The notes under the pieces: model-generated
What the model saw: only the letters and a program-made list of their open reading frames with translations
What the model was told of the DNA's origin: nothing
The model's database searches: none
In this document: piece after piece, positions 1-64,000 of the stretch
Layout: every line of letters begins with the position of its first letter
How positions within the stretch are numbered: the stretch's first letter is position 1
Position numbers and translations under genes: made by a program
Source: a virus
Taxonomy: Duplodnaviria > Caudoviricetes
IMG/VR virus record: IMGVR_UViG_3300029305_003192
Length of the DNA stretch: 64,000 nucleotides
Direction: 5' to 3' (one strand)

Positions 1-53
1 GGCAATGTTTCATCTGTATACTCCTTAATTCGGAGCACTGTAAATCTATTCAT
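1..53 (-). CDS. 5' end of a hypothetical protein running off the window (MNRFTVLRIKEYTDETL...)
   Basis: ATG at 53 with AAGGAG SD upstream; open to position 1. Confidence 0.5.
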   Translation of the reverse strand, partial: MNRFTVLRIKEYTDETL

Positions 54-124
54 ATCTTTCATCTCCTTACATAATCGATTAGGTTACCATATTTTCGGGG
101 AGTATCAGTATTAAATCAAAAAAA

Positions 125-151
125 AAACAGCGGATGTATTGTCCGCTGTTT
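125..151 (-). terminator. Intrinsic terminator
   Basis: AAAACAGCGGA/TCCGCTGTTTT inverted repeat with A-run on + (U-run on -), directly after the 157..498 stop. Confidence 0.75.
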
Positions 152-156
152 TAATG

Positions 157-498
157 TTAGTCCTTTTTCGCGAAGAAGCCCTTCGGCAACTTCTCGGAGA
201 TGAACTTTACCGCACCGTTGCGGATAATGCCACGGGCGGACTGCGGCATCGATTCAAGCTTTGACAGCTTCTTTTCGATGCCGAATTTCGATACCATGGA
301 TTCAACATCCATGGTATCTTCCGCAAATGAGCAGAGCTGCTCAATGCGGATTAAAAGGTACGGCGACTCTTTAGACAAGCCACCGAAGTTTGAGAGCGGT
401 ATTCCAACCGCTTTCGAAACCCTACCAAGATATTTCATCTCGGTAGGTCCGAACTCCACCTTGATGGTGGAGTTCTCATTTACGAAGGTAATATTCAT
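157..498 (-). CDS. Hypothetical early protein, 113 aa
   Basis: ORF with AAGGTGA SD, coupled by ATGA overlap to the upstream peptide, followed by a terminator. Confidence 0.75.
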   Translation of the reverse strand: MNITFVNENSTIKVEFGPTEMKYLGRVSKAVGIPLSNFGGLSKESPYLLIRIEQLCSFAEDTMDVESMVSKFGIEKKLSKLESMPQSARGIIRNGAVKFISEKLPKGFFAKKD

Positions 499-590
499 TC
501 GTCATCACCTTCACTTTCCGGAGACCCATATGGGTCTCCATAAGTCTCAATTTCTTCGGCATCGCCGAAGAAGTCTTTTCCGAATTCCAT
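495..590 (-). CDS. 31-aa acidic peptide MEFGKDFFGDAEEIETYGDPYGSPESEGDDE (not in ORF track)
   Basis: AAAGGAG SD, ATG at 590, TGA overlaps the next ATG; early promoter core upstream. Confidence 0.7.
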   Translation of the reverse strand: MEFGKDFFGDAEEIETYGDPYGSPESEGDDE

Positions 591-627
591 AATATACATC
601 TCCTTTCTGGAATCCATTTTACATTTA

Positions 628-640
628 AATGATATATATC
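628..640 (-). promoter_or_regulatory. Early-type promoter core TATATATCAT inside a 14-bp inverted repeat (598-611/639-652)
   Basis: Matches the motif repeated before other accessory genes. Confidence 0.6.
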
Positions 641-655
641 CAGAAAGGAGATAAA

Positions 656-1900
656 TCACGTATACCTGGATTGAGTTACAATATCAATGGATTTAGCAGC
701 TCGTGATATTGCTGTGTATCGTAACGCCCTTACCATGGCTCTATCACCAAACGGTTCATCGATAAATAATACTCTGTCATATTGAGACCCCTGCGATAGG
801 TGGGATGTAATTATGTTACCATACTCGAATTTGATATTCTTTCGCATACCGACATTGATTCGCTCTTCATGTGTCATGAGAAGATACTCTAAATCTATCT
901 CAAGATTAGGATACGTGATACTAGGGTCGTAATCAGGAACGAAATCTATTTTGACTTTCTTCTTGCTCATCGAGCCAGGAATGATATAGTCTACCCAGCC
1001 AATAGTGCCATTGGTCAGGAAGCGACCTCCATTACTTCGATCCTTTACATTCTGACGACAGATTATCTTATCCTGCTCAACTGGATATTCTGGACGTCTA
1101 CAGAGCTCTCTTCTGATAAAGTCATTGAACCTATCACGCGTGGCATTCCTACAGCAGATAATCATATCATAATCTTCCATAAGATTGGTGTCCATTACAA
1201 CCTTATCCATTACACGACTGGTACCTCTGGGTCCTTCATAAGTTCCATATCTCAAATTTTTGTAATTGAGTATATCTGTACAGAACTCAACTATCGGGTC
1301 ACCCTCAGCCTGTCGCATAATCTTGGTAAGGAAAAAGTCTGGACGAAGCATGTATGAACATGAGCCGAATATCGGTGGTAACTGATTAATATCTCCAATA
1401 CCAACAACCGGAAGACCGAATGATAGAATATCTTCCATGATATTGTCAGGAACCATTGATAACTCATCTATGATAATTAACTTGGCATTGGAGGGCAATT
1501 CTTCTTTAGGAACGAAATCCATTCTGAATTCGGGTCGCCCCTTCTTCATAACAGGTTCACCAAACTCATCAAGTACCTTCTCCCATACTGGATGATAGAA
1601 TGTACTATGAATAGTCTGTGCATGTAACCCTTGGTCACACATAACGTTTACAGCCTTGCCTGAATAAGCAGCTGCCAATACTTCATCGATACCAATATTA
1701 CAGTAACGAAGGAATTCTTTAATAACTGTGGTTTTACCAGTACCGGGACCACCTGAGTATACGTATATTTGCTTATATTTTGTGGTCCACCAATGATGTA
1801 ATCTAGACAGTAATTCATACTGGTCTTCATTAGGAATAAACGTACTAATATCTATACACCTCAATTCGAAATAGGTTGAACCCTCTATTAATACTGCCAT
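656..1900 (-). CDS. RecD/Dda-like SF1B helicase
   Basis: Walker A GGPGTGKT, IIIDELSM, GDINQLPP, IMRQ, SHLSQGSQYD, YTAISRA; true start may be ~1849. Confidence 0.9.
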   Translation of the reverse strand: MAVLIEGSTYFELRCIDISTFIPNEDQYELLSRLHHWWTTKYKQIYVYSGGPGTGKTTVIKEFLRYCNIGIDEVLAAAYSGKAVNVMCDQGLHAQTIHSTFYHPVWEKVLDEFGEPVMKKGRPEFRMDFVPKEELPSNAKLIIIDELSMVPDNIMEDILSFGLPVVGIGDINQLPPIFGSCSYMLRPDFFLTKIMRQAEGDPIVEFCTDILNYKNLRYGTYEGPRGTSRVMDKVVMDTNLMEDYDMIICCRNATRDRFNDFIRRELCRRPEYPVEQDKIICRQNVKDRSNGGRFLTNGTIGWVDYIIPGSMSKKKVKIDFVPDYDPSITYPNLEIDLEYLLMTHEERINVGMRKNIKFEYGNIITSHLSQGSQYDRVLFIDEPFGDRAMVRALRYTAISRAAKSIDIVTQSRYT

Positions 1901-1914
1901 TGGGAGGTATTAAT

Positions 1915-2376
1915 ATGGATTACTATAAGCAGGGAGATTATAGGTATAATAACCAGACCCCCTGGAAATTAGATGGGTATGAAATCGCATTTGCTCTTGC
2001 AGATAACTGTGTAAGAACTCCTGCAAATCGAGACCCTCAAAAGTGTTGGATACCAACCATTATGGGTCCAACACAATTACCGAAACCTAAGATAACACAA
2101 ACGATTTTAGGCAGCGGCCCATTTATTAATGATACTGCATGTCGCCCTAAGCCATCTGGGACTATACAGTTTGCTAACTACATTGAAGTAGAACTCGGCG
2201 ACAATGAATATTATGCACATCGATGGTTTGACCATGGTGCTGAATTATGGCTCAAGCCAATCAATGATGATATCCTTGAATTATATCTGGATACTGAAGT
2301 AGACCCGAGTTATTGTCTCAGTTGTCTTACAGAGCATCCTACATGTAATACGGTTCATGGATGTCACACTAAATGA
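1915..2376 (+). CDS. Putative baseplate/spike-associated virion protein with Cys/His-rich C-terminus
   Basis: GGAGG SD before ATG 1915; late promoter AACC-N6-TAA at 1879-1891; next to the gp53-like gene; function inferred from context. Confidence 0.45.
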   Translation: MDYYKQGDYRYNNQTPWKLDGYEIAFALADNCVRTPANRDPQKCWIPTIMGPTQLPKPKITQTILGSGPFINDTACRPKPSGTIQFANYIEVELGDNEYYAHRWFDHGAELWLKPINDDILELYLDTEVDPSYCLSCLTEHPTCNTVHGCHTK

Positions 2377-2391
2377 TAAGGAGAGTTTGAT

Positions 2392-2859
2392 ATGGCAATT
2401 CAACCTTCAACCAAAATCTCCGGATATCTTAACAAATACATGATGCAGGACACCAAGCTCACTGATTATTTCTACACTGAGTACTTGAATGACAACGATA
2501 CTAATCAGTTTTATAATATGGACAATGTCACACAAGACCATGCTGGGTATCTTAAGCCACTCGTAAAGACTATGACATTCACGTCCGAAGAGTACCGCAA
2601 ATATCGATATAATCCATGGAGATTATCCGATGACTTATATGGTACAACAGAGCTCTGGTTCATGCTTCTTCATATCAACGAGATGTTCTCGGTTAACGAG
2701 TTCAATCTCAGGACCATAAAGGTATATGATAAGGAAGAGTTGCTCAGTAGAATGGGCGAGATTGTAAATGTTAAGGCAACGTTCTTAACCGATAATGCTA
2801 ATGCGATTATCGCGAAGAAGAAAGAGATAGAAGAGGGCATAGATGGAATGTGGGATTAA
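2392..2859 (+). CDS. Baseplate wedge protein, T4 gp53-like (LysM-like)
   Basis: YRYNPWRLSDDLYGTTELWFMLLHIN fits the gp53-type P-x-x-(I/L)S-x-x-LYG...W...N pattern. Confidence 0.7.
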   Translation: MAIQPSTKISGYLNKYMMQDTKLTDYFYTEYLNDNDTNQFYNMDNVTQDHAGYLKPLVKTMTFTSEEYRKYRYNPWRLSDDLYGTTELWFMLLHINEMFSVNEFNLRTIKVYDKEELLSRMGEIVNVKATFLTDNANAIIAKKKEIEEGIDGMWD

Positions 2860-2880
2860 CCACATTCCATCTTTTTGCCG

Positions 2881-4539
2881 TCATCCAGCATTTTGCATCT
2901 TATTTCCGCAACCAATTGCGTCTAATATAGATGAAGTGCCTACCTTTCTTACAACAGTTGGTCTTTCCTGTACAGACTGTTCATGTTCGTCCATCGACAC
3001 GGATACGAGTTCAGATGCAAGCGACATGATAGATACGGATGCTTCCTTATCCACGTCGGTCATCAACTTAATCTCGCTTGCATTAGAGAATGGATGGTTG
3101 AAGTAGTCAGAGATTACTTCTCCCTGTCCAACGTATCGTTTCTTAGTAAACTTAAATGTCAAATATAATTGCTGGTCTTTAACCCGTCGCTCAAGGTTAA
3201 TCATTACAGCAATATCGGCTTCTTCGATAACAGCCCAAGCACTGCCGATATCTGAATTACCGATAAACTTAAGCAAGTCTGCCTTACCGTCTCTCATTGC
3301 AGAGTCGATGATAGCATTACCATTACGGTTAACCTGCTGAGCGGTAATAACTGGTATATTATAGTATATTGCGAGTGACTTGAGTTCCTTAGCAACATAA
3401 CCAACTCTAACTGTCTCATCACCATTGTGTGGATATACAGAGTCAATACGTTTGATATAGTCAACGATAACGCCAATTACATTCTGTCCATTAGCATGCA
3501 TCTCATCAATAATACGGTAGATACGACCGGTATTGATTTCCATATTGGAATAGTACTGAATCTCAAGGTCAATACCTCTCTCATTATCAGCCACAAGATA
3601 TTTACCCTTATCAAGAATAGTATTCTTGATAATCTCTGGGTCGGTTGATAAGAATGGCATATCTAAATCAGCATACATGTTATAGATACGCTCAATAGTT
3701 TCATTGATAGTATTCTCAGCAGTGATGAAGAGAATAGTGTTTCGTTTACCATCAACCAACTCTTCAAGATGCGGATTGAATTCTCTTATCTGGTCTGCAA
3801 GGTTAAGCAGTGTACCTGACTTAAACTTACCTGACATACCGAGGATAACATATAGTTTACCACCTCTAAAGCCTGGTCCAAGATTGGCATTAAGTTGTCT
3901 AATTCCTGTCTGAAGTATTGTCTGTGGTGCTTGCTCAACTCTGGCGATATTCATAATCTTCTCACCAATATCTGGGTCAGAGAAATTAATCTTACGTACG
4001 AGCTGAGCGCCAGTTGAACTGTTCTCCATAGTCACAGCAAGTCTCGATATCTTCTTATCAAGTGCCATGAGTGTTGACTCTGCAGTATCAAATCCACTTT
4101 TCGTACAAGCTTCCCAGAGATTAATAATCTCTGGCATCTCCACGTAGTAGTAATAATACTGCATCTTCTTGTCAATATATTTTGTCACCGAGCGAGCTTC
4201 TTGACCAATAATCGTATCATTCTTCCATTCCATAGAGTCACATAACTCTTTCATGGTTGGGTCGATCTCAAGAATTCGCTCCTTTATGATTGCGGGCATA
4301 TTAACACCCTCGTCAAGTCTGATACCACATATCATATTACATAGTACCATTCGATTGTATATTTCGTAATTATATCGATATGACTCGATATCCAGTACCC
4401 CCAATAACTTTCGGAAGTTTGCTAAGTTTCCGAGTGATGGAGAGTACGATAATGTATAATCAACCAAGATTTTCATCATATCTTCTGAGATATTCAGCTT
4501 CATCTTGGATGAGTCCGATACCCTCTTTTTGATAGCCAT
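2881..4539 (-). CDS. DnaB-like replicative helicase
   Basis: GFRGGKLYVILGMSGKFKS (Walker A), FITAEN, IVDYI, ELKSLA...PVITAQQVNR. Confidence 0.88.
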   Translation of the reverse strand: MAIKKRVSDSSKMKLNISEDMMKILVDYTLSYSPSLGNLANFRKLLGVLDIESYRYNYEIYNRMVLCNMICGIRLDEGVNMPAIIKERILEIDPTMKELCDSMEWKNDTIIGQEARSVTKYIDKKMQYYYYYVEMPEIINLWEACTKSGFDTAESTLMALDKKISRLAVTMENSSTGAQLVRKINFSDPDIGEKIMNIARVEQAPQTILQTGIRQLNANLGPGFRGGKLYVILGMSGKFKSGTLLNLADQIREFNPHLEELVDGKRNTILFITAENTINETIERIYNMYADLDMPFLSTDPEIIKNTILDKGKYLVADNERGIDLEIQYYSNMEINTGRIYRIIDEMHANGQNVIGVIVDYIKRIDSVYPHNGDETVRVGYVAKELKSLAIYYNIPVITAQQVNRNGNAIIDSAMRDGKADLLKFIGNSDIGSAWAVIEEADIAVMINLERRVKDQQLYLTFKFTKKRYVGQGEVISDYFNHPFSNASEIKLMTDVDKEASVSIMSLASELVSVSMDEHEQSVQERPTVVRKVGTSSILDAIGCGNKMQNAG

Positions 4540-4562
4540 AAGTTTTAAATTCCTCCGTCGGT

Positions 4563-5171
4563 TTATTTGCGTGTGTAGTTCGGTAATGAGTCTCTGAGCG
4601 ATGGATACATCTCATCGATAATATCCATCATTTCTTCTGTAAGCGAATCGTAGTACAGAGCTGTGTTAGGGGACTTGCTAAGTGCTAGGCACTTAAGTTC
4701 GTTCGACGGATCCTTTACATACTTAATTCTTGATGGGTCCTCTTCAATCTGTGCACGGATGAAATCGTTCTCAACAAGTGCAAGATTGTTTGCTAAGAGT
4801 AACTCAGGGTCGGACTCAAATATCTGCTCCTTTACGTCAGCAGATATATATTTCTTTGGGATATAAGGTAATGCCCCTCTGGCATTACTATCCACTGCAA
4901 TGATATAGAACTCCGGTGGGAGTGTCTTTCTCATTTTCTTCTTAATATAACGGATATTCTCTCCGTCAAGTCTTAATGCCGCCTTGATTACTTTCAAGGA
5001 CGGCTTCGGTATATACTGGAAGATAGACGGTTCCTCTTCCATACAAGCAATATATACATCATCAGTTCTCCATCTCTTCTTAAGGATTGGAATACAATCT
5101 GGATGTGATGTTATATACTGTATAGCTAATGCGAATTGCATGTTGTTTTTTGATTCCTTCATTTCAAACAC
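4563..5171 (-). CDS. Helical-repeat protein (DUF4116-like)
   Basis: Recurrent (A/I)-x3-(D/N)P-x-x-(I/L)-x-Y-(I/V) units. Confidence 0.5.
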   Translation of the reverse strand: MFEMKESKNNMQFALAIQYITSHPDCIPILKKRWRTDDVYIACMEEEPSIFQYIPKPSLKVIKAALRLDGENIRYIKKKMRKTLPPEFYIIAVDSNARGALPYIPKKYISADVKEQIFESDPELLLANNLALVENDFIRAQIEEDPSRIKYVKDPSNELKCLALSKSPNTALYYDSLTEEMMDIIDEMYPSLRDSLPNYTRK

Positions 5172-5173
5172 CC

Positions 5174-6322
5174 CTAGATATATTTAGTCAATAATGTCTT
5201 AATCTGGTCAATGTCAAGCAGCTCGTTCTCAGTATCCCTGATATAGAGCTGATATTTTTCATATATGGGTATATTATTGTCGAAGAGATATGAGAATTTT
5301 GAATGAAACTCAGCATTCTGCTGTCTCTTCTTTTCCTTCCGCTGCTTACCCAACTTATTATTGATTACCACCTTAACCGAACGGTTATTATTAAACCTAT
5401 AGCTGATACTATCGATACACGACTTATTGATTTCCTTCTCATCTGTAATATATACATGGAATCTGATATGTGCATTAGGGTCCTTCTTAAGTAACCTATC
5501 GGCATCGTTACAGATATTAGTATAATCATGCATCGACCTGAATAGTGTCGTATCTATTACGAATGTGGTATATGTATCAGTATACGGATTTTCGATGCGT
5601 GTCATCTCATATGTCTGCGTGTCAGTATCATAATCGATAAGAACCATACCCTTTGGATTATCTTCCTCGAACTTATACCTGTTAGGTGAACGGGTATAAA
5701 TCAGATTACCATACTCGCTAGCATCATGCCAGTGTCCACCAACCATTACGGTACATTGCTGGTTAAAGAAGCTATACTCAAATACGACATTGGGATTATC
5801 ATTATCCCTCAGTATATCTCCAAGTATAACGTCGAATGAACCGTGGAAGAACATCATATCGATCGGGTACTTCTTCTTAGTATAGTCCGTGAAAAGTACC
5901 GACTTATATGTATCGAGATATTCATCACTATGTAACGTCTCATCTGGACAGTATATACAGTGTAAATCCGGCAATACTTCCTCATATGATGTATTGTGAA
6001 ATATCCTAAACGTATCGTCAGTCTCGATATGTCCCAATGCTTCTAACTGGTCATTGTCATGGGACTTAGTTCCCGTAAACATTCGAATCTTAAAGTTTCC
6101 TTTCTCGGAGTATTCTTTTAACTTATCAAGCATGTCAAGGGCATACATACATGACCTATTATTCAAGAGCAATCTATGGTCAAAGTAATCCCCACAGATT
6201 ACCAATAAGTCTATCTTATTATCATCTAGATATTCATAGATGAACTTTAATTCGTCCCGCTGCTTATCAGGGTCCATTGCTCCCCAATGTACATCTGCAA
6301 GACAAAGAACTTTATACTTCAT
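5174..6322 (-). CDS. SbcD/Mre11-like metallophosphoesterase nuclease
   Basis: ADVHWG, GDYFDH, GTKSHD, FHGS, GHWH motifs; GGAAGGAG SD before ATG 6322. Confidence 0.88.
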   Translation of the reverse strand: MKYKVLCLADVHWGAMDPDKQRDELKFIYEYLDDNKIDLLVICGDYFDHRLLLNNRSCMYALDMLDKLKEYSEKGNFKIRMFTGTKSHDNDQLEALGHIETDDTFRIFHNTSYEEVLPDLHCIYCPDETLHSDEYLDTYKSVLFTDYTKKKYPIDMMFFHGSFDVILGDILRDNDNPNVVFEYSFFNQQCTVMVGGHWHDASEYGNLIYTRSPNRYKFEEDNPKGMVLIDYDTDTQTYEMTRIENPYTDTYTTFVIDTTLFRSMHDYTNICNDADRLLKKDPNAHIRFHVYITDEKEINKSCIDSISYRFNNNRSVKVVINNKLGKQRKEKKRQQNAEFHSKFSYLFDNNIPIYEKYQLYIRDTENELLDIDQIKTLLTKYI

Positions 6323-6380
6323 ACAAATTCTCCTTCCTGTGAAATCCAAGTGAATTATATATGTGTGATGAAAAAGTAAC

Positions 6381-6445
6381 AAAAAAAATCACAGCCGCCA
6401 AGCAGTTCTAAACCGCCAGGTATGTCTACCTGGCGGCTGTGATTT
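6381..6445 (-). repeat. Conserved 3' cassette hairpin/terminator element, copy 1
   Basis: A-run + ATCACAGCCGCC...AACCGCCAGGTA...TACCTGGCGGCTGTGAT; related copies at 37546 and 43617. Confidence 0.8.
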
Positions 6446-6453
6446 AGATTCTC

Positions 6454-6777
6454 TTACTCTTCCGAGCAAGCGAATTCGAGGTCGTCCATATTGACGACCG
6501 GTGCGGACTTAATGGCTTCTTTGAGCCATTCCTTATCCACATTATTTTGAGGATGCAACTTGTTCCGCATCCTCTTGAAGAAGCATATCATACTAATAAT
6601 GATACGCTTGTATGCCATCATAACCTTTTTAATGAAGGTTATGATCTGATCCTTATACAGGACCACCATAGTCACTGTGCCACCTACGATGTAACACACG
6701 CAATATATGCAATAAAACATACATGCGATTTTTGCAACCTTTGAAACTTTTTCGTTAGTGATTTCAAACTTTCTCAT
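6454..6777 (-). CDS. Hypothetical membrane-anchored early protein (cassette A)
   Basis: AGGAGG SD before ATG 6777; hydrophobic N-terminal segment. Confidence 0.7.
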   Translation of the reverse strand: MRKFEITNEKVSKVAKIACMFYCIYCVCYIVGGTVTMVVLYKDQIITFIKKVMMAYKRIIISMICFFKRMRNKLHPQNNVDKEWLKEAIKSAPVVNMDDLEFACSEE

Positions 6778-6859
6778 AATCTTTACCTCCTGATTATGAA
6801 GGGCTATTTTATACATCGCTAAGTGCCCTATAACCTAGCGATATTTCCTTTATTACTAC

Positions 6860-6897
6860 TAATATGATATATATGCAGTATATGAGGAAAATACGGT
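6860..6897 (-). promoter_or_regulatory. Bipartite early promoter ACCGT-N19-TATATATCATATTA
   Basis: Four copies with identical 38-bp geometry. Confidence 0.75.
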
Positions 6898-6902
6898 GGC
6901 GG

Positions 6903-6940
6903 CATATACCCCGATACCTTAATTGGTATCGGGGTATATG
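6903..6940. terminator. Long hairpin, probable terminator of the upstream minus-strand unit
   Basis: CATATACCCCGATACC/GGTATCGGGGTATATG. Confidence 0.65.
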
Positions 6941-6974
6941 TCATTTGTTGGAGGTTTATCAGTTATTGTTGCTG

Positions 6975-7454
6975 TTACTGCTGTGGATTTTCGTTGTTAT
7001 TCTTGATGTATTCCTGAAGAGCTGAAGAGCCTTTCTTCTGTGCAGACACAGAGTTTTCAATCAGTGTCTTAACAGTCTCAGTAGCATCACCAACGAAATC
7101 GCCGAGTTCACTCCAGATCGTATTCGGGAGTTCTTCCATAATAAGTTCAACGGCCTTGTCACGGAGCATTGTAGCATCATCTTTATCAAGCTTACCGTCT
7201 TCAACAGCATTGAGAAGGTCCTTCTTATATGTGTCATTAAGAGCAGATACAACACTGTCGACAACGTTGAGAACTCTCTTCATGAGCATGTTTGCCCATT
7301 CATGACCTACATAAGCTTCACTCTGCTGCATATCGGATTCAATCTGATTTCTCTTAGTTGCCCAGAATGACGCAAGCTTGCTGATGAGATAAGCACCTGC
7401 AATTGCAAGGATAATAAGGCCACCATTGATAATTACTTCTGTAAAGTTTTCCAT
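6975..7454 (-). CDS. Putative holin (LL-H-like: one N-terminal TM plus helical domain)
   Basis: Single N-terminal TM helix; tail ending in 'LIENSV..QK' resembles LL-H-type holins. Confidence 0.5.
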   Translation of the reverse strand: MENFTEVIINGGLIILAIAGAYLISKLASFWATKRNQIESDMQQSEAYVGHEWANMLMKRVLNVVDSVVSALNDTYKKDLLNAVEDGKLDKDDATMLRDKAVELIMEELPNTIWSELGDFVGDATETVKTLIENSVSAQKKGSSALQEYIKNNNENPQQ

Positions 7455-7513
7455 GGTTATTACCACCTTTCATAAATTATAGATTTATATGTATTATTCA
7501 TACATCCAGTTTA

Positions 7514-7855
7514 TTACTCTATTGGAGTAATGTCTTTGATTTCACTACTGATACTGATGAATACTAGTCCGTTGTACCGGACATCGTAATGTATCTGAAC
7601 CATCTTGCCGACGTTTGCGAGTACAAACTTTTCCCACTTTCCGCTATCATCGGCTAATGAATACTTCTCTCTCTGGAGATTGTCTGCTTCACCAACGATG
7701 ATATGGTGATGATATGATATAAGTCTGAGGGTTATATAGTATGTGTACGTGTCCATATCACTCGCTACGTTTTGAAGTATTTTCTTAACTAAATTAATAG
7801 TAAGAATCCACATAAGACATATGAGAGCGATATAGAGGTATATCTCCGTACTCAC
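7514..7855 (-). CDS. Hypothetical membrane protein
   Basis: GGAGG SD before GTG 7855; late promoter AACA-N6-TAA at 7882-7894 (-); N-terminal TM. Confidence 0.6.
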   Translation of the reverse strand: MSTEIYLYIALICLMWILTINLVKKILQNVASDMDTYTYYITLRLISYHHHIIVGEADNLQREKYSLADDSGKWEKFVLANVGKMVQIHYDVRYNGLVFISISSEIKDITPIE

Positions 7856-7947
7856 AGGTATCGCCTCCAATCGCAGTATTCTTATGGAATTGTTTTTGAT
7901 AAAGGTATATATCCTCCCTAAGATAATTATAAGAAAGGATTGATTAC

Positions 7948-8601
7948 ATGCATATTTATGACGGTCCAGATGGTAAACAATACCCATCGGTAACCACAAT
8001 AATCCATGAGATAATGATACATCCAGAACCCTTACTTGCTTGGAGTAACTCACTCGGATTTAAAAGGAAAACATATCAGGGAGCCCTTGACGAATCATCT
8101 GCTAAGGGAACTGCAGTTCATGATTTTATGTATAGCTACATGAAGGACATTAAAGAAGTCAAGACACAAGTACCTATGAAGTTCGCTAGAGAGATATTTT
8201 ACATTGTGGATGAAGCTAAGAAGTTCTTTATCCAGCATAAGATGGGCCCTAAGACTACTACGGATGCTGAGTTAACTTTGATTGATACCGAACTTGGGTA
8301 TGCCGGTACATTAGACTGGGTAGGCGTTAAGGACGGCGTTCTTACACTGGTAGACTACAAGACATCCAAGAAAGCCAGAGAAACTATGTACATTCAATTG
8401 GCGGCATATGATAAACTCCTACAGACTCAGAAGGGCATAAAGGTCGATGAAGCGTGTATACTATTATTACATGATGATGGTGTAAAGGAGTTCATACTAT
8501 GTAGAGAGGCGATTGACCATTATTATGAGATATTCGACCTGCTTCTCCAGATATTCTATAAGATGGAATGTATGGAGTTATTATTACATCATGAGAAATA
8601 G
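7948..8601 (+). CDS. PD-(D/E)XK (Cas4/RecB-like) exonuclease
   Basis: YPSVTTII, GTAVH, YAGTLD, LVDYKTS, QLAAY. Confidence 0.85.
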   Translation: MHIYDGPDGKQYPSVTTIIHEIMIHPEPLLAWSNSLGFKRKTYQGALDESSAKGTAVHDFMYSYMKDIKEVKTQVPMKFAREIFYIVDEAKKFFIQHKMGPKTTTDAELTLIDTELGYAGTLDWVGVKDGVLTLVDYKTSKKARETMYIQLAAYDKLLQTQKGIKVDEACILLLHDDGVKEFILCREAIDHYYEIFDLLLQIFYKMECMELLLHHEK

Positions 8602-8669
8602 CCGTCCAGGCTATTTCTTTTTGTCAACAAACCCTTAATTCTACAACGCTTTATGAAAGGTGGTATAAT

Positions 8670-9668
8670 ATGAAACTTATCCAAGAATCTGATATCTATG
8701 GTTTTATACAGGGCGGTCATACAGATACTATGAACAAGCAGATTGCTGACCTTATCAGCAAGGGTATGAAGATTTGTACAAAAGAAATCGATTACAATAT
8801 CCGCACTGTAGAGAAGGCATTTAAGGACCCTCTCACAGTAGAAGCAATCAATGCTGTAATGGCCGGTACAATTGTACCATTTGTAGCTCTTAATCCTACA
8901 AATGCAATGCCTATGTATATGCCATTCATCAAGTATACAACTTCTAATGGTGATACTAAGGTTGCCATCGACCTTACACAGATGGCTCATATCAAACATG
9001 ACCTTGTTAACGATACTTGGGATATCGACATCAATAATTCCAAGCTCTACGTAATGCTCGTATCAGCTTATGTTTATCTCAACTTCTCTAACAAGACTTC
9101 CGTACTTACACCTACTCTCATGAACCTCACAGGTGATATCTGGGCTAAGCTGGTTCTTAGAATTTTTGATAATAAGTTCGGCCTCGGCACTAACCGCGAA
9201 CGTAAGGAAGCATTCACATACTTCGCTAAGAAGTTCTATCTCAAGAATATCCTCGAAGCGGTAGATGGTGTCATCGAGAATAACGTACTCAATATCTTCC
9301 CTAATAAGAAGAAGAGCCCTATGGTAAATGAGATTGAAGCCGCTATCGCTGATAGAGGTATCAATCTTTATGAGTCATTCCAGACATTCATCACAACTAT
9401 GCTCAATTACGAGATTACCGGTCTCAATGTAAACCGACTCAATCTCCCTAAGGAGAAGATGGGTCTTAGCTTCTTCATGAAGGAATTTGTAACACTTTAT
9501 GGTGCTCCTGCCGGATTCTCTCTTGCGGCATTCCCATACTTTATGTGGATGCTCATATCTGCAAATAACAGAGGTTGGATATTCAACGGTGAGAAGAATA
9601 TCGAAGCTATGTCCAAGAACGAGTTCCCTAAGATTATGACTGAATTCTACAGAATGATCCGTCTCTAA
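8670..9668 (+). CDS. Hypothetical late (probably virion) protein, 332 aa
   Basis: Long ORF with SD; late promoter AACA-N6-TAA at 8626-8638. Confidence 0.7.
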   Translation: MKLIQESDIYGFIQGGHTDTMNKQIADLISKGMKICTKEIDYNIRTVEKAFKDPLTVEAINAVMAGTIVPFVALNPTNAMPMYMPFIKYTTSNGDTKVAIDLTQMAHIKHDLVNDTWDIDINNSKLYVMLVSAYVYLNFSNKTSVLTPTLMNLTGDIWAKLVLRIFDNKFGLGTNRERKEAFTYFAKKFYLKNILEAVDGVIENNVLNIFPNKKKSPMVNEIEAAIADRGINLYESFQTFITTMLNYEITGLNVNRLNLPKEKMGLSFFMKEFVTLYGAPAGFSLAAFPYFMWMLISANNRGWIFNGEKNIEAMSKNEFPKIMTEFYRMIRL

Positions 9669-9670
9669 CA

Positions 9671-9707
9671 AAAAAAATTCCGCAAGGCACTAAGCCTTGC
9701 GGAATTT
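9671..9707. terminator. Bidirectional terminator between convergent genes
   Basis: AAATTCCGCAAGGC/GCCTTGCGGAATTT with A-run. Confidence 0.75.
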
Positions 9708-9718
9708 ATCTTTCCAAA

Positions 9719-9970
9719 TTAGCCCATCAGGGCCATTAGAAAGATAAATATATACCCGAGCAGTCCGAGAAATACCAGCCCGGTTATGTATGTGGCCTTG
9801 CAGACCACATTAAATATTTTCGCCTGGCGCATAGCGCGCTTTGGCGATTCGCCGCGAGATAATGCCGCGGCGAAATAATCCGCAACCGGCTGGTTGCGGT
9901 TATAGAATGTTTCATCGACGTAGTCGAGAAACTTTCCGATAAATGTAAATAAACTGACTATTTTTTTCAT
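9719..9970 (-). CDS. Small early protein with C-terminal TM (cassette D)
   Basis: AAAGGA SD; bipartite early promoter upstream. Confidence 0.7.
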   Translation of the reverse strand: MKKIVSLFTFIGKFLDYVDETFYNRNQPVADYFAAALSRGESPKRAMRQAKIFNVVCKATYITGLVFLGLLGYIFIFLMALMG

Positions 9971-10022
9971 ATTTTTACTTCCTTTCTTTTTACCCGCTTG
10001 TGTTCTTTGCGGGTTTGTGTAC

Positions 10023-10060
10023 TAATATGATATATACATAGATACCCTGAATTACACGGT
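10023..10060 (-). promoter_or_regulatory. Bipartite early promoter ACCGT-N19-TATATATCATATTA
   Basis: Exact consensus match. Confidence 0.75.
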
Positions 10061-10065
10061 ATCGA

Positions 10066-10078
10066 AACAGCCTTATAA
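10066..10078 (+). promoter_or_regulatory. Late promoter AACA-N6-TAA
   Basis: AACAgccttaTAA; same motif precedes many structural genes and matches the published AR9 late consensus AACA-N6-TA/G. Confidence 0.75.
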
Positions 10079-10110
10079 ATCCAATCTTTTAAAGAAGGAG
10101 ATGAAATATT

Positions 10111-13100
10111 ATGCCAGGCGTTAATTCAGGAGGCAGCACCGGCTGCAATAATGCGTGCTATACCAACTGTGCTGCTCAATGTGGTGCTGGATGTGGTGAT
10201 TCCTGCTCCCAGAGTTGTGGCGGTGCATGTTCACGCACATGCTTCGATACATGTGCATCCATGTGTATTGGTTACTGCAGTGCTAGCTGTACTGGTTCTA
10301 CGACTAAGTATGTTAATACTGCTCTTGACAATGGCAGAGAACACCGAGTAGGTGCTCAGCTATATGATTGGGAGTTTAACGATACCTATGACATAAAATC
10401 GGTCGCTAAGGATAATATGACGCTCATCGAGCAGTTGTATTCTCAGTGTATCAAAAACCAGAAGATTAGATGTGATATATCTCGTCTGTATGGTAAGATG
10501 AGCGACTTCGTTTCAGATATCGACATTAATAACGAATTGGGAGTTGGGTTCTTTTCTTATACTCTTGAAGTCCCAATGCAGAATGTTAGATGTCTTAAGA
10601 AGCTTGCACTTAAGCGAGCTAATCCACGTTTATATACAGTAAACGATACCTGCTCAAAGACAGAAATCTTCGAAAGAAGATTGATGCTCTTTATCGACGG
10701 TAGTTATTACCCAGATGTGAGATTCTTTATTGAATATGACAGATTCATCATGGTCATCGAACCATCAAGAACTCTCACTAATGATAAGATTCGAGCAATG
10801 CGTCTTGGCGACGTAACTTGGAGCTTATTAGTCATGCCATTCTCAACCACTCTGGAATTCATCGGTAATACCCAGATGATAAATGGTAGAGAAGGTGCAA
10901 CGCTTACTAAGCACGGATTATTGATTAACAATATGAAGATGACATCGACTACTAAATTCACAAGTAAGAATATGTGGTTGGCGTCGGTTCGATTTAATAA
11001 TCCGATTACCGATGGCTCCGGAAATCCTCCGGCATACAATTGGCGTTCTTTCTCTTTCATTACCAATATGACCACTGTCAATGGTAAACAATATCTGGTG
11101 ATTCCCGAATCCATTAGAAAGAGATTAAATAGCGAACATGACATATACCTCTCATTAAGTGCTATTCCACATGCTAAGGGAAGCGTACATCTTGATACTG
11201 CAAGAGCATTCCAGATTGAATTAGATAAGAATCCAATTCCGCCAGAGAATGTTATCTGTTGGACAATCAACCAGGATGGTTTGGTTAAGTACGTCCACAA
11301 TGCCGAAGTGACTCTGCATTATCCAAACGTATATGAAATCAACAATGTCCCAGATGAAGCTTCGTTGTTTGTGACCTGGTGTCACTGTGACGAGGCATCT
11401 ACTACTTTCATTAATCCTCTCAAGGAGTATATGGAATACAATACATTGTATGCTTCGGATATTATCAATGACCGTATTCCTGAAGCTATCAAGGCTTATA
11501 TTCCGTATAAACACGTGTACTATGAATGGCACTATGCTGAATATCACCGCAAGGCTACTCGTAGATATGAAGAGCCGCTGCTTTATTCATTCGAAACCCT
11601 TAAGGAGCTTCTTGATGACGACGCAAGACGTCTTGAGGGTCTTTATCTCAGGAATGTTCAGGATACGGCTTATAAGTGGCATAGCAATCCTAAGTATCAC
11701 GTTCATATGAATAAATGGGGTTCAATGGCTGATAGAATCAGACGTACTAATGGTCGCGAAATTCGTCACGGCACATATGTCGACTTTGGAATGGATTGTG
11801 TTTATTTCGTAATCGAACATGAAGACGACCGTTCTTACCCAATATGCGTCACTATTGATGGTATCAGATGCATGAATCACTTCCAATATACTGAAGGATT
11901 CCGTACATTCGTATATGTGCCCGCTGCGTTCGTAACTCCTGATTCATTTATCGAATTTGAAGTTATGAAAGTTCGTAGTAACCTCATCAATGGTATAGAT
12001 GTTAAGATGCCGGCTATCCACTTCTCTATGGAGCTTCCTGAGAACTTCCCAGATATATCTCCACAGAATTTCATGATTGCTATTCGTGAAGAAAAGCCGG
12101 ATACTGAAAGTAATGGTGGTATGAAGTACTACTATAGAGTAGCACCTAACTATGAGATGTATTGGCTGATTTTCGGTACTACCAAATATATCAACGGCAT
12201 TCCCGAGGATTATACTACCGAGTATCCCGTAGAGGAAGGAAAGTATACCAATATCCTAACATCATCTGATTCTACTCTCCTCGATGACAGGGGAAATGCA
12301 CTCAAGTTGTCAGATGGTAACTTCTGGTATGGCGGTGATTACCACTATCTGCTCGAATACTGTAAAGGTTGTAAAGGACGCCCTGATTGCAATAGGTTAT
12401 GTTGCGATAAATTCTGCGCCGGCTTATGCGACAATACATGTGGCTGTGAGCATATTCACGAATGCGGCGACTATATCAGTATTATCGAAACTCCTAATAA
12501 GACTGAGGGTCTTCTCGACGAAAATGGTGATCCTATATACCAGGACGTATATCAGGTTCGTGACCTCGGATACTACGCAGATGCAAGAAGACGATTCTAT
12601 CAGTATATGCAGAATGATAAGTATATTATCACCGACGATAGAAATGATTTCGATGACAATCATATCCCAGATCACGAAAAAATGAAGATTAAAGATGGCG
12701 TGCTTTGTAGTGAAGATTGCCAGGTACCTAATCGTGTTAGGGAAAGAATTGACCCGGTGTATATCACACCTATTACAAGCTACTTTGCTCTTAAGAACGT
12801 CCGTATGGTAGCTACTGATATCTACAGAAAGTGGACATTCGTGATTGGTAGAAATGCTAAGGGAGAATTCGACCCGACCTTTAATAAGGTAACCATCGAC
12901 GATTTCTATCTCGAGCCTTCACCAAATAAACTCCGTGTATATATGGATGGTAGACTTCTTGACCCATATACAGATTACGTCATGGACGCTTCTATCAAGA
13001 ACGGCTTCTATCTTGGAAGCTCGGTCAATATCTATATCAAGAAGAAGTTTGTAGCATTTGCTGATATTATGGTAGAATTCCTGCCATATAGATACAATAT

Positions 13101-14331
13101 GCTCTACAGACTTGAGGACGTATCTCTCACAAACTTACAGCTCAGAGAAGCTGTAATTACTAGACCATTCAGTATGGTATATTACGACGTCTATGTAAAT
13201 GGTGAGAAACTTGCCCCAGAGGACGTTACTGTAGTAACACCTTCTAAGATTATAATCAATAAGGAACTTCATAACGATATCGTATCTTTCTACGAAAGAT
13301 GTCATGACCAGGATATCTATGAAAATGACAGATATATGAAACAGGCACTCGTCGATGCGATTGCTACTGAAATAACAGGATTCCGCGAATATCTGCTTCC
13401 AGAATTCGCTAAGGCTGATATCGTAGATAATATCTATGCACCAGCGGGATGTTCCGGTACATGCACTACTGCTTGTACTACTTCCTGTACCATCATGTGT
13501 GGTTCATCATGTGACACATTCTGCGGTAAGGGATGTACTGGTTCCTGTGAGAATACATGCTTCAATGAAGCTGGAACCACTGCTTGTGGTGGATGTGCCG
13601 TAGGATGTTCGGCTGTTTGTTACGGCTGTGCTGGTACATGTATAGGTATGGCAAGTGCTAGACCAAACGCATGTAAGGACTGTACTACTCAATGTGGTAG
13701 TAGCTGTATCGGTACTTGCATAGGCACATCCGGTGGAGTTACTACATGTGAAGGATGTGCTGGTAATTGTGCCGGAACATGCTATCAGTCATGTAGTGGT
13801 ACATCATCAGCAAATGGATGTTATGGTTGCGGCACAACATGCATGTATGAATGCTCCAACTGTACCGGTACTTGTACTGGTTCAGCAGAAGGACTTATAT
13901 CAGTACCGGAAGCATGTAATGGATGCTCATCTTCATGCGGTACTGCATGTAGTGATAACTGTACCGGTACGTGCTTCAGCGGATGTAGCCAATCTTGTGC
14001 TGGATGCTCTGGTTCATGTGACAATACATGTGAAAACCATTGTACTGGAACATGTGAGAATGGATGTCTCTCAGATTGCTCAGGCTCATGCTCCAATACA
14101 TCTGCCCGTGATACATCAGTCACATCTTGCTCCGGTTGCTATGCGTCTTGCCTTGGAAACTGTATGACAACGAACGCGTCTTCTACTGAATGTAGTGGAT
14201 GTGGACACCTTTGCACCAATGCTTGTATTGGTAGATGTACAGGCTCTTGCGACAGCTTATGTCGTGGCACATGCTCGACATCTTGCGTATCTTCGGATAA
14301 TGTAAGAACTATGGCGGCCCAATTCTATTAA
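10111..14331 (+). CDS. Large late/virion protein (1406 aa) with terminal CxxxC repeat arrays
   Basis: 13 Cys at 4-residue spacing at the N-terminus, ~61 Cys in the last ~290 aa, central Cys cluster; late promoter and SD. Confidence 0.8.
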   Translation: MPGVNSGGSTGCNNACYTNCAAQCGAGCGDSCSQSCGGACSRTCFDTCASMCIGYCSASCTGSTTKYVNTALDNGREHRVGAQLYDWEFNDTYDIKSVAKDNMTLIEQLYSQCIKNQKIRCDISRLYGKMSDFVSDIDINNELGVGFFSYTLEVPMQNVRCLKKLALKRANPRLYTVNDTCSKTEIFERRLMLFIDGSYYPDVRFFIEYDRFIMVIEPSRTLTNDKIRAMRLGDVTWSLLVMPFSTTLEFIGNTQMINGREGATLTKHGLLINNMKMTSTTKFTSKNMWLASVRFNNPITDGSGNPPAYNWRSFSFITNMTTVNGKQYLVIPESIRKRLNSEHDIYLSLSAIPHAKGSVHLDTARAFQIELDKNPIPPENVICWTINQDGLVKYVHNAEVTLHYPNVYEINNVPDEASLFVTWCHCDEASTTFINPLKEYMEYNTLYASDIINDRIPEAIKAYIPYKHVYYEWHYAEYHRKATRRYEEPLLYSFETLKELLDDDARRLEGLYLRNVQDTAYKWHSNPKYHVHMNKWGSMADRIRRTNGREIRHGTYVDFGMDCVYFVIEHEDDRSYPICVTIDGIRCMNHFQYTEGFRTFVYVPAAFVTPDSFIEFEVMKVRSNLINGIDVKMPAIHFSMELPENFPDISPQNFMIAIREEKPDTESNGGMKYYYRVAPNYEMYWLIFGTTKYINGIPEDYTTEYPVEEGKYTNILTSSDSTLLDDRGNALKLSDGNFWYGGDYHYLLEYCKGCKGRPDCNRLCCDKFCAGLCDNTCGCEHIHECGDYISIIETPNKTEGLLDENGDPIYQDVYQVRDLGYYADARRRFYQYMQNDKYIITDDRNDFDDNHIPDHEKMKIKDGVLCSEDCQVPNRVRERIDPVYITPITSYFALKNVRMVATDIYRKWTFVIGRNAKGEFDPTFNKVTIDDFYLEPSPNKLRVYMDGRLLDPYTDYVMDASIKNGFYLGSSVNIYIKKKFVAFADIMVEFLPYRYNMLYRLEDVSLTNLQLREAVITRPFSMVYYDVYVNGEKLAPEDVTVVTPSKIIINKELHNDIVSFYERCHDQDIYENDRYMKQALVDAIATEITGFREYLLPEFAKADIVDNIYAPAGCSGTCTTACTTSCTIMCGSSCDTFCGKGCTGSCENTCFNEAGTTACGGCAVGCSAVCYGCAGTCIGMASARPNACKDCTTQCGSSCIGTCIGTSGGVTTCEGCAGNCAGTCYQSCSGTSSANGCYGCGTTCMYECSNCTGTCTGSAEGLISVPEACNGCSSSCGTACSDNCTGTCFSGCSQSCAGCSGSCDNTCENHCTGTCENGCLSDCSGSCSNTSARDTSVTSCSGCYASCLGNCMTTNASSTECSGCGHLCTNACIGRCTGSCDSLCRGTCSTSCVSSDNVRTMAAQFY

Positions 14332-14354
14332 TCCTTTCATATAAAATCAACGGA

Positions 14355-14391
14355 AATAACCCCCAATACCATTATGGTATTGGGGGTTATT
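14355..14391. terminator. Hairpin terminator between convergent genes
   Basis: AATAACCCCCAATACCA/TGGTATTGGGGGTTATT. Confidence 0.7.
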
Positions 14392-14412
14392 CCTTCTTGA
14401 AAGGAGTATTTC

Positions 14413-15474
14413 TTATGAGAACGAAAATTCGGAGAATTCTTCAACTGGTTCGATAGACTGGAGGGAAGCTGGTGAGAGTCCCTGTGCGTCTTCTCGACGG
14501 ATTTCTTCAGAAGCACGTGCATCGTCCTTGATGATATTTCCTTCAATAAAGCCGGAAAGCTTTTCGAGAACAGCGTATGCTTTCCTCTGCTTTTCGAGAG
14601 CAGAAACATTCTGCTCATACGGCATTGTTTCATCGAGATACTGCTGCATTGAACGTGCCTTAGTATCAATCTTTACAGCTGTACGGTAATAGATTGTAAT
14701 AAGACCACGGATAGCACCAACTACCGCAATGAATCCTGTAATTGAAACAGCTGCAATGATAGCAGCTGTAGAAAGAGCTGTTGCAATACCAATAACAGAT
14801 TCGCGAGCAACTGTAGTGGTCGTCTTGAACTTATTGATATTTGTGGTACGGAACGCGCGAATCATCTTAGACCATTCACCGTTACCGAATACATTATTGA
14901 GGCTACGAACGCTCTTCATGAGAGTCTTCGCAGAATGAGCGGGCTTAATTGTCTTAATCATGCCAACACCCTTGGGTCCGAGAACTTCATTTTCAGCCTC
15001 GATAAGTGCGAGCATTGCGACATCCACGAGAGCCAGACATGCAGACTGATATGTGAGAACGATAAAGCTGTTATTAGTCTTATAGCCATACTCGAAGTCT
15101 GGTCTGAGTTCTACGAGATGTCGGTAAAGTTCGTCAGCACAACGAACTGTTTCATTATTCGGAGCAAATGATTTACCAAGGTCAATAGCCGATGCAATGT
15201 ACTGATGTACATTCCACTTCATAATATTACCCTTAGTATTAGGAATAGTACCAAAGTCCACTCCTTCAGCACGCGCTTCTACTCTCTTAATAAGATAAGA
15301 GGCGTACTTACTTGTATATGTATCCTTACGATTGCCAGAGATTCTGTCAATCGCTTCTGTAGCAGCAGTCATATCTTCAGCGATGAACTGCTTAAGCTCC
15401 ATCATTTCACGACCCTTGAGAGAATCGAGAGAAGTCTGTACTGCTTCAGTAGCACTACCAAAATTAAAGTACAT
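14413..15474 (-). CDS. Putative virion head protein with a hydrophobic segment, 353 aa
   Basis: Late operon; ATE/ARE motifs of the jumbo-phage prohead-protease type; long hydrophobic helix. Confidence 0.6.
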   Translation of the reverse strand: MYFNFGSATEAVQTSLDSLKGREMMELKQFIAEDMTAATEAIDRISGNRKDTYTSKYASYLIKRVEARAEGVDFGTIPNTKGNIMKWNVHQYIASAIDLGKSFAPNNETVRCADELYRHLVELRPDFEYGYKTNNSFIVLTYQSACLALVDVAMLALIEAENEVLGPKGVGMIKTIKPAHSAKTLMKSVRSLNNVFGNGEWSKMIRAFRTTNINKFKTTTTVARESVIGIATALSTAAIIAAVSITGFIAVVGAIRGLITIYYRTAVKIDTKARSMQQYLDETMPYEQNVSALEKQRKAYAVLEKLSGFIEGNIIKDDARASEEIRREDAQGLSPASLQSIEPVEEFSEFSFS

Positions 15475-15489
15475 AGCAATTCACCTCCA

Positions 15490-16965
15490 TTAATATCCAT
15501 ATCTACCCTGAGTAGCACCCATAATCTTCATGGCTGCACTCATGGAGTTTTCATCAATGTCCTTAGCGGCTGTGCCCTTCATGGCATTGATAGTTGTTGT
15601 GGCATAATTATCCCAGGAGTCAAGCATTGTAGATACAATACCTGCATCTACATCGACAATCTGAACGCCGAGAAGATAAAGGGCATCCATAAGTCTTCTT
15701 GCCATTGCTGGGTCAGTAAGGTCATAACCAGCGGCTTCTTTCACACGATTAACTGTATTCATGGAAATACAGATGGTTGTGAATGGGTTTACTGTCTGAT
15801 CACCAAACTTGAATGTTCTTGCACTGTTCTTACGGCGTCTCATAGCACCGAAGTAACCTGCGAATCTATCCTTTGTAATAGCATCCGATTTAATCTGAGA
15901 GATATTGAAAATCAAATCTCTTACGATCTTAGTCTCACCACGTGTCCACTTAACGAACTGGAATGCAGCATGGTTGCCCTGGAGAGCCGCAATGATATTG
16001 GCAGCCATAGCATCTGCTCTGATGATGGATGGCATACACTTTACACCGATAAGTGCCTTCTGTACCTTACCACCGCCCTGTGGATCTCTTACGAAGAACT
16101 CAACGGTCATGAGTGTAGGTTCAAGGGATGACATCTTATCGCTCTTAACAATAGCGGCATTACCGAGGGATTTACGACTGTCAGAAGCAAGCTGGTCAGT
16201 TGTACGACCCATGAATACATCTGCTTTATATCCGTTAGCATTTGCATCATTATACTTCTCACGGAAGGTTCTCTTTGTCTCGAAGTCGTTAGCCGCTTCG
16301 AGAGCCGCAGCGGTCTTATGAATCTTATTAACCATCTGCTCGGTAGGATTATAAAGACCATTGACGGATTCCATAGAGATATAATCTTCGACCTGGTCCC
16401 ACATATGGTCAATATCATTCTTAGAAACCATATTAGGAACTGTCTTCATACCAAGAACTTCTACTTCATCGGACTCGTTCCAAAGAGCAGAATCTCTTGC
16501 AGGAGTTACCATTTCGTTAGTTGATGCTGGGAGATGACCACGGGACGGTGAGTCATATGTACCGCGGTAAGCGTTAATATTTCTTGTAAGGTTACCCGCA
16601 TAAGAAATCATATCAGGTGTTTCTTCATTGAGATGATACTTACGAACGAAGTCACGTACACCACCGTTGGATGTAGGATCTACACCGAAAGCTGTGTCTG
16701 CAGACCAAAGAGCAAGCTGGAGTGCAGCATATGTCTTTTCGTTAGCCTTAACGAGAACCACCTGTGTATCATATGGGATATCACTATCAAGATAAACTGG
16801 ATACTGCATAATGAGGTCCTTAGTGAGAGCACTAAGGCTGTTTTTTCTATTCATACCCTGTACTGTACGTGCAGCGGTAAGAACTGGCTTAGCTGTATTG
16901 GCGAGTTTATCGGTACCAATATTAAAATTGATATTGTTGATACCGCCAACTGAGTTCTCTGCCAT
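15490..16965 (-). CDS. Putative virion structural protein, ~490 aa
   Basis: Late promoter AACA-N6-TAA at 17026-17038 (-); SME/ALE motifs in a central linker. Confidence 0.6.
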   Translation of the reverse strand: MAENSVGGINNINFNIGTDKLANTAKPVLTAARTVQGMNRKNSLSALTKDLIMQYPVYLDSDIPYDTQVVLVKANEKTYAALQLALWSADTAFGVDPTSNGGVRDFVRKYHLNEETPDMISYAGNLTRNINAYRGTYDSPSRGHLPASTNEMVTPARDSALWNESDEVEVLGMKTVPNMVSKNDIDHMWDQVEDYISMESVNGLYNPTEQMVNKIHKTAAALEAANDFETKRTFREKYNDANANGYKADVFMGRTTDQLASDSRKSLGNAAIVKSDKMSSLEPTLMTVEFFVRDPQGGGKVQKALIGVKCMPSIIRADAMAANIIAALQGNHAAFQFVKWTRGETKIVRDLIFNISQIKSDAITKDRFAGYFGAMRRRKNSARTFKFGDQTVNPFTTICISMNTVNRVKEAAGYDLTDPAMARRLMDALYLLGVQIVDVDAGIVSTMLDSWDNYATTTINAMKGTAAKDIDENSMSAAMKIMGATQGRYGY

Positions 16966-17110
16966 GTTTATCATATCCTTTCATTAGAGAATGGTATATG
17001 CTCGGCTACCACCGAGCATACTACTTTAAAGTCCTGTTCCGGCACCATTCTCTCAACAAGAAAAAATAATACCCTATGCCCATTCGGACATAGGGTATCT
17101 TTAACAGCAT

Positions 17111-17590
17111 TTATCTAGCCATCAATGCTTTCTTAAACGCTGGATTTCTTTCTGCATAAACACTGATAGGCATACAGCTATCTACATCAAGAACGTCTGG
17201 CTGATTATACTTGTTAATTTCTTTAACGAGCTTGTCAAGTTCAGCATTATGACGTCTCTTCTTTGTGCCCTTCTTAGGCTTTCTACCCTTAAGGTCGAAT
17301 GCCTTGATAGCAGTCTGAGCAACACTCTTCTGGTATTCAGCATGAGCTTCTGGATTTTCAGCTCTTACTTCTTCTGGAGCAAGTGCCATTTCCATTGTTG
17401 TTGCTGGAGCCTTATTTGCCTTATGCTCCTTAACCTTCTTAATGAGCTTCTTGATGAGCTTAATAGCAGTAATTGTACCGCCGATAAGTGAAAGAGCTCC
17501 GAAAACAATCTTAAGTGGTCCTGCGGTGATGAAGAAGTTCTTAACAGCACCGAGGAGACCGAGAAGAATTGATTTAATTGCCATGGTCAT
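17111..17590 (-). CDS. Lys-rich early protein with N-terminal membrane segment
   Basis: AAAGGAG SD; early core TATATATAAT at 17644-17653; hairpin terminator at 17069-17098. Confidence 0.7.
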   Translation of the reverse strand: MTMAIKSILLGLLGAVKNFFITAGPLKIVFGALSLIGGTITAIKLIKKLIKKVKEHKANKAPATTMEMALAPEEVRAENPEAHAEYQKSVAQTAIKAFDLKGRKPKKGTKKRRHNAELDKLVKEINKYNQPDVLDVDSCMPISVYAERNPAFKKALMAR

Positions 17591-17738
17591 TTCTCTCCTT
17601 TCCATTAACGCTTTGGAGAGACTATCCGTTTAATCACATCGCTATTATATATACTCGATTTGGCGGACCCTATTTTTCATGGGTCCGAAACACATCTGTA
17701 ATCATCCATACAAATAATGAAATGAGGTGATATAAATA

Positions 17739-18806
17739 ATGGTAAAATCTAACGAAGGTTCATTAACTAGAAACGGCGGTAGTGCGAGTGTTACTGAAGA
17801 AGCTCTATTTCCCGTACTTGATAAAGGTCTTGTATCTGTAGAAATGCCAGGTTCAAATAACCCTGACTACAATTTACAAGTAGACAGAGGTGTCGCAGAT
17901 TCTATGACAGATATTCCTGGTGTGGACCCATTCACAATGAAATCGTTTAACCGTTACTATAAAATATTCCCGGATGATGAGGCAACTGCAGTACTCAACT
18001 ATATCTTCATAGTGAGACCTGACCTCAATATGGATTATTGCGTAGCTCATGATTCATATTATAAGAATCTAGCAATGCAGTGCCCTAGAGTCATCATGAG
18101 TCTCACTCAATCATATAGTGGACCAAACGGTCTCGGAGCACATATGCCAGACCATCATTTTATCCCATGGCTCGTACCGCGTACTGTAAATGACCAGCTC
18201 CCAGATATATCTCTGAAAACGTACGATTATGAGCAACCATTTACAAACTTTCATAGTACGTATGCGGGCAATGCCAATGATTCTCGTTCTGGTGCTCAAA
18301 TGACACTGACATTTAGAGAGACTAAGAAGATGGAAGTAACGAAATTCTTTGATGGATGGGTCAGATACATCGACGGTGTGAATCTGGGTTCATATAGTCC
18401 TAAGAGAGAATATTGCCAGTCTAAGATACTTAACGGTGGTATAATTCTCGATTATGCTACATCAGTATATCAAATAGGCGTATTGCCATCTGGCTCGGAA
18501 ATCGTCTTCATACATAAGACCACGGGTCTTTTCCCAACTGAAGTGCCAATCAGTTCATGGGCTCATGAAGGTAGACCAACCGAAAATCAGCAAATAAGTA
18601 TTACATTTGCTGGTGGTTTTCCCGAGGCATTTGACCCGTCTATATTCGCAGACTTCAACTATAACGCCGGAATGAAAGGCGTCACGGCAGCATATGCCGA
18701 AACTGCCGGATTTAATAGACCGGTTGTAGGAACTCCATTCATTACATACAGTGGTAAAACTGAACGTTATTACCTCAGATGGGGTAGAATGAGTTACTCA
18801 TATTGA
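17739..18806 (+). CDS. Tail tube-like/baseplate tube-initiator protein (T4 gp19/gp48/gp54 fold suspected)
   Basis: LTFRET...FFDGW...GLFPT...ISITF pattern; late promoter at 17689-17701; upstream of the gp6-like gene. Confidence 0.55.
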   Translation: MVKSNEGSLTRNGGSASVTEEALFPVLDKGLVSVEMPGSNNPDYNLQVDRGVADSMTDIPGVDPFTMKSFNRYYKIFPDDEATAVLNYIFIVRPDLNMDYCVAHDSYYKNLAMQCPRVIMSLTQSYSGPNGLGAHMPDHHFIPWLVPRTVNDQLPDISLKTYDYEQPFTNFHSTYAGNANDSRSGAQMTLTFRETKKMEVTKFFDGWVRYIDGVNLGSYSPKREYCQSKILNGGIILDYATSVYQIGVLPSGSEIVFIHKTTGLFPTEVPISSWAHEGRPTENQQISITFAGGFPEAFDPSIFADFNYNAGMKGVTAAYAETAGFNRPVVGTPFITYSGKTERYYLRWGRMSYSY

Positions 18807-18825
18807 ATAGAAAGGAGTGAGCATT

Positions 18826-21800
18826 ATGAGTTATAAAGACTATACCAATCCGGCAGTCGCCATGAATGATTGGTTTGAAAATATTGCTCCAAAATACTTT
18901 AACTTTAACGTCGCAGAGCTCCATAGAACCGGTATATTCGGGTATACCAATGAAGTAATGTCGACGGTTGAAAATGATACAGCTCACGCTGTATCTATAG
19001 CCCGCCGTGAGTTTTATCCAACAACGGCTCAGTATACCAAGTCTCTTTATAAGATGGCTGCACTTCAGCAGATTTCATATCCTTTTGCACATGCTGCTCA
19101 AGCAACTGCTATATTACTAATACAGGAATCCGATATCATCAGTTGTGGAGAATATAATGGGCAGAGATATAGATTCGTACTTGATAATACCATGCTAATC
19201 GATGCCGGGGGAATACCTTTCCGCATGGACTACCCACTCGTAATTATTGCTAAGAAAAGAAATGTCGGGGATACTATATTATCAAATCCTCAAGAAGCTG
19301 CTACGGGTACTAAGGCTAAATATGCTTACACTGTAAGATATGATACATCTCGATCGAATGATATATCCAGACTTAATAACTATTATATCACATATCGTAC
19401 GGTAACTTACAATAACACACCTTACTTATTGGTAAAAGTAAGTTTACATCAGTGCACGGAGATTATTATGACTGACATGATCAATAAATCTCCAGTCATC
19501 AATAATATCGAGATGGACTTTCCGTTTGATGGTAAGATATGTAACTTCGAAGTATTTTATTCGGACTCTGAAGGTACCGCAGTAACGCAGCTCACAAAAT
19601 TACCCCTCAATTCAAACCCAATCAATGGTAATTTCTGCATGTATAGCATGGTCGATCCACAGACTCTTAGAATCACATTCCCAGAAAATCAGTACTTCAC
19701 TCCAAAGTTTAACTCGAGTCTCACAGTTAAAATCTATACCACAATGGGTTCCGAGGGTAATTTCGCATCATACTCAGGATCACTGTTATGTACTCCAAGC
19801 AGTGAAGATTATCCGTATAACAATACATGTGTTATATCTGGTCAATTACAGGGAAGCTCACTCGGTGGAGTGGATTTTCCATCACAGGAAGATTTCAGAA
19901 ATGATGTAATCACCGCTTATGCTACCAATAAGACAATCACTACCGAGAACGATTTACAGATGTACTTTGACTCAGTAATGACAGATACCAGAAATAAGGT
20001 TGTATTCCAAAAGAAACGCGATGATGTATTCGAGCGTTTATATGCAGCATATATGATTTTGAAAGATCTTAACGGCAATATCGTTCCTGCAAATACACTG
20101 AACCTTGACCTTGAGGAATCGCAGCTTGATGTCGTGATAGAGTCATTTGGTAAATCAGTGGTTAAACCGGGCCATGTCCTCCGATATCAGAAAGAGGGTC
20201 ACTATTATCATTCATATTATGACTTATATAAGACGGATGCTAACCTCAATACAGATATCAATGATAACGTCGATGATTTCTCATATACAAACATATTCCT
20301 CATGCAGATTATGAAGTCTCCAAATATGGTAGGTTTCTATCTTAATACGGTTAATGAAACTATCGATATCACACCGGTAAGAGACAGATCCGCCGAGGAT
20401 ACCAATAATGATATATCGTATTTACAGTTTAATGTCAGTGCTGTAAATATCATGAGAAATGCTATCCGTGGTGAGAACTTTTATAAACTTACCGTCAGTA
20501 TGCAGCCATCCATCGTAAGCTCAGGATTCGAGGAAATGGCATTTATATCCGCCGAGGATTTGAGAGATGGTGAAGTAGACACATTCCCTCTGGAAATTTG
20601 TGCAGATTACGGTGGTATAGTTGAGGGCTTTGAATGGCATGACAGTGACGGACCTAATACAGGTGGATCCGTATACATGGTGATTAGATATAAGCCCGAT
20701 ATCCCCGGTGTCACACGGCAGACTATAACTAAATATGTCGAAGAGGATTGGATGCCTAACGATAAGGACAACCCAGACGATCTCAGGGTATGGATTCGCG
20801 TAAATTCGCCTGTTTACTATACCGAAAATCCTAATGGTCAGCGTATTTTTGATACTCCTACATGGTATTCGACCGAGCTTCAGGCGGGTGATAAGTTTAC
20901 CGCCGGTTCCATTATTGCCACACGAAAGCCCAAAGATACCGGCGTCCTTAGAGTAGTAGCTGAGTTTAAGACTGAAATCGGACTTTACGTCCCATTGTCA
21001 TTGGATAGTTATGATCCGGATACGGATTCTTATACATTTGCCGCATATCTGGCTACTGAGGACTACATCAACGAGGATGGTAGGTTAGTCATCAATGGAA
21101 GTTTTTGCAATATGCTTGGTGACTATCGCTCCGCCGTTGCGATAGACCCTACCGATTGTGATATTTACATATCGACATTCCTGCAATATGACGATTTTAA
21201 CTTCGAGCACAAGTTTATGAACTATGCATACTTGAAAAATCACACCCTCACTAACATATTCGAATCTACTGGTAATAAACTCAATTTCTTATTACCGATG
21301 AAATTCATCCGTTCCACGGTTTCATTCTTCGACATGATTAGACCGGATCCCAAAGGTAATATTAAAGTAATTATGTCTGGATCCGGCAGCATGTTTATCA
21401 AGACATATCAAAATGGTATATCACTAAATTATGGTGTAGCCTATGTTATGACCGATGATTATGGAGAAGATGACATTTACTATCTATACCGTGGGCCGTT
21501 ACCACCTAACGTAAATAGTGATTTATGTTGCAATCATCCGGATTGTGATGCATATGTCAAACGCATGAATCTTTTACCTGGTATATATACTGACGCAAGC
21601 GGTAAGCATATATTTATCGAACCGTCGGAAGAGGATAGATTCGATTATAATATAAAGGATAATGAGGGAAAGGCGAGAAATACCCCCGCATGTAGAATAT
21701 CTAGCATCCCTCTTATACGATCTAACTGGTTGCGAAATTCCGGCAACGTGTTCGATTTAGTACAGATAATCAGACGTAATTATGATTATTTGCTACAAAT

Positions 21801-22284
21801 ATACGATCTGCTTGAGAATAACTACTCTATCGATCTTAAATTCTTTAACACATACGGCAAATCCAGATTTTTCCGTATTGGTATTAAGAACGACGATATG
21901 GTTACGCTCAATAAGGTTAACGTCGTACCACGATTCGGTGTTAAACTCAATATGCTTTCACCTTACGCCGAATTTGAAGGTAGATTCGTCGCTTTCGTCA
22001 AGGAGTATATCGAGTCATTTAATGATGTTACTAATAAGGGTAAAGCTATCCTTATAATGGACCTCATAACTGCTATCAAGAATAACTTCCCGGAAATCGA
22101 AAGACTTGAGTACTACGGTATCGATAATTATAACGTAAACGTTGCACAAATCATCGATACTATGACGGACGAAGAAATTCGTAAGCTTGAATGGATGCAG
22201 TACGTGCCCGAATTTATCAACATTTACTGTGATTATCATGATAATATACTCGAGCCTAAGATCGATATCCAGATACTTGAGTAG
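18826..22284 (+). CDS. Baseplate wedge subunit, T4 gp6-like
   Basis: IYTTMGSEGN...SLGGVDFPSQEDFRN...TITTENDLQMYF matches the gp6/BplJ motif. Confidence 0.75.
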   Translation: MSYKDYTNPAVAMNDWFENIAPKYFNFNVAELHRTGIFGYTNEVMSTVENDTAHAVSIARREFYPTTAQYTKSLYKMAALQQISYPFAHAAQATAILLIQESDIISCGEYNGQRYRFVLDNTMLIDAGGIPFRMDYPLVIIAKKRNVGDTILSNPQEAATGTKAKYAYTVRYDTSRSNDISRLNNYYITYRTVTYNNTPYLLVKVSLHQCTEIIMTDMINKSPVINNIEMDFPFDGKICNFEVFYSDSEGTAVTQLTKLPLNSNPINGNFCMYSMVDPQTLRITFPENQYFTPKFNSSLTVKIYTTMGSEGNFASYSGSLLCTPSSEDYPYNNTCVISGQLQGSSLGGVDFPSQEDFRNDVITAYATNKTITTENDLQMYFDSVMTDTRNKVVFQKKRDDVFERLYAAYMILKDLNGNIVPANTLNLDLEESQLDVVIESFGKSVVKPGHVLRYQKEGHYYHSYYDLYKTDANLNTDINDNVDDFSYTNIFLMQIMKSPNMVGFYLNTVNETIDITPVRDRSAEDTNNDISYLQFNVSAVNIMRNAIRGENFYKLTVSMQPSIVSSGFEEMAFISAEDLRDGEVDTFPLEICADYGGIVEGFEWHDSDGPNTGGSVYMVIRYKPDIPGVTRQTITKYVEEDWMPNDKDNPDDLRVWIRVNSPVYYTENPNGQRIFDTPTWYSTELQAGDKFTAGSIIATRKPKDTGVLRVVAEFKTEIGLYVPLSLDSYDPDTDSYTFAAYLATEDYINEDGRLVINGSFCNMLGDYRSAVAIDPTDCDIYISTFLQYDDFNFEHKFMNYAYLKNHTLTNIFESTGNKLNFLLPMKFIRSTVSFFDMIRPDPKGNIKVIMSGSGSMFIKTYQNGISLNYGVAYVMTDDYGEDDIYYLYRGPLPPNVNSDLCCNHPDCDAYVKRMNLLPGIYTDASGKHIFIEPSEEDRFDYNIKDNEGKARNTPACRISSIPLIRSNWLRNSGNVFDLVQIIRRNYDYLLQIYDLLENNYSIDLKFFNTYGKSRFFRIGIKNDDMVTLNKVNVVPRFGVKLNMLSPYAEFEGRFVAFVKEYIESFNDVTNKGKAILIMDLITAIKNNFPEIERLEYYGIDNYNVNVAQIIDTMTDEEIRKLEWMQYVPEFINIYCDYHDNILEPKIDIQILE

Positions 22285-22344
22285 TACCCAAAAACAAGCT
22301 AATAAATCTCAATACTATTATATTACAAAGGAAGTGTGATTACT

Positions 22345-24063
22345 ATGCATAGATTAAATGGTCTTAAGCCAAATAGACAGGCAATCGAAAATGCTGTTGG
22401 TGATATCTTCCTTGAGAAGGCATTCGAAGCCGCAATTCAGACAATTGCGGCTAATGCTTTCCCAGGAATCGATACACTCAGACAGAGTAATGGAATTCAT
22501 AAGTTTATGAAATTTACTCACAATGCTCTCGAAGCAGCTGGTGGATATCAGGCACTTCTCAACGCTATCGATACTGAGAAGGACCCTGCTAAGCTTCATT
22601 TCCTCACAGAACTCAATTATATCTGTGTGGATACCGCTCTTGAAGCATCTACAAGATTCGCTATGGAAGCTGCTGAAGATGAGATTGAAGAAGCAGTTGA
22701 CGAAGGGGAAGACCCAATCGAGGGTATCGAAAACGATGGTGACCCAAACATTGACGACGAACTCAACGAAGAGGGCGAACTCGAAGAACCACCTGCAGAG
22801 GAACCTGCTAAGAAGATTCTTCCTGGCAAGGACCTTCAGACACTCGCACTCGATACTCCTCTTAACGAAAAAGAGCTCAAGAAACTCGGTTCTAACCTCA
22901 GAACCCTTGATACTCCTAAGATTGCAAAGATTGTAAACGATAAAATCGTCGATGCTATTGAGACTGAGAAGAAGGCTTACCAGGAAATTGATGAAGCTAA
23001 CGACCGTCTCAAGGCAGCTCTCACTGAAAAGGAAGAGCTCTACAATAAGTCCGAGCAGGAAGCTCTCGACTCCGTAAACAGAGTTCTCGGTATTACTCTC
23101 GGTGAAGGCACTCCGCGTGACCACGTTTCACTCTTCTCTACACTCCAGGTAAATTCTGCTACAGCTCTTCTCTCTGCAACAGAAGGTGTTGAAAATGCCA
23201 GCATCGATAAGGTTGCTACAAGAGTACTCTGTCGTACAATTCCTGAGAAGTTTAAGGAGAATACATCCCTTTCTGCTTCTATCGAAGAGGCTATTGGTGC
23301 TCAGCTTGCTACAGCAAATCCTGCAATGGCAGATGCCGCTGGTAAGGAGAAGCTTCTTAAGCTCTCCACATTCATCTCTACGATGGTACTTACAGTTATC
23401 GAAACACTTTATACTCTCAATCTCCACAAGTATACTTGTCAGGACATTGAAGGTATTGTAAAGACAAAGGGCTTTGATAACTGCATGACCAAGTCTATCA
23501 CTGCTAATGTAAATCAGGCTGCATGTGATGCTATCGAACAGTGTAAGAAACACGTAAACGGTACTAAGGATGTAGGTGCACTTGAATCTGCTCTCGAGTC
23601 CGTTATTAAGCTTCACGATAAGATTGTGGATATCGAACGCAAGGGTGTGGCTATCAATAAGGAAACTAAGGAAGCCATCGAAAGCGTTCAGACAGCTATC
23701 GTTGAACGCACTCACAAGCTTTCTGCAGAATTCGATGCTGCTACAGAGGGTTGTAGTTATGCTGCATCTCTCAGAAACGAGCTCGGCATGAAGAACGATA
23801 TTGTTGCTATGGAGCACTTTGGTGCGCTTATTAATCGTAAGAAGCCAAACAAGCTCATCTGTACACTCTCTGAAGAAGGTGCTATGGAAGCAACATTCAT
23901 GAGAGACAATAACCCGTACTTCACAAACTCCATTGCTCTCGAGGGTAGCTTCGAAGCTATTGGTGTAGAGAATTATGTCAATATGCTCATGAAGAAGGCT
24001 GGCGTTGATAAGATTACTTACTCCAACGACAGAAAGCCCGAATTCAAGATTATCGTAAGATAA
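22345..24063 (+). CDS. Putative proteolytically processed head (inner/ejection) protein
   Basis: Late promoter at 22293-22305; more than a dozen A/S-x-E motifs (ALE, AME, ATE, AFE, AIE); acidic linker. Confidence 0.65.
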   Translation: MHRLNGLKPNRQAIENAVGDIFLEKAFEAAIQTIAANAFPGIDTLRQSNGIHKFMKFTHNALEAAGGYQALLNAIDTEKDPAKLHFLTELNYICVDTALEASTRFAMEAAEDEIEEAVDEGEDPIEGIENDGDPNIDDELNEEGELEEPPAEEPAKKILPGKDLQTLALDTPLNEKELKKLGSNLRTLDTPKIAKIVNDKIVDAIETEKKAYQEIDEANDRLKAALTEKEELYNKSEQEALDSVNRVLGITLGEGTPRDHVSLFSTLQVNSATALLSATEGVENASIDKVATRVLCRTIPEKFKENTSLSASIEEAIGAQLATANPAMADAAGKEKLLKLSTFISTMVLTVIETLYTLNLHKYTCQDIEGIVKTKGFDNCMTKSITANVNQAACDAIEQCKKHVNGTKDVGALESALESVIKLHDKIVDIERKGVAINKETKEAIESVQTAIVERTHKLSAEFDAATEGCSYAASLRNELGMKNDIVAMEHFGALINRKKPNKLICTLSEEGAMEATFMRDNNPYFTNSIALEGSFEAIGVENYVNMLMKKAGVDKITYSNDRKPEFKIIVR

Positions 24064-24069
24064 CAAAAA

Positions 24070-24105
24070 AATATCCCCAGTAACCATTACGGTTACTGGG
24101 GATTA
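24070..24105. terminator. Bidirectional hairpin terminator
   Basis: ATCCCCAGTAACC/GGTTACTGGGGAT. Confidence 0.7.
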
Positions 24106-24127
24106 TTATGCCAGAAGCAGCTTTGGC

Positions 24128-24691
24128 TTACTTCTTAGAAGGTTTGGAAGATTTAAGCCATGCAGGTACCTTGTTAGATACGGACATAGCTTCTCTTTCC
24201 TTGTAGGTTACATCGAGACCTGTTGGAATGGACTCGTACTTACCAGGAGCAGTTTCTACAATCTTCTTTGTAGCAGTTGTCTTCTCTGGTACGGTATCGA
24301 TTGAAATCTGCATTGAAGTCTGCTTTTCGCTCTTCATTGGGAACTTGAGACTCTTACCTGTACGGAGGTATTCAACTTCAGCATCCATTACGACGTCAAG
24401 CATTGGGTCAGTAACGGACTTCGGAATTGTTACGCCGTCGAGCTTGTCAGCTTCAGAAGCATCGATACCGTATGTCTTGGATACGAACTTCTTAAGCCCA
24501 GTCTGGAATTCCTTACCAGGCTTGGACTCTGCAACGGAGAAGCCGTTCTCGCCGTCGGGAACGATTCTCTTGGAAACATAGTCAGGGTCATTAGCAAGTG
24601 TGTTTACCATACCCTGGAGTGTAGATTTTGAATATACGCTCGATTTTGATGAGGCTTTAACCTCTTCTGTGAATTTTTTGAAATCTGCCAT
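24128..24691 (-). CDS. Hypothetical protein, 187 aa
   Basis: AAGGAGG SD; clean ORF. Confidence 0.75.
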   Translation of the reverse strand: MADFKKFTEEVKASSKSSVYSKSTLQGMVNTLANDPDYVSKRIVPDGENGFSVAESKPGKEFQTGLKKFVSKTYGIDASEADKLDGVTIPKSVTDPMLDVVMDAEVEYLRTGKSLKFPMKSEKQTSMQISIDTVPEKTTATKKIVETAPGKYESIPTGLDVTYKEREAMSVSNKVPAWLKSSKPSKK

Positions 24692-24771
24692 TGTGATTTC
24701 CTCCTTCGAAATATGAATTCACGAGGGCTGAGTCGCCCTCGATTTAATTATTAGTTACCTCGGGTGTATAT

Positions 24772-26010
24772 TTACATATCCTTGATAGGAGTTGGATACA
24801 CCTTTGTAGGCTGAACTGGAACTGTTTCAGGCACATTCTCTCCTGGTACAGCTACCAAGTCGTCAGATGGGTCTGTCATAGCATCAGTAATATCACCAAT
24901 AGTTACTCCCCCAGCATTATGACGGATGATAATGTCTCCATCATCTTCATCATCGATTTCAATATCGCCATCAGGATCCTCATCATAGAGGTCCTTAATG
25001 ATTGCATTGAAGCCGCTAGTCAGATGATTAACTCGACCAGTTACCTGTGACATTTCCTCATTAAGGATATCAACGGTTTCACCAATCGCATCAACGCTAT
25101 TTGCAATCTGACCGATTGACTGAGTATTGGTAGTGATAACCTTGTTAAGGTTATTGATGCTACCAATAATAGCACTCATATTCTTATCCACTGCCTGTGG
25201 AGGCTTGTGGTTATGATTACATGGCTGTGCCTGCTGAGGTACATACTGTCTTGACTCGATAGCTTCGATTCTGTCCATTATGCCATTGAGGGCAACGCCG
25301 ATCTGCTTGAAGCCTTCGGCGATTTCATTTTCACCTTCGTCTTCATCATCGTCGTCGTAATCCGAATAATCATCATCGTCATCGAACACATTACGTGATT
25401 TTGATGACTTACCACCGAATGATTCGAGGTACTTCTCGAGATTAGATGCTGGTACGTTTGATGTATATGCATCATAATCGTCATCGTCGTCATCATAACC
25501 GAAGTCGAAGTACTCATCGTAATACTCTTCGTTGTTTTCGATATATCTTTCAAGGTCCTTGATTGATACATCATCCTCATTTTTAAACTTCGTAATCTTG
25601 AAGTCCTTTCTGAGGATTTCTGCTGTCTTCTTGCACTTCTTAAGATGCTTCTTGATTTCCTTCTCAGTGAGGGAGTTGTCTTCTGCCACCTTATGATAGA
25701 TAATAACAGCGGTTCTGAGAACTGACTTAGCTTCTCTATCACAGAAGAGCTTTATCAGTCCAGTAAGGTCGATCTTCTTGAGAAGATTACCAATATCCTT
25801 CTGCTTTCCGCAGATGAGTTTGGAGGCTATCTTCTTTACACCATACATCTCGTTGAGCATGAAGTCGAGACCCTTAATGTAACGAAGTTTGCCTTTGTCG
25901 TTCATAGCCATTATTTTCAAGTCTCTGATAGTCATAGCGACCAGAGCTCTTGGGTCAGGCTTCTTGGCCTTTTGGCCACTAAGGCCAAGATTCTTATTCT
26001 TCTTTGCCAT
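24772..26010 (-). CDS. Hypothetical protein with basic N-terminus, Asp-rich tracts and coiled coil
   Basis: AAGGAGG SD; composition. Confidence 0.75.
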   Translation of the reverse strand: MAKKNKNLGLSGQKAKKPDPRALVAMTIRDLKIMAMNDKGKLRYIKGLDFMLNEMYGVKKIASKLICGKQKDIGNLLKKIDLTGLIKLFCDREAKSVLRTAVIIYHKVAEDNSLTEKEIKKHLKKCKKTAEILRKDFKITKFKNEDDVSIKDLERYIENNEEYYDEYFDFGYDDDDDDYDAYTSNVPASNLEKYLESFGGKSSKSRNVFDDDDDYSDYDDDDEDEGENEIAEGFKQIGVALNGIMDRIEAIESRQYVPQQAQPCNHNHKPPQAVDKNMSAIIGSINNLNKVITTNTQSIGQIANSVDAIGETVDILNEEMSQVTGRVNHLTSGFNAIIKDLYDEDPDGDIEIDDEDDGDIIIRHNAGGVTIGDITDAMTDPSDDLVAVPGENVPETVPVQPTKVYPTPIKDM

Positions 26011-26028
26011 AAAGTTTCCTCCTTAGTT

Positions 26029-26724
26029 TTAGTCATCGTAATCGTCATCATCGTCATCGGACGAATCAACGAGGTCGAAGTCATCATCCTCAGATTCGAG
26101 GTCGACTTCTATTTCATCGAGGTCATAATCATCATCGTCATCAGTAATCATGCTGCCAATCATGGTTGAAATGGTAGATGTCAGCTTATCACTGATTTCA
26201 GATTCAGCCACTGCTTTACGCAGAGCTGTAAGCTGATTTGTCTTTCTGTCTTCTTCGAAGAGTGACAAAGCTCTTGTAAGAATCTGGTCGTGGTCCTCTT
26301 CAGTAAGTTTAAAGTCAGCCTTATCCTCAGCCAAATCAAGCAGGCAAGAGAGTTCTCTCTTGTCATAATAATTGGTAGGATTATAACCGAGTGATTCTTC
26401 GAAGAATTCACTAGCTTCTTCACGGTTCATAGATTCCGGTGTAGAAAGCTTATTGATCACGTCCATTACTTCTTCGTCAGTTGTTGTCATAGCCGCTGCT
26501 GTAATAAGGTCAACTGTCATCGATGTACCATAAGTCCTGTCGAACTCTTCGCCGGACATCTTCTTACCATCGACCTTATATCGTCTTTCACCCTTAGGTG
26601 TGACTCTAGCTTCGAGATTAGCGATTCCTTTTTCTTCCATAAACTTAAAGGAATCTTCAACATTGAAGCTATTGTGAGCCTTTTCTACAAGGCTCTTCTT
26701 ATACGTCTCTGCCAGTTTGCTCAT
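26029..26724 (-). CDS. Hypothetical protein with poly-Asp C-terminal tail
   Basis: GGAGG SD; early core at 26841-26850 (-). Confidence 0.75.
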   Translation of the reverse strand: MSKLAETYKKSLVEKAHNSFNVEDSFKFMEEKGIANLEARVTPKGERRYKVDGKKMSGEEFDRTYGTSMTVDLITAAAMTTTDEEVMDVINKLSTPESMNREEASEFFEESLGYNPTNYYDKRELSCLLDLAEDKADFKLTEEDHDQILTRALSLFEEDRKTNQLTALRKAVAESEISDKLTSTISTMIGSMITDDDDDYDLDEIEVDLESEDDDFDLVDSSDDDDDDYDD

Positions 26725-26853
26725 TATGCTTTACCTCCATTTGTATTTATGTGTGTGTGTGATTAAATTAACTTGATAGTCTCTCACAGACGATGGCCCG
26801 CTACGGTGTTTCCATCGCCTGCTGCTATTAACCCGCTGATAGAATATATACTT

Positions 26854-27525
26854 TTAGGTCATCATGATATTACGTCTTATCTCTGACTCGGGCTCCTCAT
26901 TCTGAGCAGGTGTTTGCTCCGTAGTGGAGCCGAAACCACCAGTTCTAGTGGCAGTCACCTCTTCCTCTTCATAAGCATATCCGATAGGAAGAATGATACC
27001 CTGTACGAAAGCCATACCCACACCGATATGTAATATCTGCTCGGGTGGTATTTCCGGTTTATGAGTAATCATATTCTCTCTCGGCATTGGATAGAGCCCA
27101 TTTGCAATGTTAATCATAATCTGACCTTCGGTCTCTTCGCAATCATAATAATCGCTGTCGATAATACCAAGCGTACCAGACAGTGTAGTATGATAACGCA
27201 TACCGAGACCTGATTTTGGAGCCATTACAAGTGCCCATCCAGGTTCAAGCTTACACTTAATACCGGTTGGGATAGTAACGTCCTGTAATGGTGGGAGTGG
27301 GTAGACATCGAGAGGTGAGAAGAAATCATAACCTACAGAGCCAACCGTAGCTCTTCTTGGAAGCTTGATATTCTCCCATATCTCATGGAGAGCTTCACGT
27401 TCCTTCTCTTTAACCTCTTCAATTGCCGGACCCATCATTGATTTGAGCCAAGTATCAAATGATACTTTCTCGAACTTAGCTACCACATTCTTAGGTGGTG
27501 TGGTATCGTGAGTTACGTCAACCAT
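26854..27525 (-). CDS. dut: Trimeric dUTPase
   Basis: All five motifs: SVGYDF, PKSGLG, GIIDSDYY, VQGII, RTGGFGST. Confidence 0.92.
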   Translation of the reverse strand: MVDVTHDTTPPKNVVAKFEKVSFDTWLKSMMGPAIEEVKEKEREALHEIWENIKLPRRATVGSVGYDFFSPLDVYPLPPLQDVTIPTGIKCKLEPGWALVMAPKSGLGMRYHTTLSGTLGIIDSDYYDCEETEGQIMINIANGLYPMPRENMITHKPEIPPEQILHIGVGMAFVQGIILPIGYAYEEEEVTATRTGGFGSTTEQTPAQNEEPESEIRRNIMMT

Positions 27526-27617
27526 TGTTAATCCTCCTTCAGTAATATAGATAACACGTGTAGTGTTATCTATATTGTGCCACGATATTTAATAATTAAA
27601 GCAAAAAAAAATCAGGC

Positions 27618-27926
27618 TCATGAGCCTGATTTAAGTGCCACCCTCTCGCATTCTGATACGAGATACTGCTTAGTCCCTTTATCAAGTATAATAACGGGCT
27701 CTGACAGGATACCACGGTAGAAGCAACAACAGCGAACTACTGACTCAATAGCAGCTTCTATTGAGTTATCAAATATGGATGGTGAAATTTCTTTACCACC
27801 ACATATGAAATTGGTATCGTCCTGTAGTTCTGCACAAAGGGCCCTTCCAACTACTTTAAGTCGGAAGGTCTTTTTTCCAACGGTGAATTCACCGTTGTCT
27901 GATATTTTTACCATCGTTTTATTCAT
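27618..27926 (-). CDS. Hypothetical early protein
   Basis: AAAGGA SD; early core at 27950-27959; terminator at 27603-27632. Confidence 0.65.
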   Translation of the reverse strand: MNKTMVKISDNGEFTVGKKTFRLKVVGRALCAELQDDTNFICGGKEISPSIFDNSIEAAIESVVRCCCFYRGILSEPVIILDKGTKQYLVSECERVALKSGS

Positions 27927-28022
27927 ATTACCACGTCCTTTCTACTCACATAATATATACTTGCAGTTGTTAACGCATATTGCCCAAAACACACTAGTAA
28001 TTCCCAAATCTCAAAGAAAGGA

Positions 28023-31000
28023 ATGGTGTTTATGCATCCAATACCGTCATTGTATAAATTACCAATGACACCGGCTACTGAAGCCGTTATGTATGGTAAC
28101 ATTAAACAGAACGTATGTCTCAAAGGTCAGGACCACCTTAGGCTTCCTAGGGACTCTGCCAATGAGATAATAATGGTAACACCTTCAGCAGATGTTACCT
28201 ATAGAATCATCGATGGTGAATTTCCAACATTCTACCGCGATGGATATAAAGCATATATCACGGAGACCAAAATCAATAAGAAGATTGGTGCTAAGCAGAT
28301 AAAGATTATTGGATATAGCGACTTCCGTAAGGAGTATCTCGAAAGAGTAACTGATAGAGCTATTAAGTTCTACAGCGATACTCAGATGGAAGATATCGTT
28401 AGTAAGGGACAGTCCTTCATATTCGATACTGGTAGATTCCATGAGTTATACTTCACAAACAGATACTCCAACCGTGGAGACAATTATCTCTGCGAAGATT
28501 ATATGAAGTTCTTACTTGAGAGAATTGATGCCGGTGCTGGTCACTTTAAGAAGATTCTCTATGTACCAATAGATGAATGGATTAAAGCTACCGGTAAGAT
28601 TGGTATCACTAAGGATTTACTTAATAACCCAATATCTATTCTCTTTAAGTGTATGATAAAGTATCCTCAGTTCATTGAGGAACTCATGTCACGTGAAGTT
28701 ACAATACTCTTTGTAAATGCAGAGCATGGCGAAGTTCTCAAGTTTGAATTTCCTAGAGATGCTAAGGAACCAGATAAACTCAAGACTCTGAATCGCTCTG
28801 AGATAAAGCAGCTCTATGCCAAGACAAAGATACAGATTGAAAGAATGAATCTTCCATCGGGTTCCATCTCTAATGAAGAGGACCCAGATGACGAAGCTAC
28901 TACACCAGTACCAACCACAACAAACTGTGCAGTCGCTGATGAGCTTAAGAAGGAACTCACAAGTGGTGCATCCGTACTTAAGGCTGATAACTCCGTGGAG
29001 TCTTCAGATATCGATGCCGCTCTCGATGATGAAAATCATGAAGAGAGTGCAACTGATGCTGAGATTGAAGAGGTTATTGACGAGGCTGTAGAGACCATAC
29101 CGGAACTCACTGACGAAAACGTTCCAGATGATGAGAAGAAGACCATCATCGAAAATGAGGTCAAGAAGAATGTTTATATTGCAAAGTTCGTTCCTGAGAA
29201 GTCTAAGAAGCAGCTCGAATATATCGACGTTGGACAGACTAAGCAGGCTCGTGCACTGTCACAGTCTATTGACCAGATGAAATCTAAGATTATCGATGAA
29301 GAGGTTATTGATACCGATATAATTGATACCAAGAATGAAAATCTCAGACATGTCAAGTATGCAAATGCCGACAAATCATATGTTGATAAGAAGTATATTC
29401 CTGATATCAATGCAGCTGTTGCTAAACTTGCAGATGCGGATATTAAAGTCTTCATCGAAAGCATTGATGAAGAAGATACCTCTGACCAGCTTAATCAGAA
29501 GAAAACTCTGACATACCATCTGGTAGACGAGAATGGTAAGAAGCACACCGTGATGTTTGATATCCCTATTATCAGAGATGGATGCCATATGTATCTCGGT
29601 GGTGCAAATAAGATGATGCTTCACCAGAGAATATTTAAGCCGATTGTAAAGGTTCGTCCAGATACAGTCGAGCTCATTACCATGTATAATAAGGTATTCG
29701 TTACTCGTCATGGTTCTGCTTCTTCACCTGAAGTAAGTAATATCAAGAAGTATCTTACTAAACATGCAGAGAAGTATAAGGTTAAGTTTGGTAATGCTCA
29801 GGCTAATAACCAGAAATATAAAACATCTATCGAGTTCGACGACTTCGCTCGTTCACTCACACGATTCACTGTTCGTGCAGATGGTCTCAATGGTAAGAAA
29901 TGTGATGTAACGGTCTTCTTTGACCTTAAGTTAGCTGAAGAGCAATACAACGCTCTCCCAGCTAGTGCTAAGACTAAGGGGGTTAATCCGTTTACAACAG
30001 AAAATATACCATGTGTATACTATAAGCCGGTGGGAGAAGATACACCTTATATGGTGCCCATTGGCGAGGAAGGTCCAGTTGCACTGGCTAATAAACTTCT
30101 CGGTACAGATATAGGTAGTAGTGGAAATATCACCAAGGGTGGTAAATTCATGTTTGCTCGTGCCAAGATTCTCAACGAGTACATCCCAGTTGCACTTTTC
30201 TGCTGTTACTGCGAGGGTATGACTACCGTACTTCGTAAATGTGAAATCGAACACGAATATGTAGCTACTACACGAGACCTTAATAATCTCACTAAGCATT
30301 ATACGCGACCATCAGCTATTAAACTTGCAGATGGTATCCTTGTATACGAAGCCATTAAGATGGAAAATGTTCTCCTCATGAACGGTCTTAAAGGCCTTGG
30401 ACTTGAAGCATATACAATTGCAGAACTCGACTCCAAGGATACTTATATTGACCTCATTTCACAATTCTATGCATCAGCTAATCAGGCTCACAACCTGGAC
30501 AACTTCAGAATGTTCCTCATCGATAATAAGACAAAGGAAATTCTTGAAGACTTTGACCAGCCTACGGACCTTATCGAAATCATGTTCTATATATGTAAGC
30601 TGCTGGCTAATAACCAGTACCTGCCTGAAAATAACATGAATAACATGCGTATTAGAAGCAACGAAATTGTTTCTCAGATTGCGTATCAGTATATCGTGGC
30701 CGCATATAGCGACTGGGCTAAACCCACTGGGGCAAATAGACCTAAAAAGATTTCGGTTGCAAGAGATTGTGTTATGAGAGCTCTCATGTCCTCATCACTA
30801 CTCGACGAGGATTCTGTAGTAAATCCGATTTATCAGATTGAAAAGGCGAGGGCGACTACTATTTCAGCATCCACTAGTGCCAAGAATATTACACTTACTG
30901 GTATCAATAAGGTAGACGGTTATGGCATGGATAAGCGTGCATATGACGATAGTATGGTTGGTATCTTTGGACTTACATCTCCAGCGGATGCTAACGTTGG

Positions 31001-32378
31001 TATCGTTCGCGACCTCGCTCTTGAACCTGCAGTAACTTCTACAAACGGATATCTCGACGTTACTGAAATGAAAGATGTTGATAGTCTTAAATCAACTAAT
31101 CTATTTACTGCAGTAGAACTTCTTACTCCTCCTGGAGTACTTCATGACGACCCACAGCGTTCAGCGATGATGAGAGGGCAGACTTCTAAGATGGTCATGG
31201 TTGATAAAGCTCAACCAGTACTCATGGGTAATAAGGTTGAATCCATTCTCCCATATCACTTAAATAACGACTATTGTTTCACTGCTAAACAGTCCGGTAC
31301 AGTTATCGATATGAAGGATGGTGTATATGTAGTTCAATATAAGGATGGCACATACGACTCATATGATACAAGAGAAACTGTTAAGAAGAATGCATCTGAC
31401 GGTTCATATACAAAGATTCAGTTCGAATCTAAAGCCGAAGTTGGCTATAAGTTTAAGAAGGGCGAAGTTCTTGCGGTAGAACCTCGTGCATTCACCTTCA
31501 ATAAATACGACAGAGGTGCATCATGTAATATTGGTGTACTTTGTAAGGTTGCAATCGTGTCATTATACGATACATTTGAGGATAGTGAACCTATCACGGC
31601 ATCCCTCTCAAGAAAGATGGGATTCGATGACATTAAGAAGAAAGTAGTTAGCTTTGACGCTAATACTTACGTTGATAAGATATGTAAGATTGGTGACCAT
31701 GTAAGTATCGGAGATCCTCTCGTGGTGTTCGATAGTAGCCGTGGTGACCCAGAAATCCAGCAGTATCTTGATAATCTCCGTAAGGGTATGGCTGACAGTG
31801 GTATCATGGAAGAAATCATTGAAGCTAATAATACAACTGTTAAAGCTCCAATGACAGGTACAATATCTGATATCAAGATAATTACAACGGTTCCTGTTGA
31901 GCAGCTCTCACCATCCCTTCAAAAGATTGTAAATGCGTATCACAGACGTATTGAATCAACAAGCAAGTTCCTTGATAAATATAAGAACCCTGGCGATAAT
32001 CGCTACTACAAATGCGGACAGCTTCTGTCCGAAACAACCGATGTTGTTGAGGCTAAATTCGGTAAGGTTAAGGGCGAGTCAGTGGGTGAAGGTGTGATGA
32101 TCGAGTTCTATATTAAGCATCATGATATCATCAAAAAAGGTGACAAGATGTCAAATTATATAGCAGCGAAGGGTGTAAACTCACATGTCATTCCTGAAGG
32201 TCTTGAACCATGGAGCGAATACCGACCCGAAGAAGAGGTCAGTGCATTCATTACACCTATCTCAATTTCTGCACGTAAAGTACCATCTATATATCCGGCC
32301 ATGTTTGGTAATAAGGTTCTTATCGAAGCTAAGAGACAGATGGTTGAAAAGTATAAGAAAGCCCGCGGTTTAAAATAA
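28023..32378 (+). CDS. Phage multisubunit RNA polymerase beta-like subunit (large split fragment, probably virion RNAP)
   Basis: TSPADANVGIVRDL, HDDPQRSAMMRGQ, TFEDS, GDKMSNYIAAKGV, PISISARKVPS correspond to conserved RpoB regions; lacks the RpoB C-terminus; late promoter at 27988-28000. Confidence 0.9.
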   Translation: MVFMHPIPSLYKLPMTPATEAVMYGNIKQNVCLKGQDHLRLPRDSANEIIMVTPSADVTYRIIDGEFPTFYRDGYKAYITETKINKKIGAKQIKIIGYSDFRKEYLERVTDRAIKFYSDTQMEDIVSKGQSFIFDTGRFHELYFTNRYSNRGDNYLCEDYMKFLLERIDAGAGHFKKILYVPIDEWIKATGKIGITKDLLNNPISILFKCMIKYPQFIEELMSREVTILFVNAEHGEVLKFEFPRDAKEPDKLKTLNRSEIKQLYAKTKIQIERMNLPSGSISNEEDPDDEATTPVPTTTNCAVADELKKELTSGASVLKADNSVESSDIDAALDDENHEESATDAEIEEVIDEAVETIPELTDENVPDDEKKTIIENEVKKNVYIAKFVPEKSKKQLEYIDVGQTKQARALSQSIDQMKSKIIDEEVIDTDIIDTKNENLRHVKYANADKSYVDKKYIPDINAAVAKLADADIKVFIESIDEEDTSDQLNQKKTLTYHLVDENGKKHTVMFDIPIIRDGCHMYLGGANKMMLHQRIFKPIVKVRPDTVELITMYNKVFVTRHGSASSPEVSNIKKYLTKHAEKYKVKFGNAQANNQKYKTSIEFDDFARSLTRFTVRADGLNGKKCDVTVFFDLKLAEEQYNALPASAKTKGVNPFTTENIPCVYYKPVGEDTPYMVPIGEEGPVALANKLLGTDIGSSGNITKGGKFMFARAKILNEYIPVALFCCYCEGMTTVLRKCEIEHEYVATTRDLNNLTKHYTRPSAIKLADGILVYEAIKMENVLLMNGLKGLGLEAYTIAELDSKDTYIDLISQFYASANQAHNLDNFRMFLIDNKTKEILEDFDQPTDLIEIMFYICKLLANNQYLPENNMNNMRIRSNEIVSQIAYQYIVAAYSDWAKPTGANRPKKISVARDCVMRALMSSSLLDEDSVVNPIYQIEKARATTISASTSAKNITLTGINKVDGYGMDKRAYDDSMVGIFGLTSPADANVGIVRDLALEPAVTSTNGYLDVTEMKDVDSLKSTNLFTAVELLTPPGVLHDDPQRSAMMRGQTSKMVMVDKAQPVLMGNKVESILPYHLNNDYCFTAKQSGTVIDMKDGVYVVQYKDGTYDSYDTRETVKKNASDGSYTKIQFESKAEVGYKFKKGEVLAVEPRAFTFNKYDRGASCNIGVLCKVAIVSLYDTFEDSEPITASLSRKMGFDDIKKKVVSFDANTYVDKICKIGDHVSIGDPLVVFDSSRGDPEIQQYLDNLRKGMADSGIMEEIIEANNTTVKAPMTGTISDIKIITTVPVEQLSPSLQKIVNAYHRRIESTSKFLDKYKNPGDNRYYKCGQLLSETTDVVEAKFGKVKGESVGEGVMIEFYIKHHDIIKKGDKMSNYIAAKGVNSHVIPEGLEPWSEYRPEEEVSAFITPISISARKVPSIYPAMFGNKVLIEAKRQMVEKYKKARGLK

Positions 32379-32401
32379 TAATATGTATTAAACTTGTATG
32401 T

Positions 32402-32591
32402 AAACGGATAAACTCCATACCTTGAATCATTCGGTATCTGTAAGCTTTGCTTTGATTTCTGTACGTTTGCATGCTTTAAGCGTATTCGGTGATTACACAG
32501 GGCGGTTCGAGCCCTGCTGCGTGCTTGGTATTCGGGATGCACATTATCCGTGTTCCTTCGTTTGCAGGGGTCATTACCCAAGACCCCTGCA
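32402..32591 (+). ncRNA. Putative ~190-nt structured ncRNA with T-loop-like hairpin
   Basis: Late promoter AACT-N6-TAA at 32391-32403; ACGGATAA/TTATCCGT closing stem; CAGGGC-GGTTCGA-GCCCTG; 10-bp 3' hairpin. Confidence 0.55.
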
Positions 32592-32721
32592 TTCCACCTT
32601 AATCACAATATCTTGAAGTATAATATCGTTCAATTTCGCAGATACGATATCTCGGAACAGTAATTTCCAATCTCATCATTGACTCAGATATAGCATTCAA
32701 GATGTGATATAAATCATCCTT

Positions 32722-32801
32722 ATACCCAGGTATCCATATGGATACCTGGGTATTCGTTGCCGTTATAAGAAAAAAAATACCGGAGCATTGCTCCGGTATT
32801 T
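32722..32801. terminator. Tandem terminators for convergent units
   Basis: ATACCCAGGTATCC/GGATACCTGGGTAT and A-run + AATACCGGAGC/GCTCCGGTATT. Confidence 0.7.
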
Positions 32802-32804
32802 ACA

Positions 32805-33266
32805 TTACTTCTTTCTCTGTCTCAGCTTCTGTCGTATGGCTGCCAAAGTTTCATCACTTTTACCAACACGTGTCTTTGGATGACCGTCTACAGCACGGAA
32901 CTTGATAGAGAATGAGCGAGGAGTTATACCTCTTTCTTCACCGCATCCATATATAAGTATATTAACCTTAAGCTTAGGATTAAGTGTATCTACAGCCAGA
33001 TATATTATATGTGCCAGTCTCACCAACTGGTAGAATATATGGAATTCCTCATTCATACGAATTTTAATATGTATCGAGTTCTTATCGAATGTCATCTTCT
33101 TAATAGCATCTATTATATTACTTATATCCAGATTATCAGGGTCGAAATTACCTCTAATCGAATATACATTACTGCCGATTATTATCATGAAATTAGAACC
33201 TCTGTAACTGATGCTAATCGGCTTATCATCATTAAGGTTCTTTGCTTTATAATGTATCTTGTACAT
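32805..33266 (-). CDS. Hypothetical early protein
   Basis: AAAGGACGTGGTAA-ATG leader shared with 27618..27926; early core at 33292-33301. Confidence 0.7.
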   Translation of the reverse strand: MYKIHYKAKNLNDDKPISISYRGSNFMIIIGSNVYSIRGNFDPDNLDISNIIDAIKKMTFDKNSIHIKIRMNEEFHIFYQLVRLAHIIYLAVDTLNPKLKVNILIYGCGEERGITPRSFSIKFRAVDGHPKTRVGKSDETLAAIRQKLRQRKK

Positions 33267-33347
33267 TTTACCACGTCCTTTCTGCAGTATGATAATATAT
33301 ATTTAACCCCCGTATGAGATTGCTCTCATACGGGGGTGGGTTGTTAG

Positions 33348-33611
33348 TTAAGATCCTCTATTTTTAACCTTATGGTCTCTCACATAAATTGCAAGAAATG
33401 ATGCGAGGTCATTAAACGGACATCCTGGATGGTCAATACCACGCTTGACTCCTGAATGAATATCACCATAGTTTGGTATTGGATAAATATCAATGGTATG
33501 AATTCTTTTCGAAACTTTGGCTCGGTATATGTCCAGGGCTACTCGCTTTGCAGGTTTCTTAGAAACCTTATCAAACAGGGTCTCTGTCAACATCATTTGC
33601 GTAATCAACAC
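33348..33611 (-). CDS. Hypothetical protein (start uncertain)
   Basis: Fills the gap before the hairpin at 33306-33338; no clear SD. Confidence 0.45.
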   Translation of the reverse strand: MLITQMMLTETLFDKVSKKPAKRVALDIYRAKVSKRIHTIDIYPIPNYGDIHSGVKRGIDHPGCPFNDLASFLAIYVRDHKVKNRGS

Positions 33612-35223
33612 TTTCGTCTCTCTGCTGGAGGAGGTGTGTAAATACCTTCACGAATTCAACGAAGTAAGGTACCGGATTAGGCTTGCCGACGCCACATACA
33701 GTGTTCATGATAGCAATAGCCGCGGTATCGTCTGTGTAGTTTCTACCATCGATAGTGATAACCGGAATATCAGTACATTCAACCTTGGATACCTTCAGTT
33801 CAGGAATACCCAATGCTCTGCATACGACAGATGTGTTATGAAGTACATCATCAATGCTGCACTTGTCAGCAACACCGAAGAAGAATGTATAATCTTCAGT
33901 AGCGAACTTCTTACCATCTTCTTCACGGATGGTGATAGGACGGTCAACTGCAAAGATAACTGGAATGAGTGTGCACTCATCAGCCTTGCAGTACTTCATC
34001 TTAGCATTGACAAATGCGATATCGGCAACGTATGGAATTGAATCCATTACCGAGCCATTTACGATTGGGAATGATGCTGGAGAACCGTGCTGTGTCTTAA
34101 GCTTGATATATGGTCCATCAAGCCAGTCAGCATTTACGCAGAGACAAGAGTGGTTGAAGATTCCATTACCAATCTTAAGCTGGTTTATGGAACCACCGCA
34201 GTTACATTTCTCATGTGGGATATAGAATCTGTCCAGCACATAAAGAAGTGTCTTCTTATACATAGCCGGAGTGAACTTTCTCCACATCTTGGTCATTGCC
34301 TCAATTGTTGCGGAATAGTTTGTGAACTGATTACCGTCAACGAGTGCTCTGAGAAGTTCAACGTTTACCTCGCCGTTTTCTCTGAGAAGAACGGATGTGG
34401 AAGCATTGCCGTTTGTTTCGAACTTCTGCATGGATGTGTCTTCTGTAGGTTCTACTACATTTAAGCTTTCACCTACAGTCTCGCCGATAGCAGCACCTGT
34501 TGTTTCGTCCGGACACTTACCCGGACAGTGTGGACATTTCTGATTTGCCATAGTGGGATCCTCCTTATGATTTTTTGATTTATCGTGTCGGTAGTTCTGA
34601 ATTCTACCGCAAAGATACAATAACTTGTCTGAAGTATCGAGATATTTGTCCTTCATCTCCTGACTAAAATAGTCAGCACTCGTTCTACTTCTTAATGTAC
34701 CGGCAATGGAGTATACCAGGTTTTCGAGTAACTGAAGGTTCTTCATATCATAATGCCAATCCCAGTACTTTTCTTTAGCTGCCATACTGATACCATTGTC
34801 GTCTGAACACGAAGTGTTATAACCGAGAATCCCAGCTAATCTCTGGGTGCCCTCATTGAATAAATCGGATTCGATATCATAATATAATACATTATACAGA
34901 GCGCCTTCCCAAGGATCCTTCTTACACTCGCGTTTATAGACACGTTCGCTAATAGCAATCTTCTTCTCGAGATCACGCAACGCCTCGAGTAAGAACTTCG
35001 GAATCTTATTGGTATAGTCCATGATAATGATATCACAAACGGCGCGGTTAGTATTTCCTGTAAACGGAAATTCCATCAGACTATGATAACAACCTTCATC
35101 TGTCATATCGAACGCGACGCAGAGCTTCTGCATGAGTTCGAAGAATTTGTATGAACCCCATTCATATTTGTGAAGGAGTTCTTCAAGTATCTTGGCACAA
35201 TCGCCAGTATGAATTTCGCTCAT
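33571..35223 (-). CDS. Hypothetical late protein, 550 aa, with in-frame internal start at 34551
   Basis: AAGGAGG SD at both 35223 and 34551; late promoter AACT-N6-TAA at 35248-35260 (-). Confidence 0.7.
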   Translation of the reverse strand: MSEIHTGDCAKILEELLHKYEWGSYKFFELMQKLCVAFDMTDEGCYHSLMEFPFTGNTNRAVCDIIIMDYTNKIPKFLLEALRDLEKKIAISERVYKRECKKDPWEGALYNVLYYDIESDLFNEGTQRLAGILGYNTSCSDDNGISMAAKEKYWDWHYDMKNLQLLENLVYSIAGTLRSRTSADYFSQEMKDKYLDTSDKLLYLCGRIQNYRHDKSKNHKEDPTMANQKCPHCPGKCPDETTGAAIGETVGESLNVVEPTEDTSMQKFETNGNASTSVLLRENGEVNVELLRALVDGNQFTNYSATIEAMTKMWRKFTPAMYKKTLLYVLDRFYIPHEKCNCGGSINQLKIGNGIFNHSCLCVNADWLDGPYIKLKTQHGSPASFPIVNGSVMDSIPYVADIAFVNAKMKYCKADECTLIPVIFAVDRPITIREEDGKKFATEDYTFFFGVADKCSIDDVLHNTSVVCRALGIPELKVSKVECTDIPVITIDGRNYTDDTAAIAIMNTVCGVGKPNPVPYFVEFVKVFTHLLQQRDESVDYANDVDRDPV

Positions 35224-35295
35224 AGAGCATCCTCCTTTTATTATAGGTTACAGTAGAGTTGTCATGATAATTTAATTTAACAAGAACGAGAATAT

Positions 35296-36880
35296 AATTA
35301 CCGATTAGTAAAGAGATAGAATCTCTCGGTATGTTTCGTCTATGAAGATACCGGACGTGGCATACCTCGTCGAATAATCCCATGGCGACTACAATCGTGG
35401 ACTAACCAACCACAAGGGTTGTAGTGAGGCCGGGTACAAAATCATACACTTCAGTATGAGAGTAGTTTCCGGGAGAAGGCCTATACGGGTGGGGCTTGCC
35501 CCAACTTTCCAAATGTATCAGAGAGTCAGTGAGATTTCGAGAGCTCTCTGGAGTTTATAATAGTTATATAGAAACCTTTAATTACTGTGATACATATAAC
35601 ACAGCATGCTTAATAAGATAAACATCTATTGGTTATCATTAACCAATATTGGGAGAACTTGATTATATACTTCTCTATGGAGTGCGTCACGAAAGCCTAG
35701 TTGGCAATAGTCTTCATGAAGTATATAAACGAGCAATTCCACCACTCACCATGTGTGAAAGAACGGCTAGTACCACTTGGGGCGGATGCATATCCCTAGG
35801 AAGATATGTGTACGTATTCGCAGAAAGAGCCCTATGAAGGTGAGGTACCTGTAGCAGACCGCTATTAACCTAACTTTGAAGCAGGATTAATAGTTGGAAC
35901 TCTGTGATGGCTGCCGCGGAGAAGTCGGGCGATGGCAAGTTCGTCATGCTCCGTATATGATTCTTCGGAGTCATATGTTGGAAGAATAGTAGGGTGATAA
36001 GTCTCTGGAGCACATGAGTAAATATGAAGAAGTAACAGTGGATAGATTATACGTTTGGTATCAGGCTTCAATGATGAACCACGTATCAGTATTACGACAT
36101 TAAAAGTTCGATGTTCACGAATGTCGGGTACGCTCAATGTTCGCTATCAACAGTCTCAAATATTAAAGCTAACTTCTATATGATGCAGATTATTTACATA
36201 GTGGATTAAGGACCCATTATGTAAGTAATTTTCACTTTGTCTTAAAATCGCCGGCCTGCGTCCGGCTTTAAAGATTGGCAGTGCACGAAGTGCTCTAGTG
36301 CGACAGCACTACTATTGTCCGGCTCTGTCTGAGAATTACATCTCTACCGTTCCGGCATAGCCGTTGAGCGGGAGAGTGGAATTCGAGTCACAGCAACGTA
36401 AAAGCAATAAGGGTAAAAGCAAAATGCCGGACCCTTGCGGAGCGTCGCTGGCGGACATCAGGGGAGCCAGCAGCGGAGATAGCACACCGCAGGTGAAGCT
36501 CGCCGCAGGCAATGTGCATATCCATGAGACGAAGCCTATTATAAATTGATAACAATTGTTGACAGAGTCATATATACATTTGCAGCTCTTTCGACCGTTC
36601 CAATAAAGGTCGGAAGAGTGCAAATCAATACAAATATATGGCTTCGGCTGTCGCAATATTGTTACTATATTTTGGAAGGTTGGGGGAGAAGGTCCCTAGG
36701 AGGAGGGGTATCCCCTCCTTAACCTGCACCGTCCTCGTATAGTACCAACTCTTTTCTTCCAACAGCATTTCTTATACCAGCCCTTTTGTACCAACTGAAA
36801 GAGTTGGTACTATTTAGCGTCCGACCTCCTTTAAAGGACCCCTCGTTTACATGGAAAGGAAGAAGAGGGAGGACGCGTTC
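35296..36880 (+). ncRNA. Putative large structured ncRNA or ncRNA cluster, class unknown
   Basis: No credible CDS over ~1.7 kb; more than 15 helices; G-U pairs and a C(UUCG)G loop on +; AACG-N6-TAA promoter at 35285-35297; 3' boundary uncertain. Confidence 0.65.
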
Positions 36881-37005
36881 CAATGTATTATTAAGAAAAA
36901 TAATGGCCGCCGCGTCAGCGGCATATTGTTCTTTGAATAGTAGATATTTAATATGGACTTCAAAGAGTATATATCATCACATATGAAAGGAAGGTGTGTA
37001 TACCA

Positions 37006-37497
37006 ATGAATACACGTAAATTAAGGACTTTGTATTATGGTTATTGGAACGACCAATTACTATGTATATCTACAGAGTTGAAATCTGTGAAGAGTTATCT
37101 GAAGAATACGAGACATTGTGATGGAGAAGCAGTAGATATAGATGAACGGCATAAGAGGTTCGAAGACCTTACAGTAGAGGAAGAGAACCTACTGCTCGCT
37201 AAGTATAACAAAAAATATATCACTGCTAAAGACGGTAGGATAATCCTCAGAGATTTCAATCTCTTCATGGATAATATACTTAATGCCGCAGATACATTAG
37301 AGTTCCTAGATAAGCTATTCAAGTTTAATGGGCTTGTAGATGCTGCTAAGATATGTAGGTACATTCTCGATACACCATATCTCAGAGGTAGACTATTCCA
37401 GAGATTCTTCAATAACCACGACCTTGTGAAGCTTGATGTTATATCATACTTACACATGAAGAAAGAGTGTCCGTCATATATGATGGACGATGAATAA
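37006..37497 (+). CDS. Hypothetical early protein
   Basis: Early core TATATATCAT at 36968-36977; SD; terminator at 37499-37535. Confidence 0.75.
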   Translation: MNTRKLRTLYYGYWNDQLLCISTELKSVKSYLKNTRHCDGEAVDIDERHKRFEDLTVEEENLLLAKYNKKYITAKDGRIILRDFNLFMDNILNAADTLEFLDKLFKFNGLVDAAKICRYILDTPYLRGRLFQRFFNNHDLVKLDVISYLHMKKECPSYMMDDE

Positions 37498-37545
37498 GAT
37501 ATATCCAATGACTATGATGTCATTGGATATTTTTTGTACCAGAGC

Positions 37546-37608
37546 AAAAAATCAATCACCACCAAGGTATCTAGAACCGCCAGGTACGTACCTGGCGGTG
37601 ATTGATTT
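37546..37608 (-). repeat. Conserved 3' cassette hairpin/terminator element, copy 2
   Basis: AAATCAATCACC...AGAACCGCCAGGTACGTACCTGGCGGTGATTGATTT. Confidence 0.8.
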
Positions 37609-37617
37609 ATCTGTGCA

Positions 37618-37905
37618 TTATATAATACGCAGATCGAACCCCTCGTCTCTGAGGGTTTTGATAGCTGGATAGAAATCTCTATCCAGCCTGATACACTTAG
37701 AATCGTGTATCATATTTACTATGTACAGAGAAGTGACGCCCAGGAATTCTAATGATTCCTTAATTGCACTGACAACGTCCGATGGCAGCAAAACCACAGA
37801 TGTCGAGTAGATATCGATCGAATGGATCGACGAGTTCGTGAAACCTTTGAAAACCTCCACTCTCGTGGTACTCTTTTCGATAGTATTAATAGATTTCATT
37901 GTCAT
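37618..37905 (-). CDS. Hypothetical early protein (cassette B)
   Basis: AAAGGA SD; flanked by the conserved promoter/leader and the 3' element. Confidence 0.7.
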   Translation of the reverse strand: MTMKSINTIEKSTTRVEVFKGFTNSSIHSIDIYSTSVVLLPSDVVSAIKESLEFLGVTSLYIVNMIHDSKCIRLDRDFYPAIKTLRDEGFDLRII

Positions 37906-37912
37906 AAGTACT

Positions 37913-37975
37913 TCCTTTCTGCCTTATAAAGGCTATGATAGTTTTATTAGTTCGGAGACTATCAACTCCTTTATT
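37913..37975 (-). promoter_or_regulatory. Conserved structured 5' leader, copy 1
   Basis: Aligns with 44242-44303 with compensatory stem changes. Confidence 0.65.
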
Positions 37976-37980
37976 CTTAC

Positions 37981-38018
37981 TAATATGATATATATGTCAT
38001 ATACACGGAAATCACGGT
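37981..38018 (-). promoter_or_regulatory. Bipartite early promoter ACCGT-N19-TATATATCATATTA
   Basis: Exact consensus match. Confidence 0.75.
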
Positions 38019-38098
38019 GCATAGAAATACCCTAATGCCACAATTATTGAAAACATTCAAGTAATGATAAAATTCGTCAGAGAGGAGGGAATATATTC

Positions 38099-38524
38099 AT
38101 GCCTGCAATGGATTATAGTACAATCCGTATCAGTATACTGAACTCGCTGAAATTTCACGAAGAATATGATAGAGCCATGAGAAGTACATTCATATTCATC
38201 TGCGAATTATATCTGCTGTGGCAGCTACTCATATATGGTATAGCAAGGTCATCAAGTCTTCCAACAAGCATAGTTGGATTTGTACTTCTTACATGTACAT
38301 ATGTGACTTTGCGTATCTATAGAAAGAATGCTGTAGAGCTTGAGAAGCATGGTGAAATCATACTTAGCTATCATACTAATGAATTTGATAATGATAACTT
38401 AAAGAAATTCGGCAAAGTTGCTGAGAAGTATGACATTGGGCGAAAGAGTATATTTGCCATGAATGTAATTAGCTCGCTCTACGTGCTGATATTTTCAATT
38501 GCCACACTGATAGTGCATTTATAA
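38099..38524 (+). CDS. 3-TM membrane protein (late)
   Basis: Three hydrophobic helices; late promoter at 38052-38064. Confidence 0.7.
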   Translation: MPAMDYSTIRISILNSLKFHEEYDRAMRSTFIFICELYLLWQLLIYGIARSSSLPTSIVGFVLLTCTYVTLRIYRKNAVELEKHGEIILSYHTNEFDNDNLKKFGKVAEKYDIGRKSIFAMNVISSLYVLIFSIATLIVHL

Positions 38525-38567
38525 TGAGGAGTTAAACCGGAGTAACCTATTATGGTTACTCCGGTTA

Positions 38568-39113
38568 TTATTTGCCCTTACGAAGGACGCTGAAGTTAAT
38601 CTTGCCGAGGTCTTCGAATTGTTTAAGTATCTCCTTAGCATTCTCTGGTTTCTTCCAGTACTTTGGAGAATTCTTAGCTGTTGGACTAAATTCCATCTTA
38701 CAGTGGTCGACTATAAAGGATTCGAACGCACCAGCCGGTAATACGATAGGCTGGTCGAAGAAATCCTTAAAGTAGGTATTGAGAAGACCATCACCCTTAG
38801 ACAGGAAGTATTTCTCCAGGCACAGGTCACCATATCTGATAACTGGCGTTATTGCATATACAGTCTTCCTAGGCTGCTGTGGTGCAGAGATAATCTGCTT
38901 TACAATTATCATATATTGGTGCATTGTATCAAGGTCTTTCTCAAGATAAGCAAAGAATATCTTACTTTCTCTTGTCACTGTCCCACTAACTACTGGACCT
39001 TTCTCGATCATTTTCTTGAGGTCCGTTACTAATGCAACGAATTCACTATCGATATTTAACTTGGCTTGCAATACATCATCAACTGAGTATGGCAGGTTTC
39101 TTTTAAACTTCAT
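38568..39113 (-). CDS. Hypothetical protein, 181 aa
   Basis: AAGGAGG SD; hairpin at 38535-38566 downstream. Confidence 0.75.
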   Translation of the reverse strand: MKFKRNLPYSVDDVLQAKLNIDSEFVALVTDLKKMIEKGPVVSGTVTRESKIFFAYLEKDLDTMHQYMIIVKQIISAPQQPRKTVYAITPVIRYGDLCLEKYFLSKGDGLLNTYFKDFFDQPIVLPAGAFESFIVDHCKMEFSPTAKNSPKYWKKPENAKEILKQFEDLGKINFSVLRKGK

Positions 39114-39200
39114 TAGAACTCCTCCTTTCTTAACTGTTATCCGGTTGGGGAAATATATATCATATCAGCGGCAAATGACTAAAATAAAGGAGATGTTAAT

Positions 39201-40469
39201 ATGAGTAAATTGGAACGTGATAATATCATTTGTCTTATGCAAGATGGGACATGTCAAATGACCCATAAGAATGAGCTAAGGAGATTCTTCAATAGTAACA
39301 ATGTAGAATTTGCTCTGATACCTTTAGATAGTAAAGGTCATCAGTATACTGCATGTAATATGGTACCTAAGAAGTTTCGCTCATTCTATATCGAGTTCGA
39401 CTTGTATCTTATAGCTCCTGGTGGAGTTGACTGGATTGATGTTGAAGATGCGATATGTGAAAATGTGCGGCATTATAGAATCCAATGTGATACATTTGTC
39501 GACTTTGTAAGATTCCTTCAGAGCGTATGGTTAATGTGCACTGTATCCGAGGGTTTTGATGTCGGTATAGATAACCCTATGTCGGCATACGTGTTCGAGT
39601 TTTCTAATGTAGCCTTCACATATGTTACTAAGAAGGAAATTATTAAAGATAGACTCAAAACCAAGGATGGGATGATATCGACATCATTTCAGTTCATGGG
39701 ATTTATTGAAGCTATCATGGATATTGTGTTTGGTACACGAAAGGTTGATTCGGTATTTCTTGATGATAATATTATCATTATAGACTCGAAGACTAATACG
39801 TGGGAAATAACAGAATTCCCTAATTCCGTTACGGACTTATCTGTGTATGACCGAAAGCGATTTCATATATTACCGTTCAATGAGGTAACACTCAGTGCGG
39901 CAGATACATCGTACCTTGATTTACTAATGATAAATAAGTCGATGAGTATGATACCATTGCAGTTTGCGGCAGTGGTGGATGTGCATTCATATACCGGCTC
40001 ACTGCTTGAAGGTCCCGGTAAGACATTGAGTGAGATATTACTGGATGTACACGGAGATGCATATGAGCGTGCATTGTCAATGAAGTCGTTCTCGGATAGC
40101 TTTGTTGATGATATACTGGAGCCTTACTATATTGCGCACATAAGCAATTTCGTGACCTCTAGTACTCTACTAGTTGCACTTCATGATTATCGACGTATCA
40201 TGCATATTATAGAAATCATTACCCAGATAGTATGCGGAACAGGCGCTATTATCGTTATGCAGATATGCTCAGAGGTGAGAGGATTTGCGGAATCAAGTAA
40301 TACTGCATTTCATTTCATATGCGGTGATATGGATGCATTTGATGGCGATGATGTATATGAATCATATCTGAGTGAGCTTCACATGTTCTATATGGACGAG
40401 TTACCGAGACGATATATTTATCGTAACCCGGAATCGATAACGGAGGCACCGTATGAGTTACCATTCTAA
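39201..40469 (+). CDS. Hypothetical early protein, paralog of 40484..41650, internally duplicated
   Basis: Early core at 39154-39163; shared PK(K/R)F..F.I and C..F..F..(F/L)L.S motifs. Confidence 0.75.
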   Translation: MSKLERDNIICLMQDGTCQMTHKNELRRFFNSNNVEFALIPLDSKGHQYTACNMVPKKFRSFYIEFDLYLIAPGGVDWIDVEDAICENVRHYRIQCDTFVDFVRFLQSVWLMCTVSEGFDVGIDNPMSAYVFEFSNVAFTYVTKKEIIKDRLKTKDGMISTSFQFMGFIEAIMDIVFGTRKVDSVFLDDNIIIIDSKTNTWEITEFPNSVTDLSVYDRKRFHILPFNEVTLSAADTSYLDLLMINKSMSMIPLQFAAVVDVHSYTGSLLEGPGKTLSEILLDVHGDAYERALSMKSFSDSFVDDILEPYYIAHISNFVTSSTLLVALHDYRRIMHIIEIITQIVCGTGAIIVMQICSEVRGFAESSNTAFHFICGDMDAFDGDDVYESYLSELHMFYMDELPRRYIYRNPESITEAPYELPF

Positions 40470-40483
40470 AGGAGGAAATGTAA

Positions 40484-41650
40484 ATGAAGAAGAAACTTGA
40501 CGAAGCTTTATCAGAAGCCGTCATACTACTACACCGTAACGGTGAGACATCCTTGGTTAGTCCAAGATTATTATCTGAGAAGGTACGAAAACCTATCAGA
40601 GAACGAGGTGCCGAATACGTACTGATTCAGACTGGTACCGGTGTACCATCATATGCATTTATTGAAACTGATAGTCTCCCTAAAAGGTTTACACCATTTA
40701 GAATCAGATATAAGATGAATGCGATTACTAACAATATCAGCGGAGCTACAGCTGCTGATATAGATTGTAAGACTATCGTTAATGAAGGTAATTGGGTTAA
40801 TATGGATTGTAAAGATTTTCCAACCTTCATAGGTCTACTTTATAGTATGCAACGAATATATTCATTATCGACATTAATGTCGTCTAAGTATGATAATGTG
40901 AATGATTATGAAATATCTAATCGCAAATTAGTCATCGGTGATATTGAAGTATTCATTAATGGGCAACATATCATATCACCTAAATTCTTTCAGAGAGACA
41001 TGGGGTCTATAATTGTCTTCCTTAGTGGGGCACTGGACTATACCTCCGAGCAGTTGCTGGAGTGGGTTAATCCTCCAAAGAAGTTATTCAGTATGCCCAA
41101 ACGCGTTATTATATACACACGTGAGAATAGATGGTCGTTTATATCGGTCAAGTGGTTTGAAGAAGCGATAGCATCAGATGATAGCGAATATATGGTATCC
41201 GCACTGAGCATGTTTAGGAACGATCTGATATTTATCCATATTACAGAATTAGCTGAATTCAACAGGTTCAATATATGCGGTGGAGAAACCAGACTGGCAG
41301 TATATATGAGTAATAATGACCATACATTTGAAGAAACATTGGACCATCCGCTCAATGTCATGGACGTAATGCAACATCCCGAAGTATTCTATATACAGCA
41401 TGCTGTAACCAGAACTCTGGTATCGTTGGATGATTTACTTACAGAGCTAAGTACTGCGAAGTATTTCATACTCATGGAGCGAATAGTTCTCGACCTTCTA
41501 GGGATTGATAAAGACTGCGAAATAGTGATGGATGTCTGTGCGATACCCAAGAAGGCTACACCGTTCATTATGTCATTTTATGGTCACGAAGCATTTGAAG
41601 AATATGGAGACCCTATATCAGAATTCACATTACTACTGGCTCAGAATTAA
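40484..41650 (+). CDS. Hypothetical protein, paralog of 39201..40469
   Basis: AAGGAGG SD; motif alignment by eye; terminator at 41663-41693. Confidence 0.75.
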   Translation: MKKKLDEALSEAVILLHRNGETSLVSPRLLSEKVRKPIRERGAEYVLIQTGTGVPSYAFIETDSLPKRFTPFRIRYKMNAITNNISGATAADIDCKTIVNEGNWVNMDCKDFPTFIGLLYSMQRIYSLSTLMSSKYDNVNDYEISNRKLVIGDIEVFINGQHIISPKFFQRDMGSIIVFLSGALDYTSEQLLEWVNPPKKLFSMPKRVIIYTRENRWSFISVKWFEEAIASDDSEYMVSALSMFRNDLIFIHITELAEFNRFNICGGETRLAVYMSNNDHTFEETLDHPLNVMDVMQHPEVFYIQHAVTRTLVSLDDLLTELSTAKYFILMERIVLDLLGIDKDCEIVMDVCAIPKKATPFIMSFYGHEAFEEYGDPISEFTLLLAQN

Positions 41651-41740
41651 TGAGTCAGTATCAGAAGTCCTTTAGTAAAGGACTTCTTTTTTTATATGGA
41701 CCCGAACACACCATTATATTAAACGAAAGGAGGGATAAAT

Positions 41741-42205
41741 ATGAAGATCCCTGATTTACCCCAGAGCCCTGTCATGGTGAGGATACTCATGGCTCAGCAC
41801 GCAACTGCATCAGAGGAATTACAAGCCTTCGTCAAGTTCTACGTTAAAAGCTTATTTTTCTGTGCACCGTGGCTACCATTATCATTAATCATCTTCCAGC
41901 AGTGGATACCTCTGGGTATATCATTAGCAGCGATAGCATACTGCTATCCGGCAATATTTAGAAGATTAAAGAGTATGGTCAACCTGTCTCAGGTTGGTCA
42001 GATTTCGTTTATAACATCAAACAACACTCGTCTTATAAATATGGAGGAAGTTCATAATACATCCCTCTTAATAAGTGAGATGAGGGGGTGTATCAAGGGC
42101 ACTAAAGCTGTCCTTGTAGTATTGAACGTATGTCTAGTTTCTTTAACCTTTTTAAATCTCGTGATAAACGTAATAAATTTAATTCTAGGAGGAGTATTAC
42201 TATGA
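41741..42205 (+). CDS. 3-TM membrane protein (late)
   Basis: Same topology as 38099..38524; AACA-N6-TA at 41705-41716. Confidence 0.7.
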   Translation: MKIPDLPQSPVMVRILMAQHATASEELQAFVKFYVKSLFFCAPWLPLSLIIFQQWIPLGISLAAIAYCYPAIFRRLKSMVNLSQVGQISFITSNNTRLINMEEVHNTSLLISEMRGCIKGTKAVLVVLNVCLVSLTFLNLVINVINLILGGVLL

Positions 42206-42771
42206 ATATGGAATCTAACCCATCTTCACTCTATCGCAAGCTTACAGATGGCCGTGCACTGACTGAATTCCCAGAAGAGTACTTCGCACCAGTTGAATGG
42301 ATGTCAGGCAAGCCAGTAATCCGTACCTGTCGTCGTAAGAAGACGAACATTCTCGAATCATTCTACGAATGGACAATCTTCCTTACACGAAACTATGAAG
42401 TCGTACCGGACTATATGAACCGTCTTGCGATATTCTATCCAAACTTTTACATGATGAGATTCCGTTCTCGACAGAATAACCTGCTCGATATCGAAATCGA
42501 TTCAATCTATGACCTTACATCTACTGCATATACACCAATCTATATCGATTCGGAAACTATGCAGGAATCCAAGAAGAATGCAACTGCTATCCTCCCATCA
42601 CCAGACTACAGATGGGGTGGTACTAAGGTTGCTACAGTCCGTCAGGAAAATAATGAAATCGTCAGAAAGGTTGTACCTGTATCACTTACACTTGAATCGA
42701 GTAAGTCCTTCGGTATCATCTATGATGACATTAAGAACGGACGTATCCCACTTCCGGAGGTTATTGATTAG
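42202..42771 (+). CDS. Hypothetical protein
   Basis: AGGAGG SD before ATG 42202; ATGA overlap with the upstream gene. Confidence 0.75.
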   Translation: MNMESNPSSLYRKLTDGRALTEFPEEYFAPVEWMSGKPVIRTCRRKKTNILESFYEWTIFLTRNYEVVPDYMNRLAIFYPNFYMMRFRSRQNNLLDIEIDSIYDLTSTAYTPIYIDSETMQESKKNATAILPSPDYRWGGTKVATVRQENNEIVRKVVPVSLTLESSKSFGIIYDDIKNGRIPLPEVID

Positions 42772-42929
42772 AAAAATCAAGTCCTCGGAACACTTCCGTA
42801 AACAGCCATAAGGTTAATGTATTCCATTTTAGATGGACCCCTTTTTGAACCCCCGTGAGTGATGAACTCACGGGGTATTTTCCGTCGTTGGACAATCATG
42901 TAATAAATATAACGATTGGAGATGATTAA

Positions 42930-43568
42930 ATGGCAGTAATGCCCCAGTTGGAATATAAAGGTTCGTTTGCTAAGTGCGTTGGTATAAAGGGTACCGATGC
43001 TTATGATATTGCGTTCAATAAACCTATGGAGTACTTCTATAGTGCAGATAACTACACCCATTTTATCAAGGGTTGTGAGAAGATGGTTAGAAGTCACGAA
43101 GATTACTCCAGGTTCAAAGACTATGTAATGAATGTAATCGGTATTGACTTCTGTCAGGTAACGCCAAACGTACGCTTAGGTGATGCTACAATTGAGATGC
43201 ACCATGCATTCTTCAACCTCTATGATCTTTGCGCAATTATTACTAACAAGAGATTGGAATGCGGTGAAAGAGTTAACACATTCACGGTGGCAAACGAAGT
43301 TCTTGATGAACACTTCGCCCTTCATATTCCGGTTGTAATGCTTGCTACGACAAACCACGAGATGGTAACCAATAGAGATATCTGGCTCAACGTTAAGAGT
43401 GGCTTCGGTTATATCTCTCAGTTTATCGAGAAGTATGCTCCATATATGACACCGGAACACAAGTACCGTATAATGACTACAATTAAGCTGTCTTATGAAA
43501 TCGATAGCTTTGATAATAATATCTTTGATGATACAGAAAAAATTAAACGAGTACTTGCGCATACCTAA
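42930..43568 (+). CDS. HNH-like fold protein, paralog of 55096..55908
   Basis: C...IEMHH...L.T.NHE.V pattern; GACA-N6-TAA at 42891-42903. Confidence 0.55.
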   Translation: MAVMPQLEYKGSFAKCVGIKGTDAYDIAFNKPMEYFYSADNYTHFIKGCEKMVRSHEDYSRFKDYVMNVIGIDFCQVTPNVRLGDATIEMHHAFFNLYDLCAIITNKRLECGERVNTFTVANEVLDEHFALHIPVVMLATTNHEMVTNRDIWLNVKSGFGYISQFIEKYAPYMTPEHKYRIMTTIKLSYEIDSFDNNIFDDTEKIKRVLAHT

Positions 43569-43616
43569 CTAATAATACCCAGTAACGGATAATCCGTTAC
43601 TGGGTATTGATTTAGG

Positions 43617-43678
43617 AAAAAAAATCACCGCCGCTAGGCTAACCAGAACCGCCAGGTACGTAACCCAGCGGCGGTGAT
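43617..43678 (-). repeat. Conserved 3' cassette hairpin/terminator element, copy 3
   Basis: 18-nt AGAACCGCCAGGTACGTA identical to copy 2, within an ATCACCGCCGCT/AGCGGCGGTGAT stem. Confidence 0.8.
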
Positions 43679-43692
43679 ATTAAGTAACCGGC

Positions 43693-44235
43693 TTATTCGG
43701 TAGGAGCCGGTTTTGGAGGATTCTGCCTTGCCTTCTTTTCATCCTTTTTATCCTCCTTGAGGAGGTTTATGAGGGCCCTCTTAAGCCCCTCATCCTGAGA
43801 AGCCTTTTTGAGGAGCTCCTCAAGATCGCCGGTTGTTACCGGCTTAGTTCTGATTCTACGATCAAGTCTCAGGTGGTGTGCGGGTGGGAAGTCCACCGCA
43901 CACCTATAAAGCCCTCTGCCTGTGCAGAAAGCTTTATATGTCACCCCATCGGGGTGAATATCGGTCACCTCGGTGACCGTATAAAACCCGGGCTCTACTG
44001 AGCCCTTGATTGTCACACCGGTGTTGGTAATATCCAACACCGATGTTTGTGATGGCGATGCCGCGGCATCTCTTCTGGAAAGGCGCACGACCATGTGGGG
44101 GGTATCCCCCACCACAAGCTCTGCCCACTCGCCGTGGTAGAGCTTGTTGTCATCCATGAGCATCTTAACGATGCTTGAGGATGACGCCTCGTAATAATAG
44201 TTGTACAAAGGTCTGTTGTTATCGATCTTTCTCAT
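43693..44235 (-). CDS. Hypothetical early protein (cassette C), GC-richer than core genes
   Basis: AAAGGAG SD; conserved flanks. Confidence 0.75.
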   Translation of the reverse strand: MRKIDNNRPLYNYYYEASSSSIVKMLMDDNKLYHGEWAELVVGDTPHMVVRLSRRDAAASPSQTSVLDITNTGVTIKGSVEPGFYTVTEVTDIHPDGVTYKAFCTGRGLYRCAVDFPPAHHLRLDRRIRTKPVTTGDLEELLKKASQDEGLKRALINLLKEDKKDEKKARQNPPKPAPTE

Positions 44236-44241
44236 AAGATC

Positions 44242-44303
44242 TCCTTTCTGCCTTTCGGCTACGGCGGTTTTGATCCTCGGAGACCACCAGTAACTCCTTT
44301 ATT
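44242..44303 (-). promoter_or_regulatory. Conserved structured 5' leader, copy 2
   Basis: Aligns with 37913-37975; GCC-GAAA-GGC tetraloop hairpin next to the SD. Confidence 0.65.
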
Positions 44304-44353
44304 AAGGTGATATGACGCGGTAGCTATGCTACATCATTCACCTCTTAATGCAA

Positions 44354-44391
44354 TAATATGATATATACGCCATATGCCCGGAAATTACGGT
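44354..44391 (-). promoter_or_regulatory. Bipartite early promoter ACCGT-N19-TATATATCATATTA
   Basis: Exact consensus match. Confidence 0.75.
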
Positions 44392-44475
44392 CAAATAATA
44401 CCAACGTAAAAACTTAATAGTAATCCCTACTTGTCCAGGGATTACTATTTTAATAGCATAAAGGAGATGTTAGTT

Positions 44476-45243
44476 ATGAAGATAACGTATTTAAAGATTA
44501 GTGGCTGGGATGGTGCAATTCGTTCATTCTATATGTCACTTAACAACTACACACCTGACCTTGAGATGGAAATCAGACTCGGTCAGTTCTACGAGGAGCA
44601 AAATAATGCCATTGATGAGGCTAATGCCCTCGGTCTTACAGATTCTCCACTTTATGGAGCTAAGAAGATGGAGAATGACGTTACTGAATGGTGGGAAGAG
44701 CAGAAACGTAAGCTCATCAAGTTTGGTAACAAGCACATTACATTGCTGAAGTTCCTTGATATCACTATGACGGTACAGGGTCTGCACAGAGGTGCACAGG
44801 ATGACTTTGATGCACATGCCGCAAGATTCAATAGCCGTATTATCAGAACTTCCACAAGAACCAAGAATAATGAGCAGCTTATCGAGCTCTCAGATTTCTA
44901 TAAGGGAAAGATACTCCCATTCCAGGATTTGGATAAAGCTCTTGACCTCCCACGCTTTATTGAGTATGAAGGTACTATGTATCTTAAGACATCACTTGGT
45001 TATGTTAACAAGGCATATATCGGAGATAAGGATGTACGTAGGGGACTTATTCCACTTGCTATTTCATCCAACTTTACAGTCAAGGTACAGGCAATGGAAT
45101 ACTGCCATGTGGTACGTGAGCGTAATATGGATGGTAATGCTCATATCGAACTCAAGCAGCTTATTGAGCAGTCTATCCCAATGATTACTGCACAGGTACC
45201 AGAGTTCACAAGAGAATGGTTTATGAATAGCTGCTTACAGTAG
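44476..45243 (+). CDS. Divergent ThyX-like (flavin-dependent thymidylate synthase fold) protein
   Basis: KHITLLKFLDITMTVQGLHRGAQDDFDAH...RTSTR and ER...AHIELK parallel the ThyX layout, but the canonical RHRx7S is absent. Confidence 0.6.
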   Translation: MKITYLKISGWDGAIRSFYMSLNNYTPDLEMEIRLGQFYEEQNNAIDEANALGLTDSPLYGAKKMENDVTEWWEEQKRKLIKFGNKHITLLKFLDITMTVQGLHRGAQDDFDAHAARFNSRIIRTSTRTKNNEQLIELSDFYKGKILPFQDLDKALDLPRFIEYEGTMYLKTSLGYVNKAYIGDKDVRRGLIPLAISSNFTVKVQAMEYCHVVRERNMDGNAHIELKQLIEQSIPMITAQVPEFTREWFMNSCLQ

Positions 45244-45254
45244 GAGCTGATTAC

Positions 45255-45596
45255 ATGAAATCGAATTATAGAAGTAAAATCGTCCAGAAATCGGATGTTA
45301 AGAACGCAGTCCAGGAAGAGTGGAATAGTAAGCTCGACCAACTGTACGAAGACGTTACTAATGACGTCACTGCACAGTTTATGGCGACTGTATTCTGCTA
45401 TCTTAATATAAGATACCACTGGACTGGTAAAACCCTCAATAGTATTAAAGAGGGTATAGAGGACTTATTCACTCTAATGCAGAGAGACGGTATTGCAGGT
45501 AAGCCATTTAACACAGATAACTGTATTGAATATATGCGGTCTATAGGTGTTGAATTCGAAGACCGTCGTAATTCTAATGAGTCTGGAGATGCATAA
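45255..45596 (+). CDS. Hypothetical protein
   Basis: AGGAG SD; operonic. Confidence 0.7.
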   Translation: MKSNYRSKIVQKSDVKNAVQEEWNSKLDQLYEDVTNDVTAQFMATVFCYLNIRYHWTGKTLNSIKEGIEDLFTLMQRDGIAGKPFNTDNCIEYMRSIGVEFEDRRNSNESGDA

Positions 45597-45597
45597 T

Positions 45598-46014
45598 ATG
45601 TCATATAATAAATCATCGGAAGAAAGACTTATACAACTCGACTTGTCGGTGAACCTGGGCATGGACCTGGGTTCATCCAAAGTCACAGTACAGAATGTGA
45701 GGTTTAGTAAGATTATCGATAAACCTCACATGATTATATATTGCCGAAATATTCCGGATAACTTCTTGGAATCCTCACTATATGGTACACTGTGTATCAT
45801 ATACCAGCAGATTCTCGAGGCAGTATATGCAGAACCATCGGCGATTACTGATACGAATCTTATTAAGATTTGTGCGTTTACGTCTGCTGGTGTCCCAGTA
45901 TGCCCAACTATATCCACGATGAAGAGAAATGCTGAGAGTAAACGAGAGTATACATTTAAGCAGGTTGCATCATTCTCGGCTCTTATCGGATACGAATTCT
46001 GGAGGGATGACTGA
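45598..46014 (+). CDS. Hypothetical protein
   Basis: GGAG SD before ATG 45598. Confidence 0.65.
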   Translation: MSYNKSSEERLIQLDLSVNLGMDLGSSKVTVQNVRFSKIIDKPHMIIYCRNIPDNFLESSLYGTLCIIYQQILEAVYAEPSAITDTNLIKICAFTSAGVPVCPTISTMKRNAESKREYTFKQVASFSALIGYEFWRDD

Positions 46015-46088
46015 TGAAAATCAGAATATGTATATTTCTTAGTTAGATTGGTCTTTGACCATTTTACCAAATGAATGGAGGTCTTACT

Positions 46089-46886
46089 ATGAATGATGAT
46101 GAAGAAGACGAAATCGATTACAGCGGCTTCATTCCAGGGGAATATGATGCCGAAGAATTATACCCTGCTCGAAATGCAACCGAGTTACAAGATACGATTC
46201 CGGAACTTGTAGTGGTTCCCGAGAGAGAACCAATATCGCTACGTAAAGAAGATTATAATCTTCAAGTCGATAATAATAATCAAAAATCGACACCCAATAT
46301 TGATGAGCTGGTGAAGGGTGACCCCCGCGAATTTCCGATGTTCATTCCTGATACCAGTAAGCTGAGAAACGATCAGTTGTACATGTTTCTGAATGTCATA
46401 TTAGATTATGTATCAGCCATCACTAAAGCACATATGGCCAAGCAATACATTTCTGTAGGTAACGAATTCTATATTGATCTCACAGATGCTGAGTTAGTAT
46501 ATGATGTATTGTGGAAAGTTTATCATGCTGATAAATTATTAAGTCAATTCATACATTTGTCGTCTAGCAAGGTGGACATCCTCGGGTTTGATGAGGCTCA
46601 TAACTTTCAAAAGTATCGATTACCGAGACTGGTTAAATTGTATCGTCACTGTATCAAAGCATACATGCTTAAGTATGGATATCATATTAAATTCCTTATA
46701 GATACGGAATATAATAGATGCACGATGGCAATCAGGGTTACTTATGATGATAGCTTTTCAGAAAAGTTATTCAGAATACTTCATGTCCGCGAATTTAAAC
46801 GTATTCAAGAGCTGATTAATAATGCGGATTACTATAAAAATATGCATGAGCCGAGACATACTGGTGGCGGTCTCACGATCGAATAA
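46089..46886 (+). CDS. Hypothetical protein with acidic N-terminus
   Basis: GGAGG SD before ATG 46089. Confidence 0.7.
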   Translation: MNDDEEDEIDYSGFIPGEYDAEELYPARNATELQDTIPELVVVPEREPISLRKEDYNLQVDNNNQKSTPNIDELVKGDPREFPMFIPDTSKLRNDQLYMFLNVILDYVSAITKAHMAKQYISVGNEFYIDLTDAELVYDVLWKVYHADKLLSQFIHLSSSKVDILGFDEAHNFQKYRLPRLVKLYRHCIKAYMLKYGYHIKFLIDTEYNRCTMAIRVTYDDSFSEKLFRILHVREFKRIQELINNADYYKNMHEPRHTGGGLTIE

Positions 46887-46901
46887 AAGGAGATGATATA
46901 A

Positions 46902-47288
46902 ATGATACTTACAACTATTTGCATTATCGTAATTATGGCTGTAGCTGCACTGATATTCGCCATTACAGCTACATATTTCATCAATAAAGTCTATGTACCA
47001 ATGAAATATAAGACAATGAACCTCACCACCGAGGAGATGTTCTCAGAGCTCGCACTTATCATTCAGAACGAAATCAATCTGTATGAGAAGAGTGTATTCG
47101 AGAACGGCGGTAAATTCCTCGATAATAGAGCGTTTGAGAACTATTATCGAGATATATGCAATAAAATAGGGGAAGATATTCCTCCAGAATTTTACGAGAG
47201 ATTCCAGTACTATATGAAACCTGATGCGGTTAATAAGTTCATTGCACGTACAGTACGGGCATATCTCGAACAGAAAATATCTGATTAA
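46902..47288 (+). CDS. Membrane-anchored protein (N-terminal TM)
   Basis: AAGGAG SD; hydrophobic N-terminus. Confidence 0.75.
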   Translation: MILTTICIIVIMAVAALIFAITATYFINKVYVPMKYKTMNLTTEEMFSELALIIQNEINLYEKSVFENGGKFLDNRAFENYYRDICNKIGEDIPPEFYERFQYYMKPDAVNKFIARTVRAYLEQKISD

Positions 47289-47303
47289 AGGAGGTACTGC
47301 ATC

Positions 47304-47819
47304 ATGGTTATGGGTGGCAAAGATATTGATGGTAAACCAAATCAGAAGACACTTAATGACTACGATAAGAAACTCAAAACTATGACTATACAGACACCAA
47401 TGTGCACTAACATCGTTGATGGTGACATCATTGAGCGTTATATGGCGGTGCCGTATGATTTAGGTTATGAATACCCCGAGATACCTGATGATCAGAAAGA
47501 TTATAGGGTTACTGCACAGGCTCTCCAGACTTACACTAATCAGATTGGTCATGTTACCGATGAATATATTGATAGTCAGGTAGCTTACCTGGAGAGCAAA
47601 CATGAGAAGCGTCTCGATACTCACGATGCAAAGATTGATAGACTGAAAGATATGACATACGATAACCGCATAATGTTTATACTCGGCATAGCGATATCAT
47701 TCATATTAAGTCTCGCTATCATGGCAGTAATACTCGAATACGAAATCAAACCAGAAATAGTCGAGCAGGTTCGTATGGAAATACTCGCAGAGGAGGCACA
47801 TAATGAAGAGGTACGATGA
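47304..47819 (+). CDS. Coiled-coil single-TM protein
   Basis: AAGGAGG SD; similar to 48335..48757. Confidence 0.7.
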   Translation: MVMGGKDIDGKPNQKTLNDYDKKLKTMTIQTPMCTNIVDGDIIERYMAVPYDLGYEYPEIPDDQKDYRVTAQALQTYTNQIGHVTDEYIDSQVAYLESKHEKRLDTHDAKIDRLKDMTYDNRIMFILGIAISFILSLAIMAVILEYEIKPEIVEQVRMEILAEEAHNEEVR

Positions 47820-47922
47820 AAATGATGAGGGTGTAGGTGTTCTCATGTTCATGATCGGTGCACTATCAGCACTGATAGTAGTTGGTATAATTTTTATCAT
47901 AGTACACTGCGTAGGAGGTTAA
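47803..47922 (+). CDS. 39-aa single-TM peptide MKRYDENDEGVGVLMFMIGALSALIVVGIIFIIVHCVGG (not in ORF track)
   Basis: AGGAGG SD; similar to 47927..48115. Confidence 0.7.
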   Translation: MKRYDENDEGVGVLMFMIGALSALIVVGIIFIIVHCVGG

Positions 47923-47926
47923 TAGT

Positions 47927-48115
47927 ATGGCTGATAAATCTGAATCATCAGTAACCAAAACTGAAATATCGAAGCCAAAATCTGAGAAGATGGAGTACTA
48001 CGGTATTGACGAAGATGATGGAGTATTTGTAGTCATAATGATGTTTGGAATTTTCGTCGCGGTGGTAGCTCTTGGTATATTATACCTGATAGTTAGGAAG
48101 GAGATGGGAATATGA
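47927..48115 (+). CDS. Small single-TM protein
   Basis: AGGAGG SD; C-terminal TM. Confidence 0.7.
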   Translation: MADKSESSVTKTEISKPKSEKMEYYGIDEDDGVFVVIMMFGIFVAVVALGILYLIVRKEMGI

Positions 48116-48333
48116 TGGAAGGACCAATGATGCCGGATAATGGACCGGCAATGAGTAATACTGAGAAGATACTATTGCTTATACATGAGATAAATGATAA
48201 GGATGAGGAGATCCTCTCACTGAAACGAGAAATTGTCAAGCGAGAATTGTGGATTTTTATACTATCAATCATGCTTGGAATTTCATCAATGACGATAATA
48301 TGCTCACTCATATTATCAGCCGGAGGTGCATGA
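48112..48333 (+). CDS. Small coiled-coil single-TM protein
   Basis: AAGGAG SD; ATGA overlap. Confidence 0.7.
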   Translation: MMEGPMMPDNGPAMSNTEKILLLIHEINDKDEEILSLKREIVKRELWIFILSIMLGISSMTIICSLILSAGGA

Positions 48334-48334
48334 T

Positions 48335-48757
48335 ATGCCAGATATACATGATAGAGACGATGATAATGTTGGACCCGTGATGACCCATTCCGATGATGAA
48401 ATGATCAAAGTTGTAACGTTACAAAATCTCAAATCATTCAAGGAGAAGTACGATGTGCAAACAGACACTAAAATCAATACGGCAATTGATAAGCATGATT
48501 CGCACATCAAGAATCTCTTCATACTATTGGGTATATTATATATCATCATGAATGTCGCATTTGGTCATATGCTGGACTTACAGGACCAGCAGATACTGGA
48601 GCTTGAGAACCAGATAAAGTTATTGAGACAGGAGGTTCATTATGCGACCACGCTCACGGCGACAGAAGAAGCAAGCATTGATAAACAAGCTACTCAAGAA
48701 ACACAAAGCATATCTGAAAGCGAAAGCGATGCAGGAAATGATTCCGTCGATAATTGA
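48335..48757 (+). CDS. Coiled-coil single-TM protein
   Basis: GGAGG SD; terminator at 48766-48802. Confidence 0.7.
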   Translation: MPDIHDRDDDNVGPVMTHSDDEMIKVVTLQNLKSFKEKYDVQTDTKINTAIDKHDSHIKNLFILLGILYIIMNVAFGHMLDLQDQQILELENQIKLLRQEVHYATTLTATEEASIDKQATQETQSISESESDAGNDSVDN

Positions 48758-48835
48758 CAAAAAATAAAGAGAGGTATGGCAATATTGCCATACCTCTCTT
48801 TTGAGTGTTAGTATTCTACTTTGTTGGTGAATGTA

Positions 48836-49126
48836 TCAGATTTCTTTCTTCTCTACGAGTTCTCCATCAGGATTCTTGCTGAAGTCGACTGATTCACCGT
48901 TACCATCGAAGTCGTTTGCAGCTTCGGCAATATCGTCAGAATCTGCAATTGGTTCATTACAACAGCAGCAACAATCGCCGTCTTCACATTCACAATCGCA
49001 ACCACAATAGTCGCAATCGTCAAAGTCGTGATAGTTCTCTGCCTCATAATCGTCAACCAACTTCTTAGCAATGATACCTGCTGCAACTCCTGCTCCCACG
49101 AGGAGAGCTCCTTTTAAAATACCCAT
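48836..49126 (-). CDS. Small membrane-anchored protein with Cys-rich acidic segment
   Basis: N-terminal GALLVGAGVAAG helix; CDYCGCDCECEDGDCCCCC. Confidence 0.7.
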   Translation of the reverse strand: MGILKGALLVGAGVAAGIIAKKLVDDYEAENYHDFDDCDYCGCDCECEDGDCCCCCNEPIADSDDIAEAANDFDGNGESVDFSKNPDGELVEKKEI

Positions 49127-49184
49127 AATTTTATCCTCCTTTTAATTTAAGTAATTTATATACAGCCCATGGGTTGGCTGAATA

Positions 49185-49613
49185 TCATGTGTTAATTTCG
49201 CATAGACGGTAGTAATCTTTAGCGAGGTCTATGAAGTGTACCGCTACGAACAGTCTGTCGGCATCTTCATCGTCGTCGAATAGCTTAAGAGCCTCATCCA
49301 ATTCCGATGGAGAGATTTCGTAATCCCATACATCTCCTGTCGATAAGCCTTTACTGCTAAGCACCTCTTCATATGTGTCATAACTGTTATCCGTCTCGGG
49401 TACTATGCAATCATATACTACCCAGCATAAATCAGAACCCGTGATGGCATGGTCGATTAACCATGCACAAAGGGTCTCCTTATATACATTAATTGATTCG
49501 GGATCATTACAATCCCGTATATCGGATTTGAATGCCTTAATCTTATCATCCGTCTCGTTTAGAATTTCTTCAATCCTATGCATACGGGCCATGGTTCTTT
49601 TAACTCCCTCCAT
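49185..49613 (-). CDS. Hypothetical acidic protein
   Basis: AAGGAGG SD; operonic. Confidence 0.7.
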   Translation of the reverse strand: MEGVKRTMARMHRIEEILNETDDKIKAFKSDIRDCNDPESINVYKETLCAWLIDHAITGSDLCWVVYDCIVPETDNSYDTYEEVLSSKGLSTGDVWDYEISPSELDEALKLFDDDEDADRLFVAVHFIDLAKDYYRLCEINT

Positions 49614-49625
49614 TGGAGCACCTCC

Positions 49626-50369
49626 TTATACAAATAACCTTACGAGTGGTAAGATTATATTGACGTAGTTAAAGCTTATGTCTAAATCTGGAATGTCTAT
49701 CTCAGATATGTTATCATATAGATACGATTCACCATCAAATGAAACATGAAACTGAGATGATGAATTGAATTCTCTATAATAGTCGAACTCTAACTCGCGT
49801 TTCTTGTATGCGAGTACAAGCTCACTGAGATATTTATTCATTACGGACTTATCACCATTTGCGGATATTGCAGTATCTACCACATCCTTTATCAGGTGAA
49901 GTATTCCGTTCTGATGCAATGATGCTTGCTTCTGAAGACCTTTAACATCTACACCATTATCGGTGATATAAAACTCAAAGTTTCCTATCATTAAGAATGA
50001 GTGGTATATACCTTTCGGTCGGAATGTTATTGGACCAAATGACGTCTTCGTTGGGGTCTTCGATATTATGAAACAAGCGTCCTTCTTGATAGTTAAGACA
50101 TCGAGGTCGATATCAAGATTATTGGATTTGATAAACATCATCATGATTTCATCAAATCCGTTCTCAAGCTTTGTCGCAAGTTCTTTGTCACGTTGCATGA
50201 GAAGACCTACAGTTACTTTACGTTTATCTGGTGGCATACTACGAATCTGCTCAATAGACTTAGGTGGGAGTAGTTCATAGTACTCAAGCAGTGATACATT
50301 AGCTTGCTTTATATCGTATTCCACGATGGTACTGTTGAGTACCATCGTGGTTGTAGGTGCCATATTCAT
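49626..50369 (-). CDS. Small DNA polymerase-like palm protein (divergent family B-like)
   Basis: IVEYDIKQANVS (motif A-like) and VLTIKKDACF (motif C-like), followed by VDVKGL. Confidence 0.5.
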   Translation of the reverse strand: MNMAPTTTMVLNSTIVEYDIKQANVSLLEYYELLPPKSIEQIRSMPPDKRKVTVGLLMQRDKELATKLENGFDEIMMMFIKSNNLDIDLDVLTIKKDACFIISKTPTKTSFGPITFRPKGIYHSFLMIGNFEFYITDNGVDVKGLQKQASLHQNGILHLIKDVVDTAISANGDKSVMNKYLSELVLAYKKRELEFDYYREFNSSSQFHVSFDGESYLYDNISEIDIPDLDISFNYVNIILPLVRLFV

Positions 50370-51163
50370 TAGAAGTACTTAGTTGTGTAATCATTGATTG
50401 CACACTTCTCATAGAACTTCTTAGCGAATGCGATGAGCTTCTTACGAGCACTCTTGGATACGGCTCCACGCTTCAGGCAGTTGCAGAGAATATCATCTGA
50501 TACCTCATCGATGTCAGAGCCTCTCTTATTGGATTCAAGCTCTTCTGCAAGCTTTCTTCTCTTCTGACGCAGCTTCTTGAGCTTCTTCTCACGCTCATGA
50601 ATGTCATCATCATCGAAGATATCATACTCGCCATACTCAAGGTCGTCGACAAGCTTGTCGATTTTCTTATCGAGTCTCTTGAGTTCATTAGCGATATTAT
50701 CGTGAATATCACCATCAATGTATTTGTGAGCCTTGGTGAACATCACGCATACTGGGCCGTCCTCTTCTTCGAGCTTGAAGTAAGAGTTCATCTTTCTGAT
50801 AAGAATCTTAGCACAGTGCTTGTACGCCTTCTTACCCATAACGATGAATACGTTCTTATTAACAGGCTCTTTGGTAATTTCCTTACCTTCAGATACCTGC
50901 ATGAAAGCGATTGTTGCAATCGCTTTCTTTGCTTCGTTACATTCGAGCCAGCCCTTGATTTTCTTATCCTTGATATTTTCGGATACACCCTTCTCAGTAA
51001 GGATTGCTGGGGGCTCGAGAATCTGGAATGAATCCGAAGCACTTACTGCTCCGAGATTTGAGATTTTGTCATTATCAGTGGTATTGATTACCACGTAGCG
51101 ACCCTTCTTACAGAGTCTGCTGATATTATGAAGGAAATCCTTCTCACTAATTACTACTATCAT
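50369..51163 (-). CDS. Hypothetical protein with coiled coil
   Basis: AAGGAGG SD; operonic. Confidence 0.7.
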   Translation of the reverse strand: MIVVISEKDFLHNISRLCKKGRYVVINTTDNDKISNLGAVSASDSFQILEPPAILTEKGVSENIKDKKIKGWLECNEAKKAIATIAFMQVSEGKEITKEPVNKNVFIVMGKKAYKHCAKILIRKMNSYFKLEEEDGPVCVMFTKAHKYIDGDIHDNIANELKRLDKKIDKLVDDLEYGEYDIFDDDDIHEREKKLKKLRQKRRKLAEELESNKRGSDIDEVSDDILCNCLKRGAVSKSARKKLIAFAKKFYEKCAINDYTTKYF

Positions 51164-52289
51164 TTATATCCTCCTTTGGTATGAAGAGGGGCTGATCCTC
51201 TGTTGGTTTTGTTATCTTGGCATCTTCCAATGCTGTGTGGAAAGCCGAGAATTCTTCAAAGGTTAACAGCGGTACACTTTCAGTACTCATTCTAACCTTA
51301 GGAATGTCTGGCTCGTCGCTAGTGTCAGTGCTGGACGGTAATTCGTTAAATACTGACATATCTTGAGGAGTATTGAGAAATACCTCTTCGGCTGCAGCAC
51401 GATCGGCAATTTTCTTCTTGAGTTCCTCGGACTCTTCTTTGGAGATGAACTCCATCTCACCAGTGTCTTCACCAGTGATTTTGATATACGTGATGTTTTC
51501 AGTGCCCTGATCATCAGCACTGACAACTTCAACTACCGCCTCATCATTATAATCATCAACGTCTTGATGCATCTGATTGAGGATTTCAAATGTCAAGTAC
51601 GGCATCGCACATGACTTGTTACTACAACGATAAGCTGTGAAGTCTGCATTTGGTTCTATCCATGAACCGCACATATCACATCTCAGAGCCTCCTCGTTAC
51701 CACTTATCTTATATAAGTAAGCATAATCGATGAAGACCAACTTATCGTTATCTCTCTTACCAATATTACAATAGTTCTTAGGTGTGGTACCTAAGTCCTG
51801 CATAACGTATCTTGCAGAGAGATAATTAAGCATATCTCTTATCTCACCTTTACGACTTTCGAACTCTTCGAGTGAGATGAGATTACAATATTCTGCTACA
51901 GCTATAAGACGGTTAGTCTCATACACCTTCGCAAACATATCAGGTTCTTCAATGGAACGTAGATATTCCGAAAGGTTATCAACGCATCCTCTCTTATCCA
52001 TCGCAATCTTATAGACATAGTTATTCTTAAGAAATACGATACGGTTTGAACCAACACCTACTTCAGTAAATCCAAGAGGTGTCAGCTTTGCATTGATAAG
52101 GTCAGCTATATGATTAACATTTGACTGACCATTAATGTTAAAGTCACCGTTGACGCATTTGTACAAGAACTCTTTGAGTTCATTATCAAAGTACTCTGCA
52201 ATTCTTGATCCTTTGCGAGAACCACCTTTCATCTTTTCGAGAATCGGGTTCTCATGAAACTTTAACTCATCTAATGGATTAAGTTTCAT
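51147..52289 (-). CDS. Protein kinase-like domain + Zn ribbon + acidic tail
   Basis: VGVGSNRIVF, VYKIA, helix-C Glu (NLSE), QDL...NIG, FIDYAY; CDMC...CSNKSC. Confidence 0.75.
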   Translation of the reverse strand: MKLNPLDELKFHENPILEKMKGGSRKGSRIAEYFDNELKEFLYKCVNGDFNINGQSNVNHIADLINAKLTPLGFTEVGVGSNRIVFLKNNYVYKIAMDKRGCVDNLSEYLRSIEEPDMFAKVYETNRLIAVAEYCNLISLEEFESRKGEIRDMLNYLSARYVMQDLGTTPKNYCNIGKRDNDKLVFIDYAYLYKISGNEEALRCDMCGSWIEPNADFTAYRCSNKSCAMPYLTFEILNQMHQDVDDYNDEAVVEVVSADDQGTENITYIKITGEDTGEMEFISKEESEELKKKIADRAAAEEVFLNTPQDMSVFNELPSSTDTSDEPDIPKVRMSTESVPLLTFEEFSAFHTALEDAKITKPTEDQPLFIPKEDINDSSN

Positions 52290-52292
52290 AGT

Positions 52293-53351
52293 TTACCTCC
52301 TTTTGATGATATCATCGAAAATCTTTCCGTCGATATCAGAAGCTACTCCAGATGAAGCTCTGGATAATGAATGTGCTAAACTTCTCAGCTGGTCACGTGT
52401 CTCTGATAAGCTTCCTTCATATTTCTTCCAACGCTTCTTCTGCTTCTTCAATTCCTTCTTGCTCTTGGTTGAGATACCGAGTTCTCGAGCAACGAAGTTT
52501 GCATATGATGCATCCTTACCACGAAGCTTCTTAAGACGCTTACGAACACCGCGCTCGAATCCATTCTCAACGAAGACTCTGCTCCAGTCGAGAATATCTG
52601 ATGCCTTTCGATTACTAAGTAACCTCTGATCGGACCATACATAAGATTCAGTATTCGAAACGGTTTCCCATCCATCGTCCTTGTCATTATTCATCATGTC
52701 ATAGTACTCTGCAAGCTCTGCTATGGACATCTTGCTAGCGTCAATATCATCGATATTCTGCATACCGAATCCTTCCTGACTAGCAAAGTATTGTGCAACG
52801 ATGTCGTAACTAGCTGCACTATTTGTATCATTACCGATACGCTCATGTCTGTCTTTGGATGAGAATCCTCTCTCCTGAATCTTGAGAGCTCTCTTTCGGA
52901 ACTTCTTTCGAGCCAGCTCAGCTTCAACCTCATTATCATCTCTCGATGTTGAGAATTGTGCATCTGAGAGGTCCCTGAGTTCCAAAGGCTCCAGGGGTTT
53001 AATAAACGTACCCATCTCGATAGGTACGTTACCGGATTTCATTATCGCGACATTCTTCTTGCTCATCTTCAGCTTTGGTCTGTCACGATAACCAGGTGGA
53101 TACTCTCCGTTATGCTCTTCAGCATACATCATAATCATGTCCAATCCACCATAGTAGTCAATTATCTGTCCGATGTACTTGTCGTAAATGTACACTGCGT
53201 CCAGATACTTGTTAAAGTCCTTCGGAGACTTCTGCAAGTTAACGATTGCATAATACGCCTCCGGAATATCCGTATCAATACTCTCGTACCAATACGGGTC
53301 TTCATCGAACTCGTTTGTTAAAATGGTATTACACCACTTTGGCAATTCCAT
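52293..53351 (-). CDS. Hypothetical early protein
   Basis: AGGAGG SD before ATG 53351; early core at 53397-53406. Confidence 0.75.
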   Translation of the reverse strand: MELPKWCNTILTNEFDEDPYWYESIDTDIPEAYYAIVNLQKSPKDFNKYLDAVYIYDKYIGQIIDYYGGLDMIMMYAEEHNGEYPPGYRDRPKLKMSKKNVAIMKSGNVPIEMGTFIKPLEPLELRDLSDAQFSTSRDDNEVEAELARKKFRKRALKIQERGFSSKDRHERIGNDTNSAASYDIVAQYFASQEGFGMQNIDDIDASKMSIAELAEYYDMMNNDKDDGWETVSNTESYVWSDQRLLSNRKASDILDWSRVFVENGFERGVRKRLKKLRGKDASYANFVARELGISTKSKKELKKQKKRWKKYEGSLSETRDQLRSLAHSLSRASSGVASDIDGKIFDDIIKRR

Positions 53352-53471
53352 AATTACTCCTCCTTTCTGCATTATGGATGGCTTAATGCCGTTCGTATTA
53401 TATATACTTCACGGCACAAGCGGCATAAAACGAGTAAGACCCGAAAGTCTTACTCGTTTATAAATACCATA

Positions 53472-54104
53472 TTAGTTTTGTAAGTGAGCTGAGCGTTCCC
53501 TCTTTACAGAGCATCCGCCCTGTTCAAGCTTCTCAACAAGTGCAGAGAGCTTATGTTCCACAATACGGAGATTAGCAATCTCATCTTCGTAGTCCTTGAT
53601 AGTCTTACTGTAGTCAGTAATATGAAAACCCTTACCGACGTATCCACTGAGTACCTGATCGATTTCATCGTAGTCGATAATTGGTCCATAACTATTCTTG
53701 ATAATCATGGATGTCGTATGAATACCATTAGCAAGTGTATAAGCCGTACTACTGAGTCGCTTTATCTCGGCAAGCTCATTACTAGTAGAACGAGATATGA
53801 GCAACTCAGCATCTGCGAACACATTGTATGTATCTACAAGAAATGGATAGAACACCTTTGCTACTTCACCAGCAGACGGAACCTTATCCTTCCATTTGTT
53901 AACGAAAGCCTTTGCAACGGATGCGGTGAATTTAAAGCTATCCATGCTATTATAGAAATCCTTCTCGAGGTCAATATCATCTTTCAGTCTCTGACCGACA
54001 TTAAGTACGTCTGCCAGTGTTGTCTGACCGGAATATGCCATCTGAGAGAGAATCTCCAAGTTAGTCCCAAGTTGAGCAATCAGTTCGATGACCTGATTAG
54101 CCAT
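53472..54104 (-). CDS. Hypothetical protein
   Basis: AAGGAGG SD; hairpin at 53428-53459 downstream. Confidence 0.75.
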   Translation of the reverse strand: MANQVIELIAQLGTNLEILSQMAYSGQTTLADVLNVGQRLKDDIDLEKDFYNSMDSFKFTASVAKAFVNKWKDKVPSAGEVAKVFYPFLVDTYNVFADAELLISRSTSNELAEIKRLSSTAYTLANGIHTTSMIIKNSYGPIIDYDEIDQVLSGYVGKGFHITDYSKTIKDYEDEIANLRIVEHKLSALVEKLEQGGCSVKRERSAHLQN

Positions 54105-54165
54105 GTTTATCCCTCCTTTAGTAAAATATAATCGGTAAGCGAGATAACCCGCTTACCGATTATGA

Positions 54166-54642
54166 TTATTCTTCCTCGTCATCATCGTCTTCGTAACGTT
54201 CTTTTTCATAATCGTTATATACGTGACGTACGTAAAAATCTTCGAAGCTGAGGACTCTACCCTGCAGTAACTTTGCTAGGTACATAGTAATTCCATCATT
54301 GATTTCGTTCAATGATTCTTCATCACGTATGTCCTCCTCATCGACAGATATCAGAATATAGTTCTTACTCTGAGTCCGGATTTCGATATTATGAGAAATC
54401 AGAAGTATGATTCCATTGACCGGTTCTATGAGGTCCGAGCGACAGATGACAGCTACAACCTTTTTACCATCAATCATGTCAAACCTATCGCTTGAGTTGA
54501 TAGGGAAGAACTTGTTGATGTTCCTAAGGATGTCGCATAACGTCAGTCCGTTCTGGTCCAAATTCATATATACGATCTGAATATCGCTTACTGACTCAGG
54601 AAAAAATGTCTTGATAAATGCTTTCTTATCATTCATGCACAT
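54166..54642 (-). CDS. Hypothetical protein with acidic tail
   Basis: ORF with SD; hairpin at 54130-54161. Confidence 0.7.
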   Translation of the reverse strand: MCMNDKKAFIKTFFPESVSDIQIVYMNLDQNGLTLCDILRNINKFFPINSSDRFDMIDGKKVVAVICRSDLIEPVNGIILLISHNIEIRTQSKNYILISVDEEDIRDEESLNEINDGITMYLAKLLQGRVLSFEDFYVRHVYNDYEKERYEDDDDEEE

Positions 54643-54703
54643 AACATCCTTTCGAGGTTGTGAATTTTTAAATCATTATTCTCTTCCTCTAGAATATTAT
54701 CAG

Positions 54704-55093
54704 TTAGCCGGAGAATTTCAAATTATCGAACTGGTGCGTATCGGCACTGCCTTTGCACATGATGAAGTATTTACCCTTCTTCAGTTTATATTCCTTGATA
54801 GTTGTATATCCAAGCTTCCTATAGAGGTTAATCGCGGGCTTATTGTCAACCTTCACGAATAGATAGATACCTTTCCCGGGGAATCTCTTCTTCACATCAG
54901 AATGCATCACACCCATTAGATTGGTTGCAAGCCCTTGACCTCTATATGCTGGATGGGTTTCAACGTCAGATACAAGAATCCAATCGAAGTTCTCTCGGCT
55001 ATAATCATGTATCTTCAGTGATGATATAGTCATACCATCTTTATTCTGGAAGAGGTATGTATTATCATACTGCTTGAGTTTATACTCTAACAT
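54704..55093 (-). CDS. GNAT-family acetyltransferase
   Basis: VETHPAYRGQGLATNLM (acetyl-CoA motif A), NKPAINLYRKLGY. Confidence 0.88.
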   Translation of the reverse strand: MLEYKLKQYDNTYLFQNKDGMTISSLKIHDYSRENFDWILVSDVETHPAYRGQGLATNLMGVMHSDVKKRFPGKGIYLFVKVDNKPAINLYRKLGYTTIKEYKLKKGKYFIMCKGSADTHQFDNLKFSG

Positions 55094-55095
55094 AA

Positions 55096-55908
55096 TTACT
55101 CACCTGATTCGACGGCCTCTGGTTCGACTTTAGCCTTTGCGGCTTTCTTCATTTGCTTTTCAGCCTTTTCCTTCTCTTTTTCCTCCTTGGCCATAGTACC
55201 ACGGTTGGTAGAGATAGTTTCAAGCCATTCCTCTTTTACTTCCGGTAACGGTGTACCTTCGTTGATATTAAGGTAAACAAACTCTGGATTCGCAGCCTCA
55301 GACTGTAAGTCACCACACTGCATCGAGAGCTGAACCTTGAGAGCCAGCTTCTTCTGAATGTGCTCAGCTTTAGTTTCAATAATGTACTGATAGTGCTCAT
55401 AAAGCTTCGCATAGTCGAAAAAGATATGCTGTAAAGGAATGAATACTTTATGACTGTCCACCAATTCATGCTGGGTTTTACTAAGCGGGATGAGACCCAC
55501 AAGCCCAGCATAGTGCAGTTCCATGACACTTTCTGCAATATCGAGCGTATTAAGGGGTTCATTTTGCTCCTCTCTCCTCAGAATCTCCAGGTCTACGATA
55601 TCATAGAGTGGAAATGGTTCATGATGGATTTCGACTGAATATTTCTTGCCCTCACCTTTTGTTACCGCGGGCAAGATGGCACAATGTACCATGTTGTACT
55701 CGTTCTTGAGAAGTGCGATATAATCTTTATACTCAGTAGAAGCTCTGATATAACGCTCGCACTGCTTGATAAGCTTATCTCTCTCACGATTGTTTCTTAT
55801 AAGGTGTACGGTTCTTTCGGGCATCTCATCAACGGTAACGTTGATGGTTTTCGTCTTTCTCTTTGGTACCCTGTCCGCACTAATATTTCTCATTGATATA
55901 ACACTCAT
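55096..55908 (-). CDS. HNH-like fold protein, paralog of 42930..43568
   Basis: C...VEIHH...PLSKTQHELV. Confidence 0.55.
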   Translation of the reverse strand: MSVISMRNISADRVPKRKTKTINVTVDEMPERTVHLIRNNRERDKLIKQCERYIRASTEYKDYIALLKNEYNMVHCAILPAVTKGEGKKYSVEIHHEPFPLYDIVDLEILRREEQNEPLNTLDIAESVMELHYAGLVGLIPLSKTQHELVDSHKVFIPLQHIFFDYAKLYEHYQYIIETKAEHIQKKLALKVQLSMQCGDLQSEAANPEFVYLNINEGTPLPEVKEEWLETISTNRGTMAKEEKEKEKAEKQMKKAAKAKVEPEAVESGE

Positions 55909-56156
55909 TTTGCTGAAGTCTCCTCATCAATGATAGCCAGAAGCCTAGCCTCGTATGCTTCGACACATTTGCATATCTGACCATAGGCTTCTGTCGTATC
56001 ATGAATTTCTTCCGTTAATGTCCTATACATAGATGAACCGCGTTCATATTTAGCTTTTGCCTTTTCAAGCATAGTAATAGTGGATGAGTACTCAATCTTT
56101 AGTCGTCTATAACAGTTGAGACTGTTTGTGACGGATTCACGTGATGCATCTATCAT
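55905..56156 (-). CDS. Small helical hypothetical protein
   Basis: GAGGT SD; ATGA overlap. Confidence 0.65.
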   Translation of the reverse strand: MIDASRESVTNSLNCYRRLKIEYSSTITMLEKAKAKYERGSSMYRTLTEEIHDTTEAYGQICKCVEAYEARLLAIIDEETSAK

Positions 56157-56192
56157 AATCTTTACCTCATAATTATTAGTAGTGAATAACGG

Positions 56193-57644
56193 TTAGAAAA
56201 GGTCGTTGATATCGTCCTTAGTGATAAGCGTCAGATCACTTTCATCAGGAACGATTGGAATATGCTCTGGTGGAATCTCTGGTTCATCAACACCTTCAAT
56301 CTTATCGAGATATGCGACGAACAGATGATACTGTCTGAATCTGAAATGATTCTTCTTTTCATCATAATCACGTTTAGTCGTATTGAAGAGTGTAATCTTG
56401 ATGGAATCTTCCGGTTCTACCTCATCTGCAGGTGGGTCGGTAGATACATACAGTTCATTAGATTCGAAAAGAATCCTGTTGAACTTACCCTGGTAGTCAT
56501 GATAACCAAAGTCGATTTCATCCCAGCCAATTTCAATCTTATCGATAGTTTCAACCAGTGTTTCGGTGGACTCATATCCTTCATAATATGTATCGGTCGC
56601 ATACCCGAAGAAGAAGAGCCTGAATGGGATTTCATCATGTTTAACAGTACGTGTGATGGTGGAAGTACCTGGCTGAATCTCGATTGTGGTATACTGCCAG
56701 TGGTCATAGTTGGGGCTCTCTGGAAGGTCAGGTCTATCTACTGGGAGGTAGAACTTATGAACTTCCTCACCATCTTCCAGACTAGGGAGCTCTACCTTTT
56801 CGTAGTCCGTGAAGAAAATAGATGGACAGAAATACTTAGTACCAATAACTGGGTCAAAGTCGTGGGTTGGGGCTACTGTATCATCCTCCATAAACACGTA
56901 TCTATATGTCATTGGTGTTGACAGTGGATACTGCTTATAGCATGTCATAAAGTCCTCAAAGCTGTGGAAGCCATATGCGATGATAGAGTTAGCATAGTCC
57001 TTGAGTTCTGGGTCAGTGATAAGTGTAAGGAATCCTTCATTATCAATACATGGGCTATATGGCACGTATACATAATCGAGAAGCTTCTTCTGGAACATCT
57101 CGAGAATACGGTCCCTAGTAATATTGAATGATGTGAAGAGATATCCCTTATCATTCCAGCGGACATAAATATCGTGTGTATTATTAGTGTCAGTGCCTGG
57201 AGCACATTCATCGCAGAGTACCTCGCATGTCTTACAACCGCAATTACAGCTACCGTAATAGTCATATGCAATGAATCCATTAGGGAATGTGAATGTGGCA
57301 GTATTACCATCACCACGGATAATAGCAAGCTCGTTGAGATTGTTTACTGGGAGCTCATAATATCCAGGATAGAGAATCTTAACGATACTCTTGATAGGTG
57401 TAAGATCAGTTACCAGACGATGGATATCTGATACATAATTAGCATTTAATGAAATCGGAACCAGGAATATATTTGCGAATTTAACCTTGGAGGCTATTTC
57501 ATATACATCGTCATATGCACCAGGGAAAGTAATAAAGACAAACAATGATGAGGACGCTGGGTCGCTCAACATTGGAATTGCGGTATAACCACCCTCCGGA
57601 TCAGGAGGCTGAAATATACCTGTTAAAGCGAGTAATGGTATCAT
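56193..57644 (-). CDS. Hypothetical late protein, 483 aa, with Cys cluster
   Basis: Late promoter AACA-N6-TAA at 57671-57683 (-); AAAGGAG SD. Confidence 0.7.
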   Translation of the reverse strand: MIPLLALTGIFQPPDPEGGYTAIPMLSDPASSSLFVFITFPGAYDDVYEIASKVKFANIFLVPISLNANYVSDIHRLVTDLTPIKSIVKILYPGYYELPVNNLNELAIIRGDGNTATFTFPNGFIAYDYYGSCNCGCKTCEVLCDECAPGTDTNNTHDIYVRWNDKGYLFTSFNITRDRILEMFQKKLLDYVYVPYSPCIDNEGFLTLITDPELKDYANSIIAYGFHSFEDFMTCYKQYPLSTPMTYRYVFMEDDTVAPTHDFDPVIGTKYFCPSIFFTDYEKVELPSLEDGEEVHKFYLPVDRPDLPESPNYDHWQYTTIEIQPGTSTITRTVKHDEIPFRLFFFGYATDTYYEGYESTETLVETIDKIEIGWDEIDFGYHDYQGKFNRILFESNELYVSTDPPADEVEPEDSIKITLFNTTKRDYDEKKNHFRFRQYHLFVAYLDKIEGVDEPEIPPEHIPIVPDESDLTLITKDDINDLF

Positions 57645-57754
57645 TATCGTTATCTCCTTTCACAAGGTAATTATAAGGGTGTTTCTGGTTCAGCTTGATA
57701 AGAACAATGCCGGAAACAGTTCGATAACCTAATTGAAAGGTGGTGTGACTACAA

Positions 57755-60625
57755 ATGGCTAGTACCGAAATATCCGGTAGAATATTTCAAAAGAGTCTTA
57801 TGGAAATGATTCATGGACTTGCTTGGAAGAATGGTTACTTAGCTAAGAAAGAAGAGGCTAAATGTGATAGAATCTATACTGATAGGTACGAATCTGCTGC
57901 CAGAAAACTTCTTCAATATTATTCGGTGTCTGACCTTAAGAAGATTGCCGATTGTAATGAAACCCGATTCAATAATTTATTGAATGAACTGAAGCCTGAA
58001 CTTGCACATCTCCGTGATTATCTCATTACATTCTGGTCGTATGAGGAGCCCAACGCATATTACCGTATGTTATATGGTAAACCACCGTTGGATTTTGAGC
58101 CGAAATACGGCGTGTATGTGCAGCGTGATAATCCATGGGGATTGGATCATAGAGTCCCTGTCCATGATGCACCATTCAACATTTTAGTCTTGGTTGAAAA
58201 TGCTGGGGTATTGGATTATTATAAGAACCTGATTGAGCAGGATAAGACATTTCTATATGTAACTCATATGACACATAGAAAGATTTATCCATTCGTAGCC
58301 AGACTTGCTCAGGACTTCGATCTTTTATATGTACCAGAAGCAGAAATAAGCGTATTATCACGTGATTTCCGAGAAACATATCAGATGTGTCGCGATTTCA
58401 TTGTGATTAGATATTACTCTGAGGCATACTACAACCGGTATGAATATTATGAAGGTATGGTAGGTATGTCAATACTCTTTCAGACCATTCAGCAGATGCA
58501 CGTTAAATATCTCGAAGCCGATATTACCAGAGACTTCTATGATCTCGACTCGATTAAAATCGTATATGAGGCATATTCGGTACCGTTCTTTGAGAATATA
58601 CCAATCTTCTATCACCAGAAAATTATTAAGGCGATGAACCGCCTGCTTATGTATAAAGGCGGAAACCAGGTATTCTTTGACCTCTGTGCATTGTTCGATT
58701 TTGAATCCTTAGATGTATTCAAATACTACCTATGTAAGACAAATGCACAATATGATGAAAATGGTCGACCTATAATCGTCCCTACTCCAAGTGGCAATAT
58801 CGATTACGAGCAAACATATAAGGTCTTCTTTGCTAAGGGACTTTTGGACGGTGATCCATTTCTCGATATCACTAATGAAAACAATCATCTTGACTATTGG
58901 CCAGTTACGGCAGCGGATCCATATTGGATTAACGATGAAGACCTCATACAAAAAATTTACCGTACGGATTACAACTATACTGAGACCAAATATATCGGTC
59001 TTCAGATGGTATTCAGTATGACAAAGTTTATGTTCGAGAGCTGTTACTTCATGCAGATGCTTGCACATAACAGACGAACGGTTTCCTATATACGCGTATC
59101 GCATGGCAAACTTGGGGCTGAAATTGACCTGTTTACACTGGTCGTTTATATTCATGCCATTATATATAGACGGCTTGGATACGTCGGTAATATCCCCAGA
59201 ACACTTGAGCAGCGTGGTCGAGTGATGGGATTTAACTTTAAAGACGACCTTAGGCATGTAATTGAGGACCTTCGATACCATGAAAGTGAATTTCATAAAT
59301 ATCATTCATCATCCAGTACAGATATTAAGGTACATGGTCCAAATGTGCAGGTTAACAACGATAATATCGTTGAGGGCACAGCACGTATCAGTGACGACGG
59401 GTTTATTACGTTCACTCCTAATAAACCGGTAGATGGTGTGCATCCTAGCAGTGGTAAGGTCTATGTTGATACGGAAAAGCACAAATCGTATATATGGGAC
59501 ATAACCCTCGACAATCCAAGATATGTGGAATATATCGTGGATAATAAACATCATGAAGATTTAGATGGAGATGACCATAAATATAATGTCGGATCAAATA
59601 TTTATGATGACCTGATGATGATTAGAGACACTTGTGATGTATCCAACTTACTTGACATCCTTGAGAATATGTATATTACAAACGACAGTTCATGTGTTAA
59701 AGTATATAATAACATCAAAGAATTGTATCAGCTTCTTGAGGATAGAATTCTGAGATGTAAAGACCCCGATACATATTTCGCATATAAGCATCTTTACAAA
59801 CTGCTCCTTACAACCGAAGAAACTGCGGACATATTCCTTAAATCGGACGGTACCGTAGCGGATAACATAATCGAACTTCTCGAAGACTTGAACCCATCAT
59901 TATCTGTCAGAATATCCATGATGACGGATACACAATTGGTACAAGAATTACAATACTCACTTGCTGCACTTGAAAAGATAGGTGCCGAACTTAAGTATAT
60001 CCAGAGTTATGGTGGTATGCATGGTAAGATTATCAGTGAATATCTCTATCAGCTCATCAGGGTATTTAAATCCGCTAAGGTTGACCTTGTGGATTTTAGA
60101 GCCATCTATGTTATAGATGGCCGTATGACTAACTTGATTAAGTTCATGGTGAAGTTAAAGCTTCAATCAATGGAGCGAGATTTACCTAACGGCTCCACCA
60201 TCGACCTTATCGACGACGTCCGTCTAAGAATGATTGGCGGATGTAATCGTGAGAATAAGTATGACTTATTCATCGCTAGAAATTCAGTTACTGGTAATTC
60301 TGAGTATAGGTCTCATACATGTACGGGACTTATGTCTAGACCACAGTGTGCTAATTGCACCGAGAAAAATAAGAAATGTGGGTGCGTAGTTCGAGAACCA
60401 TTTATGTTCGAGAATAAATTTGACATGCTCTTCAGATTAAGTCGATATGTCGAAGATGATTTCGCTGAAGACTTCAAAGATATTATCATCAACAGAACGT
60501 TCGTCAGACGTCACGCAATCGCTAATGACAAACTACCACTTATTGATGATATCAATCTCGCTATTAGGGATTCTATCATTAAAGATACAAACATGTTTGT
60601 AGATAAGTTAATCAAACTTGAATGA
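57755..60625 (+). CDS. Large virion (probably baseplate) protein, 956 aa
   Basis: Late promoter at 57715-57727; 'IIKAMNRLLMYKGG' resembles tail-protein-I/gp7-type motifs. Confidence 0.6.
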   Translation: MASTEISGRIFQKSLMEMIHGLAWKNGYLAKKEEAKCDRIYTDRYESAARKLLQYYSVSDLKKIADCNETRFNNLLNELKPELAHLRDYLITFWSYEEPNAYYRMLYGKPPLDFEPKYGVYVQRDNPWGLDHRVPVHDAPFNILVLVENAGVLDYYKNLIEQDKTFLYVTHMTHRKIYPFVARLAQDFDLLYVPEAEISVLSRDFRETYQMCRDFIVIRYYSEAYYNRYEYYEGMVGMSILFQTIQQMHVKYLEADITRDFYDLDSIKIVYEAYSVPFFENIPIFYHQKIIKAMNRLLMYKGGNQVFFDLCALFDFESLDVFKYYLCKTNAQYDENGRPIIVPTPSGNIDYEQTYKVFFAKGLLDGDPFLDITNENNHLDYWPVTAADPYWINDEDLIQKIYRTDYNYTETKYIGLQMVFSMTKFMFESCYFMQMLAHNRRTVSYIRVSHGKLGAEIDLFTLVVYIHAIIYRRLGYVGNIPRTLEQRGRVMGFNFKDDLRHVIEDLRYHESEFHKYHSSSSTDIKVHGPNVQVNNDNIVEGTARISDDGFITFTPNKPVDGVHPSSGKVYVDTEKHKSYIWDITLDNPRYVEYIVDNKHHEDLDGDDHKYNVGSNIYDDLMMIRDTCDVSNLLDILENMYITNDSSCVKVYNNIKELYQLLEDRILRCKDPDTYFAYKHLYKLLLTTEETADIFLKSDGTVADNIIELLEDLNPSLSVRISMMTDTQLVQELQYSLAALEKIGAELKYIQSYGGMHGKIISEYLYQLIRVFKSAKVDLVDFRAIYVIDGRMTNLIKFMVKLKLQSMERDLPNGSTIDLIDDVRLRMIGGCNRENKYDLFIARNSVTGNSEYRSHTCTGLMSRPQCANCTEKNKKCGCVVREPFMFENKFDMLFRLSRYVEDDFAEDFKDIIINRTFVRRHAIANDKLPLIDDINLAIRDSIIKDTNMFVDKLIKLE

Positions 60626-60639
60626 AAGGAATGATTATA

Positions 60640-61545
60640 ATGGCACAGATTTTAAAGGATAATCTTGGACTCTGTGAGATGATTAATCGTGACCAGGAGA
60701 TTATTGCTAGAAAGCATGGTCTTCCGGTTATGAGAGGCGTTCTCTATAAGGTAAACATGGACTCCAATGGTGACCCAATTTTCGATAAGCTCGAAAAGGT
60801 CAATGAAAATACTGTAGTACTCGGAGGTGCCGTTCTTGCACTCGAGAAACTCTTCGGCAGGGGTGCCAAGTACCTCCCAGGTACTCTTAATGAAGAGTAT
60901 AAAGTTAACGACGCGTTTGATGTCAATCCGCAGCAGACATATATCAGATGCTTTGGCGTAGGTACGGGTGGTGCTCGTGATACAATCGGTAGCGTTCTCG
61001 ACCCGGACTTCAAGCAGAAGTTCCTGAATGATATGATCCCGTTCAGAATCTCTGATACAGAAGATCTTGCTGATACAATCGACCCCGAAGTTGCAAAGAA
61101 GTATTTCTTCAGACGTCAGATTTATGAGAATCCTAAGCCACTGTGGGGCTGGTATCTCAAGGAATTTGAAAATCCTGATTCTATACCTCAGCCTTCATCA
61201 TACTGGAAAGATGTTCCGGATCCTAACTCTCTCGGTACGGAAGTAAGTAGTAATCCAGAACCATATACACTTATCGGCGAGAATGATAACCTCATCGAAT
61301 GTTTCGGTGAATGTATCATCAAGCTCGAAGAAGATGACCTCAGACCTTGGTTCCAGTATAACGGTAGCCTTCCTACTGCACGATATAATACATTTGGTCT
61401 CTTCACTGGAGCGAAGACACCTATCGTATCAGGATATGTTGACTATGTTGGAGTAAGACTTTTCTCAGTGGTTAACTTCAACAACGTTGCCCTCGATATG
61501 CCTACATCTGCAACATATCTCTATCGTGTATATGCTGCTATCTAA
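60640..61545 (+). CDS. Baseplate/tail-fibre attachment protein
   Basis: ENTVVLGG...FGVGTGG...FGLF...YRVY pattern of tail-collar/baseplate proteins. Confidence 0.55.
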   Translation: MAQILKDNLGLCEMINRDQEIIARKHGLPVMRGVLYKVNMDSNGDPIFDKLEKVNENTVVLGGAVLALEKLFGRGAKYLPGTLNEEYKVNDAFDVNPQQTYIRCFGVGTGGARDTIGSVLDPDFKQKFLNDMIPFRISDTEDLADTIDPEVAKKYFFRRQIYENPKPLWGWYLKEFENPDSIPQPSSYWKDVPDPNSLGTEVSSNPEPYTLIGENDNLIECFGECIIKLEEDDLRPWFQYNGSLPTARYNTFGLFTGAKTPIVSGYVDYVGVRLFSVVNFNNVALDMPTSATYLYRVYAAI

Positions 61546-61985
61546 ATTACTTAAAAGAAAGAAGAAATTTATTGCTGTGCATGTAAATGGCTTTGTCAAT
61601 TCAGATGGAACTGAGAATGTACATGGGAGGTTTCAATACGACTTTGAAGAATCACTCGTAGGATTTACGTCGAAATTGAAAATCATAGACACCATCAGTG
61701 GACATTATTATGTTAACACTATAGGACCTGAGTATAGATCAGAGAACTGCAGCTCAGTTAATATGCTCGAAATCTTTCAGCGGTTAAATTTATATATCCG
61801 CACTAACAACTTCAATAATGAGAGGATTATGTAATGTCGCCCTCAAGCATTATATGCGTTTATCGCACAGGGATTGACTTTTCTATTTTGGACAATGCCG
61901 GTATGAGACACCTCATCAACGCATATGGGCGATCCTCCTCCTCTCTAAACTGTCGTCATGGCAGGACCTACCTAAATACAACGAT

Positions 61986-62021
61986 GATACCCGGATGCCT
62001 CCGTATGGGCATCCGGGTATT
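61986..62021 (+). terminator. Hairpin terminator
   Basis: ATACCCGGATGCC/GGCATCCGGGTAT. Confidence 0.65.
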
Positions 62022-62117
62022 TCGTATCGTTTAAATGTCAAACTATATATCCTTACATGGTAAAAAAGACCGATGAGGTCGACAAAATGTCTAATATTGT
62101 AAAGGAGGTAGATTTCT

Positions 62118-62603
62118 ATGAGACATCGTAGAATCCCCACTAAGGAGAATTATTATCTCGATATTGCAGAAGCAGTTGCAGGAAGGGGTACATGTATTAG
62201 AAGATGCTTCGGTGCGATTATAGTTAAGGATGACAGAATCATATCCACTGGATATGTTGGAGCACCTAGAGGTGAAGAGCATTGTTGTGATACCGGAAAG
62301 TGTATTCGACATGAATTGAATATACCATCTGGTGAACGATATGAATTATGTAAGAGTGTCCATGCCGAGATGAATGCTATCATAAATGGTACTGCATCAG
62401 ATATGATTGGTTCGACTATGTATTTAGTTGGAAAACACGTCACTGATGACGGCACACTCGGAGAGTATGTGGATGGTACATCACCATGTAAACTGTGTAG
62501 ACGTATGATAATCAATGCACGTATTGCTTATGTGGTAATAAGGAATGCTGATGGTATTACTTGGAGAAAGTATCCCGTATCCGAATTACCTGAATATAAA
62601 TAA
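62118..62603 (+). CDS. dCMP deaminase
   Basis: TCIRRCFGAIIV, TGYVG, VHAEMNAI, SPCKLC; early core at 62044-62050. Confidence 0.92.
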   Translation: MRHRRIPTKENYYLDIAEAVAGRGTCIRRCFGAIIVKDDRIISTGYVGAPRGEEHCCDTGKCIRHELNIPSGERYELCKSVHAEMNAIINGTASDMIGSTMYLVGKHVTDDGTLGEYVDGTSPCKLCRRMIINARIAYVVIRNADGITWRKYPVSELPEYK

Positions 62604-62636
62604 CTTTAACTTTAAGATCTTAGGAGGGTCCAAATT

Positions 62637-64000
62637 ATGGCAAAGAAATCAATGGATAATATTGAGGTTAAGATGGGAGACCCAACGTGGGTAATTCCAG
62701 CTATCAATAATCTCACTACATATTCGACCGACGAACTTGTTGACCCAGAGGGCAAGTTCTCCAAGTATGCTATTCAGACATACGGTAAACTTGGTTACTT
62801 CACTGGTACAGAATCCGATGATGATTACGAACTTAAAGGCGTAATTGATTGTAAAGACCCGATTCTCAGTGAAGAAATTCAGGCTCTTCGTCGTAAGATT
62901 TATGATATGAATCCAAAGGGTAGGAGATATGGTACTGATATTATATCAGCACATGTATATACCCGTGACTTTGATAATGACTGTAGAGAGGATATGCTTA
63001 CTGGTAAAGGTTTTAGGATATCCAATCACGAGTCGTTCGATAAGAAGAATCAAAAGATACCAGACGGTCTTCAGAGCCCAGAATTCGGTAGTGACTTCGG
63101 CGACGACCTTGAATTTGCAGAAAGATATAGATGTGTATGTGGACTCAAGATGGGTCAGATGTATGAACATGAAATCTGCCCAGAGTGTAATACAGAAGTT
63201 CAGTACTGTGAGGTAGACCTTGAGAAGACTGGATGGATTTTCATCGAGGGTGGATTTAAAGTAATCACACCTATATATTACGCGAAGCTCGAAGCACTCC
63301 TCGGTAAGTATGATAGCCAGGACTCAGTTATCGGAGCAATCATCCGCTGTAACTATAAAGATGCAAAGACAAATGAGGAACTTGATGAAGCTGGTCTTAC
63401 AGATAGAGACCGAGAGATGATTGTTAAGCATCCATTTATCCGTAAAGGTATGGCATGGTTTGAACAGCACATTCTCGAAGTTCTCGATTTCTATAGGAGA
63501 GCTAAGCCCGGTAAGGCTAAATGGTTCGAAGAAATCATTGATAATATAGACAAAGTATTCTGCTCGAGAATACCAGTATATACATCAGTTCTCCGTATGG
63601 AAGCTCCTGGTGCAAAGGATGAGAAGGTATTTAGAACCAAAACTAATACCTGCTATCGTTCAATCATCAGGTCCGCAAACATGATTAATGATTTGGTATC
63701 TCGTCACTATGTAAAGAATGCTGACGATAATGCACACTTTACAACCACTTATGATATCAGTGAAATGACATCAATTGACAGATTCAGCGCTCAGATTCAG
63801 AAGGACCTCAAGGACCTCTTCGAAGAAGAGTTCACAATTCTGTCAGGAAAAGAAGGATATATTCTTGGTAAGGTAGTATCTGGTAGATACAACTTCTCCG
63901 CAAGAAACATCATCATCTCTGGTGGTGCCGACCTTCACTCAGACGAAATCATGGTTTGCTATTCCACATTCATTGAGCTCTTTAGATATGAGCTCACAGC
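62637..64000 (+). CDS. Phage RNA polymerase beta' N-terminal subunit (probably non-virion RNAP), truncated by the window end; not in ORF track
   Basis: Manual translation from ATG 62637: DGLQSPEFG, YRCVCG...ICPECNT (Zn site), KTGWI, IPVYTSVLR, LSGKEGYILGKVVSGRYNFSARNII (RpoC GKxG...R.DYSGR equivalent). Confidence 0.9.
   Translation, partial: MAKKSMDNIEVKMGDPTWVIPAINNLTTYSTDELVDPEGKFSKYAIQTYGKLGYFTGTESDDDYELKGVIDCKDPILSEEIQALRRKIYDMNPKGRRYGTDIISAHVYTRDFDNDCREDMLTGKGFRISNHESFDKKNQKIPDGLQSPEFGSDFGDDLEFAERYRCVCGLKMGQMYEHEICPECNTEVQYCEVDLEKTGWIFIEGGFKVITPIYYAKLEALLGKYDSQDSVIGAIIRCNYKDAKTNEELDEAGLTDRDREMIVKHPFIRKGMAWFEQHILEVLDFYRRAKPGKAKWFEEIIDNIDKVFCSRIPVYTSVLRMEAPGAKDEKVFRTKTNTCYRSIIRSANMINDLVSRHYVKNADDNAHFTTTYDISEMTSIDRFSAQIQKDLKDLFEEEFTILSGKEGYILGKVVSGRYNFSARNIIISGGADLHSDEIMVCYSTFIELFRYELT

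Follow-up and report, generated by a model that had tools for sequence, protein, structure and literature searches.

A shared, predicted early promoter, structured leaders and terminators enclose divergent single genes at fixed slots in a gut jumbo phage

We analyzed a 64,000-nucleotide stretch of DNA (the window) from an AR9/phiKZ-type jumbo phage of the animal, largely ruminant, gut. Single small genes are each enclosed by a shared promoter, a structured leader and a terminator. Promoter heads and leaders are exchanged, one site shows both presence/absence and replacement of its unit, and one cargo gene belongs to the AcrIII-1 family. We interpret these sites as fixed slots, akin to PeSLs and morons, that carry immediate-early host-interaction genes and are diversified by ordinary DNA recombination under selection by host defences, and put the probability of this reading at roughly two in three.

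The window is part of a 157-kb partial genome (G000, 65% complete). We compared it with the complete genome of a distant relative (G001, also L032) and with strains (L-numbers) represented by short metagenomic contigs, few per slot. Pattern scans of IMG/VR and JGI returned no close relatives; promoter-pattern matches were mostly in unrelated AT-rich DNA, and one was the distant relative G001. A thymidylate synthase search found relatives at 36-39% only, without synteny.

As the preliminary description stated, a 38-bp element recurs on the minus strand at 6897-6860, 10060-10023, 38018-37981 and 44391-44354 (slots 1 to 4). No other copies exist in the window, and the chance expectation is ~3e-6. 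The 157-kb genome contains 10 strong copies, eight of which precede single small genes; the roughly 10 early genes behind the promoter are small and stand alone. The geometry of the element (AT-rich core, six bases, purine start) is that of the early promoter of the AR9 virion polymerase (PMC5312081) and was found in 30 of 30 slot alleles and in five copies in G001. A sigma70 test revealed a -10-like hexamer and no sigma70 consensus at the -35 position; the AR9 geometry fits. The window also encodes the beta subunit of an AR9-group multisubunit RNA polymerase (28032-32378; the PF00562 match is weak), with best phage matches to LPJP1, Staphylococcus jumbo phages and PBS1. By the AR9 precedent, an injected virion RNA polymerase would read the slot promoters immediately, with no need for protein synthesis. 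The one RNA run examined, X24, had coverage at none of the slots. The slot promoters depart from those of AR9 and PBS1 in an additional conserved upstream box near -40 and in their low number, with about 10 strong copies across 157 kb, every one a stand-alone unit. For AR9, 41 early promoters are known, and PMC5312081 describes no comparable leader library.

The four small open reading frames in the window are real gene calls, found in public protein sets, and the units proved self-contained as proposed, each with a single gene, its own promoter and its own terminator between conserved genes. They are not generally antisense: the unit at 6454 has the same orientation as both neighbors, and beyond the window the plus strand carries three further units. 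Two of the genes are GC-richer as claimed (0.45 and 0.51), but the overall GC difference is not significant (p=0.07); GC3 is 0.50 in cargo vs 0.41 in other genes (p=1.7e-4). The start word common to two genes is present at 6779 and 44237 but is not retained in other strains.

All four window units are on the minus strand. The slot 1 promoter has its upstream box at about -40 to -36 and an AT-rich core ending at -7, with a predicted +1 at 6857. It is followed by a class A leader (6800-6841), an H-type pseudoknot with 8-bp and 5-bp stems (0/40 shuffles), a 107-aa cargo of no family with a hydrophobic N-terminal half (6454-6777), and a three-arm terminator (6381-6445) consisting of arm X, two alternative partner arms and a U tract. 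The hairpin upstream of this promoter (6903-6940) is the terminator of a holin-like gene; its loop is inverted in strain L035. Slot 2 (predicted +1 at 10020) has a simple hairpin leader without a pseudoknot (9971-10020), an 83-aa cargo with a C-terminal hydrophobic helix (9719-9970) and an ordinary terminator outside the three-arm family (9670-9707). Slots 3 (predicted +1 at 37978) and 5 (window-relative 71639) have nearly identical heads; at slot 3, a class B leader pseudoknot (37936-37969), a small hairpin and a ribosome-binding site precede a 95-aa orphan (37618-37905) and a three-arm terminator (37545-37608). At slot 4 (predicted +1 at 44351) the leader (44236-44351) combines an extra 5' hairpin (~44343-44305) with a class B pseudoknot (44297-44260), and the 180-aa cargo (43693-44235), a beta-rich domain with a charged helical tail, ends at a three-arm terminator (43617-43680) whose inner 30 nt are inverted in strain L058.

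The 9-nt word described from three leaders is present (6854, 37975 and 44303), but these leaders are two structures, class A (gene at 6454) and class B (genes at 37618 and 43693). Exchange between units was borne out: slots swap promoter heads as well as leaders drawn from a small set of H-type pseudoknots. Class A recurs at slots 6 and 8. It also occupies slot 4 in some of the strains; at that slot, strains other than the window's use a class A, B' or C leader. Classes A, B, B' and C all recur at different slots. Covariation supports the class B fold, with two pairs changed on both sides and 94.5% paired vs 31-62% in slid controls. The hairpins at 6381, 37545 and 43617 are indeed related and form one repeat family, with covariation in both alternative helices. 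The pairing of 5' and 3' flanks holds in one direction: every three-arm hairpin follows a promoter copy (5/5), but of the 10 promoter copies, 5 have none. In two strains a plain hairpin takes its place at slot 8. Neither the class A leader nor the three-arm hairpin had an exact-pattern match in viral or GTDB contigs. Rfam gave nothing near gathering score for leaders or terminators in the window, and with no Rfam support we rejected the idea that the leaders are ribozymes or riboswitches. Hairpins also lie upstream of the promoter at slots 1, 4, 5, 7 and 8; together with the 3' terminator they would yield a monocistronic transcript per slot. The 5' pseudoknot beside the ribosome-binding site may provide a stable, translatable mRNA for any gene placed behind it.

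Extreme allele divergence is confined to the slots. In close strains, all seven comparable slot cargos are less than 75% identical, compared with 8 of 61 genes outside the slots (p=7e-6; p=8e-5 with small genes only as the comparison). Strains with 92-100% identity elsewhere differ by 30-70% in their slot genes, or carry a replacement or no gene at all there. The slots occupy fixed sites, and six hold divergent alleles of one family each (29-70% identical) with synonymous sites near saturation. Cargo dS ranges from 0.8 to saturated and dN from 0.18 to 0.6; in the flanks of same-species strains, dS is 0.04-0.39 and dN <0.035. Clusters at 90% identity have 1-3 members for cargo and 7-18 for flanking genes in 11 of 12 cases. 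Slot 1 alleles are 76-113 aa long and 43-51% identical in alignment, and other strains carry at slot 2 a remote homologue of the 83-aa cargo (32% over 56 aa). Slot 4 has at least 10 alleles (29-69% identical), and a search of 1.84 billion representatives found this family only as alleles of this one locus. The slot-2 cargos and the slot-4 cargo of L045, once considered unrelated replacements, are remote homologues, and that assignment was withdrawn.

These data could also reflect fast-evolving early genes without special mobility, with flanks kept alike by selected common regulation and recombination acting genome-wide rather than at the flanks. Six of seven slots are syntenic with homologous cargo, the 8 variable non-slot genes show that variation occurs elsewhere, strains recombine in long blocks, and in G001 the same promoter is combined with its own common leader and ordinary terminators. 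We nevertheless consider this explanation unlikely. At one slot whole leader classes were replaced while the upstream DNA was untouched, a conversion patch lies exactly on a promoter, slot 3 was gained, lost or replaced exactly from promoter to terminator, and the genes behind core-only early promoters (640 and 39152) are 80-98% identical among strains.

The conversion patch was found in an 8.2-kb near-clonal block of L068 and L070, where 8 differences fall within 35 bp over the slot-6 promoter and +1, and about 5 elsewhere; it covers -25 to +10. The AcrIII-1 allele shared by these two strains was rejected as evidence of allele transfer because it is inside the clonal block. Phylogenetic analyses placed the slot-4 allele of the sister lineage L048 with those of the window, L044 and L051 (100/100), whereas the tree of the neighboring gene set L048 apart from all five others. 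Otherwise saturated alleles contain identical tracts of 44-66 nt.

At slot 3 of strain L040, the 95-aa orphan gives way to an unrelated Rossmann-like protein of 87 aa that is remotely related to the slot-8 family; homology of the two cargos was rejected (probability 0.1). The whole unit is absent from the same site at six loci (L044, L058, L063 and L065-L067), whereas the other six compared slots showed no such absence in close relatives. The empty site retains neither promoter nor terminator and has no target duplication. A joint at 37600-37975 in run X2 was rejected as a slot-3 variant, being the paralogous slot 5. The plug-in cassette of the preliminary description stands in that cargo varies between conserved flanks, with slot 3 unrelated or empty, but not as routine capture, since the other slots each keep one family in place. 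The empty site, and the PeSL-like hairpin and promoter, might suggest pop-out and pop-in via mini-circles, or else an excision at the 3' hairpin like that of integrons. We regard this as the least likely of the readings discussed here. As the 5' and 3' flanks lack homology, one crossover is not enough to release the gene, and PeSL excision leaves one chimeric element (PMC2839356), unlike the empty site. Neither excised circles nor circle joints were seen in the contigs of four runs, a weak test as contigs drop rare forms. The integron analogy is also unsupported. Integron cassettes are promoterless and lie in a tandem array, whereas each unit here has its own promoter and stands alone, and no tyrosine recombinase was found in the 65%-complete G000 or in G001.

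Divergence begins near +1 and ends at the terminator in every slot, which could point to a dedicated phage machine (a site-specific recombinase, nuclease or reverse transcriptase) that targets the flanks or hypermutates transcribed cargo. Such an enzyme would recognize either the promoter head together with the three-arm hairpin or the transcript with its pseudoknot cap. It would then replace cassettes, or mutate them in a targeted way, at eight counter-defence loci dispersed over the genome. The single-locus distribution of the slot-4 family and the covariation of both alternative helices are compatible with this, and 35% of the genome, the remaining 83 kb, lies outside G000. We find it very improbable. 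Cargo changes are not in excess in near-clonal pairs (1/396 vs 3/2748 in the rest; none of the 18 differences between L058 and L059; none between L040 and L041). Substitutions comprise all classes plus indels, are not adenine-specific and give a dN/dS of ~0.2-0.4. The conversion patch takes in untranscribed promoter bases, a plain hairpin stands in for the three-arm hairpin at slot 8 in two strains, and neither the partial G000 nor the complete G001 yielded a reverse transcriptase, tyrosine or serine recombinase, or Y1 transposase. A diversity-generating retroelement, which would copy adenine-specific variation from a template repeat, was rejected on the same spectrum and for want of a template copy.

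We return to ordinary recombination at fixed slots. General homologous recombination would break at the promoter, leader and terminator because these are the only sequences common to divergent alleles. Alleles, heads and occasionally a whole gene would be swapped through double crossovers or gene conversion, whether from one co-infecting genome to another or among slots, and no dedicated recombinase would be required. It counts against this reading that no recombinase of any kind, RecA included, was detected in the 65%-complete G000; no integrase, resolvase, HUH transposase or reverse transcriptase was found. Host defences would impose frequency-dependent selection on slot genes, which may explain how alleles that are old and divergent have lasted and passed between strains and sister species.

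In T4-like phages, PeSLs consist of a repeated early promoter and an adjacent stem-loop before variable ORFans (PMC2839356, PMC4122927). The slots resemble them in the stem-loop next to the promoter (at the five slots named above), in genes that differ between close phages, and in replacements and indels by general recombination at conserved regulatory DNA. However, the slot promoter is AR9-type rather than sigma70, and the units stand singly, scattered among core genes, instead of clustering in hyperplastic regions. Their flanks are not direct repeats, whereas a PeSL gene is bordered on either side by copies of one element; variation is mostly deep allele polymorphism at fixed sites, with an exchanged pseudoknot leader library. 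Lambdoid morons are single genes with their own promoter and terminator between conserved genes, read by host sigma70 in lysogens, and the internal-protein (ip) genes of T-even phages have a common capsid-targeting N-terminus. Like morons and the ip locus, the slots hold different genes or alleles in one place, with predicted anti-defence cargo. They differ in that the promoters are not host sigma70, no common capsid-targeting N-terminus was seen in slot cargo, and the eight loci have interchangeable heads in common. The ip genes have an anti-restriction function (PMC12373910), and their locus differs between T-even phages (PMC4122927).

Functional annotation assigned a role to one of the eight cargo families. 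The slot-6 cargo, outside the window (window-relative 107108-107503), matches PF08960 (DUF1874; 31.1 bits vs a cut-off of 26) as well as 2j6b, 2x4i and 6scf, and its catalytic histidine aligns with H47 of SIRV1 gp29. It is an intact predicted ring nuclease of the AcrIII-1/DUF1874 type (bioRxiv 10.1101/778746) and would be expected to degrade cyclic tetra-adenylate. The anti-CRISPR role of AcrIII-1 in native archaeal hosts has been questioned in another preprint (10.1101/2023.01.10.523387). The proposed anti-defence nature of the cargo gains one case, but the four window cargos are not AcrIII-1, and Pfam and PHROGs gave nothing for them. For the slot-4 model (pLDDT 76), neither PDB, BFVD nor a wide VIA search returned a match (the best, at Z 3.8, covered a helix only), and Atlas searches gave no usable match. 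The slot-8 family has a generic Rossmann-like fold (best Z 8.0), too unspecific to support its candidacy as a DHH decoy.

Because one cargo belongs to a known type III anti-CRISPR family, the early promoter probably marks the counter-defence arsenal of the phage. The other seven cargo families, of which four are in the window, form a ranked set of candidates for anti-defence or takeover proteins that would be new, and a natural allele series is ready for each. The pseudoknot leaders, interchangeable among slots, are RNAs not yet catalogued, and their role in early expression can be tested. The slot-4 family, present only as alleles between genes that are 97-100% identical, gives a phage an MHC-like pattern. 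For this uncultured Firmicute-type jumbo phage, the promoter is a usable and highly specific marker of the genes probably under the strongest host-driven selection.

The four promoter copies, four minus-strand ORFs (6454-6777, 9719-9970, 37618-37905 and 43693-44235), three related 3' hairpins and short shared words of the preliminary description are all where it placed them. A weight-matrix scan of the 156,816-bp parent contig (G000) revealed 10 promoter copies scoring 31-55 bits, against a shuffled maximum of 15; those outside the window are at window-relative 71639, 94406, 101710, 106989, 114527 and 119932. Eight of the 10 precede one small gene, and these units (slots 1-8, the first four in the window) share an architecture of promoter, leader, cargo gene and terminator. 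The other two precede ORF-less structured units. The antisense placement is incidental, as slot orientation relative to neighbouring genes is mixed.

The early promoters of phage AR9 consist of an AT-rich element followed by six bases and the start, and are read by an injected virion polymerase (PMC5312081). A purine occupies exactly the AR9-predicted start in 30/30 collected slot alleles, and the same position in five promoter copies of G001, a distant complete relative, where the copies likewise precede small stand-alone genes with a shared leader of their own. In that genome (246,689 bp), four of the five copies share this different leader, terminators are plain and one copy precedes a very short ORF. 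Slot promoters carry an additional box near -40 relative to core-only copies (640 and 39152), which stand before conserved genes. The -10 part of the slot element could possibly be a host sigma-A promoter, a reading at odds with the -35 position.

The AR9-like reading agrees with the phage's affinities. Its assignment to the AR9/phiKZ group rests on a divergent DnaB, SbcD and thymidylate synthase, together with a polymerase beta subunit of 1448 aa whose closest counterparts are those of Listeria phage LPJP1, Staphylococcus jumbo phages and PBS1. The parent contig is 65% complete, and a 239,651-bp contig carries the same proteins. From the nearest cultured phages and the strong ribosome-binding sites we infer a Firmicute host; the source runs are animal faeces and gut, one of them bovine.

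Clustering of slot-flanking genes at 90% identity gave access to close strains, and hypervariability is restricted to the slots: median cargo identity is below 75% in 7/7 comparable slots vs 8/61 other genes (p=7e-6). Slot 1 alleles (76-113 aa) have their last few codons in common, and slot 2 cargos of other strains are remote homologues. Cargo identity is 70% at slot 6, 42-59% at slot 7 and 40-55% at slot 8, with neighbours at 92-99%. The slot 4 cargo forms ten clusters at 90% plus one allele at 29%; all alleles whose position was checked occupy the same site, and no further family member was found among 1.84 billion representatives. At slot 3, the window's 95-aa orphan is replaced in one strain (L040) by an unrelated protein of 87 aa, itself a relative of the slot-8 family, and at six loci the unit is missing from promoter to terminator, with a single common junction and no target duplication. 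A second variable region (45255-48757) has no slot promoter; other strains either lack its genes at 45255, 46089, 47927, 48112 and 48335 or carry them at 59-64% identity. Some insertions are strain-specific and have no slot flanks: a metallophosphoesterase gene (L068:8651-9325) and an HNH/NUMOD4 homing endonuclease 3' of the polymerase beta gene (L063:2346-3140). The N-terminus of a 1406-aa protein (10111-14331) also varies between strains; it has Cys-x-x-x repeats at both ends and a weak match to PF27846, a radical-SAM target type.

At slots 1 and 4 the synonymous divergence of cargos runs from 0.8 up to saturation, and at slot 2 it is 0.45-0.9, vs 0.04-0.39 in the flanks of same-species strains; cargo dN/dS is ~0.2-0.4. 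The slot-4 allele tree is discordant with that of a neighbour gene, the sister lineage L048 nesting among other strains, and near-clonal pairs have no excess change in their cargos. The divergence, the discordant tree and the near-clonal pairs argue that the alleles are old, kept and reshuffled rather than freshly mutated.

The slot head is exchanged as well. A few leader classes recur at different slots, and across strains slot 4 carries classes A, B, B' and C below unchanged upstream DNA. Our analyses predict H-type pseudoknots for A, B and B', nearly all matched by 0 or 1 of 40 shuffles; 9/130 control upstream regions reach the same score. In class B, 94.5% of cells are paired vs 31-62% in slid controls, and two pairs of the second stem changed on both sides, modest support given five related sequences. 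Rfam matched no leader class. At window-relative 94406 (minus; L061), a promoter copy is followed by a class-B-like leader, a ribosome-binding site, a start codon directly before a stop and a terminator, which we propose may be an "empty cassette" or a small RNA. At window-relative 101710-101960 (plus; L060), a copy lies upstream of a predicted ORF-less ~210-nt multi-hairpin RNA (-81 kcal/mol, terminator included). A separate hairpin-rich 1.8 kb (35224-37005), equal in size in L040, L044, L058 and L063-L065, has no credible ORF and no Rfam match; two small RNA-run contigs map there (35563-35877 and 36030-36180), and it is possibly a large non-coding RNA.

The three-arm hairpin is a terminator, found five times and 5/5 at slot ends; five promoter copies have other endings. 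Its first arm has two possible partners, with compensatory changes in both helices, and one may guess at bidirectional or delayed termination. In two strains slot 8 has a plain two-arm hairpin instead, so the three-arm form is not required as a recombination site. Within an 8.2-kb near-identical block of L068 and L070, eight differences fall within 35 bp (-25 to +10 of slot 6); this cluster, a DNA-level conversion patch, includes untranscribed bases. Cargo alleles at two slots retain a short C-terminal tail that is conserved, acidic at slot 1 (6454-6475) and Lys/Pro-rich at slot 4 (43693-43740); these tails may be either crossover remnants adjoining the terminator or targeting signals. Palindrome loops are inverted between strains (6903-6940 and 43570-43680; L035, L058), and one such inversion covers 30 nt inside the slot-4 terminator; the pattern suggests template switching or cruciform resolution.

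In operation the slots parallel the PeSLs and the ip locus of T4-like phages (PMC2839356, PMC4122927), but differ from PeSLs in promoter type, direct-repeat flanks and clustering; in appearance they resemble a moron. The integron analogy drawn earlier does not hold. Nor do the slots qualify as a diversity-generating retroelement. Searches of partial G000 and of G001 turned up neither a tyrosine or serine recombinase nor a Y1 transposase, reverse transcriptase or RecA, and no circle joints were seen; each of these negative results is weak. Literature searches on this combination of features found nothing.

Type III systems, which target RNA, are the CRISPR type still active against jumbo phages that shield their DNA, and AcrIII-1 destroys the type III signal. 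The slot 6 product is a DUF1874 protein above the Pfam cut-off that matches SIRV1 gp29 and retains the catalytic histidine, identifying it by homology as a predicted AcrIII-1. Family and fold searches with the four window cargos returned no match; two appear membrane-associated. The timing, divergence and company of all four suggest an anti-defence role. The virion polymerase would give the slot genes immediate-early expression, and the leader pseudoknot may protect the mRNA or aid translation. General recombination would exploit the conserved slot flanks, and frequency-dependent selection may act on the cargo alleles.

Follow-up and report, generated by a model that had tools for sequence, protein, structure and literature searches.

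Cysteine ladders on a jumbo phage baseplate protein as candidate substrates for enzymatic stapling

Thioether chemistry by radical SAM enzymes has been described for small peptides and, since 2026, for one archaeal protein (PMC13692751). In this latter example, from Methanococcus voltae, CrpC, a radical SAM/SPASM enzyme of the separate family TIGR04463, places ranthionine links on CrpA, a 28.8-kDa Cys-rich protein. The substrate is a full-size cellular protein, modified in its C-terminal region; this region is repetitive and Cys-rich, is made of a 17-residue unit with the pattern C-x-x-Q/D, and is modelled by AlphaFold with low confidence (PMC13692751). PapB, of the freyrasin ranthipeptide system, acts on a peptide and joins Cys to Asp or Glu (PMC9413430). 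In the CXXX-repeat system, the targets are short peptides or paralogs, described by models of 18–98 positions, with Cys at every fourth residue and small residues between. No published biochemistry of this system was found in the literature. We know of no characterised enzyme of the maturase family TIGR04115, and a literature search for one found none.

The closest structural counterparts come from jumbo phages. The structure 9XQD is that of the phiKZ outer peripheral baseplate, where gp27 (898 residues) is named the ‘core framework’ and belongs to the platform at which fibres attach (PMC13250141). A homolog of gp27, Goslar gp220, is located on the baseplate spokes (PMC13742148). A Cys-rich extension is not described for gp27 or gp220, and the word ‘cysteine’ is absent from the Goslar paper (PMC13742148). 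Literature searches on cysteine-rich virion proteins of jumbo phages found nothing relevant; the same was true, in those parts of the sources that were available, for links between radical SAM/SPASM enzymes and phage tail fibers.

The window analysed here is a stretch of 64,000 nucleotides within a viral record of 156,816 bp. On its plus strand is a gene (10111..14331) for a gp27-like baseplate protein of 1406 aa with Cys ladders. A Shine-Dalgarno motif, AAGGAG, can be read directly 10 nt 5′ of the ATG (10095..10100, plus strand), and a terminator-like hairpin of 19 pairs (14353..14393) separates the gene from a convergent gene at 14413-15474. A late promoter had been proposed and was not confirmed, as a sigma-70 model identified no sigma-70-like site 5′ of the gene. 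The gene is flanked on both sides by matches to virion PHROGs, and a tail-tube Pfam family is also represented among its neighbours. The genome is that of a gut-type jumbo phage of the phiKZ/AR9 type, roughly 240 kb in length, with markers that include RNA polymerase beta subunit PHROGs, a divergent family B DNA polymerase, DnaB, a T4-like portal, and tail-tube families; the setting, with a multisubunit RNA polymerase and virion-gene neighbours, thus resembles that of phiKZ gp27. An identical protein occurs on 15 public contigs. Searches of the whole protein found no families in Pfam and NCBIfam, and in PHROGs the best match had an E value of only 0.0037. In 50,697 phage records searched by tblastn, the whole protein, its tail, and a 377-aa ladder protein from the same record were all unmatched, with the low-complexity filter probably hiding the ladders.

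The protein contains 97 Cys (6.9%), and the arrays described in the original prediction were confirmed to the base. The N-terminal ladder (10144..10290, plus strand; residues 12-60) has 13 Cys in CxxxC register, with a spacing of exactly 4, and the C-terminal ladder (13450..14286, plus strand; residues 1114-1392) has 61 Cys in eight blocks of 10, 6, 5, 5, 6, 16, 4, and 9, the last seven of which (blocks 2-8) open with CxxC. A further Cys/His cluster was likewise found where it had been placed (12361..12465, plus strand; residues 751-785), as an insertion with 10 Cys together with His781 and His783 in a low-confidence loop, without a match in NCBIfam. The Cys register does not arise by chance, since the longest runs with a spacing of exactly 4 are far above the maxima in 5000 shuffles of each region: 13 against 5 for the whole protein, 10 against 6 for the tail alone, and 13 against 6 for the first 66 residues. 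Nor are the ladders a recent DNA repeat, since Tandem Repeats Finder identified just three arrays, of 1.9-2.6 copies, and the ladder codons are diverse. The two ladders contain 12 and 43 CxxxC steps, with Gly/Ser/Thr/Ala at 0.64-0.68 of the positions in between, Asp/Glu/Asn/Gln at 0.16 of ladder positions, and Pro absent. An AF2 model of the tail from 11 sequences had a pLDDT of 32.6, and thus no fold can be assigned; as noted above, low confidence is also seen in the Cys-rich region of CrpA. A feature-based comparison of the tail with the ESM Atlas gave no usable match. For the whole protein, phmmer matched no PDB sequence, and the only match in a profile search of the PDB, a 38-residue CxxxC plant peptide (E 0.83), was not taken as meaningful.

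Between the two terminal ladders lies a conserved core of ~1000 aa (10309..13446, plus strand; residues 67-1112), which had been described as beta-rich and virion-like. Structural comparisons bear this out and point to the fold of phiKZ gp27, at the outer periphery of the baseplate. The AF2 model of the core (mean pLDDT 67.9, pTM 0.44, with model residues 635-766 below 50) has as its best Foldseek match 9xqd_G, with an E value of 2.8e-9 and a probability of 1.00, the runner-up having an E value of 1.4e-3. VIA gave a Z score of 13.0 with 566 residues aligned (8.3 for the runner-up), in an alignment of model residues 37-1008 with chain residues 6-763; the high rmsd of 17.8 Å arises because domain orientations differ in the multi-domain model. 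We identify chain G as gp27 because it has the 898 residues stated for this protein in the published description (PMC13250141). The likeness extends over most of the core, whereas the lengths differ (898 residues against 1406) and sequence homology was not detected, either by phmmer or by a 17-sequence profile searched against all PDB sequences. The model of the core is best explained as a jumbo phage counterpart of phiKZ gp27 and Goslar gp220, the framework of baseplate spokes and outer rim. The proposal of a tail appendage therefore holds in that the fold is that of a virion protein, but the location is better placed at a baseplate spoke or rim.

Comparison of homologs demonstrates strong conservation within the C-terminal ladder along with turnover of the ladders as modules. 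Across 11 sequences, 48 of the 61 tail Cys are invariant and 7 more are at least 90% conserved, against 9 invariant positions among the other 233 tail residues, and the pattern of blocks (for example 34434, 3444, and 344444434444444) is kept in homologs down to ~42% identity; together these observations indicate that the ladders are under selection and are not filler. The C-terminal ladder is present in 10 of 16 homologs and absent in six, with ladder length ranging from ~280 to ~700 residues, and PF27846 is annotated on 9/10 of the ladder-bearing homologs and 0/6 of those without. In relatives that are at least 80% identical, the N-terminal ladder has 0, 7, 13, or 15 Cys, and the internal Cys/His insertion occurs only in the window variant, being absent from a 93%-identical protein (P0001) and from every other homolog. 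No relatives of the core were found in viral_contigs, and the one found in metagenome_contigs (L001) is ladder-less. Judged from these alignments, the ladders are accessory modules on a conserved core, of which the N-terminal one is optional and hypervariable. This swapping of cassettes between near-identical phages raises the possibility that the ladders are exposed parts which make contact with the host or which the host targets.

The kinship to CXXX-repeat sequences that had been proposed is evident from composition and register, but in HMM searches against the CXXX-repeat target models both arrays fell under the curated cut-offs. For TIGR04114 (cut-off 20), the C-terminal ladder scored at best 18.9 bits in a profile search and 14.3 by hmmscan, and the N-terminal ladder scored 16.2 bits by hmmscan, with 20.5 bits for TIGR04117 (cut-off 50) and 9.4 bits for TIGR04118 (cut-off 35). 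In the same hmmscan, four of five phage ladder proteins encoded beside maturases had no match and the fifth, a 538-aa protein at locus L024, had 12.8 bits for TIGR04117, which indicates that these models are insensitive to phage ladders. In composition and steps, the arrays are of one kind with the phage ladders found beside TIGR04115 maturases: CxxxC steps have a share of 0.81 here and 0.85 in 16 maturase-adjacent IMG/VR ladder proteins, and Gly/Ser/Thr/Ala have shares of 0.68 and 0.67, respectively. In contrast with the short CXXX-repeat targets, here the repeat occurs at as many as three sites of a 1406-aa phage virion protein, away from the enzyme and with scores below cut-offs.

As originally stated, there is no radical SAM gene in the window, nor is there one anywhere in the 156,816-bp record. 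Evidence for an association comes instead from contig sizes, as a link by identical lengths rather than by a single sequence with both genes. The window protein is identical over 1406/1406 residues to a protein (P0257) whose longest contig is 239,651 bp, and the longest contig of a maturase (P0282; 438.7 bits for TIGR04115, cut-off 350) is also 239,651 bp, both coming from the same three sources. Relatives repeat this observation, with ladder-capped homologs and maturases sharing exact contig sizes of 44,388, 99,195, 67,866, 218,411, and 214,557 bp, and among ladder-capped-homolog contigs of at least 40 kb, six of eight are matched exactly in size by a maturase contig. Co-occurrence with a radical SAM enzyme, as anticipated, thus finds indirect support in these matches but not in the record itself, where no maturase lies within 156,816 bp. 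The enzyme had been suggested to be phage- or host-encoded; the shared 239,651-bp contig, along with the five further exact matches, makes a phage-encoded one most likely. For contigs of ladder-less homologs (153,330, 148,746, 43,937, 26,824, 21,168, and 128,141 bp), no maturase match occurred among the best 120 matches and cluster members. Three distant jumbo relatives (G002-G004) have a maturase and a ladder-less gp27-like protein, which means that the enzyme does not need such a substrate. Viewed from the maturase, 14/16 IMG/VR loci have a ladder protein in their flanks; the single check from the ladder side (1/1; L016) found a 937-aa fibre-like protein with an internal ladder 1.1 kb 5′ of a TIGR04115 maturase (430 bits). 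In the lineage studied here, the maturase has an intein inside its CxxxCxxC motif.

Free ladder proteins are also encoded in the record: at its end, next to a fibre-like gene, are the gene for the 377-aa ladder protein and a further ladder ORF that is cut off. The gene order at this end is syntenic with that of locus L024, where six ladder proteins and a maturase follow. At its N-terminus, the 377-aa protein has a domain of ~125 aa that recurs in ladder proteins encoded beside maturases in other phages (E 8e-14 and 6e-8). This ladder operon begins ~12.7 kb 5′ of the 1406-aa gene, with helicase, SbcD, and exonuclease genes intervening, and so the gene lies outside the operon and within the record has no maturase adjacent to it. 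An exact 53-base word from the record end had no match in viral_contigs. The two ends of the record do not join. A ladder ORF is interrupted at one end and, at the other, an ATPase, which from recognised motifs we take to be SbcC/Rad50-like; the in-frame read-through between them is coincidental.

These observations, drawn from sequence comparison and a modelled fold, suggest that part of the virion is probably stapled chemically by the phage itself. We consider it somewhat better than an even chance that the ladders are enzyme-stapled appendages on the baseplate rim. A gp27 counterpart would be extended by a C-terminal ladder, and in some variants also by such modules at the N-terminus and in one surface loop; the phage would further encode a TIGR04115 maturase of the radical-SAM/SPASM kind, along with free ladder proteins. 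Once spliced, the maturase would act on the ladders inside the infected anaerobic cell and convert each CxxxC run to a chain of small thioether rings, giving stiff appendages at the baseplate periphery that may be redox-insensitive and protease-resistant where disulfides are unreliable. The thioether is proposed from weaker matches of the phage maturases to PapB (171-187 bits, cut-off 340), their second-best family, whereas TIGR04463, the family of CrpC, gives only 42-71 bits. Several observations go against stapling: the acceptors used by PapB- and CrpA-type systems (Asp, Glu, Gln) occupy a small share of ladder positions, at 0.16; an N-terminal ladder that begins at residue 12 cannot be preceded by a leader peptide of the classical type; and the record has no maturase, the gene lies outside the ladder operon, the arrays score under the cut-offs, the tail has no AF2 fold, and distant maturase-bearing relatives have a ladder-less gp27-like protein. 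The C-terminal ladder is preceded by the whole body of 1100 aa. A fuller account is held more tentatively, at rather less than even odds: that a virion protein of more than 1400 residues is matured in the manner of a RiPP by the phage's own intein-gated TIGR04115 enzyme, with cassettes at the termini and surface loop becoming thioether-ring chains that, in an anaerobic habitat, would take the place of disulfides and be redox-proof.

Different models can be proposed for the same ladders. It may be that those on the 1406-aa protein are not substrates, and that metal (Zn, Fe, or Fe-S) or disulfides formed after lysis stabilise a fibrous module, with the maturase serving small free ladder proteins only. 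Combinations of CxxC and of Cys with His are common in metal sites, and here CxxC opens 7/8 blocks and His accompanies Cys in the loop insertion; the location outside the ladder operon, the lack of a fold for the tail when AF2 is used without ligands, and the ladder-less gp27-like proteins of maturase-bearing relatives also fit this model. We regard it as unlikely, since composition and step pattern are indistinguishable from those of maturase-adjacent ladders, six of eight long ladder-capped-homolog contigs share a size with a maturase contig, and blocks of 5, 5, and 9 and the total of 61 misfit both fully paired disulfides and sets of four ligands. In this respect, the hosts are probably anaerobes, where disulfides would be unstable.

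Another possibility is that the ladders are docking sites, to which free ladder proteins attach by intermolecular links made by the maturase, or by a metal-bridged zipper, to form a covalent fringe on the baseplate rim. The phage has several such free proteins (the 377-aa protein and at least one more), the N-terminal domain of the 377-aa protein recurs in maturase-adjacent ladder proteins of other phages, and phiKZ gp27 belongs to a fibre-attachment platform (PMC13250141). Contact from ladder to ladder is purely conjectural, however, and known radical SAM thioether enzymes form intramolecular links (PMC13692751), which makes docking less probable still. A reading in which the arrays are tolerated as spacers, disordered or of low complexity, and have no specific role would account for the AF2 pLDDT of ~30, the variation in length from ~280 to ~700 residues, and the six ladder-less homologs, but invariance of 48/61 Cys amid variable intervening residues, a block register kept at ~42% identity, and diverse codons without a repeat at the DNA level make such spacers highly improbable.

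Stapling by the maturase, if true, would represent a new mode of building virus particles, in which a structural protein is covalently stapled by an enzyme. It would also provide a biological role for the CXXX-repeat system and show by what means phages that infect anaerobes keep exposed appendages stable without recourse to disulfides. Residues 1100-1406 offer a large, defined, and naturally fused candidate substrate for working out the action of TIGR04115.

The Cys arrays described in the original prediction withstood recounting: the open reading frame at 10111-14331 (+ strand; 1406 residues, 97 Cys in total) is real, and the nucleotide coordinates of its arrays are exact. A ribosome-binding site (AAGGAG) is located 10 nt 5' of the frame and a hairpin of 19 pairs (14353-14393) lies directly 3' of it; no sigma-70-like site that would bear out the proposed late promoter was found upstream, in a search that may not fit the promoters of the phage's own polymerases. 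The N-terminal ladder, as we call these arrays of mostly CxxxC register, covers residues 12-60 and contains 13 Cys at a spacing of exactly 4 throughout. The C-terminal ladder, or tail (residues 1114-1392), contains 61 Cys in eight blocks (10, 6, 5, 5, 6, 16, 4, and 9 Cys), with CxxC at the start of blocks 2-8, and a separate cluster of 10 Cys and 2 His is found at residues 751-785. The longest runs of exact 4-spacing are 13 in the N-terminal array and 10 in the tail, compared with at most 5 in 5000 shuffles of the whole protein and at most 6 in 5000 shuffles of either array with its own composition kept. No tandem repeat at the DNA level was found beneath the arrays.

Between the ladders lies a core (residues 67-1112) for which a search of 5.8 billion proteins identified 16 homologs, with identities of 22-93%. 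An AlphaFold2 model built from their alignment is mostly beta (mean pLDDT 67.9; at least 70 for 624 residues). The window protein has no sequence-level match among all PDB chains; the best structural match of the core model is 9XQD chain G, the baseplate protein gp27 in the outer peripheral baseplate of phiKZ (Foldseek E 2.8e-9, probability 1.00; runner-up 1.4e-3). VIA-align scored this pairing at Z 13.0 over 566 aligned residues (model 37-1008; runner-up 8.3), and the rmsd is high (17.8 Å), as expected of a multi-domain model with pTM 0.44. Together, these comparisons of a predicted model uphold the earlier proposal of a structural protein, in the form of a gp27-like baseplate fold. One report describes gp27 as an 898-residue component and the 'core framework' of the fibre-attachment platform (PMC13250141), and another names Goslar gp220 as its homolog, which occupies each spoke in two copies, between the inner and the peripheral baseplate (PMC13742148). 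At the end of the core, two domains (model 838-927 and 929-1008) are similar to the small beta domains with which tail fibres and tailspikes begin (Z 6-8 in VIA-align), a likeness of common fold only.

Homologs of the PHROG class 'virion structural protein' flank the gene (8670-9668, 14413-15474, and 15490-16974), with a tail-tube-like gene nearby (17739-18806). The 156,816-bp virus record to which the window belongs encodes homologs of multisubunit RNA polymerase beta subunits, a divergent family B DNA polymerase and DnaB, along with a T4-like portal, a prohead protease, and tail-tube families; this combination of genes marks its source as a jumbo phage of the phiKZ/AR9 type. A metagenome contig with a ladder-less homolog (L001; 31% identical) has the same virion and replication genes as 7948-24063 of the window. 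Its gp27-like gene lies between a 468-aa gene and an exonuclease, and that of the window past the exonuclease and a 332-aa gene, so that the module with this gene is rearranged between the two.

A C-terminal ladder is present in 10 of the 16 homologs, where it extends over ~280 to ~700 residues with up to 161 Cys per protein; in the other six (896-1104 aa) the chain stops at the end of the core. Among the 11 sequences that have a ladder, 48 of the 61 tail Cys never vary and another 7 reach at least 90% conservation, while the other 233 tail residues include only 9 invariant positions. The block spacing strings 34434, 3444, 344444434444444, and 344 are retained in proteins whose cores are ~42-47% identical. 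Such patterns indicate that the ladders are added modules under selection. The N-terminus (window 10111-10320) was compared among members of one cluster formed at 90% identity, together with P0002 (80% identical). Its ladder has 15 Cys in P0001 and P0260, 13 in the window protein, and 7, in a different sequence, in P0258 and P0259, and it is missing in P0261 and P0002. There are, then, at least four states (no ladder, 7, 13, or 15 Cys) in proteins whose remaining sequence is at least 80-90% identical; P0003, at 59% identity, has 8 Cys. This variation resembles an exchange of cassettes at an exposed terminus, and such trading of ladder caps among near-identical phages would be new. Among the sequences compared, the window's variant alone has the Cys/His cluster, an insertion into a loop region that was modelled at pLDDT below 50; for the tail, AlphaFold2 gave no usable model (pLDDT 32.6).

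The original prediction also invoked a dedicated modifying enzyme. Neither Radical_SAM nor TIGR04115, the family of CXXX-repeat radical-SAM/SPASM maturases, has a match across the 156,816-bp record, and no thioredoxin-type, Erv-type, or lanthipeptide enzyme was found among its 142 ORFs (E 1e-4 or better). The record, which CheckV estimates to be 65% complete, terminates within a run of ladder genes. These are the gene for a 377-aa protein (L007:2712-3842, + strand), with an N-terminal domain of ~125 aa followed by a ladder (53 Cys, 49 of them in ladders), and a third ladder frame, incomplete at the record's end (L010:1646-1784, + strand). Together they occupy G000:C1:155534-156816, on the minus strand of the window and ~2.6-3.9 kb ahead of its first base. 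They are preceded by a 593-aa fibre-like gene, whose product matches a tail-fibre repeat below threshold (24.4 bits against a cut-off of 27).

Contig sizes link a maturase to the window protein. P0257, identical to the window protein at 1406 of 1406 residues, is found on 15 contigs, the longest of 239,651 bp. The maturase P0282 (653 aa; TIGR04115, 438.7 bits) is found on 20, which come from the same three sources and likewise reach 239,651 bp at most. The record's 156,816 bp are 65% of this length, equal to the CheckV estimate. Exact size pairs of homolog and maturase are also formed by P0001 and P0168 (44,388 bp), P0002 and P0283 (99,195 bp), P0261 and P0286 (67,866 bp), P0010 and P0303 (218,411 bp), and P0271 and P0175 (214,557 bp). 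Among the matches listed, six of the eight ladder-capped-homolog contigs of at least 40 kb have a maturase counterpart of identical size, and those of 202,680 and 73,601 bp are without one; the chance expectation for such pairings is ~0.01, by a rough estimate from the ~190 listed maturase contigs. None of the six ladder-less homolog contigs was paired among the matches listed, a weak contrast. Identical contig sizes are a new and independent line of support for the maturase link. P0282 carries a Hint/intein module (residues 50-205) directly after the second Cys-x-x of its CxxxCxxC radical-SAM motif; because the motif is split, cluster binding is possible only after splicing. A maturase and small ladder proteins also occur in G002-G004, three complete genomes of distantly related jumbo phages. 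The gp27-like frame of G002 is ladder-free (989 aa from ATG), and the 997-aa open frames of G003 and G004 suggest by their size that theirs are too. The association runs in one direction only, with the maturase also present beside a ladder-less gp27-like protein.

Searching IMG/VR by ladder similarity gave one locus, L016, where a fibre-like protein of 937 aa contains a ladder internally and a TIGR04115 maturase (430 bits; cut-off 350) follows 1.1 kb downstream. In this unrelated 91.5-kb phage record (L016:9170-11983), a beta-sandwich-like N-terminal part is followed by the ladder and then by C-terminal 'W-K-N-Y-D-G-T-G-T-G-T-G-P' repeat units; ladders may therefore serve as internal stalks, not just as end caps. 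From the maturase side, an alignment of 26 maturases identified 16 IMG/VR loci, 14 of which have a ladder protein within their flanks; the other two gave the weakest matches. Judged from their ORF tables, the 14 represent about 9 distinct groups and are therefore not independent. L024 combines a 708-aa maturase with a fibre-like gene and six ladder proteins, and its genes 1-2 have matches in the window's record (E 1e-12 and 2e-24), namely the 99-aa and 593-aa genes ahead of the ladder genes. Ladder proteins next to a maturase in L028 (E 8e-14) and L029 (E 6e-8) match the N-terminal domain of the 377-aa protein.

The giant's tail closely resembles 16 maturase-adjacent ladder proteins in its share of CxxxC among CxxC and CxxxC steps (0.81 vs 0.85) and in Gly/Ser/Thr/Ala between Cys (0.68 vs 0.67). 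In both, Pro is absent and the middle position is Gly-enriched. The proposed kinship with known CXXX targets was borne out in part: the giant's arrays match TIGR04114 (18.9, 16.2, and 14.3 bits; cut-off 20) and TIGR04117 (20.5 bits; cut-off 50), weakly and always under the curated cut-offs. Of five maturase-adjacent phage ladder proteins, four have no match to the target models and one reaches 12.8 bits to TIGR04117, so failing the cut-offs counts against formal membership rather than against the mechanism.

The analysis shows a baseplate protein of gp27-like fold whose Cys ladders are conserved and modular, and a TIGR04115 maturase, carried by phages on contigs that have the same size. The maturase would modify the giant's ladders and most likely convert them into small thioether rings in series, and these would stiffen the appendage. 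After TIGR04115, the phage maturases score best with PapB (171-187 bits) and then with the SCIFF and CcpM maturases, all far under the cut-offs; these are thioether-forming enzymes. Protein-sized substrates have a precedent, since a 2026 report shows that a Cys-rich protein of 28.8 kDa receives ranthionine links from a rSAM/SPASM enzyme of a different family (PMC13692751). A literature search on the CXXX-repeat family or any phage version of it found nothing. The new element is that a conserved, distant baseplate-rim protein is capped by the ladder as well, in up to three places.

There are rival readings of the ladders. Metal or disulfides could stabilise them with no enzyme action. Free ladder proteins may instead dock ladder-to-ladder with the giant. 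The ladders might also be a functionless spacer, a reading to be set beside their retained Cys and spacing. Enzymatic modification of the ladders, as originally interpreted, is largely borne out by genomic association, and its chemical part is unproven.

Several further genes were noted in the same record. Two paralogs of PHROG 12252 (unknown function) lie 12 kb apart on opposite strands of the window, at 42930-43568 (+; E 2e-36) and 55096-55908 (-; E 1e-45). A 3396-aa protein (L003:54-10241, - strand) has a Peptidase_C39-like domain at residues 2328-2436 (33.3 bits), and a 131-aa STIV_B116-like protein (L004:9980-10372, - strand; PF08960, 31.1 bits) belongs to the family of AcrIII-1 ring nucleases. 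A 738-aa protein (L005:799-3012, + strand) matches Cpn60/TCP-1 chaperonins across its first 280 residues (54.1 bits).

What the first reader, a model, noticed from the sequence alone, without database searches (positions are those of the whole stretch)
35285..36880. Candidate ~1.6-kb highly structured, late-promoter-driven phage ncRNA of unknown class
Seen: this is the only gap over 1 kb without a credible CDS in a tightly packed genome, and it is almost continuously base-paired. Examples: ACTACAAT/GTTGTAGT (35388-35425), CAGAGAG/CTCTCTG (35519-35550), TATTGGTTA/TAACCAATA (35627-35648), TTATATACTTC/GAAGTATATAA (35663-35728), GCTATTAA/TTAATAGT (35861-35894), ATATGATTC-TTCG-GAGTCATAT (35955-35976), ATTATTTACATAGTGG/CCATTATGTAAGTAAT (36189-36229), and a rod at 36550-36664. 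Mismatches in several stems are G-U on + (A-C on -), so selection appears to act on a + strand RNA rather than on DNA cruciforms. A match to this phage's late motif (AACG-agaata-TAA, 35285-35297) sits exactly at the start. Known: phages carry large ornate RNAs such as ROOL and GOLLD, which are shorter than this span, and I could not recognise tmRNA, RNase P or intron cores. Inference: one very large RNA or a cluster of RNAs made late in infection, possibly a scaffold, decoy or virion-packaged RNA.
Basis: partly seen in the sequence, partly recalled or inferred. Interest (0 to 1): 0.88.

Follow-up and report, generated by a model that had tools for sequence, protein, structure and literature searches.

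The report
rRNA-sized knotted jumbo-phage RNA
The gene-free gap holds a real gene for an intricately folded non-coding RNA of about 1,500 bases (up to roughly 2,000 in relatives), kept by a whole group of uncultured giant phages; it matches no catalogued RNA family, is about twice the size of the largest comparable phage RNA known, and its job is untested.

Summary
Confirmed as a conserved, structured, plus-strand element and very probably a new large ncRNA family. The phage encodes an AR9/PBS1-type RNA polymerase. Seven divergent relatives (RNAP 55-60% identical where seen) keep a homologous 1.5-2 kb ORF-free unit. Each starts at a one-mismatch copy of this genome's late-promoter motif and sits just upstream of the same ~163-aa gene of unknown function. 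In close relatives the unit is 98.7% identical, against mostly ~80% at neighbouring four-fold sites. One helix closes 1.16-1.47 kb in all eight sequences with changed, complementary arms. In a pairwise test 48 of 60 doubly changed pairs still pair (40-55% expected). Two loop-loop pseudoknots, picked by eye, covary. No Rfam, ARAGORN or literature match was found. Corrections: it is not 'almost continuously paired' (~62%; the conserved core folds no better than shuffles), and the enriched promoter motif is AACA-N6-TA, not AACG. Best mechanism, inferred (~0.45): a late structural RNA/RNP scaffold like GOLLD, ROOL or OLE; the main rival is a new ribozyme. The scan had noted only this same stretch; no look-alike on other DNA.

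The parts
35285..35296 (+). Late-type promoter, one-mismatch variant of AACA-N6-TA; predicted start at 35296
   Evidence: Genome motif enrichment; AR9 late consensus AACA-(6N)-TA/G (PMC5312081); a one-mismatch copy opens all eight homologs. Inferred, not mapped.
35296..36815 (+). Large ncRNA, about 1.5 kb; 3' end uncertain (36815 to about 36930)
35296..35498 (+). 5' leader outside the closing helix: hairpin 35312-35326 (also in L007, L008, L030; compensated in L024; absent in L005), conserved AAUC motif near 35372, stem 35388-35425; 153-487 nt long in homologs
35489..35517 (+). Conserved GU-GG...CCC motif and 5' arm (35499-35517) of the closing helix P1
   Evidence: Invariant columns in all eight; arms differ but stay complementary
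35552..35573 (+). 5' arms of junction helices P2 (with 36536-36547) and P3 (with 36174-36183)
   Evidence: equivalent long-range helices fold independently in homologs
35621..35626 (+). Pseudoknot PK1, 5' strand; pairs with hairpin loop 36110-36115
   Evidence: 46 of 48 cells pair across eight homologs, four of six columns with two pair types; chosen by eye, single matches not significant alone
35742..36041 (+). Conserved core domain: nested helices 35742-46/36037-41, 35750-56/36010-16, 35765-68/36000-03, 35830-34/35990-94, with conserved purine-rich linkers
35876..35882 (+). Pseudoknot PK2, loop; pairs with hairpin loop 36065-36071
   Evidence: 7 of 7 pairs in four homologs with compensatory changes, 5 of 7 in two more
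36045..36128 (+). Two hairpins carrying the 3' strands of PK2 (36065-36071) and PK1 (36110-36115)
   Evidence: Stems covary: no broken pair in 16 and 36 cells
36187..36664 (+). Variable peripheral domains (36187-36534 and rod 36550-36664), structured but not alignable between distant homologs
   Evidence: 41.5% identity to L005 against 73.8% for the core, 98.5% to close relatives; folds
36666..36719 (+). 3' arm of P1 (36666-36685), then a conserved G-rich motif and hairpin 36701-36719
   Evidence: Motif in all eight; one of only three such G-rich 30-mers in the contig
36739..36922 (+). 3' tail: 16-bp inverted repeat 36739-36813, hairpin 36817-36876, terminator-like hairpin 36906-36922
   Evidence: 45 nt of it are deleted in L006
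36965..37497 (+). Early-type AT-rich promoter motif (36965-36977) and the ~163-aa gene (37006-37497) found directly downstream in every homolog locus; candidate partner
   Evidence: 91 related clusters; no family or fold assigned

Best explanation
The gap is the gene of one non-coding RNA of about 1.5 kb (1.5-2 kb in relatives). Shown from sequence comparison: a long helix joins two distant conserved motifs and encloses 1.2-1.5 kb; inside lies a ~600-nt conserved core of short nested helices, purine-rich linkers and two probable loop-loop pseudoknots, with variable peripheral arms, much like an rRNA core with expansion segments. Inferred: the phage's own non-virion RNA polymerase makes it late in infection from a promoter at 35285. 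Least certain: it works as a structural RNA, folding into a compact particle that acts as a scaffold or binding platform, alone or as a multimer (as GOLLD, ROOL and OLE do) or with the ~163-aa protein encoded next to it. Confidence is about 0.93 that it is a real structured ncRNA and 0.45 for the scaffold mechanism.
For: Conservation above synonymous sites. Homology across four subgroups by HMM, E 7e-13 to 5e-4. P1 covariation in all eight. Pairwise test: 14/15, 11/16, 10/12 and 13/17 doubly changed pairs still pair (null 0.40-0.55), and double changes are 2-3.5 times the independent expectation. Pseudoknots and core helices. RNA tetraloop bias on +. Promoter position. Constant neighbour gene while the upstream gene varies. 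Precedent: large phage RNAs form RNA-only assemblies, and GOLLD rises during lysis (PMC12286853).
Against: Only eight divergent sequences, so no R-scape-type statistics; some directions of the pairwise test are weak (p 0.46, 0.065, 0.056). Pseudoknots were picked by eye, and L007/L030 align poorly in the core. No conserved self-complementary loop that would point to oligomers was found. The neighbour protein has its own early-type promoter and no recognisable RNA-binding fold.
Confidence: 0.45

Rival explanations
1. A new ribozyme or catalytic RNP: the conserved core with purine-rich junctions and two pseudoknots is an active site that cuts, splices or processes RNA, possibly excising the P1-enclosed part of itself.
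For: The core is conserved in sequence yet not thermodynamically stable alone (z +0.8), and invariant purine-rich linkers sit between short helices; this is typical of RNase P and group I/II cores (general knowledge). P1 brings two invariant motifs together.
Against: No hit to group I or II intron, RNase P or small-ribozyme models even at E up to 5-10. No interrupted gene: the upstream gene is divergent and the downstream gene is whole. No RT in the held 65% of the genome.
Confidence: 0.2
2. A decoy or regulator aimed at host translation or at host RNA-binding defence proteins, for example binding 30S subunits through its GGAGG-containing 3' motif or mimicking rRNA.
For: All eight carry Shine-Dalgarno-like GGAGG runs in the 3' motif, with no start codon seen after them by eye. 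The size is rRNA-like. Motifs like those of the peptidyl-transferase centre occur in order in four homologs (shuffle p about 0.01-0.08, post hoc).
Against: No nhmmer similarity to E. coli 16S/23S and no Rfam rRNA hit. The motif chain fails in the other four homologs, and the best PTC-like motif is a hairpin loop that covaries as PK1. In six homologs the G-run can pair with a pyrimidine tract of the leader (read by eye).
Confidence: 0.12
3. A structured pre-primer transcript at a replication origin: the G-rich 3' motif hybridises to the template as an R-loop, as ColE1 RNA II and mitochondrial CSB II do.
For: A G-tract motif resembling CSB II (from memory) near the 3' end is kept in all eight and is almost unique in the contig; one copy in the held contig.
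Against: Cumulative GC skew has its minimum near window coordinate 110,000, not here (the contig is only 65% complete). The conserved core and pseudoknots lie 600-1000 nt from the G-tract. The unit is far larger than known primer RNAs.
Confidence: 0.1
4. A very long 5' leader that regulates the conserved downstream gene, or a structure acting in single-stranded DNA rather than RNA.
For: Strict linkage to the downstream gene in every locus; G-T wobble alone cannot tell RNA from ssDNA.
Against: The gene has its own early-type promoter motif and hairpins precede it. GNRA/UNCG loops favour the + strand 31:10, whereas DNA-type GNA triloops are 30:21. A promoter motif marks the 5' boundary in all eight.
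Confidence: 0.08

Closest known systems
GOLLD RNA (large ornate RNA of phages and prophages; PMC12286853)
   Same: Phage-encoded, very large, pseudoknotted, conserved part plus variable part, function unknown, expression tied to lysis.
   Different: GOLLD members exceed 800 nt and often lie near tRNA islands; this RNA is 1.5-2 kb, has no Rfam GOLLD hit, no tRNA in the held contig, and an AR9-type phage promoter.
ROOL RNA (659-nt env-120; PMC12286853)
   Same: Phage-borne ornate RNA with several pseudoknots and unknown function.
   Different: Less than half the length; no Rfam ROOL hit in the window or in four homolog loci; no fixed partner gene described for ROOL in that paper.
OLE RNA with its protein partners
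   Same: Large ornate RNA that works with dedicated proteins; its gene lies beside a partner gene (own knowledge).
   Different: OLE is ~600 nt and found in bacteria (abstract of PMC12054373); no Rfam hit; the neighbour protein here shows no similarity to any Pfam family.
Group I/II introns and RNase P RNA
   Same: A closed multi-domain fold with long-range loop-loop pairings and purine-rich junctions.
   Different: No model hit, no domain-V-like hairpin recognised, no interrupted gene, own promoter.

Membership tests
GOLLD / ROOL / OLE | Match to the family's covariance model | tested here: not met
   No hit at gathering score or at E up to 10 in the window, nor in L005, L008, L030, L032 at E up to 5-10
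GOLLD / ROOL / OLE | Length 600-900 nt | tested here: not met
   The P1-closed part alone spans 1160-1473 nt
GOLLD / ROOL | Often beside tRNA islands | tested here: inconclusive
   No tRNA in the 157-kb contig, but it is about 65% complete
Large ornate ncRNA (as a kind) | Large, conserved, covarying multi-helix fold with pseudoknots and no ORF | tested here: met
Large ornate ncRNA (as a kind) | Abundant discrete transcript; RNA-only or RNP assembly | not testable with these tools
Group II intron | Domain V/VI model match and GUGYG start | tested here: not met
   No Intron_gpII or D1-D4 hit; the invariant 5' motif does not read GUGYG; the G-rich hairpin only loosely recalls domain VI
Group I intron | Catalytic-core model match; lies inside a gene | tested here: not met
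RNase P RNA / tmRNA | Model match (Rfam, ARAGORN) | tested here: not met
rRNA or 23S domain V mimic | Sequence similarity and PTC junction topology | tested here: not met
   No hit against E. coli rrn; motif chain borderline in four of eight only; the key motif is a pseudoknotted hairpin loop
RT-associated ncRNA (retron, DRT) or Ro60/Y-RNA | Linked RT or TROVE gene | tested here: inconclusive
   None in the held contig and none among called neighbours, but the genome is incomplete

The most novel reading that the evidence does not exclude
An rRNA-sized catalytic RNA or ribonucleoprotein machine of a new class, made late by AR9-like jumbo phages and working with the conserved neighbouring protein family.
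Probability: 0.25. Interest if true: 0.97.

Novelty: new variant of a known kind. Interest (0 to 1): 0.86.

Why it matters
Among the large phage RNAs I could find described, GOLLD (over 800 nt) is the biggest; this family is about twice that, near the size of 16S rRNA. It is held under stronger selection than the neighbouring protein genes. Large ornate RNAs are the main hunting ground for new ribozymes and RNA-built particles. This one offers eight natural variants, a defined core, a predicted start and a candidate partner protein, so in vitro transcription, cryo-EM and activity assays can start at once. It also suggests that phages with their own multisubunit polymerases depend on an unrecognised RNA machine.

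Tried and rejected
Rfam at gathering and E-value thresholds on the window and four homolog loci: noise only. ARAGORN: nothing. blastn of the unit and tblastn of two neighbour-family proteins against cultured phages: no match; the closest cultured RNAPs are 30-32% identical (LPJP1, PBS1, Staphylococcus jumbo phages). Pattern scans of IMG/VR, JGI metagenomes and GTDB genomes gave no verifiable homolog; protein-seeded IMG/VR scans were empty. 23S peptidyl-transferase mimicry was considered after I saw collinear motifs and was rejected. A third long-range pairing (35976-35989 with 36751-36764) fits the window, L005 and L008 but not L009/L032, and its 3' arm is deleted in L006, so it is not claimed. 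Neighbour protein: confident model (pLDDT 96) but no clear match in PDB, BFVD or the Atlas; the N-terminal domain gave Z up to 4.4 only, with weak eL20/LX rows at Z about 3.5. Five literature searches on the RNA found no description of it; one possibly relevant 2026 preprint on language-model ncRNA mining could not be opened, and subscription papers are not covered.

Full report
Setting. The window lies in a 156,816-base viral contig, estimated 65% complete; identical copies of the locus occur on contigs up to 240 kb. It encodes a 1451-aa RNA polymerase beta subunit (phrog_3148) whose closest cultured relatives are 30-32% identical: Listeria phage LPJP1, Bacillus phage PBS1 and Staphylococcus jumbo phages. 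The stretch 35224-36993 lies between a divergent 550-aa gene and a ~163-aa gene and has no credible CDS.

The observation. Folding energy alone is suggestive, not decisive. The 1520-nt unit has z -8.5 on the plus strand and -5.1 on the minus strand, but coding controls reach -4 to -5. Most 120-nt windows are unremarkable, about 62% of bases pair at p>0.5, and the most conserved 400 nt fold no better than shuffles. These make it one molecule, not a cluster of hairpins.

Homologs. Walking from neighbouring proteins to their contigs gave two close relatives (L003, L006) and seven divergent ones (L005, L007, L008, L009, L024, L030, L032). Each has an ORF-free unit of 1.5-2 kb directly upstream of a homolog of the 163-aa gene, whereas the upstream gene differs (RNAP, NrdD, a Ham1-like gene, others). 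The eight fall into four pairs. An HMM from L008/L024 finds the other six at E 7e-13 to 5e-4 and nothing in the E. coli rRNA operon. No reading frame is shared.

Selection. The unit is 98.7% identical in L003 and L006, while four-fold degenerate sites of neighbouring genes are mostly about 80% identical (range 36-97%). Against L005 the core is 74% identical while four-fold sites are 26-62%, mostly near 30%. The leader and core are the conserved parts; 36187-36665 is variable between distant homologs.

Covariation. P1 forms at high probability in every homolog when folded alone, with different but complementary arms, and spans 1160-1473 nt. To avoid circularity I folded one member of each pair and read its confident pairs in the other. 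Where both bases changed, 14/15, 11/16, 10/12 and 13/17 still paired, against 0.40-0.55 expected, and double changes were two to three and a half times more frequent than independence predicts; the reverse directions gave 9/10, 7/7, 5/10 and 22/26. In the close relatives, substitutions at paired positions mostly keep the pair through G-U on the plus strand. GNRA and UNCG loops favour the plus strand 31 to 10. Together these point to a plus-strand single-stranded RNA, not a cruciform.

Core anatomy. Anchored comparison shows four short nested helices (35742-36041) that keep pairing with changed bases, separated by conserved purine-rich linkers, and two loop-loop pairings that cross them. PK1 (35621-35626 with 36110-36115) holds in 46 of 48 cells over eight sequences. 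PK2 (35876-35882 with 36065-36071) holds at 7 of 7 in four sequences and 5 of 7 in two. I chose these by eye, and single 6-8-bp matches are mostly not significant alone, so they are probable rather than proven. P1 is flanked by two motifs kept in all eight: a short GU-GG...CCC element and a G-rich run followed by a hairpin.

Transcription signals. This genome's enriched intergenic motif is AACA-N6-TA (27 sites, 4.5-fold, 25 facing a gene, mostly 35-60 nt upstream), which equals the AR9 late consensus; AR9 also uses variants with one or two mismatches (PMC5312081). The unit opens with a one-mismatch copy at the same position in all eight, predicting a start at 35296. The 3' end is uncertain: hairpins at 36739-36813, 36817-36876 and 36906-36922 precede an AR9-early-like AT-rich motif of the next gene. 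Transcription itself could not be checked.

What it is not. No Rfam family or tRNA/tmRNA. Motifs resembling the 23S peptidyl-transferase centre appear in order in four homologs, but there is no sequence similarity to rRNA and the key motif is the PK1 loop, so I reject that reading. No RT or TROVE gene lies in the held contig. GC skew does not turn here.

Mechanism. The design (invariant knotted core, expansion-segment-like arms, own late promoter, single copy in the held contig, fixed neighbour gene) best fits a structural RNA that folds into a particle and serves as a scaffold, alone or with the neighbour protein. GOLLD, ROOL and OLE form ordered RNA-only assemblies (PMC12286853). I put this at 0.45, a new ribozyme at 0.2, a translation or defence decoy at 0.12, a replication pre-primer at 0.1, and a leader or ssDNA element at 0.08. 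The neighbour protein belongs to a family of about 90 clusters, folds confidently and resembles nothing clearly, so its partnership rests on linkage only.

Novelty. No paper found describes this RNA. The scan's own notes hold only this same stretch and unrelated-looking, shorter (350-650 nt) jumbo-phage RNAs. It is a new family within the loose kind of large ornate phage RNAs, about twice the size of GOLLD, with a real chance of being a new class of RNA machine.

Noticed in passing
window 32700-32820, 33240-33420, 37440-37740, 38460-38640: Very strong short hairpins (z -4 to -10 on both strands) between convergent genes, probably bidirectional terminators.
   Followed up: no
window 37006-37497: The downstream protein family has about 90 clusters at 50% identity, no Pfam/PHROG family and no clear fold match; whether its distant members also sit behind this RNA is unknown.
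   Followed up: partly
L003:8696-9924: An HNH/NUMOD4 homing-endonuclease-like gene and a small ORF lie between the RNAP beta gene and the 153-aa gene; that 153-aa gene and the 550-aa gene are far more diverged than the other neighbours, suggesting recombination.
   Followed up: no
L009:19611-20090 and L032:1130-1570: A further ~450-nt mostly ORF-free stretch with several hairpins and shared sequence lies between nrdD and the RNA's promoter in both loci.
   Followed up: no
genome contig, window coordinates 125232-126061: An 830-nt gap with no open frame over 50 codons, upstream of a 3396-aa gene; folding energy per base is unremarkable.
   Followed up: partly
genome contig, window coordinates 96680-97834: The only other >1 kb gap in the contig holds a 253-codon stop-free frame on the minus strand, probably an uncalled gene.
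   Followed up: partly
window 10111-14331: A 1406-aa protein begins with a cysteine-rich repeat segment.
   Followed up: no
window 35246-35262 (minus strand): The divergent 550-aa gene also has a one-mismatch late motif (AACT-N6-TA), kept in L005 (read).
   Followed up: no
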